From: Mustelus asterias
Lineage: Eukaryota
Assembly (NCBI RefSeq): GCF_964213995.1
Contig: NC_135807.1
Location: 103,478,001 to 103,542,000 of the forward strand
Reading direction: 5' to 3'
DNA length: 64,000 bases
A program made the position numbers and the translations under genes. Positions 1-64,000 of this stretch are shown piece after piece. A model generated the notes under the pieces. That model was given only the letters and a program-made list of their open reading frames with translations, did not search any database and was not told the DNA's origin. Position 1 is the stretch's first letter. Each line of letters begins with the position of its first letter.

Positions 1-76
1 CTTTCATTCATCCATAGCATTTCATTATGGGTTACATATTCATAAGAAGTGGGCATCGATGGCAAGGCCAGCATTT

Positions 77-372
77 GGGCAGCACAGTGGTTAGCACTGC
101 TGCCTCACAGTGCCAGGCACCCTGGTTCAATTCCTGGTTTGGGTCACTGTCTGTGCAGTTTGCACGTTCTCTCCGTGTCTGCATGGGTTTCCTTCGGGTG
201 CACCAATTTCCTCCCACGGTCTGAAAAACATGCTGGTTAGGTGCATTGGCTATGCTAAATTCTCCCACAGCATGCCCGAACAAGCGCTGGAGTATGGTAA
301 CTAGGGATTTGCACAGTAACTTCACCACAGTATTAATGCGAGCCTACTTGTGACACGAATAAATAAACTTTA
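77..372 (+). mobile_element. V-SINE, subfamily with alternative tail
   Basis: Same head and core; tail gcctacttgtgacac...aataaa. Confidence 0.8.
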
Positions 373-379
373 AACCTGA

Positions 380-2375
380 ATAATCGACTCCTGCGCTCCA
401 TTACAAACCTTCATCCAGCCCAAATATCCATTGACAGTACTTCTATTATTTAGTCAATTTTGTATCCAGATTGCTACTGTCCCTTTTATTCCATGAGCTT
501 TAACTTCTCAAGACTGTTGCATGGCTCTGTATTGAATGTCTTCTGAAAGTCAATGTAGATCACATCAATTGCATTACCCTCATTGATCCTTTCTATTACC
601 TCTTCAAAAAACTCCAATAAGTTAGTTGAACTCAATTTTCCCTTTGGAAATCATGCTGGCTCTTCCTAATCAACTCTCATATTTCAATGGGACTACTAAT
701 TCCATCTTAAAGAATTATTTCCAGAAACTTCCCCACCATGAAGTTAAACTGAGTGGTCTGTAATTGCTGTGATAATCCTTACAACTTTTTTTGAGCAAAG
801 TGAGTAATGTTTGCAATTCCCCAGCGTCTCAGAGTCTAGAGAAAACTGGAAGATTATGGCCACCGTCCCTGCAATTTCCATTCTCACTTCCTTTAATGTC
901 CTTGGATGCATCTCATCTGGTCCTTGTGACTTGTCAACTTTCAGTACTGACAGCCTATTCATTACTTCCTCATCATCAATTTGGACCTTTCCAAGGACAG
1001 AATTTCCCAGTGTCACCATGGCCTAGATAGGCCTTGGTAAGGACAGATGAGATATATTCATTTAGTACAGGCAGCAGTGACAAACCCTGCTGTCTCTCAG
1101 CACCACGGACCTGGGTTCAATTCCTGGCTTGGGTCTTTGTGTGGAGTTTGCACATTTTCCCCGTGTTCATGTGGGTTTTATCTGGGTGCTCCGGTTTCCC
1201 TTCCACAGTCCAAAGATGTACGGGTTAGGTAGATAGGCTATGCTAAATTGCCCCTTAGTGTCAGGGGGACTAGCTCGGGTAAATGCATGGGGTTATGGGT
1301 ATAGGGCCTGGGTGGGATTGTGGTCGGTGCAGACTCGATGGGCCGAATGACCTCCTTCTGCACTGTAGGATTCTATGATTCTACCTCAGCCAAGCTCCCT
1401 GCCTTCATGTGTAAATTTCATTTTAGGTCCCTAATCGGCTCTACTCCTCCTTCTGCCACCCTTTCTGGGATTTCACCCTTATGTTGGCTGCCAGTCTCTC
1501 TCATATTCCCTCCTTACTTCTGAAATGTGCCTTTTCACCTCTCCACTGAACCTTCTGTATTCCCTTTGCTTCTCAATTGTATTTTCTACCTGCCTTGTCA
1601 TAAGCACACAGTTTCTCCATTATCTTAATTTCTATCTCCTTTTTCATCAAGGGACCTCTGGGTTTGTTTGCCATACCCTTATCTTTTAAGGAAATACACC
1701 TTGAATGGTCCAAACAATTACTTTTTTGAAGGTAGCCTAATATTCAGCTAAAGTTTTTTTCGGCTAACCGTTCTTTCCAATCGAGCTCCATTCTTGGTCC
1801 ATTGAAGTCGGTTTTCCCCCCAGTTAATTAATGGATTGCCCATTGTCCTTTTCTAACATTATACGAAACTTTTGGTACATTGATCACTCTCTCCTAAATG
1901 TTCCCCGACTGACATTTGACCTACTTGGCCCATCTCATCTCCAAGAATCAGATCTAACAGTGCGTCCTTGCTTGTTGGACTGGACACACTGCTGTAGAAA
2001 ATTTTCCTGAACAATCTAGGAACATTTGCCCCTCTTTGTCATTTATACCACTACCATCCCAGTCCCAGGGTAATTAAAGTCTCCTATTATAATTACTCTA
2101 ATGTTTACAGCTCTCTGTAATTTTCCTGCAGATTTGTTCTTCCACATCTTTTTCACTAGTTAATGATCTATAGACTACACCAAGCAATGTAATTGCACCC
2201 TTTTTGTTCCTTAGGACATCCTCTTTCTCCAGCACTGCAATGCTCTCCTTAACCAATACCTCCATCCCTCCACTTTTCCTTCCTTTCCTATCTTCTCTGA
2301 ACATCTTATACTCAGGAAAATTTAACACCGCAGTCCCACCCTTCCTAGAGCCAGATCTCTCTTATCACCACAACA
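380..2375 (-). mobile_element. Old CR1 LINE fragments interrupted by a SINE
   Basis: ORFs 744..1019 (KSQGPDEMHPRTLKE) and 2098..2328 (APE fragment). Confidence 0.75.
1067..1383 (+). mobile_element. V-SINE
   Basis: Same consensus as 16866-17201. Confidence 0.8.
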
Positions 2376-3261
2376 TAATGGGTGGTATTCGTTGATCTCA
2401 TTTCCCCCCGCCCCCATTGTCAATGAGAAAGAAGAATTTAGTGTTCAGCCAAAACGCCATTCACTGGAACAGCATCGGAGAATCCTGGCCACAGGCGAGA
2501 TCGGAAGTTTCTGGCATATATTTCCACATGACTATCTGCATCTCTAGCTGTCCAATCTTATTCACTATGCTTCATGCATCATCATAATCTATGCAGTCAC
2601 ATACATGCAGTGTAACACTGATTTTACTGAGTAATTCTTCCTTACTCTGACTCCACCTATTATGTAGGTTTGTATTATGTCTTTCTCATCATTTCAAGTT
2701 TTAGTTCAATTGTTGCCTAGATGCTCCCAAGCTTGTATGTCTGATCTGGCCTGGTTCCTTTTCCATTGTTAGATGTAGTGATTCCTCTCATTGTTACCCA
2801 GGTTATGAGGCCCGAAGGAGTCCTACAAACTGTCCCCCTTTCCCGATCTCTTCCTGCCTGTTTATCAATCCCAGGGTGTATTGGAAATCTCCCGTGATTA
2901 TTATTCTACATTGACTTTACACTTCCAAAATACAGCCTCATAACTATGCAGGGAAGGCAACTGGAGAAACATGAGCTCTCACAGGACTGGCGATCAGCCA
3001 CAACACTCATCACGTATGCAAAGCTATAAAGTTGCATCAGGCCAACTGTGCCAAGTCAGCAGCAATCAATTTAGTTACTGATCTGTTACAATTAGTCAAA
3101 ATAATTTATGTTTTTCTTCCTTCTAAAACTTAAATGGTCGGTTGCACAAATGTTGAAGGTGTTATTCTAAGATGACTGCATGCATACTGCAAGCAGTATT
3201 TGCTTCTACGGCTTGAAGACAGATGCAGCAATCACAAAAATAAAATTCTGTGGTCTCATCA

Positions 3262-4256
3262 TATAAAGTGCCCACAGTTTCATTTATTGTCAAAACCCCA
3301 TTCACAAGCCTGTTTTTTTTCCAGAAAGATCAACCCTTATACACAAACAACACAAGTAATACTCTGAAGATGCAGTCCAGTATTTTATACAGCAAAGGAA
3401 ACAGTTCTTTCCATGTTATTTTTAACTCCATGAAGTGAGGAAAGAGCAGCAGCAGAGATGTCCAGATTCTGCATTTTAAAACTAAACTGCAGGGACGTTT
3501 GCAAAACGTATCAATCTTACCTACAATCCTTTTGCTTAATCAAATAAGTTGTATATAATACAAAAGACAATTTGAAATTGTATTTTTGATGAAAAAATTA
3601 TGTATGTCACTTTTGGCAGATACATGTCTTAGAAATTTACCCACTTTGCTTTTAAAATATATTGATTACAATATTTTAGACCGAATGATTAGTCCATAAC
3701 TTATGCTGAATGAATAACCAAATCAAGATAATCTCCTTGCACCATGTAAAAGGCACTTGAAGTGGGGATTCCTGCATTGCAGGGTGCACAGAACTATTGG
3801 CAAACGAGAGCAGTCAGATTTTCAAAAGGGACTTGCGAGGTTATCTTGTGTATCAGTTCCGTTCATGCCGTCATTCAAGGTCTTAAGCAACCACTATAAT
3901 TTCTAAGCAGCAGAAAGGTTTATGTAAATCAATTTGGCGTATTAAAGCCATGAACAATCAAATCTATTTGTATTTACCTGATAAATCACTCATAACAAGT
4001 ACACAACCCATTTCAAAGGCTATTAACCCACTGAGCTAAACAGGCAATACAATTCACAATTATCAAACATGTAGACATTAGACAATGCCATCATTCTCTC
4101 ATAAATTACAAAATCTTTACGCCAACATGTATAAAACTGAAGCCTTAATAAAGGACATCTTTCAGTGTTTTAAAGTGGTTGCACCAATGGAAAAGGTGTA
4201 TAAATTGTGACGCATTGAAGTTCTGCTAGTTATACAGTACATTGGCTCTTCCATCT
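3262..4256 (-). other. LRRFIP2: LRRFIP2 3' UTR (about 1 kb, AT-rich, no recognisable repeats)
   Basis: Runs from the stop codon to a candidate poly(A) signal; the end is inferred. Confidence 0.6.
3283..3288 (-). terminator. Candidate polyadenylation signal AATAAA
   Basis: tttatt on the + strand, followed on the mRNA strand by a U/GU-rich tract (aattttatttttgtgattg). Confidence 0.55.
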
Positions 4257-4367
4257 CTACTGCTGAGAGAGTAGTGCATTTCTGTTCGCCTTCATCTTCT
4301 CTAACCGCTTCATCAAGTGGCTATTGGTCATTTCCATTTCCTCATTCTTATCCAACGCTGATCGTAA
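4257..4367 (-). CDS. LRRFIP2: LRRFIP2 last coding exon [36 protein letters not shown]
   Basis: ctttcctcag|TTA...CAG CAG TAG; stop at 4257-4259. Confidence 0.96.
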
Positions 4368-7300
4368 CTGAGGAAAGATTAAGAACATTTGGTAATTATC
4401 ATTAAGCTAACACAAACGCTCAGAAAAATAACTAGAAGTTATAACTCCAGTTTAAAAACTTTATATTAAATGTCCACAACCAGTCCAGCTAAGGAAAATG
4501 ACACTAGGTTGTTGTACATTTTGGTCTAAATGCAAAAATAATAAAAAACAATGCAAACATTAAATCGCAAAAAGTTTAAAAGTCACCAGCTTTAGCTGGG
4601 TATGTGCTTAGTTTCAATTGCCTTAAATCATTAACAACCATGTTGAAAATTGATTCATGTCTCATATCCTGGAAAAGCAATGCTTTTCAGGCCAACCAAA
4701 AGCCTTAATGTTCACATAGGGAGTGCAGCATTCACATTCAGTGAGATCAAAGGGCAGGGATAAATCGACTGTGTGCAAAGATGTAATTCTGTGACATCTG
4801 AAAAGGCATACATTTGCCTTTAATTTTACAAATTACTTTGATATTATTTACAGTTAATCAGAAAGATGACTGGCATGGTTGAAAACAGGAAAGTAAAATT
4901 AGTGGGAGCATAAGGGCTCCTGCACAATTCAGGTTAAGGAGTTGGAAGGTGCAAATCTAAGGCACAACAGCACCACTACTGGGATGATGTAATTACAGCT
5001 GGCCAACCCTACATAGGCTGTTACATTATGAATATTGACTGACAAGTGACAGAAATAAACAAAGTAAGTTTGTGCAGTTAAAAAGTTTGTGCAAGGTTTG
5101 TTTAATTAAGTATTTCTGAGAGCCTTGACCATTCTTAGCAGCCTGTAGAGAAATTTTAAAAATGAATATTTATCTTGACAATGTAATACAGAACTCAAAA
5201 TGGAAATGAAAAATAGGTATTCTAGTAAGAAAAGCCAACCCTACTGGCTAGTTGTTTTGCAGGAGGTCTTGGAGTTGAGCAAAAGTAATGTTAAAACAAT
5301 GTATATAAATTTTAGAAGTATTTAAACACTGAAATGATATTCAAATAGTGCGCAACATTAAAAGCAAAAATTTGGCAGCTTATTACAACAGCAGAGAGCA
5401 AACATGAATGAAGAGGGTGAAATGTGTGAAGTCAAAAGAATGGAAAAGAATACGGAGACAAAGAAAAGACCATTGAGCGCACAGTGCTCGTGTTGGAGAT
5501 CAAAGAGCTATTAATTTAGTTCCCATATAGAATGTCTAGGAAGTGCAACTTACTTCTGTAACTCAGTACAACATAGCAGCATTTAGCATTCTGCATACCT
5601 CTCGTTGCAGTCTTCTCTTTTCTGCTTTTAGTTCATCCTCTATTTTTTCTGAGTTTTCTGTTGCTGTTTTATAACGAAGCACCTGTCCTTCGAGTCTGAC
5701 AACCTGAAAATTCATACAGTAAATAGAAGCTACAATATTGCTGCCAGGAAAAACTGCAGTAAGATTTTTCCACAGAATTATTAAAATATAATTTGGATGA
5801 AGTATTTGTTATAACCACACAGCTCAAAACTACATTCAAGGGTCAAAATCTTTAAGCTTATTTATAATTCAATATTTTGGATAATCCTCCAAATATCTAA
5901 ACTGTTAACCAATGGAGGGAAATACTTGGGCCTAACAAAGAAAATTACAGCACAGGAGCAGGCCCTTCAGCCTTCCAAGCCTGCACCGGCCATGCTGCCC
6001 AACCCTCTACACTTCCGGGGACCATAACCCTCTATTTCCATCCTATTCATGTATTTGTCCAGACGGCCCTTAAAAGTCACTATCGTATCTGCTTCCAGTA
6101 CCTCCCCTGGCAGCAAGTTCCAGGCACCCACCACCCTCTAAAAAACACTTGCCTCATACATCTCCTTTAAACCTTGCCCCTCGCACCTTAAACCTGTGCC
6201 CCCTAGTAATTGACTCTGCCACCATGGGAAAAAGCTTCTATCTACTCTGTCCACGCCCCTTAATCTTGTAGACTTCTATTAGGTCGCCCCTCAACAACGT
6301 TGTTCCAGTGAGAACAAACCAAGTTTCTCCAACCTCTCCTCATAGCTAATGCCCTCCATACCAGGCAACATCCCGGTAAATCTTTTCTGTACCCTCTCCA
6401 AAGCCTCCACATCCTTCTGGTAGTGTGGCGACCAGAATTGAACACTATATTCCAAGTGCGGCCTAAGGTTCTATAAAGCTGCAACATGACTTGCCAATTT
6501 TTAAACTCAGTGCCCCAGCCAAAGGCAGCAAGCATGCCGTATGCCTTCTTGACTACCTTCTTCACCTGCTTTGCCACTTCGTGACTTGTGTATCTGTACA
6601 CTCAGATCCATCTGCCTATCAATACTTAGGGTTCTGCCACTTACTGTATATTTCCTATCTTCCAAAATGCATTACCTCACATTTGTCGGATCAAACTCCA
6701 TCTGCCATCTCTCTACCCAAGTCTCCAACCGATCTATATCCTGCTGTACCCTCTGATGGTCCTCATCACTATCTGCAAAAACCAACCTTTGTGTTGCCCA
6801 CAAACTTACTAATCAAACCAGTTACATTTTCCCCCAAATCATTTATATATATTACAAACAGCAAAGGTCCCAGCACTGATCCCTGAGGAATGCCACTTGT
6901 CACAGCCCTCCATTCAGAAACGCACCCTTCCACTGCTACCCTCTGTCTTCTTTGACCAAACCACCTGTATCCATCTTGCCAGCTCACCTCTGATGCCATG
7001 TGACTTCACCTTCTGCACCAGTCTGCCATGAGGAACCTTGTCAAAGGCCTCACTGAAGTCCATGTAGATAAATCCACTGCCTTACCCTCATCAATCATCT
7101 TCGTCACTTGCTCGAAAAACTCTATCAAGTTAGTGAGACACGACCTCCCCTTCACAAAACCATGTTGCCTCTCGCTAATATGTCCACTTATTTCCAAGTG
7201 GGAGTAAATCCTTTATCGAAGAATCCTCTCCAATAATTTCCCTACCAGTGACGTAAGGCTCACTGGCCTGTAATTACCTGGATTATCCTTGCTACCCTTC

Positions 7301-10300
7301 TTAAACAAAGGAACAACATTGGCGATTCTACAATCCTCTGGGACCTTCCCTGTAGCCAATGAGGATACAAAGTTTTCTCTTATGGCCTTAGCAATTTCCT
7401 CCCTTGCTTCTTTCAGTATTCTGGGGTATATCCCATCAGGCCCTGGGGACTTGCCTACCTTACTGTTTCTCAAGAACCCCAATACGTCCTCCTTTTTGAT
7501 CTCAACAGGACTCAAACTATCTACACACCCTTTCCCAGACTCATCGTTCACCAAGTCCTTCTCTTTGGTGAATACTGAAAGTACTCATTTAATACCTCGC
7601 CCATTTCCTCTGGCTCCACACACAGATACCCTCCCCTGTCCCCCTCTCCCTGGTTACCCTCTTGTTCTTTATATATGTATAAAAAGATTTGGGATTTTCC
7701 TCAATCCTGCTGGCCAATGACTTTTCGTGACCTCTTTTAGCCCTCCTTACTCTTTGCTTAAGTTTCTTTCTACTTTCCTTTATTCCACACTTGCTTCGTG
7801 TGTTCCCAGCCTCCTCGCCTTGACAAATGCTTCCTTTGTCTCTTTCACTCGGCTCACAATATCACTTGTTATCCAAAGTTCCCAAAACTTGCCATACATA
7901 TCCTTCATCCTTACAGGAATATGCCGGTCCTGAATTCCTATCAACTTACACTTGAATGCCTCCCACATGCCAGATATTGATTTGCCCTCAAACATCTGCC
8001 CCCAATCTACATTCTTCAGTTCCTGCCTAATATTATTGTAATTAGCCTTCCCCCAATTTAGCACCTTCACTTGAGGACGACACTTATCCTTATCCATCAG
8101 TATCTTAAAGCTTACTGAATTGTGGTCACTGTTCCCAAACTGCTCCCCTACTGAAACGTCAACCACCTGGCCAGGCTCATTCCCCAATACCAAGTCCAGT
8201 ATGGCCCTTTCCCGAGTTGGACTATCTACATACTGTTTCAAGAAGCCCTCCTGGATGCTCCTTACAAACTTCCCCATCCACACCCCAAGCACTGAGTGAG
8301 TCCCAGTCAATATAGGGGAAGTTAAAATCTTCCACCACAACAACCCTGTTACTTTTACACCTTGCCAAATTCTGCCTACATATCTCTTCCTCCATCTCCT
8401 GTTGGTAGTTGGGCGGCCTATAATAAACCCCCAACATTGTGACTACACCCTTCCTATTCCTGAGCTCTACCCATATTGCCTCACTGTATGAGCCCTCTGG
8501 GGTGTCCTCCCGCAGTACCTTAACCAGTAGTACAACGCTCCCATCCCTTTTACGTCCCCCTCTATCCCGCCTTTAACATCTGTATCCTGGAACGTTAAGC
8601 TGCCAATCCTGTCCTTCCCTTAACCAAGTCACTGCGATAGCAACATCGTAGTTCCAAGTACTAATCCAAGCTCGAAGTTCATCTGCCTTACCTGTTACAC
8701 CTCTCGCATTGCAACAAATGCACTTCAGTCCACCAGACCTTGCTTGATTAGCAACCACACCCTGCTTGCTCTGAGTCTTACTGGCCCTACTCTCTAGTTC
8801 CCCTCCAGTTAATTCACCTTTGATTTTGTTCCCACCTCCCTGCCAAGCTAGTTTAAATCCTCCAGTGTGACACTAGCAAACTTCCCACCAAGAATATTTA
8901 TGCCCTTAAGTTTGGCCTAATGTGATGACCAAGTGGCACGGTGGCACAGTGGTTAGCACTACTGCCTCACAGCACCAGGGACCCAGGTTTGATTCCCGGC
9001 TTAGGTCACTGCCTGTGTGGAGTTTGCACATTCTCTCCGTATCTGCGTGGATTTCCTCCAGGTGCTCCAGTTTCCTCCCACAGTCCAAAGATGTACAGGT
9101 TAGGTTGATTGGCCATGCTAAATTGCCCCTTAGTGCCCTGGGATGCACAAATTAGAGGGATTAATTCGGTAAATATTGGAGTTACAGGGATAGGGCCTGT
9201 GTGGGATTGTTGCCAAATGGCCTCCTTCTGTATTGTAGGGTTTCTATGAAGTTCTATGAAGTCACTGCAGTTACAGATGCTGCAACGGTTTCCTTATTTT
9301 GATGAATCAAAAAAAAAACGATATTTCTATGGCACTACAAGAAAAAAATCTAAATTGGATATTATATCCATTTTAACCAAAGATTGCAAAGCACATTGAA
9401 CAAATAGGATCTAGTAAACAATTAGGAGAAGCATTGTATATTCAGAGTCATTACTGCATTTGACTCCTTAAATTTGAAATAGCAATCTATGAAGAAAAAA
9501 CATGTGAATTAATATACTACATTTCACAACTGCAGAATAACCCAAAACGTTTCATAACCAGTTAGGTACTTTTAAAGGACAGTCATTTGTGTGTCAGTCT
9601 TGAGTCAGTGGTAGCACACCCGCTTCAGCGTCAAAGCTTCTTTTTGGAGACATGAGCAGATGATCTCGCCTGGCATATCTGTGTATTGCCAAGAGAATGC
9701 TGTGGAATTCCCATCTGTCAACTCAGTTGCGTGTTAAAGATCCCATAATTCATAAAAATGCAGTGGAGTTTCTCCCCGTATCCTGACCAACAAACATATA
9801 AACAGATCATCTGGACATTTATTTCATTGTTGTTTGTGGGAGATGGCTATGAGCAAATTCACTGTCATGTTTCCTACATTATAACAATAATGGCACTTTA
9901 CTTCCATGATTGTAAAGTACTTTTAAATATCCTGAGGTCATGAAAGGTTGTATTTAAATTCAAGTCTTTTTCTGACTTTTCAACATTAAATAAAAGTCAG
10001 TCAATTTGCAAGGTCCCACAAACAGTGACCAAACAAACATTTTTTTTAAAAACAAAAAGTTTTTGGCCATGACACCATGGGGGGGGAGGGGGGGGGGGAG
10101 AGAGAAAATTCCCCAATCTCGTCAATGGCCATCCCGCTGCCGGTAAGAACGGAGAATTGGACACTCAGCCAAAATCCCATTCACTGCAGCGGCACCGGAG
10201 AATCCCAGCCATGGACGAGATCAGAAGTTTTTGTGCAAGTGAGCTCATCTCTCTTCAGTGAACACTTATACTCACCTGCAAAGAGAAGGTGGGAATGAAA

Positions 10301-13300
10301 ACAGAAAAATGGTGGAAAAGCTCAGCAGCTCTGGTAGCATCTGTGGAGAGAGAGAAAGAGTCAACGATTTGGACTCAAAAAGTTGACTGTTTCTTTCTCC
10401 ACAAATGCTGTCAGACCTGCTGAGTTTATCCACTATCTTGCTATTTTTATTTCAGATTGCCAGTACCTCTGGTATTTTGCTTTTGTACAAGACAGGACCT
10501 TGGTTTAATGTCTCATCCAAAATAAGTCCTCATCCCTTTCCTCTCACAGTACAGCACTGGGGTGTTGGGTGTAGGTGTAATCAAGTTTCTGGAGTGGGAC
10601 CTTAACCTGTTGACTTAGAGGCAAGTCTGCTATCACTGACCCCAGCTGACAGCTCAAAAGTTTCAGATTCATTTCCCTCCATTGTGACTGTAATAAATAT
10701 TCAACACAACTGCACAACAAAGCATCATAGGAACTCCTGCTTGCAGAGTTGGGTGAGAGCATGATGGAAAAATAAGCTCTTTGAAAAGTTGAGATCTTAA
10801 ACACAGCAGACTGGTATAACTAAGTATGCCAAATGGTGGTAAAACACTCAGTGTTGATTCTCTTTGATTCTCTCTGAGTGGCGGGGGAGGCAAGATTTCC
10901 ACTGTTTGCTATTTAACAAGTGAACTCTTTGAATTTAAATTTACAATTGATCTACATTTATGAAACAGCAAAGCAAGTTGATGCAACTCAGCTGGGCCAC
11001 GGAGAGTGCTTGCATGAAAGCAAGGTCTTTTGCCAAAAGGAATGAACAAATTTGTAGTTCTCTCAGACATCCCCCAATGATCAGCTGCATGACAGCTTTG
11101 ATGGAAGCCTGCATGTCTTTTCTAGTAGAAGAGGAGCACTGAAAGAAGGGGTGTCCAAGTCTTTGCCTTTATGGCCCATGGAGATTTGGGGAGACACACA
11201 AAATTTAAATCCATCATCATCTGTACCTTAGGAGCCTAGTTATATCATTAATGGTTTACCCACTAATTAAGCAATAATTCTTTCCAAACAAGCTTGATCT
11301 TGGTTTCAGATCAGCTTGATCTTGGTTTCAGATAAAGCTCGGCACAACATCGTGGGCCGAAGGGCCTGTTCTGTGCTGTACTGTTCTATGTTCTAAGCAG
11401 GTCCAAAAAATGCGAAGATACTATCAATTAGGGAATAAAAGTGTAAACAAGTTCAAGTATGGATAATCAAGAATGACGGAATGTATGTGGTCCTAAAATG
11501 GAAATCCCCTTGCCTCAGGGGTGGGTGGTGAAAAGCAACAAAAATTCATGTTGAATAAATAAAGTGAAAATTAATACAGGACAATTCTAACATTGAATAT
11601 GCAGACATTTAAAATTTCATACATACATTGCATATATAGAGTATACAGTACTCACTGAATGATCAAGAAATTTACTTTATTACAATTATATATAAAAGCA
11701 TATAAAACCTGGTGTGTGCTAAAACAAGTGCCAAAGAACTTTGTCACCACACTAGAGGAAAAAATATCAGCCTTAACTCATATCTTCAATCTCAGACACT
11801 AAATAGATTTTTTTTTAGACATCAACACAAACTGGTGACACTTCTATCATTTACTTTAATTTATTTAAATTCACCAGCAGATCTCCCATGGAATTACTCA
11901 CGACATGTTAGTGGAGCTAAAAGACAATGTAGTAACCACAATTTGCAACAGCATCTTTCCCAGGACATGTTCGTATAGCAATTTTTCATTTATTGTCATT
12001 GTAAATATTTTAATGTTAAATGCTGCATCAAAAAATTAAAATGCTGACAACAGGGATGAACTTGCATATCTGTGGAAATACAGGCAAAGAACATTTGCAC
12101 ATAATTACAGGAATAAAATTGTTATACTTTCATACAAATGACTACAATATGAAAGGTACTTACATTTTGCTCAACAGTGGCAATGTCCTGTTCTGCCTTA
12201 GACAGTTTAAACTTGTATTCACTCAACTGTCTATTTACATCTCCTGAAAGGAAAAAAAGTTTGGAGATAGAAAACAAAACAACTCAGAAAAACACAGTAT
12301 AGTATGATTAGGACAAGTCAACATGGCTTTACAAAATGAAAATCCTGTTTGACAACATTATTCGACTTTTTCAGAATGCAACTAGCTTGGTAGATAAAAG
12401 GGAAATAGTAGACGTAATATATTAAATTTGCAAAAGGCATTCAATAAGGCGCCACAAAAGGCATGGTGAGCACACAAGGTGAGTGCTCACAAAGTTGGGG
12501 GTATAGATTAGCATGGACAGACGATTGGTTCGAGGACAGGATGTAGTAAGTAATGAGATATTTTCAAGTTGGCAGGCTGTGACTAGTGGAGTGCCGCAAG
12601 GATCAATGCTGGGGCCTCTGACACTTACAATCTATATTAATAACCTAGACAAAGAGACTGAGAGAGACTGTATTTAAGTTTGCTGACAATACAAAGCTAG
12701 GTGGGAATGCAAGATGCGAGGAGGACATGAGAGGCTGGAAAGAGATATGGAGAGGTTAAATGAGTGAAAAATAAAATGGCAGATGGAGTATAATGTGGGG
12801 TGACTCAATTTGGTTGTAAGAATGGAAAAGCAGATTTTTTTAAAAAGTGACTTAGCTTGTATATTTTGATGTTCACAGACTTGGGTGTACTTGTACAAGG
12901 AGCACCAAAGGTTAGCATGGAGGTACAGCACGCAATTAAGAAAGCAAATGACCAGCATGATCCCAACCGACTGGTCATTTTTGCCATTTCAAATCATTTT
13001 CTTGCTCTTATGCTTACATTGTTGTCCTTGGCTGCTGCATGTTCCAGTGAAGCCTAACACAAATGTGAAGAACAGCACTTCATCTGCCAATTCATTAAGG
13101 AGTCGTAGCAAAATTGAAATCAATGGGAATCAGAAGGAAAGCTCTCCACTAGTTAGAGTCATACCTAACACAAGGGAACGTGGTTGTGATTGTTGGTGGT
13201 CAATCATTTCAGTCACGGGACATCACTGCAGGCTTTCCTCAGGATGGTGTCTTAGGCCCAACCATCTTCAGCTGTTTCATCAATGACCCACCCTCCATTA

Positions 13301-16300
13301 TAAAGTCAGAAGTGAGGATGTTCACAGATGATTGCACAATATTCAGTGTCATTTGAGAACTCCTCAGATACTAATGTAGTCTGTGTGCACCTGCAACAAG
13401 ACCTGGACAATGTTCAGGCATGTGCTAAGTGGCAAGTAACACAAGTGCCAGACAATGACCATCTCCCCATGATATTCAATGGCATTACTCTTGCTGAATC
13501 CCCCACTATCAACATCCTGGGGGTTACCACTGAACTAGTCCAGCCATACAAATACTATGGCTGCAGGTCAGAAGTTGGGAACTCTGCAGCGTAACCCACT
13601 TCCTGACTCCCCAAAACCTGTGTACCATCTACAAAGCACAAGTCAGGTGTGCAATGGAATACTCTCCACTCACTTGGATGAGTGCAGCTTTAACAAACTC
13701 AAGAAGCTCGACAACATTCAACATGAAGCAGCATGCTTGTTTTTAACTAATCTAGTGAACCTTCGCTACAGTGCGTCCAATGCAAATATATTCTTAAATA
13801 TGAAGACCAAAGTTGCATGCAGTATCCCACTTTTGGTTACACCAAAGCGCCATACAATTGTAGCAAGATCTCTTTATTCTTGTACTCCAATCCTTAACAT
13901 AGGGCAACATGCTATTTACTTAAATAAAAATAGGAAGTGCTAGAAAAATTCAGCAGGTCTGGGAACATTTGTGGATATGATGAGGAGATGCCAGCGTTGG
14001 ACTGGGGTAAACACAGTAAGAGTTTTAACAACACTAGGTTAAAGTCCAACAGGCTTATTTGGTAGCAAATGCCATTAGCTTTTGGCAAAGGCAGATATCC
14101 ACTCCATCTGACGAAGGAGCAGGGCTCTGAAAGCGAATGGCATTTGCTACCAAATAAACCTGTTGGACTTTAACCTGGCGTTGTTAAAACTCTTACAACA
14201 TTTGTGGAGGCAGAAACAGGTCTAATGTTTCAAGTCTGATATGACTCTTTGGAACCGAGAGGTAGAAATGTAATGGTTTGTACATCATTGAAAAAGAGGA
14301 ACTGGGTGAGGGGAGAGTAAATTCCAAAGATGTCATGGAACAAAAGGAACAGGGAGTGGTTGTAGAAAAGAAACAGGGTTGAACAGTCTGTATGGTTTCC
14401 CCCTGCTTCTATTTTTTATGTGATTTTCTCATGTTAACAGCTAATGATCTTACTCATCCCTGCAAATGCAGTTAATTGGGAAAGGATCCCTTGGCACACA
14501 CGCAGCTCACGGACATTCACTGGCTCAACTACTTGGGTAAGGGACCAGAAATCTAAAAAGGCAGGTGGAATTGCACCCCAGCAAATGTCAGTACCTTCAG
14601 ACAAGGGCAAACTGGAGAGATACCTGATTATTAATTTCTTACTTTGTGATTAGCAGGCATAATATTTTTAGATTCCATGACATATACACAGAATGTGTAT
14701 TGAACTTACTCTGCATTTCGAGCATTTGTAGATCTGTGCCATTTTCTAGTCGATCAGAATCAGTGAGCACATTCTCAATCTTGGAATTCTTCTGTCGTTC
14801 CTCTTCAAATTGCAATTTCAGCTTTCTGATCTACCAAAACCAAGTGGCCAAAGGTTAATAAACTCAAACAACTGAAACACTAGGAGCACATATTTAGAAA
14901 GGTGGAAAATGTTATCCAAGTAAGGCGCTTAACAGTAAAATGTTCCTTATTGAGGGAAGTAAATAGATACACTATCCATGAGCAAAACATTTAAATACTG
15001 AAAGCTCCTCTGGGATTCAGATTCAACATTGATCACACACGAACACAGAACCTCCTTCAATTAGCTGGGAGCATTTTTGCAGTGCAAGACTGATCTTAGT
15101 TTTTCAACACTTCACTTTCCTCTTTCTCTGTCTCTATCCCCAGGCCAAATTATTGGTCTATTTGGTTTAAGATTTATATTTAGAATATACAGACAGCCTT
15201 TATATTCTGTGCCTGCGCACCTCGCTCCATTTCACCTGATGAAGGAGCAGCGCTCCAAAAGCTTGTGATTTCAAATAAACCTGTTGGACTATAACCTGGT
15301 GTCGTATGACCTCTCATTTTATCTATGAGGAGGAGATTTTGAATGAGTGACACGAGTAGGAATGGAATGGTCCGCTGCCAGGATTTGAGGTGTCTGAGAA
15401 AGGCTTGCACTCATGAAAAATGCTTAAATAGCATTTCAGAATGAAAATAATCTACTGGCTATAATCATTTAGGTACAAGAGCAATTTGTTCACTGTCAAA
15501 CAGCTTAGTTATTTCTCCAACAACAACTGGTGCATTTCAAGAAACAAAAGAAAAAAATCACAAATAATTTTTAACTTTGATAAGTCACTACTTCCCACAA
15601 ACCCCATCCCCAGATAATCTTAACCAGGTTAGGGAGATGGGTGGGGGGTGGGGGGGGGGCTTGTGTGTGTGTGTACACAGTGCTAATCACCGAGGTGTGC
15701 TCTAGGGGGCATGGGCTCATCGTCTGTCAATCTGGATGGTCAGTGTCCAAAGCAGCCAATCTGACATGTTATCTCAACTGACGGACTACCCAACCAACAA
15801 TTGCACGGTTCTGAACCACAACAATCACTGGCTGAGTTATCGGTTTGAATCTTAAATGCCCTCTGAAATGGCCTAGCAAGCCAGTCAGTTATAGAAAACC
15901 ACTACAAAGTCCACAAAGAATGGAACTGGCTGGACTACCTGGCATTGCAGGGTCACCAGTTCTGGGTTTGCCATTGTCGTTCCAGTGACCAGGTCAAAGT
16001 CCTTGCACTCACATCTGCGGCTTGTGCCAGAATTTAGAGATCTGTCGCACAGTCAAGCAACAGGCTGACATTGTCATGGTCACAGAATCATACCTTACAG
16101 ACAATGTCCCAGACACCACCATCACTGTCCTTGGGTATGCCCTGTCCCACTGGCAGGACCGACCCACCAGAGCTGGTGGCATGGGAGTATACAATGGTGA
16201 GATGGTTGCCCTGGGAGTGTTGACTCCAGATCTGATCAAGTCTCATCCATCAGATAAAACATGGGCAAGGGGACCTCCTGCTGATTACCACTTACTGGAA

Positions 16301-19300
16301 CCACTCTCCCAATCAGCTGAAGATCAGAACTTTTCCATATTAAACACCAATTGGAAGAGGCATTGAGGGTGGAAAGGGCATGGAGACTTCAATGTCCATC
16401 ACTAAGAGTGGCTACACTGGATCTGTGGCAGGTGGTAAGGGATCCAATAAGAGAGAAAAACCTACTTGAACTCAACCTCAAAGAGTCTCAGATGCATTTG
16501 TCCATGACAACCTTGGTTTGGGTTGAACATGGCACAGTCCTTGTGGAGACAAAGTTCCACCTTCACATTTGAGGATTCTCTCCATCGTGCTGTGTGGCAC
16601 AAACACAATGCTAAACAGGATAGATTTTGAACAGATCTTATCTTGCAGTTCAAAATTGGGCATCTATGAGGTGCTGTGGCCATCAGCAGCAGAACTTTAT
16701 TTGACCATAGTCTGCAACTTCCTGGCCCAGCATACCCTCCATTCTACCATTACCATCAAACCAGGGAATCAACCCTTGTTCAATGAAGAGTTAGGAGGGC
16801 ATGTCAGGAGCAACACCAAGCATACCTAAAAATTAGGTGTCAACTCAGCGGAGCCACAGCATAATGGCACGGTAGCACAGTGGTTAGCACTGCTGCTTCA
16901 CAGCTCCAGGGACCTGGGTTCGATTCCCGGCTTGGGTCACTGTCTGTGTGGAGTTTGCACATTCTCCTCGTGTCTGCGTGGGTTTCCTCCGGGTGCTCCG
17001 GTTTCCTCCCACAGCCCAAAGATGTGCGGGTTAGGTTGATTGGCCATGCTAAAATTGCCCCTTAGTGTCCTGGGATGCGTAGATTAGAGGGATTAGCGGG
17101 TAAAATATGTAGGGATATGGGGGTAGGGTCTGGGTGGGATTGTGGTTGGTGCAGACTCGATGGGCCGAATGGCCTCTTTCTGTACAGTAGGGTTTCTATG
17201 ATAACAAGCCAAACAGCAGAAGCAGAATGCAGTAGACAGAGCTAAGCAATCCACAACCATCACCTCTGATCTAAGATCTACATCCAATTGTGAATTGGCT
17301 TGGACAGTTAAACAATTTGCTGGAAGAGGGAACTCCATAAATATCCCCATCCTCAATGATGGGTGAGCCTCGCATAAGACAATGCTAAACCATTTGCAAC
17401 AATCTTCAGCCAGGTAGGATGATCCATCTTGGCCTCCTCCTCAGGTCCCCAGCATCACAAAATCCTGGAGCTTCCTTACTCGAGAGTTGTTAACTACACC
17501 ACTTTTGCTTCAGCAGTTCAAGAAGGTGACTCATCACCACCTTCACAATGGATGGTTAGCACTGCTATGTCACAGCGCCATGGACCCGGGTTCAATTCCA
17601 GTCTTTGTGGAGTTTATATGCTCTCCCTGTGTCTGCATGGGCTTCCTCAGTGCTCCGGTTTCCTCCCACAGTCAAAAGATGTGCAGGTTAGGTGAATTGG
17701 CCATGGTAAAAGCGTGGGGTTACAGGGAAAGGACAAGGGTGGGGGGTGATGCCTGGGCAAGATGGTCTTATGGAGAGTCAGTGCAGACTCAATGGGCCAA
17801 ATGGCCTCCTTCTGCATTGCAGGGATTCTATGGTTTTAAATGTTGGTCTAGCCAGCAATGCCCACATTGCATGAACAAATAAATAAAAAAGGATGCTCCA
17901 GATTCCCCAGTCACTCCTTTCTTGCTTATCGCCTGTCAGGACTCATTTGAGGACTGTCCTATTTCTGTTTTGGTGGAGATTTCTTCATTTTAGGTCTGGC
18001 TGAAGACTGCAAGAGCAAGCCAAGGTCAAGCACTGAGATTAGAGCCTCACCTCTACCCTAGAAGGTCCTTCCTGACCTTCACCTTTGATAGTGTGGGCTC
18101 CTCAGCTGGACCCTTCCCGATTTGTCGGTGTGGCTTGGACTTTGCCTGGCCTTTTGACCAATCGTCTCCCTCTTGATGGTGTTGTGTAGTCTCTTCCCTA
18201 TTTCCTCTCTGATCTCCTCCCTCTTGATGGTGTATTCCTGACCCAACCTAATCACTCTCAATGGTGTCAGGCCACTTCAGAGATGCATCATGCTGTGGTC
18301 CCAAGGTGAATACAAGTGGCTAAGGAGATGCAGGTGTGTTTCACTGTACCCAGGTCAATACTCAAGGGTAAGGCACTGCAAAGTCTATTGACAGCAACAA
18401 TATGAAGAATCAGACTGCAACTCACGTGGACATATTTAATATTTAAAACTGTTATCTTGACAGCGACACAAGTAATCTAACCTTAAATAGCCTTAGTTTG
18501 CTTTAATCTTGGACACCAAGTGGAATCCTGTAATATATATAGCCCAGGTAATAAGTTATCGTGAAGCATTAAACCTGTAAGAATTTAACTTTACTGGTTA
18601 AACTCTATCAAGTATTTTGTGTACAGGGCTGGGCCGGGCCCTGCCTGAGCTGACCTCTTCTCCCTTGATGGTGTGGCATGGCTCCTTCCTCAGCTTCCCC
18701 ACACAACTTCCTCATTCACATGGTGTGACCCTGGTTCCACCTTACCTGCCAATTGGTTCATAGAGTGCCTTTCACAACCTCGCAAGCGTGCTTCTCAGGA
18801 GTCCCAGTTATTGACCTTTGTCATTGTTAGGCAGAGAATTCTGACACCCAATTTGCATTCATCAAGATTCTCAAACAGAAAGGACAAAATGCTGGGATTG
18901 CATCCAGGGAAAAATAAATAATCTTTTCTGCTGTAATTTCTACACATCATACTACTTTATATACCAAGAGTAGCAGAATTCCACACTCAGGTTTCTCAAA
19001 CTGGACTATGGGGAGAGAGCGGGTAAATGGAGTTGAAATCAACCATGATTGAATGGTGGAGTGGACTCGATGGGCCGAATGGCCTTACTTCCGCTCCTAT
19101 GTCTTATGGTCTTATGGACTTGTGAAATTTCACAAGCTGACAAGGATACAATCAATGACTTACAGGGAGTATATCCACTGCCCACATCAGGACACAATAT
19201 TTATAATTAACACCACTGGACTAGTCTGTTACACTTAACAGAATGAAATACATACACAAACTTTACACGTTCTCCATTCAGAAATATGAATTATGGAACT

Positions 19301-22300
19301 AACCAAGGAATAATAGCTAATATTCCTATATTACGTTTAATTAGACGAAAGAATCCAAGCTCAAGGACTGGACTCCACAAGTACATAAGGAAATGTATTT
19401 TGTACTTTACAACAAAACTACTTTAAACAAAATAATTCTGCACAATAGCCTCAATGGGAAGACCAGCTTTCAATGCCTACTCCTTCTTGCCCTGCAAATG
19501 TTAATGGTGGATCTTTTGCTTGAAGTGCTGCAGGTACTCCTACACTGCTGTTCGGTAGTGACTTCCAGGAATTTTACACAACAAAAATGAAGAATGATAT
19601 ATCTGTTCAGAATGGTACTTTGGCTTGACAGTGTTGAGATTCTTGAGTATTGTTGTAGCTCCAATCCACTGCCCTACTCCCATCGGTGGAGGTGTATTGT
19701 ATTATTCATCCTGTACTTAAATTATATTTGATGATTGTATCTACATATGAATAATACAGCTTTGAGTGATTGATTGCATGCCCAAAATATTTTAGGGTGT
19801 TCTCGAGAAACAGGTCGGATATTACGAATGCAAGAATCTTTGCTCTTTGTTCTTTACGTTGGCGCCAGGAAATGGAATTCTTCCCATTTCAGGTAGGTTG
19901 CATGCACATCAAGCAGGATCAGATCAGATATGGCAAAGCTGAATAAACTTTTTTCTACTCTGTCCCAATCTCAGATTAAGCTAGCATCGCACTTCCTCCC
20001 ACATCATCCATTTCCTAGTTCTGAAATGCAGTGAAAATCTATGCTAAGTTGCGTCTCTAGTTAGTCACAAAGGTCACCAAGAACAAGTCTTCCTTTTGAA
20101 TACCACAAGCTTTTTTTCTGATTGCCTTTTGCTTTCTTCTCATGCAATTACCTGTGCAAGTAATTCTTCCTTTTCATCAGCCAGTTTCTTTAGCCGCACA
20201 TCTGTAATAAGACAAATACATGTAAAAAGATTGCAACTGACAAGGTTTAAAACATTTCTATTATTCAATTCATTATTTGAACAAGCTCAGTTAACAACTT
20301 TTATTTCCTGTGCCAAAAGGAAAATACTGCAGATGCTGGAAACCTGAAATAAAAACAGAAAAAGCTTGAACTACTCAGCAGGTCTGGCAGCATCTGTGGA
20401 GAGAGAAACAGAATGAACAGCGTCCTTAAACTGAAACATCAACTCTGTTTCTCTCTCCACAGATGCTGCCAGACCCAAGTATTTTTAGCATTTTCTGTTT
20501 TACTCCAGATTTCCTGAGTTCCTATGGTTATTCAAATTGTGTATTGGTGGCTTTCCAGCTGCATTTGTGCAAATATTCTGCAGTTGCTCAGAGTTGCAAT
20601 GGTGAATTACAACAGTAACACACCTACGTACCACAGAGGTCCATTCCCAAGCATAATATCTGGCTTTTCAACCAACAGAGAACAGCAATTTTACAATTGT
20701 GCATTCTTGGTGTGGCATCTCTGATTATTGTAACATCACGACAAATCTGAAAATAAAAATCTATGCCTGAGACTGAAAAAGTAATATGTAACTTGGTGTA
20801 TGCAACTTAACTCATTTACACTACATCAGAGGAAACAAGTGCTCAAACTGGGCATTCACAAGATTCTATGGGCCATTAGCAGCAGCAGAATTGTATGCAA
20901 TCACAATCTGTTATCTCATGGTCTGGTATATCCCTCATTGTACCATCACCAACAAATCAGGAGATCAACTCTGGTTCAATGCCGAATACAAAAAAGCCTT
21001 CCAGGACTAGCACCAGAAAAATCTAAATATAATGTGCCAACCCGATGAAGCGAAAACACAGGACCGGATGCATGCCAAACCACAGAAGCAACATGCAACA
21101 GACATGCAAAGCAATCCCACAACAAAGGGATTAAAGCTCAGCAGCTTTACCACAGGCGTTTGTGAATAGTGGTCAACAATTTAACAACTAACCATTGGAA
21201 GAGGTGCCACAAACATCCTCAATGATGGGGCCAATTACCACCCCATCAGTCTACTGTCCCTCATCAATGGCAGGTATCATTGACAGTGATATCAAATGGC
21301 ACTTACTCAGCAATCATCTGCTCACTAATACTCAGATTTGGTTCTGGCAGGGCACATGCTGTTTCAAAAATGAATTCAAGAGGTGAGGGTAACTGTCCTT
21401 GACATCAAGGTAACATCGGACTCAGTGACGCCAAGGAACCACAATTTAATTGAAGTCAATGGGCATCAGGGGAAAAACTCCCTACTGCTGAATTCATACC
21501 GAGAACAAAGGAAGATGGCTGTGGCTGTTGGAGGTCAATCATCTGAGCCTGAGGACATCATTGCAGGAATTCCTCAGGGTAACGTCCTTGGTTCAATTAT
21601 CTTCAGTTGCCTCATCAATGGCCTTCCCTCTATTATAAGGTCAGTCTATTATAAGGTCAGAAGTGGGGATATTGGCTGATGGTTGAACAATGGCTGCCAG
21701 TAGTGGTGGTGGAGGCGGATTCAATAGGATCTTTTAAGAGACTTTTGGATAAGTTCATGGAGGTTAGTAAGATAGAGGGTTATAGGTAAGCCTAGTAGGT
21801 AGGGACATGTTCGGCGCAACTTGTGGGCCGAAGGGCCTGTTTGTGCTGTAGCTTTTCTATGTTCAGCACTATTTGCCACTCCTCAGATACTGAAGCAGTT
21901 TATGTCCATGTGCAGCATGGCCGGGATAATATCCAGCTGCTGGCTGATAAGTGGCAAGTAAGACAAGTGCAAGATAATACTATCTGTAATAAGAGTGAAA
22001 ATAACCAACTCCCCTTGATGTTCAAAGGCATTGCCATCACCGAATCCATACACCAATGTCCTGGGAATTACTATTGACAAGAAATTGAAATGGATGTAAA
22101 TACTGTGGTTACAAGGGCAGGTCAGAGTATCTCACCATCTGACCCTTCAAAGCCTGTCCACCATCTGCAAGGCACAAGTCAGGAGTGTGATGGAATGTTT
22201 ATCGCTTGCAGCTCCAACAATAGTCATGAAGTTTCACACCATCCCCCAAGTCAAAGCGGATGCATGGGAACTCCACCACTTTCAAATTCCCCTGCAAGCC

Positions 22301-25300
22301 ACACACCATCCTGACTTGAAACTATGTTGCTATTTGTCACTGTCACTGGGTCAAAATACTGGAACTGAATTCCCAACAGCACTGTGAGTGTAACTACATC
22401 AGATGGACAGCAGTGGCTCACAAAGACAGCTCACCACTGTCTCCTCAAGGGCAATTTGGGATGGACAATAAATGTTGGCCTTGCAACTGACATTCGTTCC
22501 ATGAACAAATTTTAAAAAGATGTTCTTTCGTGGTTGCCTCTGTGCCCCACCTATCGCTGTGAAGAGGGTGTCAATATGCTGCTTTACATGCAGTTAAGGA
22601 ACTTCAATATGGGGATAACTTATGGCACAGAGGGCAACATCCCTGCCTCAGAGCCAGAGACTCCAGGTTTGATTCACACCCCAGGACTTGATGGCCAAGG
22701 AGATTGCATGCATAATGTGGCTAAAACATGTTGACTATCAACCTGCTATAAAACTTTTCTGACACATGTCAACAGCAGGCGCAAGCAGTAGAGTTTAACA
22801 ATAAGGGGTCTCCCATTTAAAATGTCGAAAAGACGACTTTTTTCCTGGTTTGTTGCGAAACTTTGAAACATTTTCTCCAGACAGGAGTGGAGGAAGGATA
22901 AATGAATGTTTTTAAAGCATTGTTAAATAGATTCTTGACCAACAAGGGAATCAAAGGTTATTGGGGTAGACAGAAGGTGCAGTTGAAGACATAGTCAGAT
23001 AAATCATGATCTTATTGAATGGCAGAACAGGTTCAAAGGGCCAAATGGCCTACACCTGCTGCTAATTTGTATGTTCCCACATTCTAAAAGTGGGAAAAAT
23101 TCCTGGTCAGCTACGTGATGGAAAGAAGATTGGAGCCTCTATCACAGCTCTAGACTAGAAGATGCATACAAAAGTGCATGTTCGCAAAGCAATTCAAACT
23201 CCCTGAATGAACTGTAACACACAAAATGAAGTTCAGTTGTGCCAGTGTGACAATAATTGGTATTCTGACTTGAACAAATTGAAATAACCAAGCTATCCAG
23301 CCAGATTAAATGTTTTATAAATAGTCAGCAACCAGAAGTTTAATGGTTAAGGTCTATTGTTCATTAAATGAGGACAAGGTAATTTGAACAAGCACTACCT
23401 AGTGGTCCATCTCCTGCACCTTCAAGCACTTGAGCAGCCTCTTGAGACACAACTGTAATCGCACCAACAACTGGTTCATGATTTACATCACCATTAGGTG
23501 TGCCTTCTGGAATTATAACCAAACCGTATTTCTGAAAGATAAAATAATTTAAACTGTCAACTGCTGGAAAGCAAGTACCTTGGATTTTCTATGGTTAATA
23601 CAACTGGCAACCATTTCAGTCTGTTACCTTGAATAAACTGTGGAGTATATTTTATATGACAAGGAGAATATGACAATATTTTTTTGAAAAAGAGCACGCC
23701 TGATAATGACCTAAAGAGTGAACTTAGCAGATGCTGTTACACTATTTTCTTCTGCTTCATGGGTATAATTTCATCAGATACATTCAAAAACATGCGACAT
23801 TAAAAAATCATCAATTCTCATCAGAGATTTATATAATCACTGGGTCACAAGTAGAGTTAAAATATTATAGAAGCCAGATTGTACCTCAGCTAATTACCTG
23901 ATCCTGATGGAATGACATGTTTTAATATAGAATTTCTCTGTTAATGAGGTCAGTATGCTAAAAACAGATTTTCCCATGCCTCCAGATCCACAAACAGATC
24001 TAACCAGCAAAGTAGATGTTTTAGTGCATTATATTAAATTAAAATAGAACTAGTCACTTGCATTTTGAGGGATGGATTGGCTTAGTCATGTTACTGGTTT
24101 AAACTTTAAACTCAAACGGAGGCCATGTAGCAGGTTTCCCACTGGGCACCACGGTCTCCGCCCACCAGATTTCTGGCGTCATCAGCTCCATGCCAGAAAT
24201 CGGCACGGAGCTGTATAAATTATTGAAATGGAGTTTTAGATGTCATTAGTAGGCCTGGCGCTGAGGTCTCCAGGCCCGCTCGCGTCCCCCCACCCTCCAC
24301 CAGGGGTTTTTCACTCCAGCGGGGTTTACAACAGCTCCCCACAAGCAGGGAGCTGGTGGCACAACCCCGCTCGAGTGAAGGGGGACATCAGCTCCCCACT
24401 ACACTCTGGGACCAACGCCCCCCCCCCCCCCCCCCCCCCCGCAGATCACGGGCATGGGGGTGCCCCCTGGGCATTGTCAGTGCCAGCCTGGCTCCCAGCA
24501 TTGCCCAGGGACACCTTGGCACTGCCCACTGGGCATCAAGCAGTGCCAAAGGGGTAGGGCCTTTGTGGGAGATCGGTGGGGGTGGGGCATCCCACTGACT
24601 TGGTGACAGAGGGAGGGAGGCCAGCAATTGGGGCTGGACATCAAGGTGTTGGGGGTCAAGGCTGGCCTGGACACCTCCAGGAGGCCAGTGATTGGGTGAT
24701 TTTGGGGGGGGAAAGAGGGGAATGAGGGCGCAGGGCCAATTATGCTGGGTCGCGGGGCTGGCCAGCGATTGGGAGGCCGACTGTGCATGTGCTGATCTTC
24801 ACTATGACAGATCGGTGCATGTGCAGTGGCCCGCTCAGTGCTATGCTGCCGGCCTCTCCAGTGGGAATAGTGCCCACTGATTTTTAATGAGATTCATGCT
24901 AATGATCTCTGCAGTACACAGAGTGTGGGAGATTCTTTTTGAAAATCCTGCTGTAAAACTCAGTGGGATTTACTCCGGTTTTTATGTAAATTCGATACTT
25001 AGAATTTTTTTTTTAAGAGAATCCCAGCCATTGTCTTTCTGAAGAACAAGATTTCACATTTAAGAATTCTTGTTCCTAACCTACTAAAATAAATGTTAAG
25101 CAGATTCGAATGTAAATACACATGAAAATACTCGAACAAAAAAGCATCATGAGAGAGAAGCATCTGGTACTTCAATTACTTGCAATGTACAACTTCCTCA
25201 AAAGATCAGCAGTGATACATGGAGTCAGTTCATTCATTACGCTGCTCAATGATGATGCGAAGCTCATCGATCTTGCCTAAATTTACTCATTTCATTCCTC

Positions 25301-28300
25301 GTACATTCGACATCCCTTGTATTTACAATGGGTGCCAAGATAACTGTCAATGACATTTTTCTCGCAACTGATGTTAATATTGCTCTCTGGTTCTCATGTT
25401 AGCTTATGACTCAGTTTTGGAACCTTTGCAATACATTCAGCATTTTCTGTTTCCAGCTGGCATTTTTGCCATCATCTGCTGCAACAGCTGGGTTAGTTCA
25501 TTCTTCTCTAGGTTGTCACCAGCATATAGTTCCAGATGATGATTTTCTGATTTGAAAATTCCTTGACACACTACTTTGGATATTCGCAACACAAATTCAT
25601 AGTTCATACAGAATCTCAGCTGAAAATTGTGCAACGCATAGTGCATATGTTGCAATTTGATTCGTCAGGTCACCTCCATCTTAAATGTAAATGATCTTTA
25701 CCTTTAAACAACTGATTTACCTCAGCTCCATTCAGGAGCTGCCAAGGACCTAAATTCTGCAGGATCTGCATCAATAGTTAACCAACCCACTAACCCACTG
25801 AACTGGCATTGGGAGCGAGATGAAACAGAATTCACCCATGTCTGAGAGAGAAATAAAGTATAATGACGTCATGAGGAAAACCATTTTCAAGCAACCAATG
25901 GTTAGAATCTGGAATGCACTGCCCAAGTGTTTGGTGAACCCTGTTTAAATCAAGGCATTGAAAAGGGAATTGGACTATCTGAAAAGGAAGAATGTGCAGG
26001 GATACAGGGAGAAGGTAGGGGACTAGCATGAAGTGACCTAATCCTTCAGATGGCTAGGACATACATGACAGCTGAATGGTCTCCTTTTGTGTTGCATCTC
26101 TTCTATAATTCTAAAATTCACTATAAATCCAGCAGAAAATTTTGTGTGGAATCTCAAATTAAGGAAATGCTAGTTACTTCACAAGATTAAACAAATTGAA
26201 TCGGTATCACATGGAAATCAAGGCCCATTTCTGAGTGGAGGACAACGTTGGTCAGTGGTGCCTTCATTTTCAAATTCTCATTCTTGTTTTCAAGCCTCCC
26301 CTCCCTATTGTTGTAACGTCCCTCAACCAAACAACCCTCTGAAATATTTCCACCTCTAACTCAAGCCCCTTGTGCTTCCTCAATTTTAATTTTTATTCCA
26401 CCATTCATAGCTGTGCTTTCTGCTGCCTAGACGCCAAGCTCTGGAATATCCTCATTATACTTATCTGCCCCTCTACCTCACTTCCTTCAAGAGTCTTCAA
26501 ACACTATTTCTCGGACCAAGTTTTGGGTCTTCTCACCTAATGTCTCTCTGTGGAATGCTGTTATACTTGGTTTTATGAGCTAAAGAGTACTAAGTCCCAG
26601 ATTGATGCATTATCTTTGAAAACTTAGAATCATAGAAACCCTACAGTGCAGAAAGAGGCCATTTGGCCCATCGAGTCTGCACCAACCACAATCCCACCCA
26701 GGCCCTACCCCCATTTACCCGCTAATCCCTCTAACCTAAGCATCTTAGGACACTAAGGGGCAATTTTTAGCTTGGCCAAACAACCTAACCCGCACATCTT
26801 TGGACTGTGGGAGGAAACCAGAACACCCGGAGGAAACCCACAGTCACACGAGGAGAATGTGCAAACTCCCCACAGACAGTGGCCCAAGCCAGGAATCGAA
26901 CCCAGGTCCCTGGAGCTGTGAAGCAGCAGTGCTAACCACTGTGCTACCATGCCACACTTAACTTAAATCGTGAAAACCTAGATAGCACAGCTGTCAAAGG
27001 TAAAATAATGTAGCAGAGAGATCCTGCTTCACCAAAGAGGAGAGAAAATTGAATGGATGGAGTGCTACATGAACATGGTGAGCTAGTTCTGCCTCCAGGT
27101 TATTATATGATCCAACAATGAAAAGCACGCATTGAATGAAAATGTTATGAAGAGTCAGTAAAACAAAGGTGAACATTAATTAGGGAGACAAGCAAAAAAT
27201 TAACACAGCTTTCTATTTTAAATTGAAATGCTAATTTTCTACTTCATTGTTTCACAGAGGTGGTTTTATTCTTCTTTTGCATCTCAGCATTTAAAAAAAC
27301 CCCCCACAGAGTTTCACTGGCTGTCTTGTCTGGAGACAATACACATCTTTTTAGCCTGTCTTGATGCTCTCTCCACTCACATTGTTTTGTTTCTTAAAGA
27401 CTTGATTAGTTGTAAGTATTCGCATTCCAACCATTATTCATGTAAATTGAGGTTGTGTCTTTATATGCTCTGTTTGTGAACAGAATTCCCACTCACCTGA
27501 AGAAGGGGCTTGCAGCTCCGAAAGCTTGTGTGGCTTTTGCTACCAAATAAACCTGTTGGACTTTAACCTGGTGTTGTTAAACTTCTTACTGTGTTTAAAA
27601 AAAACCTCGGAGGTGCATTGGCACACTTGGTGGGACAAGGGTAAACTTGCAGTTTAAATTCAAAGATAGTTCAACAAAAACACAAAGGAAAATGTATTTG
27701 AAAAGGAATTCTCCCACAGTATTCATTAGTTTATATAACAAAATAACCAAACATCTTTTGCCTTCTGCTGCTGAGAAATGGAAGAGACTGGTTTATTACA
27801 CTGAAGTTTACAAATAATAGTTATGCCCACTTTTAAATGTACAAATATTCAATTTTCAGTCACCACACTTTTTATTGCTGCTGATTTTAATCAAAACACC
27901 CCCCCCCAAATCTTCAACACTCTTTAGCCTAAACCACATACATGGCCTACCTTTGTGTTTTCCCTTAGATCAGCCAACTCATCTCTCAGTTCATCACGCT
28001 CATTTCTAATGCAGTCAAAGTAGTCTTTCTGCCTCTCTAGAGCCTGAGCATAGGGCAGCAAGCAGCATAAAGAACATGGCAGAGAAAAGAAAATGTAAAT
28101 TGCAACAAAGGCATGAATATAGCTGATGAGACAGTAGGAAGAGAGAAAGCAATGGGTTGAAGTTTGGAAAAACAAAATCTCATTTTCAACTGTGACTGTT
28201 CAAGATTAACCTCTCCTTCACAGTGAACAACTATTATAATCTGTCACACGCTTTGAGATGCTTGATTAAGCAAATAAACTACAAAGATAATTCTACATCA

Positions 28301-31300
28301 CACATTATATATTGAAGACAAATGGGTAAATTACATTCACTGAGTATACCAAAGATATTTGCAATGAAGCAGTTTGTCTTTTGCTAAAATTCTTTACGCA
28401 GTATATCATGCTCCAACACACTGAATGGTAGACAGGGACATTATGTTCACTAACCAATCAACAAATAACACCCCATGCAGCCACTGCTCAATATGACCTC
28501 CTACCCCAATTTTTTTGTCTTTCCAGTTGACAGTTTCCTGCAGATCAAACACATCCCTGGTGAGAGTGTCCACCCTCTGCTGCAGACACTTGTTCTCCTA
28601 CAGAAAAAGCCACAGGCGAGGAAGCGAAGTTCAGCATTGGTTGGAGCATAAAACAGATTAGGTAGTTAAGAGAAAAAAGTTTTTAAAGGTGTTGAACAAA
28701 ATGAACACACCAGGCCACAATAGTGTATAATTACAAAATAGAGAACTGCAGAAAGATAAATAATGCACATTTTAAAAAGAATTGCAGATTCTGTTAGATG
28801 TCAGTTGGCTTACATTGTACTATATAAAGTTTTCCTCATTTACATAGCCAGGATGTGTTAATGAAGAAGGCAGCTTGTAACATTGCCCAAGCATTTGCAG
28901 TCATTTCCTAAGGATACAAAGACGACACAAAGATAAGTGGAAAAGTGAATCGTGTGGAGGGCGTAGAAGGTCTGCAGAGAGATTTGGACAGGCTGAGTGA
29001 GTAGGCGAGGATCTGGCAGATGGAGTATAACGTTGACAAATGCGAGGTTATTCACTTTGGAGGAAATAATAGCAAATTGGATTATTATCTAAATGGAAAA
29101 AAATTACAACATGCTACTGTGCAAAGGGACCTGGGGGTCCTTGTGCATGAGACGCAAAAGCCCAGTCTGCAGGTGCAACAGGTGATTAAGAAGGCAAATG
29201 GGATGTTGGCCTATATCGCAAGGGGGATAGAATATAAAAGCAGAGATGTCTTGTTGCATCTGTACAGGGCATTGGTGAGGCCGCAGCTGGAATACTGTGT
29301 GCCGTATTGGTCCCCTTATTTGCGGAAGGATATATTGGCATTGGAGGGAGTGCAGAGAAGGTTCACCAGGTTGATACCAGAGATGAGGGGTGTTGGTTAT
29401 GAGGAGAGACTGAGCAGATTGGGTTTGTACTCGTTGGAATTTAGAAGGCTGAGGGGGTATCTTATAGAGACCTATAAGATTATAGGTGGATAGGGTAGAG
29501 GTGGAGAGATTCTTTCCACTTTGTAAGGAAACTAGAACTAGAGGGCACAGCCTCAAAATAAAGGGGGGTCAGTTTAGGACAGAGTTGAGGAGGAACTTCT
29601 TCTCTCAGAGGGTGGTGAATCTCTGGAATTCTCTGCCCACTGAAGTGGTGGAGGCTACCTCGTTGAATATGTTTAAATCACGGATAGATGGATTCCTGAT
29701 CAGTAAGGGAATTAGGGGTTATAGGGATCAGGCGGGTAAGTGGAACTGATCCACTTCAGATCAGCCATGATCTTATTGAATGGCGGGGCAGGCTCGAGGG
29801 GCTAGATGGCCTACTCCTGCTCCTATTTCTTATGTTCTTATGTTTTTATGATACAAATCAGCAGGTTGCTGAAACAGGATGCAAGTATAGATTATAGACA
29901 TAAATGATGCACAAGTGACTTGCAGCAGCCACTTTTAAACCTATTGAAAATGCAGCTAATTCGGTGCAATAATCTGATAATACATAAACACAAAACTTAC
30001 CCAATTTTTCTTAACTATTAGTCAGTTTCGTTTATTTATTAGTGTCACAAGTAGGCTTTCACTGCAATGAAGTTACTGTGAAAATCCCCTAGTTGCAACA
30101 CTCCAGCACCTGTTTGGGTACACATAGGGAGAATTTAACATGGTCAATTCATCTAACCAGTACGTCTTTTGGACTGTGGGAGGAAACTGGAGCACCCGAA
30201 GGAAACCCACACAGATACAGGAAGAACATGCAGACTCCGCACAGTCACCAAACTGGGAATCAAACCCGGGTCTCTGGCGCTGTGAGACAGCAGTGCTAAC
30301 CATTGTGCCACTGAGAGAATAGCTGCAGCAGATTCTTCATGTCCTGAGAAGATTTATAAACAAACTTTCAGGTGTGCCTGAATGACATTTTTATTTTTCT
30401 CAATTGTTAAAGGTGACAGCAGCTAAAGTACTAAAAGAAAAATTCAGACCATTCTACAATTAGGGATTACTATAATTGTGTATATATTTATTGTTGAACA
30501 CAAAATAAATATGCTGAAATCCATTTATTTGTTTCTGTTCATATGAAAAACCCAGTTCATTTGTTGACATTATGTAGTGAACATACTATTGAGATCTTAT
30601 CATCCATATTAATCCAATTTTTTACTAAACTATTGCAAAACTATTTGATCATAAAATACTTGATCATATGATGATAAAACTCCAAAGATATAGGTTGAAA
30701 TCTTAGTTTCTGAAATACATAGCACCCCAAAATATTCAACTCATTGGTTACATAGATTCAAAACTAAGAAATTCTCAAGGCAGTTACCAATGAATTTTTA
30801 GCAGCAATCTCCAAATTGACAATAACAAGACAAGAACCTTTGATATGAACACAGGCCTTCTTCACCCTCCACCTACCTCTATTAGTTTGTCTCTTTGCAG
30901 AATACCCTCTTTTAGTTCTTCTACTTTATGTTGTGACACACTACACATATGTTTTTGACGTTCCAGTTCCTGAAAAATACCAAATAGTAATTTTTTCAAA
31001 ACTAACTTACAATTTGTTACAGCAGTTGATCCATGATTTCTTTGAAGGCACCATCACATTTTTTTCTGATATATCACTGATTAGATCATGGTATAACAAG
31101 TAGCACTGTGGGCTCGTCTGCTATTCTTTCAACTCTGGGACTTGATTTAAAGATGTGGAGATGCCGGCGTTGGACTGGGGTAAACACAGTAAGAGTTTTA
31201 ACAACACCAGGTTAATGGCATTTGCTACCAAATAAACCTGTTGGGCTTTAACCTGGTGTTGTTAAAACTCTTATTGATTTAAATGCAGCACGTGCACATA

Positions 31301-34300
31301 CACAAACTCACCTCTTATGACTGACTGGGATTGGCAGTCCTGATTAAATAACACAATTTTGTTGCATTCTTTATCAGCCAACTTTCTTCCTGTACTAAAC
31401 ATGATACTTTTCTTCTGTCTAAGCACAGTGTTGCATCTGGATCCAATCCAGATTTCATCCAACATACACACCGGCTCGAATGCATCAGTGAATGCTGGGT
31501 GATAGTTAATCTGGCGAGGCCGACTGCATGCAGCATCCCCATCACCAACTGGCTGATCTCAACCAACTCAACACTAGAAATCAAATCTTGATTCTCACTA
31601 ATTTGTGTAGTTGGTTGAGAGGCCATATAGTCATGTTCCAATTTCTCATGTTCTTGCATATGGCTCAGCCGAGCTCTCCTCAAGCAGATTCCCTTACCAT
31701 TTTACGAGCATTTGTGCCAAGTGAGGAATGACGAGAATGGGAATGAAATTCATTCACCATTAAAGAAATAAATGCATTGGAAGCAGTTTAGAGGGGGTTC
31801 ACCCAACAACTATTTTGGATGGGGGCGTTATCGTACAAGGAAAGATTGGACAGGCTGAGCCTGTATCTACTGTAGTTTAGAAGAATGAGGGGTGACCTGG
31901 ATAAGGTGGATGCTGAAAGGATGTTTGCCTTTGTGGGAGAGATTAGAGTTATGGATCTCCCACTTACAATGGAAATTAGTTTTTTCTTCAAGGCTCAAGT
32001 GGCTTTGGAACTCTTTTCCCCAGAAAGTGAATATTTTTGAAAGCAGATATAGATAGGTTCTGGATGAACAGGGGAGTCATAGGATATTGGAGAAAGGCAG
32101 GAATATGGAGTTGAGGCCACAATCAGAGCAGCCATGATCTTATTTAATGGCAGAGCAGGCTTGAAAGGCCGATAGCCTTCTCCTGCTCCTAAGTCAAATG
32201 TTCATGTGTCAATGGCAGCATGACACACTCCTTCCTACATTAAACATGACTGATGGTTTGGCCAGAAAATATTCCCTATTATAAGAAACTGGTTGTTAAA
32301 GTTGAACCATGTAGAATTGAAGGCAGATTATTGACCTAGTTAGGAAAGAGGTTGAACGGCAGAGAAGCATAGAGAATATGGCAAGTACTCTAAATGCAGC
32401 ATGTGACCTGTGATGCCCCACAAGTGCCTCAAATAGTCACCATATTTATTAACTACTGTTTGTCTGTTTTTCGGCTTCCAGTGGGCACAGAATTTTCCAT
32501 GGCATTAACTAAAGAAGTGTCAGTATCATAAATAGATCAAATGGTCATTGCGTATGCTGCTCATAGGACCATGGTGTGCAGAAAATGAGTGCTGTATTCA
32601 CTAACATACTGATGCAGACTGAACGTTAGAAGTCAATAATTGTTTGGAAACTCTTTGAAACATACTGAAAGGTGGGATGAGGTACGAAAAAACATCCATT
32701 TTTATTCTTTCCTCATTCTGAATTAGATAAACAAAGTATTTCAATTTCATCATCATGGACATTCCAAATTTAAATCAACTCTGTTCCTCAGGTAGCACCC
32801 TTTAGCCAGATTTAATGCTTAGTAAGTTTGTTTCCACTTGAGTTTAAATATGGTAGTGGCCATCTTATACATGGAATATCTTTGGGGTAATATCAGAGAT
32901 TGAATATTTGACAAAGTATATTGTCAAAAATAGTTTTAAAACTGTCAGAATTAATTTTATATACAATCAATCCGTTACACATCTACCTGAATGAAGGCAA
33001 TTGCAGCTCTTACTGCAACAAAAGTCAAGTTGTTTCAATTTAAAAACAAATCTACAAAATTACAACTGTTACCCGAAAGGGACCTTTTGATCAACATATT
33101 AAGAAAACACATCTTAAGGGCAAAACAGTAACTCTCAGGCACTGCTGTGGTTGCTCATAAGTGATTACCTTTGATTTTTCCTCATTCTCTCTGTATAGCT
33201 CAGCCATCTGCTCCTCCATTTCTTCAATGACATCTTTTAGTGTATCCACTTGGTAGATGAGGTTAGATTTTTCATTGTCTAGTTGTGCATTGGAGACCAT
33301 TGCTTTTTTATATTTTTCTTCTACTTCTGATAATGAATCCTGCAATTTGAAAACAACTGATATTCTGGTGACAGAATCAATGATGTTGAAAACAAAATAT
33401 AATTATAAGAATATGCATGCAGCAATGTATTAGAAACCTGATGTGATAGTAACATGGAGGATGAGAGGAAAGTCAACATGATTGTAGGTCGCCAATTTAT
33501 AATATATTTATCATTGCAATAAACAAATGTCATTTAATCTCCACAGTTGTTCACTCGTAAATGTAAGAGGAACTAGACGGGAAAGTTTGTACTAAAAGCA
33601 AATTTCTGTTTTGTATTAAAAGCATTTAAGGATAAGACAAGGCAAAGAAACAGCTGACAACTCATGCAAAAATTTTACCAAGTGCATCCCAAAGTCTAGG
33701 AGTCAGGTTATCTGAATCTCCTGCAGGTTTTGGTTACAGAACACAGGAAAAAGCTTGCCGAAAACAAGGCATGATTTGGGCTCATGGAAAACCTTCCAAT
33801 TAAACTTTAGAAATTAGATCAGAGTTTTGGATTGGTTTTTAACAATACTGGTTGCCACCCATGAATATTAAAACCATCCATCTATGAATACAATTCATAT
33901 GGATTTCACAGAACCAAATGTTAAAGGGATGTTAAGCTTTCAAATTACTGCATTTTCCTAGATTTTCAGTAAACGATCTGTGAAAGTTAAGCAAAAGTGA
34001 ATCAATGCTCAATTTTAGAAAAAAGAAAGAAGTCTCTAACATTTAGATGAACTCCTGATGAGTATGTTGCACATAAATGCCTTCCTGTTTGGAGAAACAA
34101 GTCAACATTTAGCTCCATAAAAATTAGATGTTGAAAGCAAGCCTAACCAGCTAAATGAAACAACTCTTTCCTTCCTGGTAGAGATTACATTTTAGAAGTT
34201 TCTTGGCTGTTTTGTTCAGCTTTTGATTTCTTCACCTGCATGTTGTAGGTGAGCCTTAGATTTCCCACACGAGAGATTATTGTGAGTTGCCCAAATTCAT

Positions 34301-37300
34301 AGCCTTTCCAAGTGCAGTACAGAATTTCCTTCTGTTCTAGCAGTGACAAATAAAGGCAGGCAGAAAGCAAAGTCCGGGTTTGAAAAATCAAGTAACAAGA
34401 TTATTAATAATGATAGCTTTGGCTATTCTGATGAGCAACCTTAATACCAGAAACCTTAACTTAAATATAGGCAGGCAAAGGAAATGTGAGGCTTTGTTAC
34501 AAAAAACTATTACTAGTACTCTTGCCATGCAGAAGCACAAACTATACTTAGATTATGTTTACAGCACAATTACACAAATAAAGAGCAATTATGTCAAAGA
34601 TTGTTAAAATGAATATAGTCCCTTACATTTCCATGATGAAAAGCAATGCATTTTTACAGGTACTGGATATGAAATTCTTCCAAATTTAAAGAGTAGGAAG
34701 CTTATTTGCCTATTTGGAAACAATGAAGCGTCATCTTAACTGTCCCTTTGCAAATATCCACAGGCTCCACTCTTCCAGCTTTGAAACTAAAATAAATTCT
34801 TTTAGTTTATCCCTTGGTTAGTTATTCCCTAAATTTGACCACTTCTGAGATTTTAGTATTTCCTGATTAAAATCCTTCTTTTTCCAATTATTTTACCGAA
34901 ATAATTATGGGAGCTGTAAAAGCATCTTCTGGCTTTCCAGAAATGTGTACTCTCTCCTTGCAAACAAGTACCAGAGCAATACTTTGGGCCTTTAGAAAAA
35001 ACAAAGAACAAAGAACAAAGAACAGTACAGCACAGGAAACAGGCCCTTCGGCCCTCCAAGCCTGTGCTGCTCATTGGTCCAACTAGACCAATCGTTTGTA
35101 CCCCTCCATTCCCGGGCTGCTCATGTGACTATCCAGGTAAGTCTTAAACGATGTCAGCGTGTCTGCCTCCACCACCCCACTTGGCAGCGCATTCCAGGCC
35201 CCCACCACCCTCTGTGTAAAAAACATCCCTCTAATATCTGAGTTATACTTCGCCCCTCTCATCTTGAGCCCGTGACCCCTCGTGATCGTCACTCCTGATC
35301 TGGGAAAAAGCTTCCCACCGTTCACCCTATCTATCCCCTTCATAATCTTGTACACCTCTATTAGATCTCCCCTCATTCTCCGTCTTTCCAGGGAGAACAA
35401 CCCCAGTTTACCCAATCTCTCCTCATAGCTAAGACCCTCCATACCAGGCAACATCCTGGTAAACCTTCTCTGCACTCTCTCTAACGCCTCCACGTCCTTC
35501 TGGTAGTGTGGCGACCAGAACTGGACGCAGTACTCCAAATGTGGCCTAACCAGCGTTCTATACAGCTGCATCATCAGACTCCAGCTTTTATACTCTATAC
35601 CCCGTCCTATAAAGGCAAGCATACCATATGCCTTCTTCACCACCTTCTCCACCTGTGTTGCCACCTTCAAGGATTTGTGGACTTGCACACCTAGGTCCCT
35701 CTGTGTTTCTATACTCTTGATGGCTCTGCCATTTATTGTATAACTCCTCCCTACATTATTTCTTCCAAAATGCATCACTTCGCATTTATCTGGATTAAAT
35801 TCCATCTGCCACCTCTCCGCCCAATTTTCCAGCCTATCTATACCCTGCTGTATTGCCCGACAATGCTCATTGCTATCCGCAAGTCCAGCCATCTTCGTGT
35901 CATCCGCAAACTTGCTGATAACACCAGTTATACCTTCTTCCAAACCTATCTTTGCACTTAATGGAATGCATAAAAAATTATTTATGAAGGTAGGCATTTG
36001 AAAAAACTATGCAAAATCATTTTAGACTCAGACTGTCACTGAAATTTTGACTTTACCTATCCCACATGTACAAAGTTTCACCTATTTCTGACAGTTTCTA
36101 ATCAAATTCTCGAATGTTTCCAAGACTGAAAATGCAGAGCTTTCCCATTGCTGGTTCTATACTCACATTCCAAACAAACAGTAAATTATATAAAATGCAA
36201 CCTACTGTCACTCCAGCCAAATCAGGTAATCACTCAGGATTAAATAAGTGGAATTGTCTTTCACCTTTGTGGACCACAATTATTTTGCTCAAATGCTGTT
36301 CTGTGGCTAGTTGCTTTGAGACAAAGAAGTTATGATTTATCAAACACCACACAGAATGTTGCTGTAAGGGTTACATTCAGATAACAGCACATGCTACAAT
36401 AAGAATCCAAAATATCTATCAATGAGCGAAAACAAAAGTTAGTCAAATACTACAAAGGGCTCTGCTCTAATATGTTAAAGGAGTGCAGCTTAAATTCCCA
36501 GTGTGACAGGAAATAGATAAAACATGCTGGGGGACATGGCCCTGATACCTTAAGTTCTTTTAATCCCTGCATGTATCTCCCCTCTACATCTTGTATCTGG
36601 TCCTTAAGCTCATAGATATCCTGTTGGACACATGGAATGAACCATTGGATAAATGGGAGGGGGAAGGGAACAAAAAAACATCAAACTGAAATAATTTTAT
36701 ATTTTTGGTGCACACAATGCTATAAGAATTTGGTCAACAGATAGAAACGTTACAATTTACAACACTTCACCAGCTTTATGCCACAGTTTAATAAACCTTA
36801 CCCGCAATTCGCTGAGTGAAACATCTGGATCCAGTATGCTACTTGTATCCCCGCTCCCACGTCGAGATGATGATCCCCCAAGTGAGGCCAGTGTTGCTGC
36901 TGACAACCCTGCAACTGCATTTCGAGAAGCAGGCTGCTAGGTGAAAGAAAGAGACAGACTAGTAATTGTCATGGAAACAAAGAAGAGTGAATTTCAGGAT
37001 ACACAACTTCTGCTCTGACTGTATGATAACTGGTAAAGCAGAATAAGTGTTAAATATTCTAAATTTGGGAGCATAATTTGGTACATGCTTCAGGAAAAGT
37101 AAGTTAAAAATTGTTTGTTTTTAGGCAAGTTGTTCATTCTTAGTTGAAAGTGGTATGATTTTGAAAATTGTAACTGGAACTACTTTCTCATGACCTCAGA
37201 TATCATTCACCACCTGAAAATATCCTTTCAATGATCTGCTGTATATTGGTCATACTTTACGATGTGGATATTGTAAAATTGAAAATTGTAAATGGAACTA

Positions 37301-40300
37301 CTTTCTCATGACCTCAGATATCATTCACCACCTGAAAATATCCTTTCAATGATCTGCTGTATATTGGTCATACTTTACGATGTGGATATTGTAAAATTGA
37401 AAATTGTAAATGGAACTACTTTCTCATGACCTCAGATATCATTCACCACCTGAAAATATCCTTTCAATGATCTGCTGTATATTGGTCATACTTTACGATG
37501 TGGATACTATGTGATGCACGATTAATTTACTCGGGAGGCTAGGACGTACCCGGGAATAAAGGCTTTTATTCACAACAAGAATAGAGCATACTGCTTAACA
37601 ATACTATCCCAGACTGAGGGCTACTAGGAAGTAGCAGTGACCTTTATACTCCTGTAAGAAGGCGGAGCCAAACGGAGTGTACCACAGAACAATGCTAACA
37701 GGTGGAACACCCCAACAGTAACAAGAGTAACATATGTACAAGTACCCATAGTGGTAACCATCTATGGTTCACCACACTATGGTTTTGGGCAAACTGGTTT
37801 ATTGCAATCTAAGATTAGGTGAATGATTATAATGCTAGATAGTGGTTAGCACTGCTGCCTCTCAGTACCAGGGACCCGGGTTCGATTCCAGACACTTAAC
37901 AGTGTCTGTGTGGAATTTGCATGTTCCCCACATGTCTGCTTGGGTGCTCCGGCTTCCTCGCACAGTCCAAAGATGTGTAAATTAGGTAGATTAGCCATGG
38001 TAAATGTGCGGGATTACGGGAGGGGGCCGTCTGGGTAAGATGCTTTTTCGGAGAAGCGGTGCAGACTCAATGGGTCGGATGGCCTCCTTCTGCAATGTTG
38101 GGCTTCTGTGGTTCTATAAACAGTGGATACTTACGAATCCACGTTATCATAGGAGTCACTCTCTCCATACACAACTCCCCACCCATCACAAACCGGGTGG
38201 ATGGTGGAGTGTGAGGTCATGCTCGTGGAAGAGTCAAAAGCTCCCCCCACCCCTCCCTGGCAATATCATCATCCATTAATGATTTCTGGCTATGGTCAGA
38301 TAATATCAGTTATGGTTCAGGAAGCAGCACTAACACACCTCTGAATCAGAGAACAAGCCACACTCCAGACACTGCAGCAAATAATCCAGGTTGACATTTC
38401 ATTGCAGTACCGAAGCAGTGTTGCCCTGCTGGAGGTGCTATCTTTCTAAACGAAAGCCCTCTTAGAAGGACACCAAAGATTCTATGGCACGATTGCAAAA
38501 AAAGAGCAATAGATTTCTCCCGATTCCATTTCTAATATTTATTACTTAGCAAACATTAGGAAATCAAATTGTATTGTTGCTGATCATGGGACCTTGCTGT
38601 GTGCAATCTGGCAATATTTCTTGCACGATAACAGGTCAAAACTACTTCACTGAGTATAAAGCACGTTGGGATGTCTTGAGGTCAAGAAAAATGCTATATG
38701 ACGCAAGTCTATTTGGCTTTCTTTTGAACAAAAGGTTAGGACCAATAACCCAGAGAATAAGAACATGAATATTTCAAATTCAGATTAAAATTTTGGAAAT
38801 AAAAAGCTAGTATGAAGAGAATTACCCATTATTGGACTGAATGTTGCAAAACTCCATGTTGCCCAATAATAATTGCAATAATAATGGGTGGCACGGTGGC
38901 ACAGTGGTTAGCATTGCTGCCTCAGTGCCAGGGACTTGGGTTCAATTCCAACCTCAGGTCACTGTGTGGAGTTTGCTCATTCTCCCCTTGTCTGCATGGG
39001 CTTCATGCGGGTGCTCCAGTTTCCTCCCGCAGTCCAAAGATGTGCAAGTTAGGTTGATTGACTGTGCTAAATTGACCCTAGTATCAGGGATTAGCAGTGT
39101 AATTGAGTGTGACTGGAATAGGGCCTGGATGGGATTGTGGTTGGTACAGACTTGATGGGCCAAATGGCCTCCTTCTGTACTGTAGGGATTCTATGAATGT
39201 CTTTTAGGGAAGGAAACCTGCTATCCAGTCAATATGCAACTCCGACCCCACAACAGCGATTAATTCTTAACTCAATTCCTCTCTGAAGAGATCCAACAAG
39301 CTACTCAGCAGTATCAAACAGTTAAGCATAGGCACTAAACACCAGCCTTGCAGAAGATTAGTTTTAAAAACAAAGAACAAAATGGTCCTCATGGACTGGT
39401 CTATTTTCAGTGGCGGCTTTTCCTTCTACTAAATTAGATAAATACCATGAGTCGGGAGTCCTACTGTTTCCTGCCCTTTGAAAATGTTTCTATTTGATTG
39501 CGGGAAGCAACATTTGAAGTACACGAAGAATGCTTTGTACAAAAGGCTTCTTCAACAGAGTTGTAACTTTATCTATAGTCATTAAGCTAAAATGTGCAAG
39601 GTGATTCAGAAAGCCAAATAGCTAATTCTTTGTACAAACCAGCATGAAATTAAACGTTAATGATGTGAAATAAAGATTGAGACTTTTTCCAAAAAACCTG
39701 AAAATCGCACTGGAATTAAGAATCATGCAAAAACAACATGAATTAGAAATTATACATATCTTCACTAAAAATATTATCCACCCACCAACATTGCAAGTGT
39801 ACCACCACTTTCCCTGGTCATGTTTTGTTGCAAACTTGTACAAAGTTTATTTCTCATCAATTAGACTCAAATTAATGCATCCTTAGTTAATGTTTACTGG
39901 AACATTACCCCACACTGGATCATCTGGACACATTGGCATGCAATTAGAATGATGTATTTCACAATGGTATATAAGCGACCTGTACCGAGCAACCTGCACA
40001 TTGCTCATCCCTTCGAGGAAACAGGCCTTGGACAGAAGAAGGGATTTTTGAAATAATAATGGCCACAGCTGGCACACTCAGTCAGGGAAGGCATTTGCAG
40101 CCTTCAGATTTGGAAAGGAATTATAGTGGTATCCAAAGGTATGGTGTGGGGGAAGGGGTGAAGGGATTTATGTTTAACTGCCTAAGTGACCAAGATGAAG
40201 AAGGGTGAGATCCATACAGCACATAGGTACGTCAACTTCAAAATGTTCAGGTGCTACCAAACTGATATGCACCACAAACACAATGGGATCAAGGAATACA

Positions 40301-43300
40301 GGGGGAAGCTTGAAACCTGAACATTAGCTCCTCTGGGACAATAAAGGGTTTCCATGCTCACACAGGGAGAGTCCAAGCTGGGCTGTCAGTGAGAATTCTG
40401 CAGCACCATCTTCCAGCCCGCAGCAATGGCATAGTACAAACTTAAAATGAAGAAAAGCACTGCTGGTGAGGGCTCTGCAGGCAGATTGTAGGGCATGTGC
40501 ATACACTGGGAGGTGGGATTAAAGGAACACCCAACTGTACTCTGCATTCCCAAATGAGAAAGGCAAAGCTGAAACATGTTAGGAGCCTTTCAATGACATT
40601 GAAGGTAATCAGAAAGTGAAGTAATGATGCCCTTTCACGCGACACTAATCTTGCAAAGGGGCACTGACCAATCCCCTTGTTTAAACCCTTGTTCACGGTA
40701 TGGCAATTCCCCAGAGTCATAACAAACTCCAGAGCAATTAGGCAACAGGACAAGCTTCAAAAGCTCATTAGAAAATTGGAGCCGGACGGTTCGCAGGTCC
40801 CCCTCAAATAACCTAGTATCCTGGTGAAACATTTACCCTCATGTTTATTCCAAAGAACATAGTATTAGAGTACAGTGATTAAGGATCCCAGTACCTGGGC
40901 TAAGAGCAGTACATTCATGTGCCTGACCAGAGCAATGTCACAGCAGTCAGTCATGTTGGGCTTAGCAGTTGAGGGTGGAGGTGACCTTGCTATGCACCCT
41001 GCGTTCACCATCATTTCAGGGCAAGTACTTTTCAATTAAGAAACAAATTCCTTGAATCCATATTCACTGATGAGTTATTGACAAAAAGAGGACTTTTAGA
41101 GACTCATGATGACTCTTGTCTGTTTCTCACTGATACTGCAGAGAGGAAACCATGAGGAAGAAGAAGTCTGGCTTTATCGCTCCCTGCATTATCACTTAGA
41201 TGTGGAAATGCTGGCGTTGGACTGGGGTAAACACAGTCAGTTTTAACAACACCAGGTTAAAGTCCAACAGGTTTATTTGGTAGCAAATGCCATTAGCTTT
41301 CGGAGCGCTGCTCCTTCATCAGATGGAGTGGATATCTGCTCTCAAACAGGGCATACAGAGACACAAAATCAAGTTACAAAATACTGATTAAAATGCAAAT
41401 CTCTACAGCCAACCAGGTCTTAAAGATACAGTCTGCATCTTTAAGACCTGGTCGGTTGTAGAGATTCGCATTCTAATCAGTATTCTGTAACTTGATTTTG
41501 TGTCTCTGTATGCCCTGTTTGAGAGCAGATATCCACTCCATCTGATGAAGGAGCAGCGCTCCGAAAGCTAATGCATTTGCTATAAAATAAACGTGTTGGA
41601 CTTTAACCTGGTGTTGTTAAAACTCTTACTGTTATCACTTAGAGGCAGGAGAGAAGATGATTGCAACAGGGCTGCTTGGTTCACCAAAGAGAGGAGCAAA
41701 ATCCTCAAGACCAAGGCCCTCTCCAGACATAATGTCTCTGAGAGCTTCATCTTTTATGTGTGGGCAGCTCCAAGTCCCAGGGTGTACAGAACTTGCACGT
41801 CTTACCTGCAGATGAGCAACAACCAGTGTCACTGACATCTTCACATGTCCAGGGATTTGGTGACTCACATGTACCATATTCTCTTGGAATTGGCGCCATG
41901 GGAACAGGGAGAGAAGCTATTGCTAGTGGCTGTGAAAGTAACTTAGAATCATAGAATCCCTACAGTGCAGAAGGAGGCCATTTGGCCCATTGAGCCTGCA
42001 CTGACCACAATCCCACTTAGGCCTGATCCCCGTAACCCCACCTATTTACCCTGACACTAAGGGGCAATTTATCATAGCCAATCAACCTAACCTGCACATC
42101 TTTGGAGTGTGGGGGGAAACCGGACACCCAGAGGAAACTCACACAGACACAGGGAGAACGTGCAAACTTCCTTTTTGCAAAACTTTTTTTGCCATGGCCC
42201 AAAACTCCACCAACATAAACAGTGACCTAAGGCTGGAATTGAACCTGGGTCCCTGGCGCTGTGATGCAGCAGTGTTAACCGCTGTGCCACCATGCAGCCC
42301 AGCTCCAACTTCCACATTGAACTGCTATGTGTCCTTCTAGAGCTCTATTGGGGGACCTCTGAGGGATCTCTTAAGCATCCACTCACAAATGCATTGGCAG
42401 CACAGTGGTTAGCATTGTTGCCTCATTCAGTCAGGGACCCAGGTTCAGTTCCGGCCTCGGGTGACTGCTTGTGTGGAGTTTGCATGTTGTCCCTGTGTCT
42501 GCATGGGTTTCTTCTGAGTGCTCTGGTTTCTTCCCACAGTCCAAAGATGTGTGAGTTAGGTGGATTGGCCACGGGAGATTGCCCCTTAGTGTCGCGGGAT
42601 GAGCAGAGTAAACACATGGGATTATGGGGATAAGGCCTCGGTGGGATTGTTGTTGATGCAGACTCGATGGGCTGAATGGCCTCCTTCTGCACTATAGGGA
42701 TTCTATGATTCTAAGTCACAGACACCTTTTTTGCCATGGCCCAAAATTCCACGAATAGAGATCAAGCAAGCCAGGATGCCAGAGCACTGGGATTTGTTGA
42801 GATTTTCAGATTCCCACAGGTGCAGGGTGTATGTGGCCATAAAGCTCCTAAACAACAAGCATTCCAACACATGAACTGGAAAGACTACCACTCACACGTT
42901 GCACAGCTAGTCTGAGGCCATTAAAAAAAAAACTTTGCCAGGCAGGTCTGCTCTAGATACTCAAAGCATCCATGATGCATGCATCCCAGATCCTGGATAT
43001 CTTCAAGGGACCACACGGGCCAGGGCTGGTTCCTCATTGACAAAGGGTACCCGCAAAGGATGTGGCTGATGATGCCTGTGCAACAGCATCAGACTCCTGC
43101 ACGGAGAAGGTATAATGAGGCTCATGCCTTACCCAGACTTGGGTGCAGCACACCATAGGTATCCTAAAGTGCTGATTCCAATGCCTGGATAGATCTGGTG
43201 AGGCTTCATTACAGTCCCGAGAGGGCTTCATGGATCATCGTGGCTGTTGCAATAATGAGATGGAGGAGCTGCATGTCTCCACCAATGTGGAGGACCTCGA

Positions 43301-46300
43301 AGAGGAGAAGGGCGGTGAGTTTGACAAAGCAGAGGCTGCAAGGGAAGAGGTCATAGCACTGACCAGCCTGCTGCTGCTTCCTTCGTAAAATCCAAAAACA
43401 GGACTGCCTTGGCAGACCGATTGTAGAAGCCTGTTCCTGCCCCACTGAACTAATTTCTTCTCATCCCAACACCATTCTCTCTCCCATGCACAGTCCCTTC
43501 CCAACCACATTCGTGATTCCTTTATTATGGATATCCCTCCATACCCCACCAGGAAGGACTGAATGCTCTCTGTTTCTTGCTTAAACAGAGGCTCGAACAA
43601 TCCCCGTCCACCATTACTTTCCTCTGCCTCGCTGAACATGTTCTTGTACACAACAATTTCCCCTTTAACTTGCCTCACTTCCTGCAAATAAAGCATGTGG
43701 CTACGGGAACCTGTATGGGCTCCAGTTATGCCTGTCTTTTTGTAGGGCATGTGAAACATCCCTTGTTCCAGTCCGACTCAGGCCCTCTCCCACAACTCTC
43801 TTCCTGTTACATTGATGACTATATTGGTGCCGCTTCATGCTATCATTTGGACCTGGAAAAACTTAGCGATTTTGCTTCCAATTTCCACCCTTCTTTCAGA
43901 TTCCCAAGGTCAGTCTCCCACACTTTCCTTCCCTTCCTTGACTTCTGTTGCGATTTCTGACCTCCAATATTTATTACAAACCCACTGACTGCCACAGCTA
44001 CCTCTTCACACCCTGCTTCCTGCAAGGACCCTAATCCATTCCCCCAATTTCTTCACCTCCGTCTCATTTGTTTTGATGATGCCACCTTTGAAAACAGCAC
44101 TGCTGACACATCTGCTTTTTTTCTCAACCGAGGTTTCCCTGTTGCAGTGATTAACAGGGCATTCAACCGTGTCCGACCTATTGCCTGCACCTCTGCCCTT
44201 CAATCCTTTCTTCTCCCACCCCATCCCAGAATCATGATAGGGTCCCTATTGTCCTCACTTTCCACCCCATCAGCCTCCACATTCAAAGGATCATCCTCTG
44301 CTTTTTTCATCAACTCCAGCATGATGCCACCACAAAACACATCTTCTCCTAATCGCTATCAGTATTCCGCAGGGACCATTCCCTCCGTGACACACTGGTC
44401 CACTCCTCCATTGCCCCAACCCGCCATCCCCTTCCCACAGCAACTTCCCATGCAAACACAGAAGTTGCAACACCTGCCCCTTTACCTCTACCTTCTTCAC
44501 TGTCCAAGACCCCAACATACGTTTCAGGTGAAGCAGCATTTCACATGCACCTCCTTCAATTTGGTCTACAGTATTCGCTGCTTCCAATGCAGTCTCCTCT
44601 ATATTGGGGAGACTACTTTGTGGAACACCTTTGCTCAGTCCACAAGCATGACTTCAATCAGGCCAAGCTCAAGAGCATCCTACCAAGATACAACCAACAC
44701 ATCTCCTGTTCCACCAGAGGCCCAAGCATTCTAGACCACTGCTACACAAATATCAAATATGCCTACCGCTCGATCGCCCACTCACACTTTTGCAAATCAG
44801 GGCACAAGGCTGTAGCTCCTGCTCCCAGCTGACAAGCAAAAAACTGAAATGGGAGAATCCGTCAAAGAAAATCATGCAATGGTGGTCTGAGGAATCGAAT
44901 GATCTCTTACGGGACTGCTTAGAGTCAGTAGACTGGTCAGTATTTAAAAACTCTGACCAGCCTGAATGAGTACACCACGACTGTAACTTCATTAGTAAGT
45001 GTGTTGGAGACTGTGCGCCGAAGAAGCAAATCCACGTGCTTCCCAACTGGAAAATTTGGATGAACAGGGATAACCACTGCTTGCTCAAGTCTAGGTCTGA
45101 GGCGTTCAAGTCAGGCAACCCTAACCTATACAAGCAAGTAGTAAGAAGTCTCACAACACCAGGTTAAAGTCCAACAGGTTTATTTGGTAGCAAATACCAT
45201 AAGCTTTCCACTCCATCTGATGAAGGAGCAGCGCATTTCCACTCCATCTGACGAAGGAGCAGCGCTCCGAAAGCTTATGGTATTTGCTACCAAATAAACC
45301 TGTTGGACTTTAACCTGGTGTTGTGAGACTTCTTACTGTGTTCACCCCAGTCCAACGCCGGCAACTCCACATCATGGCTATACAAGAAAGCCAGATATGA
45401 TCTAAGGAGATCCATTAAAGATGCCAAAAGACTGTACTGGACCAAGCTAGAGTCCCAGGCTAGCCACACAGGCCCCCGCTGACTATGGGAAGGTCTGCAA
45501 GACATAACAGGTACAAGATGAAGGCATGAAAAATCACCAGCACAAACTCACCCTTCCCTGATCTCAGTGCATTTTATGCCCGTTTTGAGACAGAAGTCAG
45601 CGAGAGCTCGGAAACCTCAGATGAACCTGTACCCGAGATCACCATTGCAGATGTCATCGCAACCTTCTCAAAGGTCAATCCATGGAAAGCGACTGACCGG
45701 GATGGGGTACCCGGACGAGCACTCAGATCCTGCACGGACCAGCTGGTGGGGTATTTGCAGACATCTTGAACCTCTCTTGACAACAATCTGAGGTTCCTAT
45801 CTGCTACAAGATGATGACCATCATCCTGGTTCCAAAGAAAGGCCAAGCAGCATGCCTTAATGACCATCATCCGGTGACTCTGACATTCATTATGAAGTGC
45901 TTCGAAAGGTTAGTCACGGCACAAATCAATTCCGACCTCCCAGATTGCTTGGATACACTATAATTTGCCCACCGCCACAACAGGTCCACAGCAGACGCCA
46001 TCTCCCTGGCCCTGCACTCAACCCTAGAACACCTAGATAACAAAGTCACCTATGTCAGACTTCTACTTATCGACTATATCTCAGCCTTCAACACTATTAT
46101 TCCCACGAAACTCTTCTCCAAACTCCATGGCCTGGGGCTTGGCTCCTCCCTCTGCAACTGGATTCTGAACTTCCTAACGCAGACCGCAATCAGTGAGGAT
46201 AGGCAACAACACCATCTCCACAATCATCCTCAACACCAGTGCCTGCAAGTCTGTATCCACAGTCCCTTACGATATCTCTTAGACACCTATGACTGTGGCC

Positions 46301-49300
46301 AAATTCCCCTCCAACTCGATTTTCAAGTTTGTTGATGACATCACCGTAGTGGGTCGGATCTCAATGGTGAGATGGAGTACAGGAAAGAGATAGAGAATGT
46401 GGGGAACTGGTGCGATGACAATATTTTCTCCCTCAATGTCAACAAAATGAAGGAGATAGTCATCAACTTCAGGAAGGGCCGTGGAGGATATGCTCCTGTC
46501 TACATCAATGGGGATGAAGTGGGAATGATCGCAAGCTTCAAGTTTCTAAGTGCCCAGATCACCAACAACCTATTCTGGTCCCCCCCATGCCGACATTATA
46601 GTTAAGAAAGCCCATCAATGCCTCTACTTTGATATTTTAGATCATACATCAATTTGGCATGTCCGCTACGACTCTCACCAACCTTTACAGATGCACTATA
46701 GAAAGCATACTTTCTGGTTGCATCACAGCTTTGGTATGGTTCCTACTCTGCCCAAGGCCCAACAAACTACAAATGGTCGTGAATGAAGCCCAGTCCATCA
46801 CGCAAAACAGCCTCCCACCCATTGACACTGTCTACATTTCCCGCTGCCTCAGAAAAGCAGCCAGCATAATCAAGGACCCCATGCACCCCAGGCATTCTCT
46901 CTTCCACCTTCCTCTGTTGGGAAAAAGATAGAAAAGTCTGAGGACATGTGCCAACGGACTCAAGAACAGCTTCTTCCCTGCTGCCATCAGACTTTTGAAT
47001 GAACCTACCTCGCATTAGAAGAAACATAGAAAAACTACAGCACAAAACAGGCCCTTCGGCCCCACAAGTTGTGCCGAACATATCCCTACCTTTTAGGCCT
47101 ACCTATAACCCTCCATCCTATTAAGTCCCATGTACTCATCCAGGAGTCTCTTAAAAGACCCTATTGAGTTTGCCTCCACCACCACTGACGGCAGCCGATT
47201 CCACTCGCCCATCACCCTCTGTGTGAAAAACGTCCCCCTAACATTTCCCCTGGACCGAACCCCCAGCACCTTAAACCTGTGTCCTCTCGTAGCAGACATT
47301 TCCACCCTGGGAAAAAGCCTCTGAGAGTCCACCCGATCTATGCCCCTCAACATCTTATATACCTCTATTAGGTCTCCTCTCATCCTTCGTCTCTCCAAGG
47401 AGAAAAGACCGAGTTCCCTCAGCCTATCCTCATAAGGCATGCCACTCAATCCAGGCAACATCCTTGTAAATCTCCTCTGCACCCTTTCAATCTTTTCCAC
47501 ATCCTGTAATGAGGCGACCAGAACTGAGCACAGTACTCCAAGTGGGGTCTGACGAGGGTCTTACATAGCTACATCATTATCCCCGGACTCCTAAACTCAA
47601 TCCCTTGATTGATAAAGGCCAGCACACAATACGCCTTCTTAACCACATCCTCCACCTGCGGGGCCGATTTTAGAGTCCTATGGACCCGGACCCCAAGGTC
47701 CTTCTGATCCTCTACAGTACTAAGAGTCTTTCCCTTAATATTGTACTCCTTCATCCCATTTGACCTGCCAAAATGGACCATTACGCATGTATCTGGGTTG
47801 AAGTCCATCTGCCACTTCTCCGCCCAGTCTTGCATCCTATCTATGTCCCTCTGTAACTTCTGACATCCCTCCAGACTATCCACAACCCCACCAACCTTCG
47901 TGTCGTCGGCAAACTTACCAACCCATCCCTCCACTTCCTCATCCAGGTCATTTATGAAAATGACAAACAGCAAGGGTCCCAGAACAGATCCCTGGGGCAC
48001 ACCACTGGTGACCGACCTCCATTTAGAAAAAGACCCATCTTACACACTCTCTGCCTCCTTTGGGCAAGCCAGTTCTGGATCCACAGGGCAGCAGCCCCTT
48101 GGATCCCATGCCCTCTCACTTTTTCTAGAAGCCTTGCATGGGGGACCTTATCGAACGCCTTGCTAAAATCCATACAAACCACATCTACCGCTTTCCCTTT
48201 GTCAATGTGTTTAGTCACATTTTCTAAGAACTCCACCAGGCACGTAGGGCACGATCTGCCTTTGACAAAGCCATGCTGAGTATTCTTGAGCATACTAAAC
48301 CTCTCTGAATGCTCATAAATCATGTTCCTCATGATCTTCTCTATCAGCTTACCAACCACTGAGGTTAGACTCACCGGTCGGTAATTTCCTGGGCTATCCC
48401 TATTCCCCTTCTTGAAAATAGGAACCACATCCGCAATCCTCCAATCCTCCGGCACCTCTCCCATCTCCATCGACGACGTAAAGATCATCGCCAGAGGCTC
48501 TGCAATCTCTTCCCTCGCCTCCCACAGTAACCTGGGGTACATCCCATCCGGACCTGGCAATTTATCTATCTTGATGCCATTCAAAGATTCCAGCACAACC
48601 TCTTTGTTAAAGTCCACATACTCAATCTTTTCAGTCCACCGCAAGCCCGCAGTACATCCATCCAGGTCCTTCTCCTCTGTGAAAACCGAGGCAAAATACT
48701 CATTGAGCACCTCTGCCATTTCTACTGGTTCCATACAGATTTTCCCGCCTTCACCTTTTATAGGCCCTATTCCTTCACGTCCCATCCTTTTACTCTTCAC
48801 ATATTTATGGAACGCCTTAGGGTTTTCCTTAATCCTACCTCCCAAGGCCTTCTCGTGACCCCTTCTGGCTCTCCTAATTTCCTTCTTTAGTCCCTTCCTA
48901 CAAGTTGATCTTTTTCTACATGCTAGCTATGACTGTAACACTACATTCTGCATTCTCTCCTTTCCTTCACTATGTCATTTGTCTGTATAGTGCACAAGAA
49001 ACAATGCTTTTCATTGTATGTTACTCCCTGGGACAATAATAAATCAAATTAAATCTAACTTTCCTATCGCTTGCCTTTCAACTCACCAACTTGTTCTCAT
49101 GCTCCCCCTTGGCCTGTTGCAATGCTCCAGTGAAGCCCCAAGGACCAACATCGAATCTTCCAATTAAACATGTTACTGTCTTCTAGACTCAACATTGCAT
49201 TCAACATCTTTAGATTGTGAACTCTCTCCTTCATCTTGACCTCCTTTTTTATTTATTACAATGCACCCCCTCCCAAACAAGACCATCTGTCACTTGTTCT

Positions 49301-52300
49301 TCAGTTGTGCTTTCACTGAGCATTGACCTTTGTTCTCCTATTAACACATTCTCTTTTAAAAACATTTTTATGCCACTATCAGCACTTTCTTTTTGTCGTA
49401 AATGCTACCATTAACACTCCCTTTGTCTTGTGTCCATGACATCTTTGTCAATCTCTCATTTCCAACCTGTCCCTGATTTTCTATTCTGCTCTATCTTTGC
49501 CACCCCGTTCTCCAATTACATAATCCATTTCTACCCCTCTTTAGTTTTGGTTTAGTTTCAACTGTTAACTCTGCTTCTCGCTCCACAGGTGCTGCCAAAC
49601 CCGCTGAGTTTATCCAGCATTTTCTGTTTTTATTCAATTTGCCTTCCGAATTACTTGCTGTAGCTGCATGCTAACTTTGTGATGTGATTCATATACAAGG
49701 TCACCCAGATTCCTCTCTTCTGCAATATTCTGTTTCATTTAAATAATATTCTGCTTTTCTACTTTTCTATTCTTACCAAAGTGGACAACATGTTCCAACA
49801 AGAGACAAAACATATGTGACCTCACCCTCCTGCCTGCCGCAGATGCATCTGTCTATGACAGTATTGGTAGGAGTGACCACTGCACAGTCCCTGTGGAGAC
49901 AAAGTCCCATCTTCACATTAAGGATACTTTACATTGTGCTGTGTGGCACTATCATTGTGCAAAATGGGATAGACTTCAAACAAATCAAGCAGCTCAAAAC
50001 TGGGCATGTATGAGGCACTGTGGGCCATCAGCAGCAGTAGAGTTGTGCTCAACCACCATCTGTAACCCCATGGTCCAGCATATCACTACTTCACCATTAC
50101 CACCAAGCAAGGAGATCAACACTGGTTCAATGAGTTCAGGAGGGCATGCCACAGGTAAACCTAAAAATGAGGTGTCAACCTCGTGAAGTTACAACACAGG
50201 ACTACCTGCATACCAAACAGCAAAAAATGCAAGTGATAGAGATAATTGATCCCACAACCAAGCGACCAGATCTACTTTTTATGAAATAATGGATTCCGGC
50301 ATTTTTCCTATGTCAGACTACTGCCCCATAATCATCTACTTTGTCTTCTTTCTTTCTTAAATAGGGATGTTACATGCGAAGTTTTCCAACGGCGGGGATC
50401 GTCCCAGAATCTAGGGAATTTTGAAGATTACAACCACTCCATCCAGTATCTGTGCACTCACTTCCTGTGGCCTCAGATGCAGGCCATCAGGTCCAAGGGA
50501 CTTGACAGTCTTTAGCCCCATTAGTTTTCCGAGTACTTTTTCTCCAGTGATAATTTTAAGGTCCACTCCACCCTTAGTCACTTGATTATCTGCTATTCTT
50601 GGGATACTTTTGTTTTATCTACTGTGAAGCCAGATGCAAAATACTGTTCAATCCTGTCATTTTCGTGTTTCCCCTTATTAATTCCCAGCCTCTGCCTCTA
50701 AGGGACCAATATTTACTTGAAGTACTTTTTTTTCATATACTTTTACAAATTCTTCCTCCCTGTCTTAATGTTTCTTGCTAGTCCATTCTCATATTCGAAT
50801 TTCTCCCTTGATGGTATTCTAAATTTTTATACTATCTCTTGCTAAAATGTTCTCTATCTACTAACTGAGGAATCGTTTATCATTCTCAATACATAAAATG
50901 TCCTTTCATTTGTGACTTTGAAGAAAGTTCTGGATGGTTTGGAAATCTGATTGAAGAAATTCAAATATGGATTTCTGGGGAAGAAGGGCATAGATTTGGG
51001 AGATGACAACTTTGAAGTAGAGGGAAGTTATTGAGAGCATCGTAGTTTGCAAGGACAGAGGCACATAAATAATGGCACCAAAGAAGCTCCAAAGTTATAT
51101 GCTTAATCCAGACCCTCGAACTGGAGCTTATTAGCACAGCATCCATTTAGCTTCTGTTTTTACTGATATGATACTCAAAATGCTTCACCACAAGCAGACA
51201 TTGAACAGAAAGCATATTATTTAAAAGAAGTTGGGTAAATATTTGTAAAGGATGAAAATGAAAGGATTTAGGCAAAGGGCAAGGGAATGGAATTAAAGTA
51301 AACACCTTCAATTAAAGGCCTAACCCAGCACAAGAATAATGATTGATTGGACCAGCTATGAAAGATACAGCTGACAAGACTGCTGTCTTATCTGAAAGAG
51401 ATGAATATATGCTCAGCATAGATTCCAACAAAATGGATTTTTGGTAACAAAAGATTGCGGTTCCTTCTTAGAGTGTGGACAATGTTGGCAAAGCTGTAAC
51501 TATTGCCCGAAGATGTACAGTTTTTACAACTGAGGTTTTGTCAGGCTAATTTGGAGAGTGAACTGTGAGCCCTACATTGTGTGAATTGAATTAATACATG
51601 CTAGAAAGTACATTTTCTTTCCTGAAGACACACTCTGATTTTCTGATGCTTTTCACAGCCAATTTCAATACTCAACTTCTGAGACTTGAACATCTAATGT
51701 TTGTCTCCAGACTTGACTATTCCATGCATTCCTGCCTGGCTACCTACATCCTACTCTCCATAAACTTGAGGTCATCTGAAACTCTGCAGCCCTGTCCTCA
51801 TTTGCATAAGGTCTCCTAGACAAATGGCTGATTCACATTGGCTCCCATTTAGGCAAGGCCGCAAATTAATAATTTTCATCATCGTTTCTAAATCCCTCCA
51901 TGGTCTTACTCTCCCTATCTCTAATCTCCTCCAGCCACTAGGTCCAATATCTAACGTCATCTAATTCTGGCAAAATTTTAATTTATTCGTTCACAAGATT
52001 GGTGCATGTCGCTGGCTAGGCTTTTGCTCATCACTAATTGGCCTCAAGGAGATCATGGTGAGTTGCCTTCCAGAACCACTGCAGCCAATGTGCTTCAGGT
52101 ACAACCACAGTCCTGTTAAGAAGGACGTTACAGGATTTGTATCCACCAACAGTGAAGGATGACAATATAGTTCCAAGATGGTTTGTCTTAGAGGGGCACT
52201 CACCTGATGAAGGAGCAGCGCTCCGAAAGCTCGTGCTACCAAATAAACCTGTTGGACTTTAACCTGGTGTTGTGAAACTTATTACTGTGCCTACCCAATT

Positions 52301-55300
52301 CCAATGCCAGCATCTCCACATCATGTCTTCGAGAGGAACCGCAGGGAGTAATCCCATGCATCTGCTGCCCTCGCCCTTCTAGGTGTCAGAGGCCTCATGT
52401 TTAAAAAGTGCTTTGAAGGACCGTTAGAGAGTTCAGCAGTGCATTTTGCATATAATGCTGCCATTGTGCATTGTTGGCAGAGGGAATTAATGTTTAAGGT
52501 GCTGGATGGGTGCCAACCAAGTGGGCTGCTTTGCCGTGTATGGTGTCGAGTTTCTTGAGTGTTGCTGGAGCTGCGCTCATCCAGGCAAGTGGAGAGTATT
52601 CCATCGCACTCCTGACTTGTGCCTTGCAGATATTTGACAAGCTTCGGGGAGTTACTTACAGCAGAATTCCCAACCTCTGACCTGCTCTCATAGGTGCAGT
52701 ATTTATACAGCCGATGAGTTCAGTTTCTGGTCAATGACGACCCCCAGTATGTTGATTGTGGCGGATTCAGTGATGGCAATTCCATTTAATGTCAAGGGGT
52801 AATGGCTAGATTCTCTCTCATTGGAGATGGTCATTGATTCCCAGTGGTGCAATGCAAATGTTACTTGCCACTTCTTAGCCCAAGCCTGAATATTGTCTAG
52901 GTCTTGCTGCATTTGGACACGGACTGCATCAGTGTCTGACGAGTCAGGAGTGGTGCTGAACATTGTGCAATCATGAGTGAACATGCCTACTTCTGACCTT
53001 TTGTTGGAAGGAAGATCATTGATGAAGCAGCTGAAAATGACTGGGCTGAAGATCCGAACACCTGCAGCGATGCTCTGGGACTGAGATGAATGACCTTCAA
53101 TGACTACAACCACCTTCCTTTGAGACAGTGATGACACCAACCCATCGGGGATGCCTCCATCCAAAAAATTTCCATTGTTTTGTTCGGACTCCTGGATGTC
53201 ACACTTGCCTTAATGTCAAAGGCAGACACACTCATTTCACCTCGAGTTCAGCTCTTTGTCCATATTTGAACCAAGGCTATAATGAGATCAGGAGCTGAGT
53301 GGCCCTGGCAGAATCCAAACTGAGCAGCAGTGAGTAAGTTACTGCTGAGTAAGTGCAGCTTCATGATACTGTTGATGACATCTTCCATCACTGATAATCG
53401 AGAGTAGACTGATGGGGTGGTAATTGGCTGGGTTGGATTTGTCCTGCTTTTTGTGGACAAGACATACCTGGGAAATTTTCCACATTTCTGGGTAAATGCC
53501 AGTGTTCTAACTGCACCGGAAGAGTTTAGTTAGGGGTGCAGCAAGTTCTGGAGCATAAGTCTTCAATACTGTTGCCAGAATGTTGTCAGTCCCAAAGGCT
53601 TTGCAGTATCCAGTGCCTTCAGCTGTTCCTTGATATCATGCGAAGTGAATTGAATTAGCTTAAGACTGGGATCTATGATGCTGAGGATGTCAATAAGCTG
53701 CCAAGCATTTGAGATTTTTATTTGCTCCACTGTTGCTGGTGTACCTTGAACTGCCTGGGGCCAGAATGCTGGAAATCCTTCCCAAAAACTTACTTTCTTC
53801 CTTCAAGATGTTCCTTAAAGATTACCCCTCTAACCAAGCTTTTGGATAGCTGCCTTAAAATTGCAATAAGAAGTCTCACAACACCAGGTTAAAGTCCAAC
53901 AGGTTTATTTGGTAGCAAATACCATAAACTTTCGGAGCAATGCTCCTTCGTCAGATGGAGTGGTCTCTGTTCTCAAACAGGGCACAGACACAGAAATCAA
54001 ATTACAGAATACTGATTAGAATGCAAATCTCTACAGCCAGCCAGGTCTTAAACGTACAGACAATGTGGGTGGAGGGAGCATTCAACACAGGTTAAAGAGA
54101 TGTGTATTGTCTCCAGACAGTACAGCTTGTGAAATTGTGCAAGTCCAGGAGGCAAGCTGTGGGGGTTACTGATAATGTGACATAAATCCAACATCCCGGT
54201 TTAGACCGTCCTCATGTGTGCGGAACTTGGCTATCAGTTTCTGCCCAGTGACTCTGCGCTGTCATGTGTCGTGAAGGCCGCCTTGGAGAACGCTTACCTG
54301 AAGATCCAAGGCTGAATGCCCGTGACTGCTGAAGTGCTCCCCCACAGGAAGAGAACAGTCTTGCCTGGTGATTGTCGAGCGGTGTTCATTCATCTGTTGT
54401 TGTAGCGTCTGCATGGTTTCCCCAATGTACCATGCCTCGGGACATCCTTTCTTGCAGCGTATCAGGTAGACAACGTTGGCCGAGTTGCAAGAGTAGGTAC
54501 CGTGTACCTGGTAAGTGGTGTTCTCATGTGAGATGATGGCATCCGTGTTGATGATCCGGCACGTCTTGCAGAGGTTGCTGTGGCAGGGTTGTGTGGTGTC
54601 GTGGTCACTCCACATCATTAAAATTGCAACACATGGCTTTGTGCCAGATTTGTTTCATAATGCTGCTGAATAATGTCTTGGGACATGCTGTTAAAGGGGC
54701 TGCACAATTATAATTTGATGTTGTAATACTGAGGGAATGCTGCACTGAGGTACTGTATTTTGGTGACATTAAACCTGATTAACTTTGCTTTCAGACAGGT
54801 GTAAATGATTCTATGAGGCAAGCAATTCCACTTGGATATCCACATTGCACAACAGTTAGCATCGCTGCCTCATGCGCCAAGGACCTTTGGTTCGGGTCCC
54901 GGCTTGGGTCATTGTCTGTGCGGAATCTGCACGTTCTCCCTGCATAGAACCATAGAAAATTACAGCTCAGAAACAGGCCTTTTGGCCCTTCTTGTCTGTG
55001 CCGAACCATTTTTTGCCTAGTCCCACTGACCTGCACTTGGACCATATACCTCCACACCCCTCTCATCCATGAACCCGTCCAAGTTTTTCTTAAATGTTAA
55101 AAGTGACCCCGCATTTACCACTTTATCCGGCAGCTCATTCCACACTCCCACCACTCTCTGCGTGAAGAAGCCCCCCCTAATATTCCCTTTAAACTTTTCT
55201 CCTTTCACCCTTAACCCATGCCCTCTGGTTGTTTTCTCCCCTAGCCTCAGCGAAAAAAGCCTGCTTGCATTCACTCTATCTATACCCATCAAAATCTTAT

Positions 55301-58300
55301 ACACCTCTATCAAATCTCCCCTCAATCTTCTACGCTCCAGGGAATAAAGTCCCAACCTATTCAATCTCTCTCTGTAACTCAGCTTCTCAAGTCCCGGCAA
55401 CATCCTTGTGAACCTTCTCTGCACTCTTTCAATCTTATTTACATCCTTCCTGTAACTAGGTGACCAAAACTGTACACAATACTCCAAATTCGGCCTCACC
55501 AATGCCTTATATAACCTTACCATAACACTCCAACTTTTATACTCGATACTCCGATTTATAAAGGCCAATGTACCAAAGGCACTCTTTACGACCCTATCCA
55601 CCAGTGACGTCACTTTTAGGGAATTCTGTACCTGTATTCCCAGGTCCCTCTGTTCAACTGCACTCTTCAGAGTCCTACCATTTACCCTGTACGTTCTTCT
55701 TTGGTTTGTCGTTCCAAAGTGCAATATCTCACACTTGTCGGCGTTAAATTCCATTTGCCATTTTTCAGCCCATTTTTCTAGTTGGTCCAAATCCCTCTGC
55801 AAGCTTTGAAAACCTTCCTCACTGTCCACTACACCTCCAATCTTTTGTATCATCAGCAAACTTGCTGATCCAATTTACCACATTATCATCCAGATTATTG
55901 ATATAGATGACAAACAACAATGGACCAAACACCGATCCCTGCGGCACACCACGAGTCACAGGCCTCCACTCAGAAGCAATCCTCCACAACCACTCTCTGG
56001 CTTCTTCCATTGAGCCAGTGTCTTATCCAATTTACTACCTCCCCATGTATACCCAGCGACTGAACCTTCCTAACTAACCTCCCATGAGGGACCTTGTCAA
56101 AGGCCTTGCTGAAATCCAGGGAGACAACATCCACCGCCATCCCTTCATCCACTTTCCTGGTAACCTCCTCAAAAAACTCTAATAGATTGGTCAAACATGA
56201 CCTACCACGCACAAAGCCATGTTGACTCTCCCTAATAAGTCCCTGTCTATCCAAATATTTGTAGATCCTATCCCTTATCACACCTTCCAATAACTTGTCC
56301 ACCACCGACGTCAAACTTACTGGCCGATAATTTCCCGGATTTCTTTTGGAACCTTTTTTAAACAACGGAACAACATGAGCCACCCTCCAATCATCCGGCA
56401 CCTCCCCCGTGAATACTGACATTTTAAATATGTCTGCCAGGGCCCCTGCAAGTTCAACACTAGCCTCCCTCAAGGTCCGTGGGAATACCCTGTCCGGTCC
56501 TGGGGACGTATCCACTCTGACCTGCCTCAAGACAGCGAGCACCTCCTCCCCTTTAATCTGTAAAGGTTCCATGGCCTCCCTACCAGTTTTCCCTATTTCT
56601 GTAGACTCCATGCCCGTTTCCTCAGTAAATACGGACGCAAAAAAACCATTTAGTATCTCCCCCATCTCTTTTGGTTCCATACACAGTCTACCACTCTGGT
56701 CTTCAAGAGGACCAATTTTATCCCTCACTATCCTTTTGCTCCTAACATACCTATAGAAGCTCTTTGGATTTTCCTTCACTCTGTCTGCCAAAGCAACCTC
56801 ATGTCTTCTTTTAGCCCTCCTGATTTCCCTCTTAAGTAGCTTCTTGCACTTTTTATACTCCTCGAGCATCTGATCTGTTCCTTGCTGCCTGTACATTTCA
56901 TACAACTCTCTCTTCCTCTTAATCAGTGTTACAATCTCCCTCGAGAACCAAGGTTCCTTATTCCTATTTACTTTGCCTTTAATCCTGACAGGAACATACA
57001 AACTCTGCACTCTCAAAATTTCTCCTTTGAAGGCCTCCCACTTTCCATTTACATCCTTACCAGAGAACAGCCTGTGCCAATCCACACTTCCCAGATCCCT
57101 TCTCATGTCATCAAATTTGGCCTTTTTCCAGTTCAGAACTTCAACCCGAGGACCAGATCTATCCTTATCCACGATCAGGTTGAAACTAATGGCATTATGA
57201 TCACTGGATCCAAAGTGTTCCCTCACACTCACATCCATCACCTGCCCTAACTCATTTCCCAATAGGAGATCCAATATCGCATCCTCTCTAGTTGGCACCT
57301 CTATATACTGATGTAGAAAATTCTCCTGAACACATTTTACAAACTCTACCCCGTCTAAACCTTTAACAGTATGCGAGTCCCAATCTATATGTGGAAAATT
57401 AAAATCCCCTACTATCACAACTTTGTGTTTCTTGCAGTTGTCAGCTATCTCTCCGCTGATTTGCTCCTCCAATTCTCGCTGACTATTGGGTGGTCTATAA
57501 TACAACCCCATTAATGTGGTCATACCTTTCCTGTTTCTCAGCTCCACCCATAGGGCCTCTGTAGACAAGCTCCCTAATCTATCCTGCCTGAGTACCGCTG
57601 TAACATTTTCCCTGACCAACAATGCCACCCCCCCACCTTTTATCCCTCTGCCTCTCTCCCGCCTGAAACATTGGAACCCTGGAACATTGAGCTGCCAGTC
57701 CTGCCCCTCCTGTAGCCAAGTTTCACTAATGGCTATAATGTCATATTTCCACGTGTCTATCCACGCCTTCAGCTCATCTGCCTTCCCCACAATACTCCTG
57801 GCATTGAAATAGACACACCTCAAAAAATTATTTCCACCACACTCTACCCTTCCATTTGTGATTTTGCTTGAACTAACCTGTCTTTTTACCCCTGCTCCAC
57901 TATCTGCTCTGGCGCTCTGGTTCCCACCCCCCTGCAAATCTAGTTTAAACGCTCCCCAATAACACTAGCAAATCTCCCTGCAAGTATATTGGTCCCCTTG
58001 TAGTTTAGGTGTAACCCGTCTCTCTTGTGCAGGTCCCACCTGCCCCAGAAGAGGTCCCAATGATCCAAGAATTGAAGAGCATCTGCGTGGGTTTCCTCTG
58101 GATGCTCCGGTTTCCTCCCCATTGTCCGAAAGTCGTGCTGGTTAGGTGCATTAGCCATGCTAAATTCTCCCTCAGTACTTGAACAGGCGCTGGAGTGTGG
58201 CGACTAAGGAATTTTCACAGTAACTTCATTGCAGTGTTAATGTAAGCCTACTTGTGACATGAATAAACTTTTTTTAAAAAGCTCATCTTTATGAAAAGCT

Positions 58301-61300
58301 ACCAGACGTTTCATCATCTACTCTTTCAAGTGTCTTCTCATAAATTATCAGCAGATTTTAGGTTCATTGACTCATAGAATCACTGAATAATTTCTCTCCC
58401 CTTTTTTGAAGAATGGTGTTATTATTACTTCTAAACCCTCAAGCTTTAACTAGATTGCAACTAATTCTCTCAAAATAGTACCAAGGATGTGACCAGGAAC
58501 AGAAGCTAGTTCTTCAAGTATCCTTGTATGAAATTATCCAGGTCTTGTACCTTGCTACACAAAAACTTCCTTGATTTATTTTAGTACGCCCTCAGTTCTT
58601 TGCATTACCTCATCCAAAAATACAGTTATGTACTCAGGAGACTGCCCAGGGAGCACAGCAAACAGAGGAGAATAATCGCTGAGGATACATACTATTCTTT
58701 GGTCATTTGTTAAATCCCTTTGGCATCTTTCAATGGGCCACAATTCACAATTTCATCTGGGTAATATTTATATAAAAGCTTGACATTTCATTTCAAATTT
58801 ACTGTTATCCAATATCTTTCCAATTCAGCTTACCTCACCTGTATCTTTGCCTTCTTGACTCTCTATTCACCTCGTTCCACCACGCTACTCACAGTATTAT
58901 AATTGAGAAAAAATAAATTGCCCTTATTCCTTAAGTAACTACTAACATCACTTATATTGGATTTTCCCTCTCTGTTCCAGTTACACGCCCCTAACAGCCT
59001 CCTCTATGGACGTCCAATTGTCCTGTATTAGAATTGTCCAACACACAACTGCGGCCTGAGTCTGACTCACTCAAGGTTTCTGTCTGGTCTGCCAATGAAG
59101 TCAATCCAAATGCTCGATTCAATGTGACCTCGCCATGAGGAATACAGAGAAGCAAACAACCTCTGTTTTTGAGATATCCAGCATCCTTCCTGATAAATGC
59201 TCAAGTAATTAAGGGATGCTGTGACCTTACTTCCTGACATTTCACAATTGGCAGTATTAAGATGAGCTGCTGCAGAAGCAACTCCACCAGATGCTACATT
59301 GGATGGGGAAAGCCATTATGCGGATCATGACTGTCTACTCCACTTGACAGATCATTGGGCAGATTGAATGGGTGTGCAGGAGGGCAGTTAGCATCAAAAG
59401 AGACTGCTTTGATGATGTGCATAGGTGGAAAGAGTTGGAGATATGAATTATCACTGTAAAATATGCCCTACTACAGAAAACGGTAAGTGTTCTAAAAAAA
59501 GTGTGAAAGGGGGAAATCGCTTAGTGACATATAGACATATCCCAACTATGAAGGATAGAAGAAATGGTGGACGCTTCTACATTAGACCAACTGATGAGGT
59601 CTTCGAATGTAATCCTCTAATATAATCTCATTCTCTGGGAGTCAAGACAGTGTTTACATGGAAAAATACCTTTCTTCCCTTCCAGAATAGAATATCCTTG
59701 ATGACCACATCTGCAGTCAGATCAGAGAAATGCCTGGTAGGCTCCTGTTCCATGTTCCTAATTGCACTGAATTCTCTTGCTCAAAATATACATCTCTTCT
59801 AATGACAAGCCTTTAAGTCTCCAGAGCAGCACTAATGCTTTTTGCACCACTCCTCCCTTCCATCTTAAATAGATAATCATCGTGTCAGTCAAGCTGTAAA
59901 CAGGACTGACTTTGGAAACTTGCATGCGGTCAGGTCTTGTTTTACACTGCTCTCTTCCTCTCTATCCCATGAGATTCCTCAGTGGGAGAAAATAAGCTGC
60001 TGGAAGACAATTAGAGATCCCTGGGATGGAACTACGGCAACATTTCCTGGGTGCTGAAGCAAGAGGACTCTGCAATGTTACTAGATGAAATGCGTTGTGG
60101 CTGCTAAGTGCTGCACATTATCACATAATGGTATCTTTGACGGAGTTAGCTGTATGTAATGGATGTACAATTGCCCTCAGACACAGTTCCATCATTCAAG
60201 TTAATGCCAGTCATTTCCATGCCACTGAGCATTCCCTCAAAATGGATGTTACTTGCACCATTCTCAGCCTTTATCACCACCATTTACATTCCCTTTCTCT
60301 TTTGTCGCTGACACCGTAGTCAATTACACAATCCCCTAGTTGGGCAGTTCTGGAATTAACATCTGAGGAAGGATATACTGGCCTTAGAGGGAGTGCAACA
60401 TAAGAGAACATTTCAGAATAATAGCCAACTCCAAGGACTAAACCATGAGTTATTACACAAAATAAGTTGCACTGCCTGAAATTTAGCACATTAAAGGATG
60501 ATTTAGTCAAAATTGACAAGGTATTAAGGGGAACAGATAAGTTAGAGACTGGTTGGCGAGTCTCAGACAGATAATTCTGTAGCACAGTTTCAAGACTGAG
60601 ACTTTAACTAAAATCTTTGAATTGAAAAATTTTTACACTCAAGAAAATTTGAAAACATCTGCTATCCCATAAGCTTCCATTGACATTAAATAATTTAATA
60701 ACATCTGTTACAAACATGTGATTATGATATTTCAGGTTTTAAGGATAACTATTTGAAAGGTACATTTTTGTTTTCAAACCTTTACATCAAGCTTAAAAAT
60801 CTTCTCCAAAATGGAAGGATGGACACACAACTTAGCACCTTTCTGTGTTTGTTGTTTAAATTCTTGTCAGACTGGTATTTCGAGAACGGGCTACAAAGAG
60901 TCATTAAAATGCAAAGACTCCTCTAGGGGATGCCCACGGAATCTTCTAAAAAGCTTAAACAACTATTTTACTTCTGAGGGATCAGGAGCAAGGCAGAGAC
61001 TTTGAAGGGCCACAATATAATTAACTTATTTTCCTGGTGAAACACTGGCATATTGGAAATTAACACAGCAGCCATTTTGCATTTTCTGAACTGTATAAAG
61101 GAGGCTGTAAGAAGCCATCTTGAAAGACATGGTGCAAAAGCCCCTGGAAGAACTGTGACAAGGACAAAGAGTAAGATATTAAGAAATCAACTATTGTTCT
61201 GCCAAAAGAGTCCAAGCCATCTGTAACTGCAGAATTAGTGAGGAATCGGAAAGATTTATCTCAAAAATCTGATCAGCTGACTCCATCTGAAAAGACAAAC

Positions 61301-61784
61301 CCTCAATCTTCAACTATCAAAGCCATCACACTTGAACACAGCTTGTCAATTCCAACTCTTCATTCCAGGTAACCCACAAGCAGCGGGCCTGCAACAATAC
61401 CTCAGACAGATTCAAAATCTCATCTTAAATGATGCTTATTTCTTTAACTGCATTTTAATCTTTGTATCTGCATTTTAGTCAATAATTTATATTTTTTAGA
61501 AACTTTCAGCAGCAATTTTTGCAACACACTAGCCTTTTTTCTAGACTAAAGCTTGTCTGCTAGTTATTTTTAAATTGAGTCATTCACAAACTAAAAAGGG
61601 GGGGGGTTGCACACAAAAACTCTTGGTTCACAAACCATTTTGGGAGCATCTTTAAAGGGTTTGTTTATGCTGAACGTACACATTAGCAAACTATTTTCTC
61701 AGCCCTCAATGGAACTGACAAAATTCTTAATGAAATACTGAGATTAGTACTCACCCGAGAAAATGATTCAGTCTTCTCATCCAA
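4257..61784 (-). CDS. LRRFIP2: LRRFIP2 (leucine-rich repeat flightless-interacting protein 2), 3' 13 coding exons; the 5' part lies beyond the window
   Basis: Exons 61755-61784, 36802-36936, 36549-36620, 33169-33339, 30877-30969, 28505-28597, 27951-28043, 23399-23531, 20152-20201, 14710-14830, 12164-12243, 5599-5703 and 4257-4367. All have AG/GT boundaries and compatible phases and total 1287 nt (428 aa + stop). The peptide matches the LRRFIP2 coiled-coil C-terminus as I recall it ([61 protein letters not shown]). Confidence 0.95.
5599..5703 (-). CDS. LRRFIP2: LRRFIP2 exon [35 protein letters not shown]
   Basis: ttttcag|GTT...GAG|gtatgc; 105 nt. Confidence 0.95.
5937..8905 (-). mobile_element. 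CR1 LINE ORF2, decayed
   Basis: Fragmented ORFs with [40 protein letters not shown] and PQGSVLGP. Confidence 0.92.
8935..9258 (+). mobile_element. V-SINE
   Basis: Same consensus. Confidence 0.8.
9590..9975 (+). mobile_element. Old Deu-domain SINE (SacSINE1/AmnSINE-like)
   Basis: taaagatcccat...gagtttctcccc...aacagatcatctggacatt...gtttgtggga; a second copy lies at about 38310-38715. Confidence 0.6.
10297..10487. mobile_element. Fold-back insertion of the second PLE family's terminal repeat
   Basis: ctcagcag...gcatctgtggagag / ctccacaaatgctgtcagacctgctgag inverted arms; matches the 3' end at 49560-49635. Confidence 0.65.
12164..12243 (-). CDS. LRRFIP2: LRRFIP2 exon [27 protein letters not shown]
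   Basis: ttcctttcag|GA...AAT|gtaagt; 80 nt, phase 1-0. Confidence 0.95.
12285..12955 (+). mobile_element. Old CR1 RT fragment
   Basis: caacatggcttt..., gtgccgcaaggatcaatgctggggcc (VPQGSMLGP), aagtttgctgacaatacaaag. Confidence 0.75.
13976..14196. mobile_element. Short fold-back PLE terminal-repeat insertion
   Basis: Inverted taagagttttaacaac...gttgttaaaactctta arms; TSD aacatttgtgga at 13964-13975 and 14197-14208. Confidence 0.85.
14104..14140 (+). ncRNA. Degenerate hammerhead motif (cleavage-site U lost)
   Basis: ccat-CTGACGA-aGGAGC agg GCTCT-GAAA-GC-GA-atgg. Confidence 0.5.
14710..14830 (-). CDS. LRRFIP2: LRRFIP2 exon [40 protein letters not shown]
   Basis: ttttggtag|ATC...CAGA|gtaagt; 121 nt, phase 0-1. 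Confidence 0.94.
15120..15316 (+). mobile_element. PLE terminal repeat fragment (older subfamily)
   Basis: Degenerate hammerhead motif followed by aataaacctgttggactataacctgg; 5' boundary uncertain. Confidence 0.7.
15850..17545 (+). mobile_element. Decayed LINE of a second CR1/L2-group family (APE region), with a SINE inserted
   Basis: ORF 16022..16366 has [10 protein letters not shown]...RPTRAGG and [13 protein letters not shown]; related copies at about 13100-13740, 20840-22510 and 49790-50270. Confidence 0.65.
16866..17201 (+). mobile_element. tRNA-derived V-SINE (HE1-like), well-preserved copy
   Basis: A box (tagcacagtgg), B box (gggttcgattccc), V-domain-like core (gggtttcctccgggtgctccggtttcctcccaca) and CR1-like ttctatga tail. 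Confidence 0.85.
17552..17832 (+). mobile_element. V-SINE
   Basis: Same head and core. Confidence 0.75.
20152..20201 (-). CDS. LRRFIP2: LRRFIP2 exon [17 protein letters not shown]
   Basis: ttattacag|AT...CAG|gtaatt; 50 nt, phase 1-0. Confidence 0.94.
20311..20508. mobile_element. Fold-back insertion of the second PLE family's terminal repeat
   Basis: ggtctggcagcatctgtggagagagaaacaga / tctgtttctctctccacagatgctgccagacc inverted arms; atttcctg on both flanks. Confidence 0.75.
23399..23531 (-). CDS. LRRFIP2: LRRFIP2 exon [44 protein letters not shown]
   Basis: atctttcag|AAA...CTAG|gtagtg; 133 nt, phase 0-1. Confidence 0.96.
24124..25031. mobile_element. GC-rich non-autonomous DNA-transposon-like element with poly-C tract
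   Basis: Abrupt GC-rich island with internal tggcactgccc/cagtgcca inverted motifs; ends gagaatcccagcca, a motif shared with short elements at ~2378-2515 and ~10100-10232. Confidence 0.45.
26625..26953 (-). mobile_element. V-SINE
   Basis: Reverse complement of the consensus. Confidence 0.82.
27302..27593 (+). mobile_element. PLE 3' terminal repeat fragment
   Basis: Homologous to the reverse complement of 53867-54170; flanked by tttaaaaaaa(a)cc on both sides. Confidence 0.8.
27494..27530 (+). ncRNA. Minimal type I hammerhead ribozyme motif (variant stem II)
   Basis: cac-CTGAAGA-aGGGGC ttgca GCTCC-GAAA-GC-TT-gtg. Confidence 0.7.
27951..28043 (-). CDS. LRRFIP2: LRRFIP2 exon [31 protein letters not shown] (alternative donor at 27942 adds VGH)
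   Basis: tgctcag|GCT...AAG|gtaggc; second in-frame donor CAT|gtatgt 9 nt downstream; seen in ORF 27924..28175. Confidence 0.9.
28505..28597 (-). CDS. LRRFIP2: LRRFIP2 exon [31 protein letters not shown]
   Basis: ttttctgtag|GAG...GGG|gtagga; 93 nt; the DLQET..WKDKKIG motif is shared by LRRFIP1/2 long isoforms. Confidence 0.9.
28921..29844 (+). mobile_element. CR1 3' fragment
   Basis: ORFs 29020..29493 and 29486..29749; ends ttcttatgttcttatg. Confidence 0.9.
30030..30311 (-). mobile_element. V-SINE, alternative-tail subfamily
   Basis: Reverse complement of the 77-372 type. Confidence 0.8.
30877..30969 (-). CDS. LRRFIP2: LRRFIP2 exon [31 protein letters not shown]
   Basis: tttttcag|GAA...GAG|gtaggt; 93 nt. 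Confidence 0.95.
31152..31273. mobile_element. Minimal fold-back PLE insertion
   Basis: Same terminal sequence in inverted arrangement; TSD ttgatttaaa at 31142-31151 and 31274-31283. Confidence 0.85.
33169..33339 (-). CDS. LRRFIP2: LRRFIP2 exon [57 protein letters not shown]
   Basis: ttgcag|GAT...AAG|gtaatc; 171 nt; seen in ORF 33091..33345. Confidence 0.96.
35003..35945 (-). mobile_element. Young CR1 3' fragment with uninterrupted frame
   Basis: ORF 35083..35997 runs from KFADDTK to the natural stop; (ttctttg)n tail. Confidence 0.92.
36549..36620 (-). CDS. LRRFIP2: LRRFIP2 72-nt exon [24 protein letters not shown]
   Basis: ccaacag|GAT...AAG|gtatca; phase 0-0; near-identical to the recalled mammalian peptide. 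Confidence 0.93.
36802..36936 (-). CDS. LRRFIP2: LRRFIP2 exon (Q)[44 protein letters not shown]
   Basis: Acceptor tctttctttcacctag|cag (NAGNAG), donor CGG|gtaagg; [10 protein letters not shown] motif of the LRRFIP family. Confidence 0.93.
37161..37506. repeat. Tandem repeat, 118-bp unit x ~2.9
   Basis: tggaactactttctcatgacc recurs at 37175, 37293 and 37411; the units are essentially identical. Confidence 0.95.
37510..37776 (-). mobile_element. Solo LTR (~267 bp)
   Basis: TGTGATG...CACCACA termini with cta(t) on both flanks; on the minus strand a GC box, TATAAA (~37643-37648) and AATAAA (~37565-37570) occur in LTR order. Confidence 0.65.
37841..38116 (+). mobile_element. V-SINE
   Basis: Same head and core. 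Confidence 0.75.
38887..39195 (+). mobile_element. V-SINE
   Basis: Same consensus. Confidence 0.8.
41290..41326 (-). ncRNA. Minimal type I hammerhead ribozyme motif (sense to LRRFIP2 pre-mRNA)
   Basis: ccat-CTGATGA-aGGAGC agc GCTCC-GAAA-GC-TA-atgg on the minus strand. Confidence 0.75.
41539..41573 (+). ncRNA. Minimal type I hammerhead ribozyme motif
   Basis: cat-CTGATGA-aGGAGC agc GCTCC-GAAA-GC-TA-atg. Confidence 0.75.
41945..42293 (-). mobile_element. V-SINE with internal ~40-bp insertion
   Basis: Reverse complement of the consensus. Confidence 0.8.
42396..42713 (+). mobile_element. V-SINE
   Basis: Same consensus. Confidence 0.8.
43440..44652 (+). mobile_element. Second PLE family, decayed RT and GIY-YIG (5' part)
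   Basis: ORF 43577..43960 has [30 protein letters not shown]...YIDDYIG (PLE RT). ORF 44147..44734 has [25 protein letters not shown] (GIY-YIG). Confidence 0.85.
45139..45377. mobile_element. Fold-back PLE insertion inside a Rex1-like LINE
   Basis: Inverted arms; TSD ctatacaag(c/a)aag at 45126-45138 and 45378-45390. Confidence 0.85.
45244..45280 (+). ncRNA. Minimal type I hammerhead ribozyme motif
   Basis: ccat-CTGACGA-aGGAGC agc GCTCC-GAAA-GC-TT-atgg; a truncated tandem copy precedes it at about 45206-45234. Confidence 0.72.
47018..48903 (-). mobile_element. CR1 LINE, 5'-truncated (RT region)
   Basis: ORFs 47952..48845, 47569..48000 and 47099..47500 carry [30 protein letters not shown] and KFADDTK; ttctatgtttct tail. 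Confidence 0.92.
49056..49635 (+). mobile_element. Continuation and 3' end of the same PLE after nested insertions
   Basis: Resumes the endonuclease C-terminus (cctatcgcttgcc...ggcctgttgcaatgctccagtgaagcc...ctcaacattg) and ends in gctgagtttatccagcattttctgtttttatt. Confidence 0.7.
51650..51965 (+). mobile_element. L2-like LINE 3' fragment
   Basis: tttgtctccagacttgactattcc (SRLDYS), cattggctccc, aaatccctccatggtcttactctccctatctc; similar pieces at ~26240-26570 and ~53700-53860. Confidence 0.55.
52195..52325 (+). mobile_element. PLE terminal repeat fragment
   Basis: Hammerhead motif, aataaacctgttggactttaacctgg, then tail gcatctccacatcatg. Confidence 0.8.
52201..52235 (+). ncRNA. Minimal type I hammerhead ribozyme motif
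   Basis: cac-CTGATGA-aGGAGC agc GCTCC-GAAA-GC-TC-gtg. Confidence 0.75.
53867..54617 (-). mobile_element. Penelope-like element, 5'-truncated: Cys-rich linker, GIY-YIG endonuclease and terminal repeat with hammerhead motif
   Basis: ORF 54262..54618 has [10 protein letters not shown] and NVVYLIRC...WYIGET...MNEHR...VGEHF, with one premature stop before GLNRD. 12-bp TSD ttaaaattgcaa at 53855-53866 and 54618-54629. Confidence 0.9.
53922..53958 (-). ncRNA. Hammerhead motif with mutated stem III palindrome
   Basis: ccat-CTGACGA-aGGAGC att GCTCC-GAAA-GT-TT-atgg on the minus strand. Confidence 0.6.
54845..58270 (+). mobile_element. V-SINE split by a CR1 insertion (halves 54845-54945 and 58079-58270)
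   Basis: ...gcacgttctccctgcat | CR1 | gcatctgcgtgggtttcc... Confidence 0.8.
54946..58078 (-). mobile_element. Young CR1 LINE: ORF1 C-terminus plus nearly intact ORF2 (APE + RT) with two frameshifts
   Basis: ORF 55970..57937 (NARS, ISETWL, GDFN, SDH, RT motifs) continues in 55819..56010 and 55017..55859; the ORF1 remnant has DGLHLN (esterase-like); splits a SINE with gcat duplicated. Confidence 0.95.
60706..61680 (+). mobile_element. Possible old solo LTR
   Basis: tgttaca...cgtaca termini, flanks catc/catt, internal tataaa near 61095. Confidence 0.3.
61755..61784 (-). CDS. LRRFIP2: LRRFIP2 30-nt microexon ([10 protein letters not shown])
   Basis: ttttttccttacag|TTGGATGAGAAG...TCTCGG|gtgagt; phase 0-0; begins LDEK and ends in R like the homologous mammalian exon. 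Confidence 0.75.
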
Positions 61785-63924
61785 CTGTAAGGAAAAAAAT
61801 CAAGTTAAACATTAACAAAATACCAATAGCCTGATATAAAATTAATCATGCCAAACTAACTTTTTGAAAGTAATCCCAGCATCACTGATCTATCAAACTT
61901 GAAAACAATTACTTCAGAAAAAAATACAAATTAATATTTATGTAAACTGAAGAGCCAGATTATTTATTTACACAAGTACCAGCTAATCTAATGCAATGGA
62001 TAACCAACAGCAGAATTTCAGAATCGTGCAGAATTAAATGCATCATGCTAAATGAAGGCTATTTAAGAATTTAATTTGTTTGTACCCAATGTGGTCCTGG
62101 TTTCACTTTTGTCATCTTAAGTGTATTTCAACAAGTCTTTCAATCTTTAAAAAACCTTAACGTTCATCAAGTGTTACAATTTTACCGTCAATCAGCTCAT
62201 GTGAATCAGAAAATTAAATTGAAAAAGGACTTTTTGCCCACTTACTACTTGGCAGCTGGTATTTAAAAGTCATGAATCATGTTGATACTGCTCCAAAGTT
62301 ACTGCCCCATGGCTTAAGACGTAGTTCTCCCACAGCCAACAACCATATTAAGTCTGTCAAAAAAACTTTTTCTAACAGTAGCCAGGAAGACCCATTCCTG
62401 AATGGGTTACCCCAATCTCGTTGTTGCCGTCAACAATTGCAGTCGCACAATTTGGTGGCAATATCATGACATTCCGTACTGATCTAATCATGCATAAACT
62501 TACTCATTACCTGAGTAGAATAATTACAGCACTCAATTACAGAATCTATATAGAGCAGGAGGCCAGTTGGCCCATTATGTCTGTGCCAGACCTCTAAATT
62601 AACAATTCATTTGGTGCCTTTCCTCCGCAGCACTGCATATTCTTCCTTTTCAAATAACAGTCCAATTCCCTCCCAAATGCCTTGACTGGCCCTGCTTCCA
62701 CCAAACTATCAGGCAGTATATTCCAAATCTTAATCATGCAGTTCGCATGGATGTTTCTCATGTCTCCATTGCTTCTTTTGCCAATTCCTTAAATCAGTGC
62801 CTTCTCATTCTTGACCATTCCACCAGTGGGAATAATTTCTTTTTATTGACTCTGTCCAGACCCTGCATGATTTTGAATACTTCAAATTTCCTCTTAGCTT
62901 TCTCTTCACCAAAAAAGAAAACTATCCCTTCTTCTATCTATTAAGTTTTCAAAATCTACAGTATTTCAATTTTGATTCTGCTCTTCAGGTTTCATAAAAA
63001 AAACTCTGAAGTATACATTTCAGGGACTCCTCCCATCTTTGCTCTTCACACTGACTATCTTAATCCACATCAGAATAATTGATGTCCCTCGTTATCACCA
63101 CGAAAGATTTATTTGTCATTTGTATGCAATTACTTTGTTCCAGGGTTAACCTTGAACCTTTTGAATGCCATAGTTCAGTCTGCCTCCATCACAATCTTGA
63201 GAACATTCGAGATTCCAATCATTTGCTTTTAAAAAAAAATTCTCTCATTTGTTGCCATTGCTTATTTTGCCAATCACCTTAGATCTGCACACTCTGGTTC
63301 TCAACCCTCCCATCAATTGTAACAGCTTCTCCTTATATACTTTGTCCAGACCTCTCAAGGTTTTGAATATCTGAAGATTTTGAATACATCTATCAAATCT
63401 CCTCTCAAACGTCTATTCTTCAAGTCTCAAGTTCTCCAATCTACTGAAGTTCCTCACCCCAGAACCATTGTCATGAATGTTTTCTTTACTCCATCTTCAT
63501 ATCCTTACTGAAGTGTCGTGACCAGAATTGCACACAATACTTCATAGTGAAGTATGTTGCAACATCATAACAATTACTCTAAACATGTCAAAACATCATG
63601 GTCAGCACTGGACATGCATGAACTATTGGGTTCAGATAAAGTTATCCCTGTGCCTGACAAAATAAATGGAGCAAAGTGCTTCATTCACTCAAGATCCAGG
63701 CAGCAACGCTCTTGGTTTAAATACTGTTTTCTGTTCCGTTCCTTCTTTACAGAAACTCAATTTCAGCAGTAACCATTACTTGCCAGAGCTTTAGAGCATG
63801 CCATCAGCAATCTGACTCACTGGGCCTTCTGATTTCTTCACACCTCCATATTCCAAACTAAGCAAAGTATCTTTCCTTACTGCACCAGGTACATCCTCTG
63901 TTAAGTACTACATATTAATACAAA

Positions 63925-64000
63925 CTCGGGTCAGTGTGTGGAGTTTGCACGTTTTTCCTGTGTCTGCGTGGGTTTCCTTACAGTGCTCCAGTTTCCTCCC
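63925..64000 (+). mobile_element. V-SINE fragment running off the window
   Basis: gtgtggagtttgcacg...gggtttcc...gtttcctccc. Confidence 0.75.

Follow-up and report, generated by a model that had tools for sequence, protein, structure and literature searches.

The 64,000-nucleotide stretch analysed here (the window) contains several hammerhead ribozyme motifs, and this raises the question of which element carries them and whether their cleavage determines the ends of that element's RNA. A preliminary description had assigned them to a recently active Penelope-like element (PLE) family of a shark, with RNA ends made by self-cleavage. Our analysis supports the first part of this description, and leads to a different view of what cleavage would do.

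Hammerhead cores in the window and in the genome

Seven hammerhead cores and one mutated core are present where they had been described; the earlier numbers refer to the stem I flank, while the coordinates used here give the position of C3. The seven cores are located at 14108 (+), 27497 (+), 41322 (-), 41542 (+), 45248 (+), 52204 (+) and 53954 (-). The mutated core, in which G12 is replaced by A, is located at 15236 (+), and a partial duplicate of a core is found at 45217 (+). A family-free hammerhead descriptor gave six matches in the window versus none in 200 dinucleotide shuffles. The core CUGANGA plus GAAA-N-N-U-H was passed by six of the eight window cores, 14108 and 15236 being mutated; core 14108 has lost U16.1 (U16.1>G), and core 53954 has AGUU in place of AGCU. 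Genome-wide, at least 68,013 exact cores were found, which corresponds to about one per 54 kb, and the reversed pattern was absent. A chance origin of the motifs is ruled out by the shuffles together with the absence of the reversed pattern. Rfam hammerhead models had been proposed as a check, but no hammerhead family is among the 16 matches in the window at E<=5, probably because stem III is missing. The other matches, of miRNA type on inverted repeats plus one lncRNA, are all under the gathering score.

We analyzed the fold in 182 family copies, chosen by the core boxes and a downstream anchor and partly by the stem II pattern. Pair I.1 is kept in 175 copies and pair II.3 in 181 (A-U in 133, G-U in 22 and G-C in 26). 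Position 10.1-11.1 is G-C in 168/182 and G-U in 13/182, in a sample that was partly chosen by this stem. The AGCU palindrome (15.2-16.2, without stem III) is present in 169 copies, the extra nucleotide after A9 is A in 180, and H17 is G in a single copy. The flanks switch between cat..atg and cac..gtg and the stem II loops vary, as had been claimed, except that core 27497 is better drawn with a 6-bp stem II and a 3-nt loop. The switch in stem I is real, but the covariation seen in the window amounts to one pair (U-A versus C-G) that tracks the subfamily, and it therefore counts as a single event rather than seven; two sites that are diagnostic of subfamilies covary through descent in any case. 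Within the family, compensatory changes are limited to I.1 (UA/CG) and II.3 (AU/GU/GC). When a second family was added, 8 of 11 pairs were compensatory, with a score, inflated by relatedness and by letters fixed in the pattern, of 0.669 versus 0.281 for shuffled alignments. For most copies the hammerhead is not the minimum-energy fold, and the energy comparison favoured neither the hammerhead nor the dimer fold over alternative folds.

A Neptune/Nematis-type element and its insertions

The motifs belong to the minimal type I hammerheads and lie in the pLTRs of a Neptune/Nematis-type PLE. At two loci, L061 and L062, which are partial tandems with two hammerheads, ORFs of 892 aa encoding RT plus GIY-YIG sit between hammerhead-bearing repeats, so that the ATG follows one hammerhead at a distance of 98 nt and a second hammerhead comes after the ORF. 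The 892-aa ORF matches RVT_1 (E 5e-10) and contains YIDD at 533 and VVY..YIG at 791; the EN itself was not called in the Pfam search of this ORF, and many of its homologues carry PF01541. A motif C-x4-C-x2-C, beginning at residue 752, precedes the EN, and a CX2-5CxxC linker is part of the Neptune/Nematis definition (PMC8557442, accessible text). The assignment to a PLE family with minimal type I hammerheads and an AGCU palindrome is supported, and this class was indeed already known (PMC4209133, accessible text). Recent activity is upheld by the open ORFs and by a median DNA identity of 98.2% over 59 EN-3'UTR matches, taken among loci picked for likeness, and a shark host by the best named homologues, which are from sharks at 80-93%.

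Of 196 inverted (head-to-head) pairs, 187 combine a tailed end with a short one, and a target duplication of 7-15 bp (mode 12, mostly 10-13 bp) flanks 158 of these 187. The 3' ends of the inserts lie at +60 and +97 past the predicted cut, one in each arm of a head-to-head pair, and therefore they are not made by cleavage. Moreover, most copies read through the hammerhead, and 5' ends that match the cut are found in a minority of copies only, clearly in one subfamily. The claim that self-cleavage makes the RNA ends is thus not supported in the form in which it was put.

In the window, the seven motifs correspond to six insertions instead of seven copies, because 41322 and 41542 are the two arms of one. 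The inverted insertion at 13977..14196 consists of a - arm (13977-14085) ending in a tail and a + arm (14091-14196) with a short end; it has a 12-bp target duplication and holds the damaged hammerhead 14108 (H17 at 14136). The mutated core, predicted to be dead, belongs to an older C-type pLTR stub (15227..15318, +), and the intact hammerhead 27497 (H17 at 27527, 6-bp stem II) to a D-type 3'UTR/pLTR stub (27312..27597, +). An inverted stub without a hammerhead, absent from the preliminary description, is located at 31152..31276; it has a 9-bp target duplication, and its + arm begins between -2 and +2 from the predicted cut, the range being due to junction microhomology. The single inverted insertion at 41198..41632 carries the two outward-facing hammerheads, one arm being tailed and the other short, and has a 10-bp target duplication. 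The inverted insertion at 45140..45380 lies within a LINE fragment and contains the intact hammerhead 45248 (H17 at 45276), the partial duplicate and a 9-bp target duplication. At 52197..52328 (+), a C-type tailed stub begins just 5' of stem I, and its hammerhead, 52204, has a 3-bp stem I. Finally, the 5'-truncated copy at 53864..54609 (-), which is 97.9% identical to a full-length copy, comprises a linker Zn-finger and GIY-YIG fragment (54609-54169), the 3'UTR, hammerhead 53954 and a short end. The described link to a GIY-YIG ORF needs qualification: of frame 54262-54654 (-), only the part up to 54609 derives from the element, the RT is missing, and the stop at 54262 comes early in comparison with intact copies. 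Pfam returned no family for this frame, so its GIY-YIG identity rests on its 96-97% identity to the EN of the full ORFs.

An LRRFIP-family exon is also present among the window motifs. That the motifs form a domesticated regulatory set for this host gene, as the position of the exon might suggest, is barely credible, given that they occur in both orientations, that several cores are broken and that the genome is filled with such cores at the density given above.

Copy ends at the predicted cut

Each footprint sample consisted of the 100 matches listed first, on C1-C2. Exclusion letters in the truncation patterns drop some junction types, including a 5-nt microhomology join at -7. The first truncation pattern, in which 62 of 100 matches were the intact subfamily, served for a rough count only, and an early mixed-subfamily sample is suggestive only. 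Among the subfamily D matches listed, 100 arms are truncated within -7..+1, and 63 of them begin exactly at +1, where 12.5 would be expected; counted by insertion, the figure is 59/94. A two-sided D sample gave 8 arms over -7..-1, 29 at +1, and then 15, 17, 6, 4, 8 and 13; without microhomology, the counts at +1, +2 and +3 were 17, 15 and 16. The D signal is therefore a cliff with a shoulder, dropping slowly past +1, an effect due in part to a sister subfamily whose cut lies at D+3. Where one arm starts at +1, the partner arm never passes the cut (0/51) and begins at +1/+2 in 19 cases; where the first arm starts at -2..-7, the partner passes the cut in 3/22 (p=0.025). Of the 89 arms that could be classified, 47 were assigned by eye to a separate cluster of 5' ends, 4-7 nt before C3 and some 35-38 nt upstream of the cut, which looks like the RNA start. 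The footprint is weaker in subfamily A, with 69 of 100 arms, by eye and among the matches listed, within -2..+1 versus 37.5 expected, and is blurred there by an H17 that may be A or U. It is absent in C2, where no clear pile was seen (3/30 at +1); in a second C2 sample, the count by eye was about 13 of 56 true truncations, with internal deletions or mutants as the remainder.

Because short copies pile exactly at the predicted cut, we consider it probable that the hammerheads of this very high-copy family, in subfamily D, cut part of the element RNA in vivo. We also favour, somewhat less firmly, the reading that the genome holds a fossil record of Penelope minimal-hammerhead cleavage in vivo, in which the scissile bond would be the starting point of D stubs numbering on the order of thousands, with neither arm of an insertion crossing this edge and with subfamilies ranking D > A > C2.

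It is rather unlikely that the +1 pile marks instead a second site of transcription initiation, or an RNA end produced by a protein, with a hammerhead that rarely cuts. Many transcription start sites are a purine after a pyrimidine, as is +1. A G stands immediately before +1 in 24 of the 63 D arms (by eye, among the matches listed), but many of these G are templated by the partner arm, and they do not demonstrate a cap-derived extra G. PLE repeats also contain internal promoters (PMC2377424, accessible text). However, a start-like cluster already exists upstream, the edge coincides with the exact predicted phosphodiester, and of the 100 A-type arms listed only 4 have a G in front. RT stalling or microhomology-guided joining of the arms, for which no RNA end is needed, is improbable. 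Junctions do recur (9 arms with a common 1-nt and 4 with a 2-nt microhomology), and the predicted structures include a hairpin immediately 3' of the cut in D; yet +1 is the start in 50/84 arms without detected microhomology and in 12/20 direct joins, among the D matches listed, and no pile was seen at the base of stem II, which is the stronger structure (2 at -9 and 0 at -8, by eye).

For partial cleavage, we propose the following course. As in vitro for the anole element, the RT-EN protein would nick both target strands and prime at two sites, and the cDNAs would be extended to the RNA 5' end and then joined. Uncut RNA would give long copies, or stubs beginning just before stem I, the likely transcription start. 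RNA cut by way of an AGCU/AGCU dimer helix, probably aided by protein, would result in hammerhead-less stubs at +1 on both arms. Since priming takes place downstream of the cut, cut and unligated RNA would yield dead stubs only, and cleavage would thus not define the ends of mobile copies. Alternatively, as in the model of Cervera and De la Pena, cleavage could be obligatory, a double cut and re-ligation producing a circular unit-length template and the +1 stubs being unligated by-products. Copies that span the cut and continue for 60-97 nt would have the same sequence if derived from a circle, and the partial tandems at L061 and L062 would also fit. We regard this as unlikely, since the stubs that begin immediately before stem I imply linear templates that had not been cut, insertion in vitro still takes place with catalytic mutants (PMC11167929, accessible text), and C2 has spread without a footprint.

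If partial cleavage is true, ribozyme activity could be read from genomes and related to changes in the stems, and cleavage would be a brake or switch, removing a capped leader, rather than a step defining element ends. Genomic ends that pile at the cut with nucleotide precision would be indirect evidence of cleavage in vivo, and natural subfamilies with a strong, weak and no footprint are a ready series for assay.

Comparison with known systems

Neither the motif nor the family type is unusual in itself; the fresh point is the 5' ends at the cut, not the hammerhead class. Topic searches of the literature found no paper reporting such a footprint. The published systems are compared here according to the accessible text of each source. 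The metazoan PLE hammerheads surveyed by Cervera and De la Pena (2014, PMC4209133) share with those described here the type I core, the extra nucleotide between 9 and 10.1, G10.1-C11.1, a short stem I, the palindromic 15.2-16.2 without stem III, and an occurrence mostly as single dispersed copies, with pairs on opposite strands. That text names no shark among the hosts, and reports about 4,000 copies in coelacanth and 9,000 in Xenopus tropicalis, numbers far below the exact cores counted here but obtained by different search methods. It states that in vivo evidence is absent and that in vitro activity is low.

Hammerheads are near-universal in canonical PLEs, but what they do there is described as unclear (Craig et al. 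2021, PMC8557442). The Neptune/Nematis EN+ PLEs of that study have in common with the shark element a single RT plus GIY-YIG ORF, the DKG motif, the CX2-5CxxC linker, a CCHH-type EN, partial tandems, an inverted 5'-truncated copy and a one-sided tail of 30-40 bp; unlike in those elements, no microsatellite targeting was seen in the shark insertion flanks. Non-LTR retrozymes (bioRxiv 10.64898/2026.07.22.740005) are likewise hammerhead-bearing and PLE-derived, and have been reported in one chondrichthyan. They are tandem non-coding repeats, whereas the window copies come from the ends of a coding PLE, are truncated or inverted, and are dispersed rather than arranged as head-to-tail units; this identity was therefore rejected.

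PAc, the Poseidon element of Anolis carolinensis (Frangieh et al. 2024, PMC11167929), also has two internal RT start sites that bound the tail, nicks on both strands and a hammerhead upstream of the priming sites, and its cleavage is dispensable in vitro. The PAc hammerhead overlaps the start codon and its tail is inside the ORF, whereas in the shark element the cut precedes the ATG by 98 nt, with the tail ending at the ATG. No RNA-seq reads ended at the cut of PAc, the only such element that has been reconstituted in vitro, whereas genomic 5' ends of the shark element pile there. As with the HDV-like ribozyme of R2 (PMC3774820), a genomic 5' junction falls at the site of the ribozyme cut. However, the Drosophila R2 cut defines the full-length element, while the shark cut would mark only dead stubs.

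Hammerhead cores and the element that carries them

The seven hammerhead cores of the preliminary description and its mutated eighth were all found in the window; damaged cores lie at 14108 (named by C3; U16.1 absent) and 15236 (G12>A), and a variant at 53954 has AGUU instead of AGCU. A descriptor lacking family-specific letters (stem I of at least 3 bp, stem II of at least 4 bp, GAAA-NN-U-H) gave six matches in the window versus none in 200 dinucleotide shuffles, and an Rfam scan of the window matched no hammerhead model at E<=5. The observation is real, correctly classed and of an already known kind, and the features of the main family agree with the minimal hammerhead ribozyme (min-HHR) consensus as presented in the part of PMC4209133 covered.

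Covariation of stem I had also been proposed. In 182 family copies, picked via core boxes and a downstream anchor and partly selected on stem II letters, the stems pair well, yet double changes are limited to pairs I.1 (U-A 95, C-G 75) and II.3 (A-U 133, G-U 22, G-C 26). Each switch tracks subfamily and may represent one event; the claim holds for I.1, and within stem I for that pair alone. The genome also contains another hammerhead family, with 2,497 exact matches, in which ACGU replaces the AGCU of the main family and the stems differ. When 38 rows hand-chosen from 124 distinct variants of both families were aligned, both sides changed in 8 of 11 pairs; the covariation score of 0.669 (shuffled control 0.281; slid control no higher than 0.167) is inflated by relatedness and pattern-fixed letters, stem I of the second family being free of the pattern.

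The window motifs are embedded in short repeats with a common downstream block. Four head-to-head insertions are present, each with a 9-12 bp target duplication; one without a hammerhead (31152-31276) has a + arm that begins at the predicted cut, inside 3-nt microhomology. The insertion at 13977-14196 sits inside a decayed end of the second family, whose intact copies carry the ACGU palindrome and whose other decayed ends lie at 10294-10455, 20344-20500 and 49560-49640 (the interrupted one being 13919-13975 with 14197-14260). A degenerate RT + GIY-YIG region of a different, older Penelope-like element (PLE) at 43517-44560 (+; 27.6% identity to the main ORF, residues 444-672) is truncated by a LINE that in turn houses the 45140-45380 insertion. 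CR1-type LINE fragments encoding APE and RT domains (35083-36006, 47099-48926, 55017-57964 (-)), three tandem 118-nt units (37161-37514, 95-99% identity) and many SINE-like repeats occur elsewhere. An LRRFIP-family exon (PF09738, E 7e-29) lies at about 33169-33339 on the minus strand, and the window repeats, in both orientations, are probably intronic to such a gene. To the left of the window (L294:3743-4886), short frames resemble, by eye, decayed retroviral integrase/envelope pieces.

Genome-wide (3.68 Gb), the 3-nt-loop core has 68,013 matches versus 0 for a reversed control pattern, and subfamily D2 adds roughly 12,600 copies (extrapolated from 62 of the first 100 among 20,382 matches). 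A first-look search with the window's GIY-YIG fragment gave 67,104 candidates; identity to it is 96-100% among the 150 that were scored, two of which lie inside 912-codon open frames. The window copy (53864-54609), 5'-truncated and with an early stop, is 97.9% identical to L062, a locus with an 892-aa RT+GIY-YIG ORF between hammerhead-bearing repeats. The closest named homologues are shark proteins (80-93% identity). The assignment to a Penelope-like family was borne out: the definitions taken from PMC8557442, rather than a tree, place the element among the C-terminal EN+ PLEs of Neptune/Nematis type. In L296-L299, D2 shares ~95% DNA identity with subfamily A in the ORF and only ~78% in the 3'UTR/terminal repeat, with a sharp shift at the stop codon; the D2 terminal repeat was likely swapped, judging by these sequences.

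Insert ends relative to the predicted cut

Measured from the predicted cut, 'short' ends lie 60 nt downstream and 'tail' ends 97 nt downstream, the latter adjoining ATG; therefore, contrary to the proposal that self-cleavage makes the RNA ends, it does not make the insert 3' ends. Among 196 inverted pairs in extracted loci, 187 combine one short and one tail end, 6 have two short and 3 two tail ends, some of these nine being mis-paired neighbours; 158 of the 187 have a 7-15 bp target duplication (mode 12). Several insertions share one site in a CR1-like LINE sequence, and other flanks recur too (L033, L056, L060, L061, L065, L232, L287); flank bases mirror the RNA letters just beyond each priming site. 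The pattern suggests that target choice is guided by short homology.

For 5' ends, arms truncated near the cut were retrieved by excluding family letters at -10..-8, +1 being the first nucleotide after the cut. This filter retained 1,515 subfamily D arms, of which the first 100 start at +1 (63), -1 (11), -2 (7) and -3 to -7 (5, 3, 1, 4 and 6). The +1 starts amount to 59/94 counted by insertion, 50/84 without detected junction microhomology and 12/20 in direct joins; if a fraction of about 0.28 passes the filter, the class would comprise roughly 3,400 copies. A two-sided D sample (n=100) had 8 arms across -7..-1, 29 at +1 and 15, 17, 6, 4, 8 and 13 at +2 to +7, where a sister subfamily cutting at D+3 is mixed in. 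Because of this admixture and the near-equal starts at +1, +2 and +3 without microhomology (17, 15, 16), what can be stated firmly is that the counts form a cliff at the scissile bond.

Of the 51 +1 arms with an inverted partner, none had a partner reaching beyond the cut (19 partners started at +1 or +2), versus 3 of 22 arms starting at -2..-7 (p=0.025), a contrast that is only modest because arm lengths correlate regardless. In subfamily A, 69/100 starts fall within -2..+1 versus 37.5 expected (read by eye), and 21/30, two of them mutants, in a scripted check; in C2, 3/30 are at +1 (script) and internal deletions predominate. Junctions in L108, L124, L139, L258 and other loci show short tandem restarts of the first post-cut bases, as if the RT had run off the template end and re-primed.

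Transcription start and role of cleavage

The +1 pile could instead mark the transcription start. A search for D-type arms whose start lies up to 18 nt upstream of C3 gave 4,669 matches; after excluding 11 of the first 100 (9 of another subfamily, 2 indels), 89 were classified by eye, with 47 starting 4-7 nt before C3 and 16 folding back at a local palindrome. Most partners of 30 upstream-starting arms checked by script likewise run beyond the cut. The cluster 4-7 nt before C3 coincides with an initiator-like sequence; an extra cap-derived G was not established for it. This cluster is the likelier candidate start, which leaves +1 as a separate, second 5' end.

The sequences establish the anatomy of the element, its two 3' ends and the two piles of 5' ends. 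Its RNA would start just upstream of stem I; its protein would nick both target strands, priming at +60 and +97, and the cDNAs would extend to the RNA end and then join head to head. A fraction of the RNAs may have been cleaved by hammerheads dimerised through AGCU pairing, probably with the protein assisting as in PAc, the in vitro-reconstituted Poseidon PLE of Anolis carolinensis. With priming downstream of the cut, cut RNA would yield dead stubs only, barring re-ligation, so that cleavage is likelier a brake, switch or side reaction than the step defining element ends; re-ligated cut RNA may alternatively serve as a circular template. By predicted folding energies, the active fold is not favoured in most copies, in accord with the low in vitro min-HHR activity reported in the parts of PMC4209133 and the review PMC6765202 covered.

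Comparison with known systems

Earlier publications already describe the hammerhead motif, where it sits and how the element inserts; this shark family may be a new member. In the literature searched we found no report that PLE hammerhead cleavage leaves a footprint in genomes, and the interest of the finding rests on this testable footprint. PLE tail architecture is likewise known, and the short and tail ends fit the two internal RT start sites demonstrated in the anole element, as described in the portion of PMC11167929 covered. For a ribozyme cut coinciding with a 5' junction, R2 provides a precedent (PMC3774820, in part).
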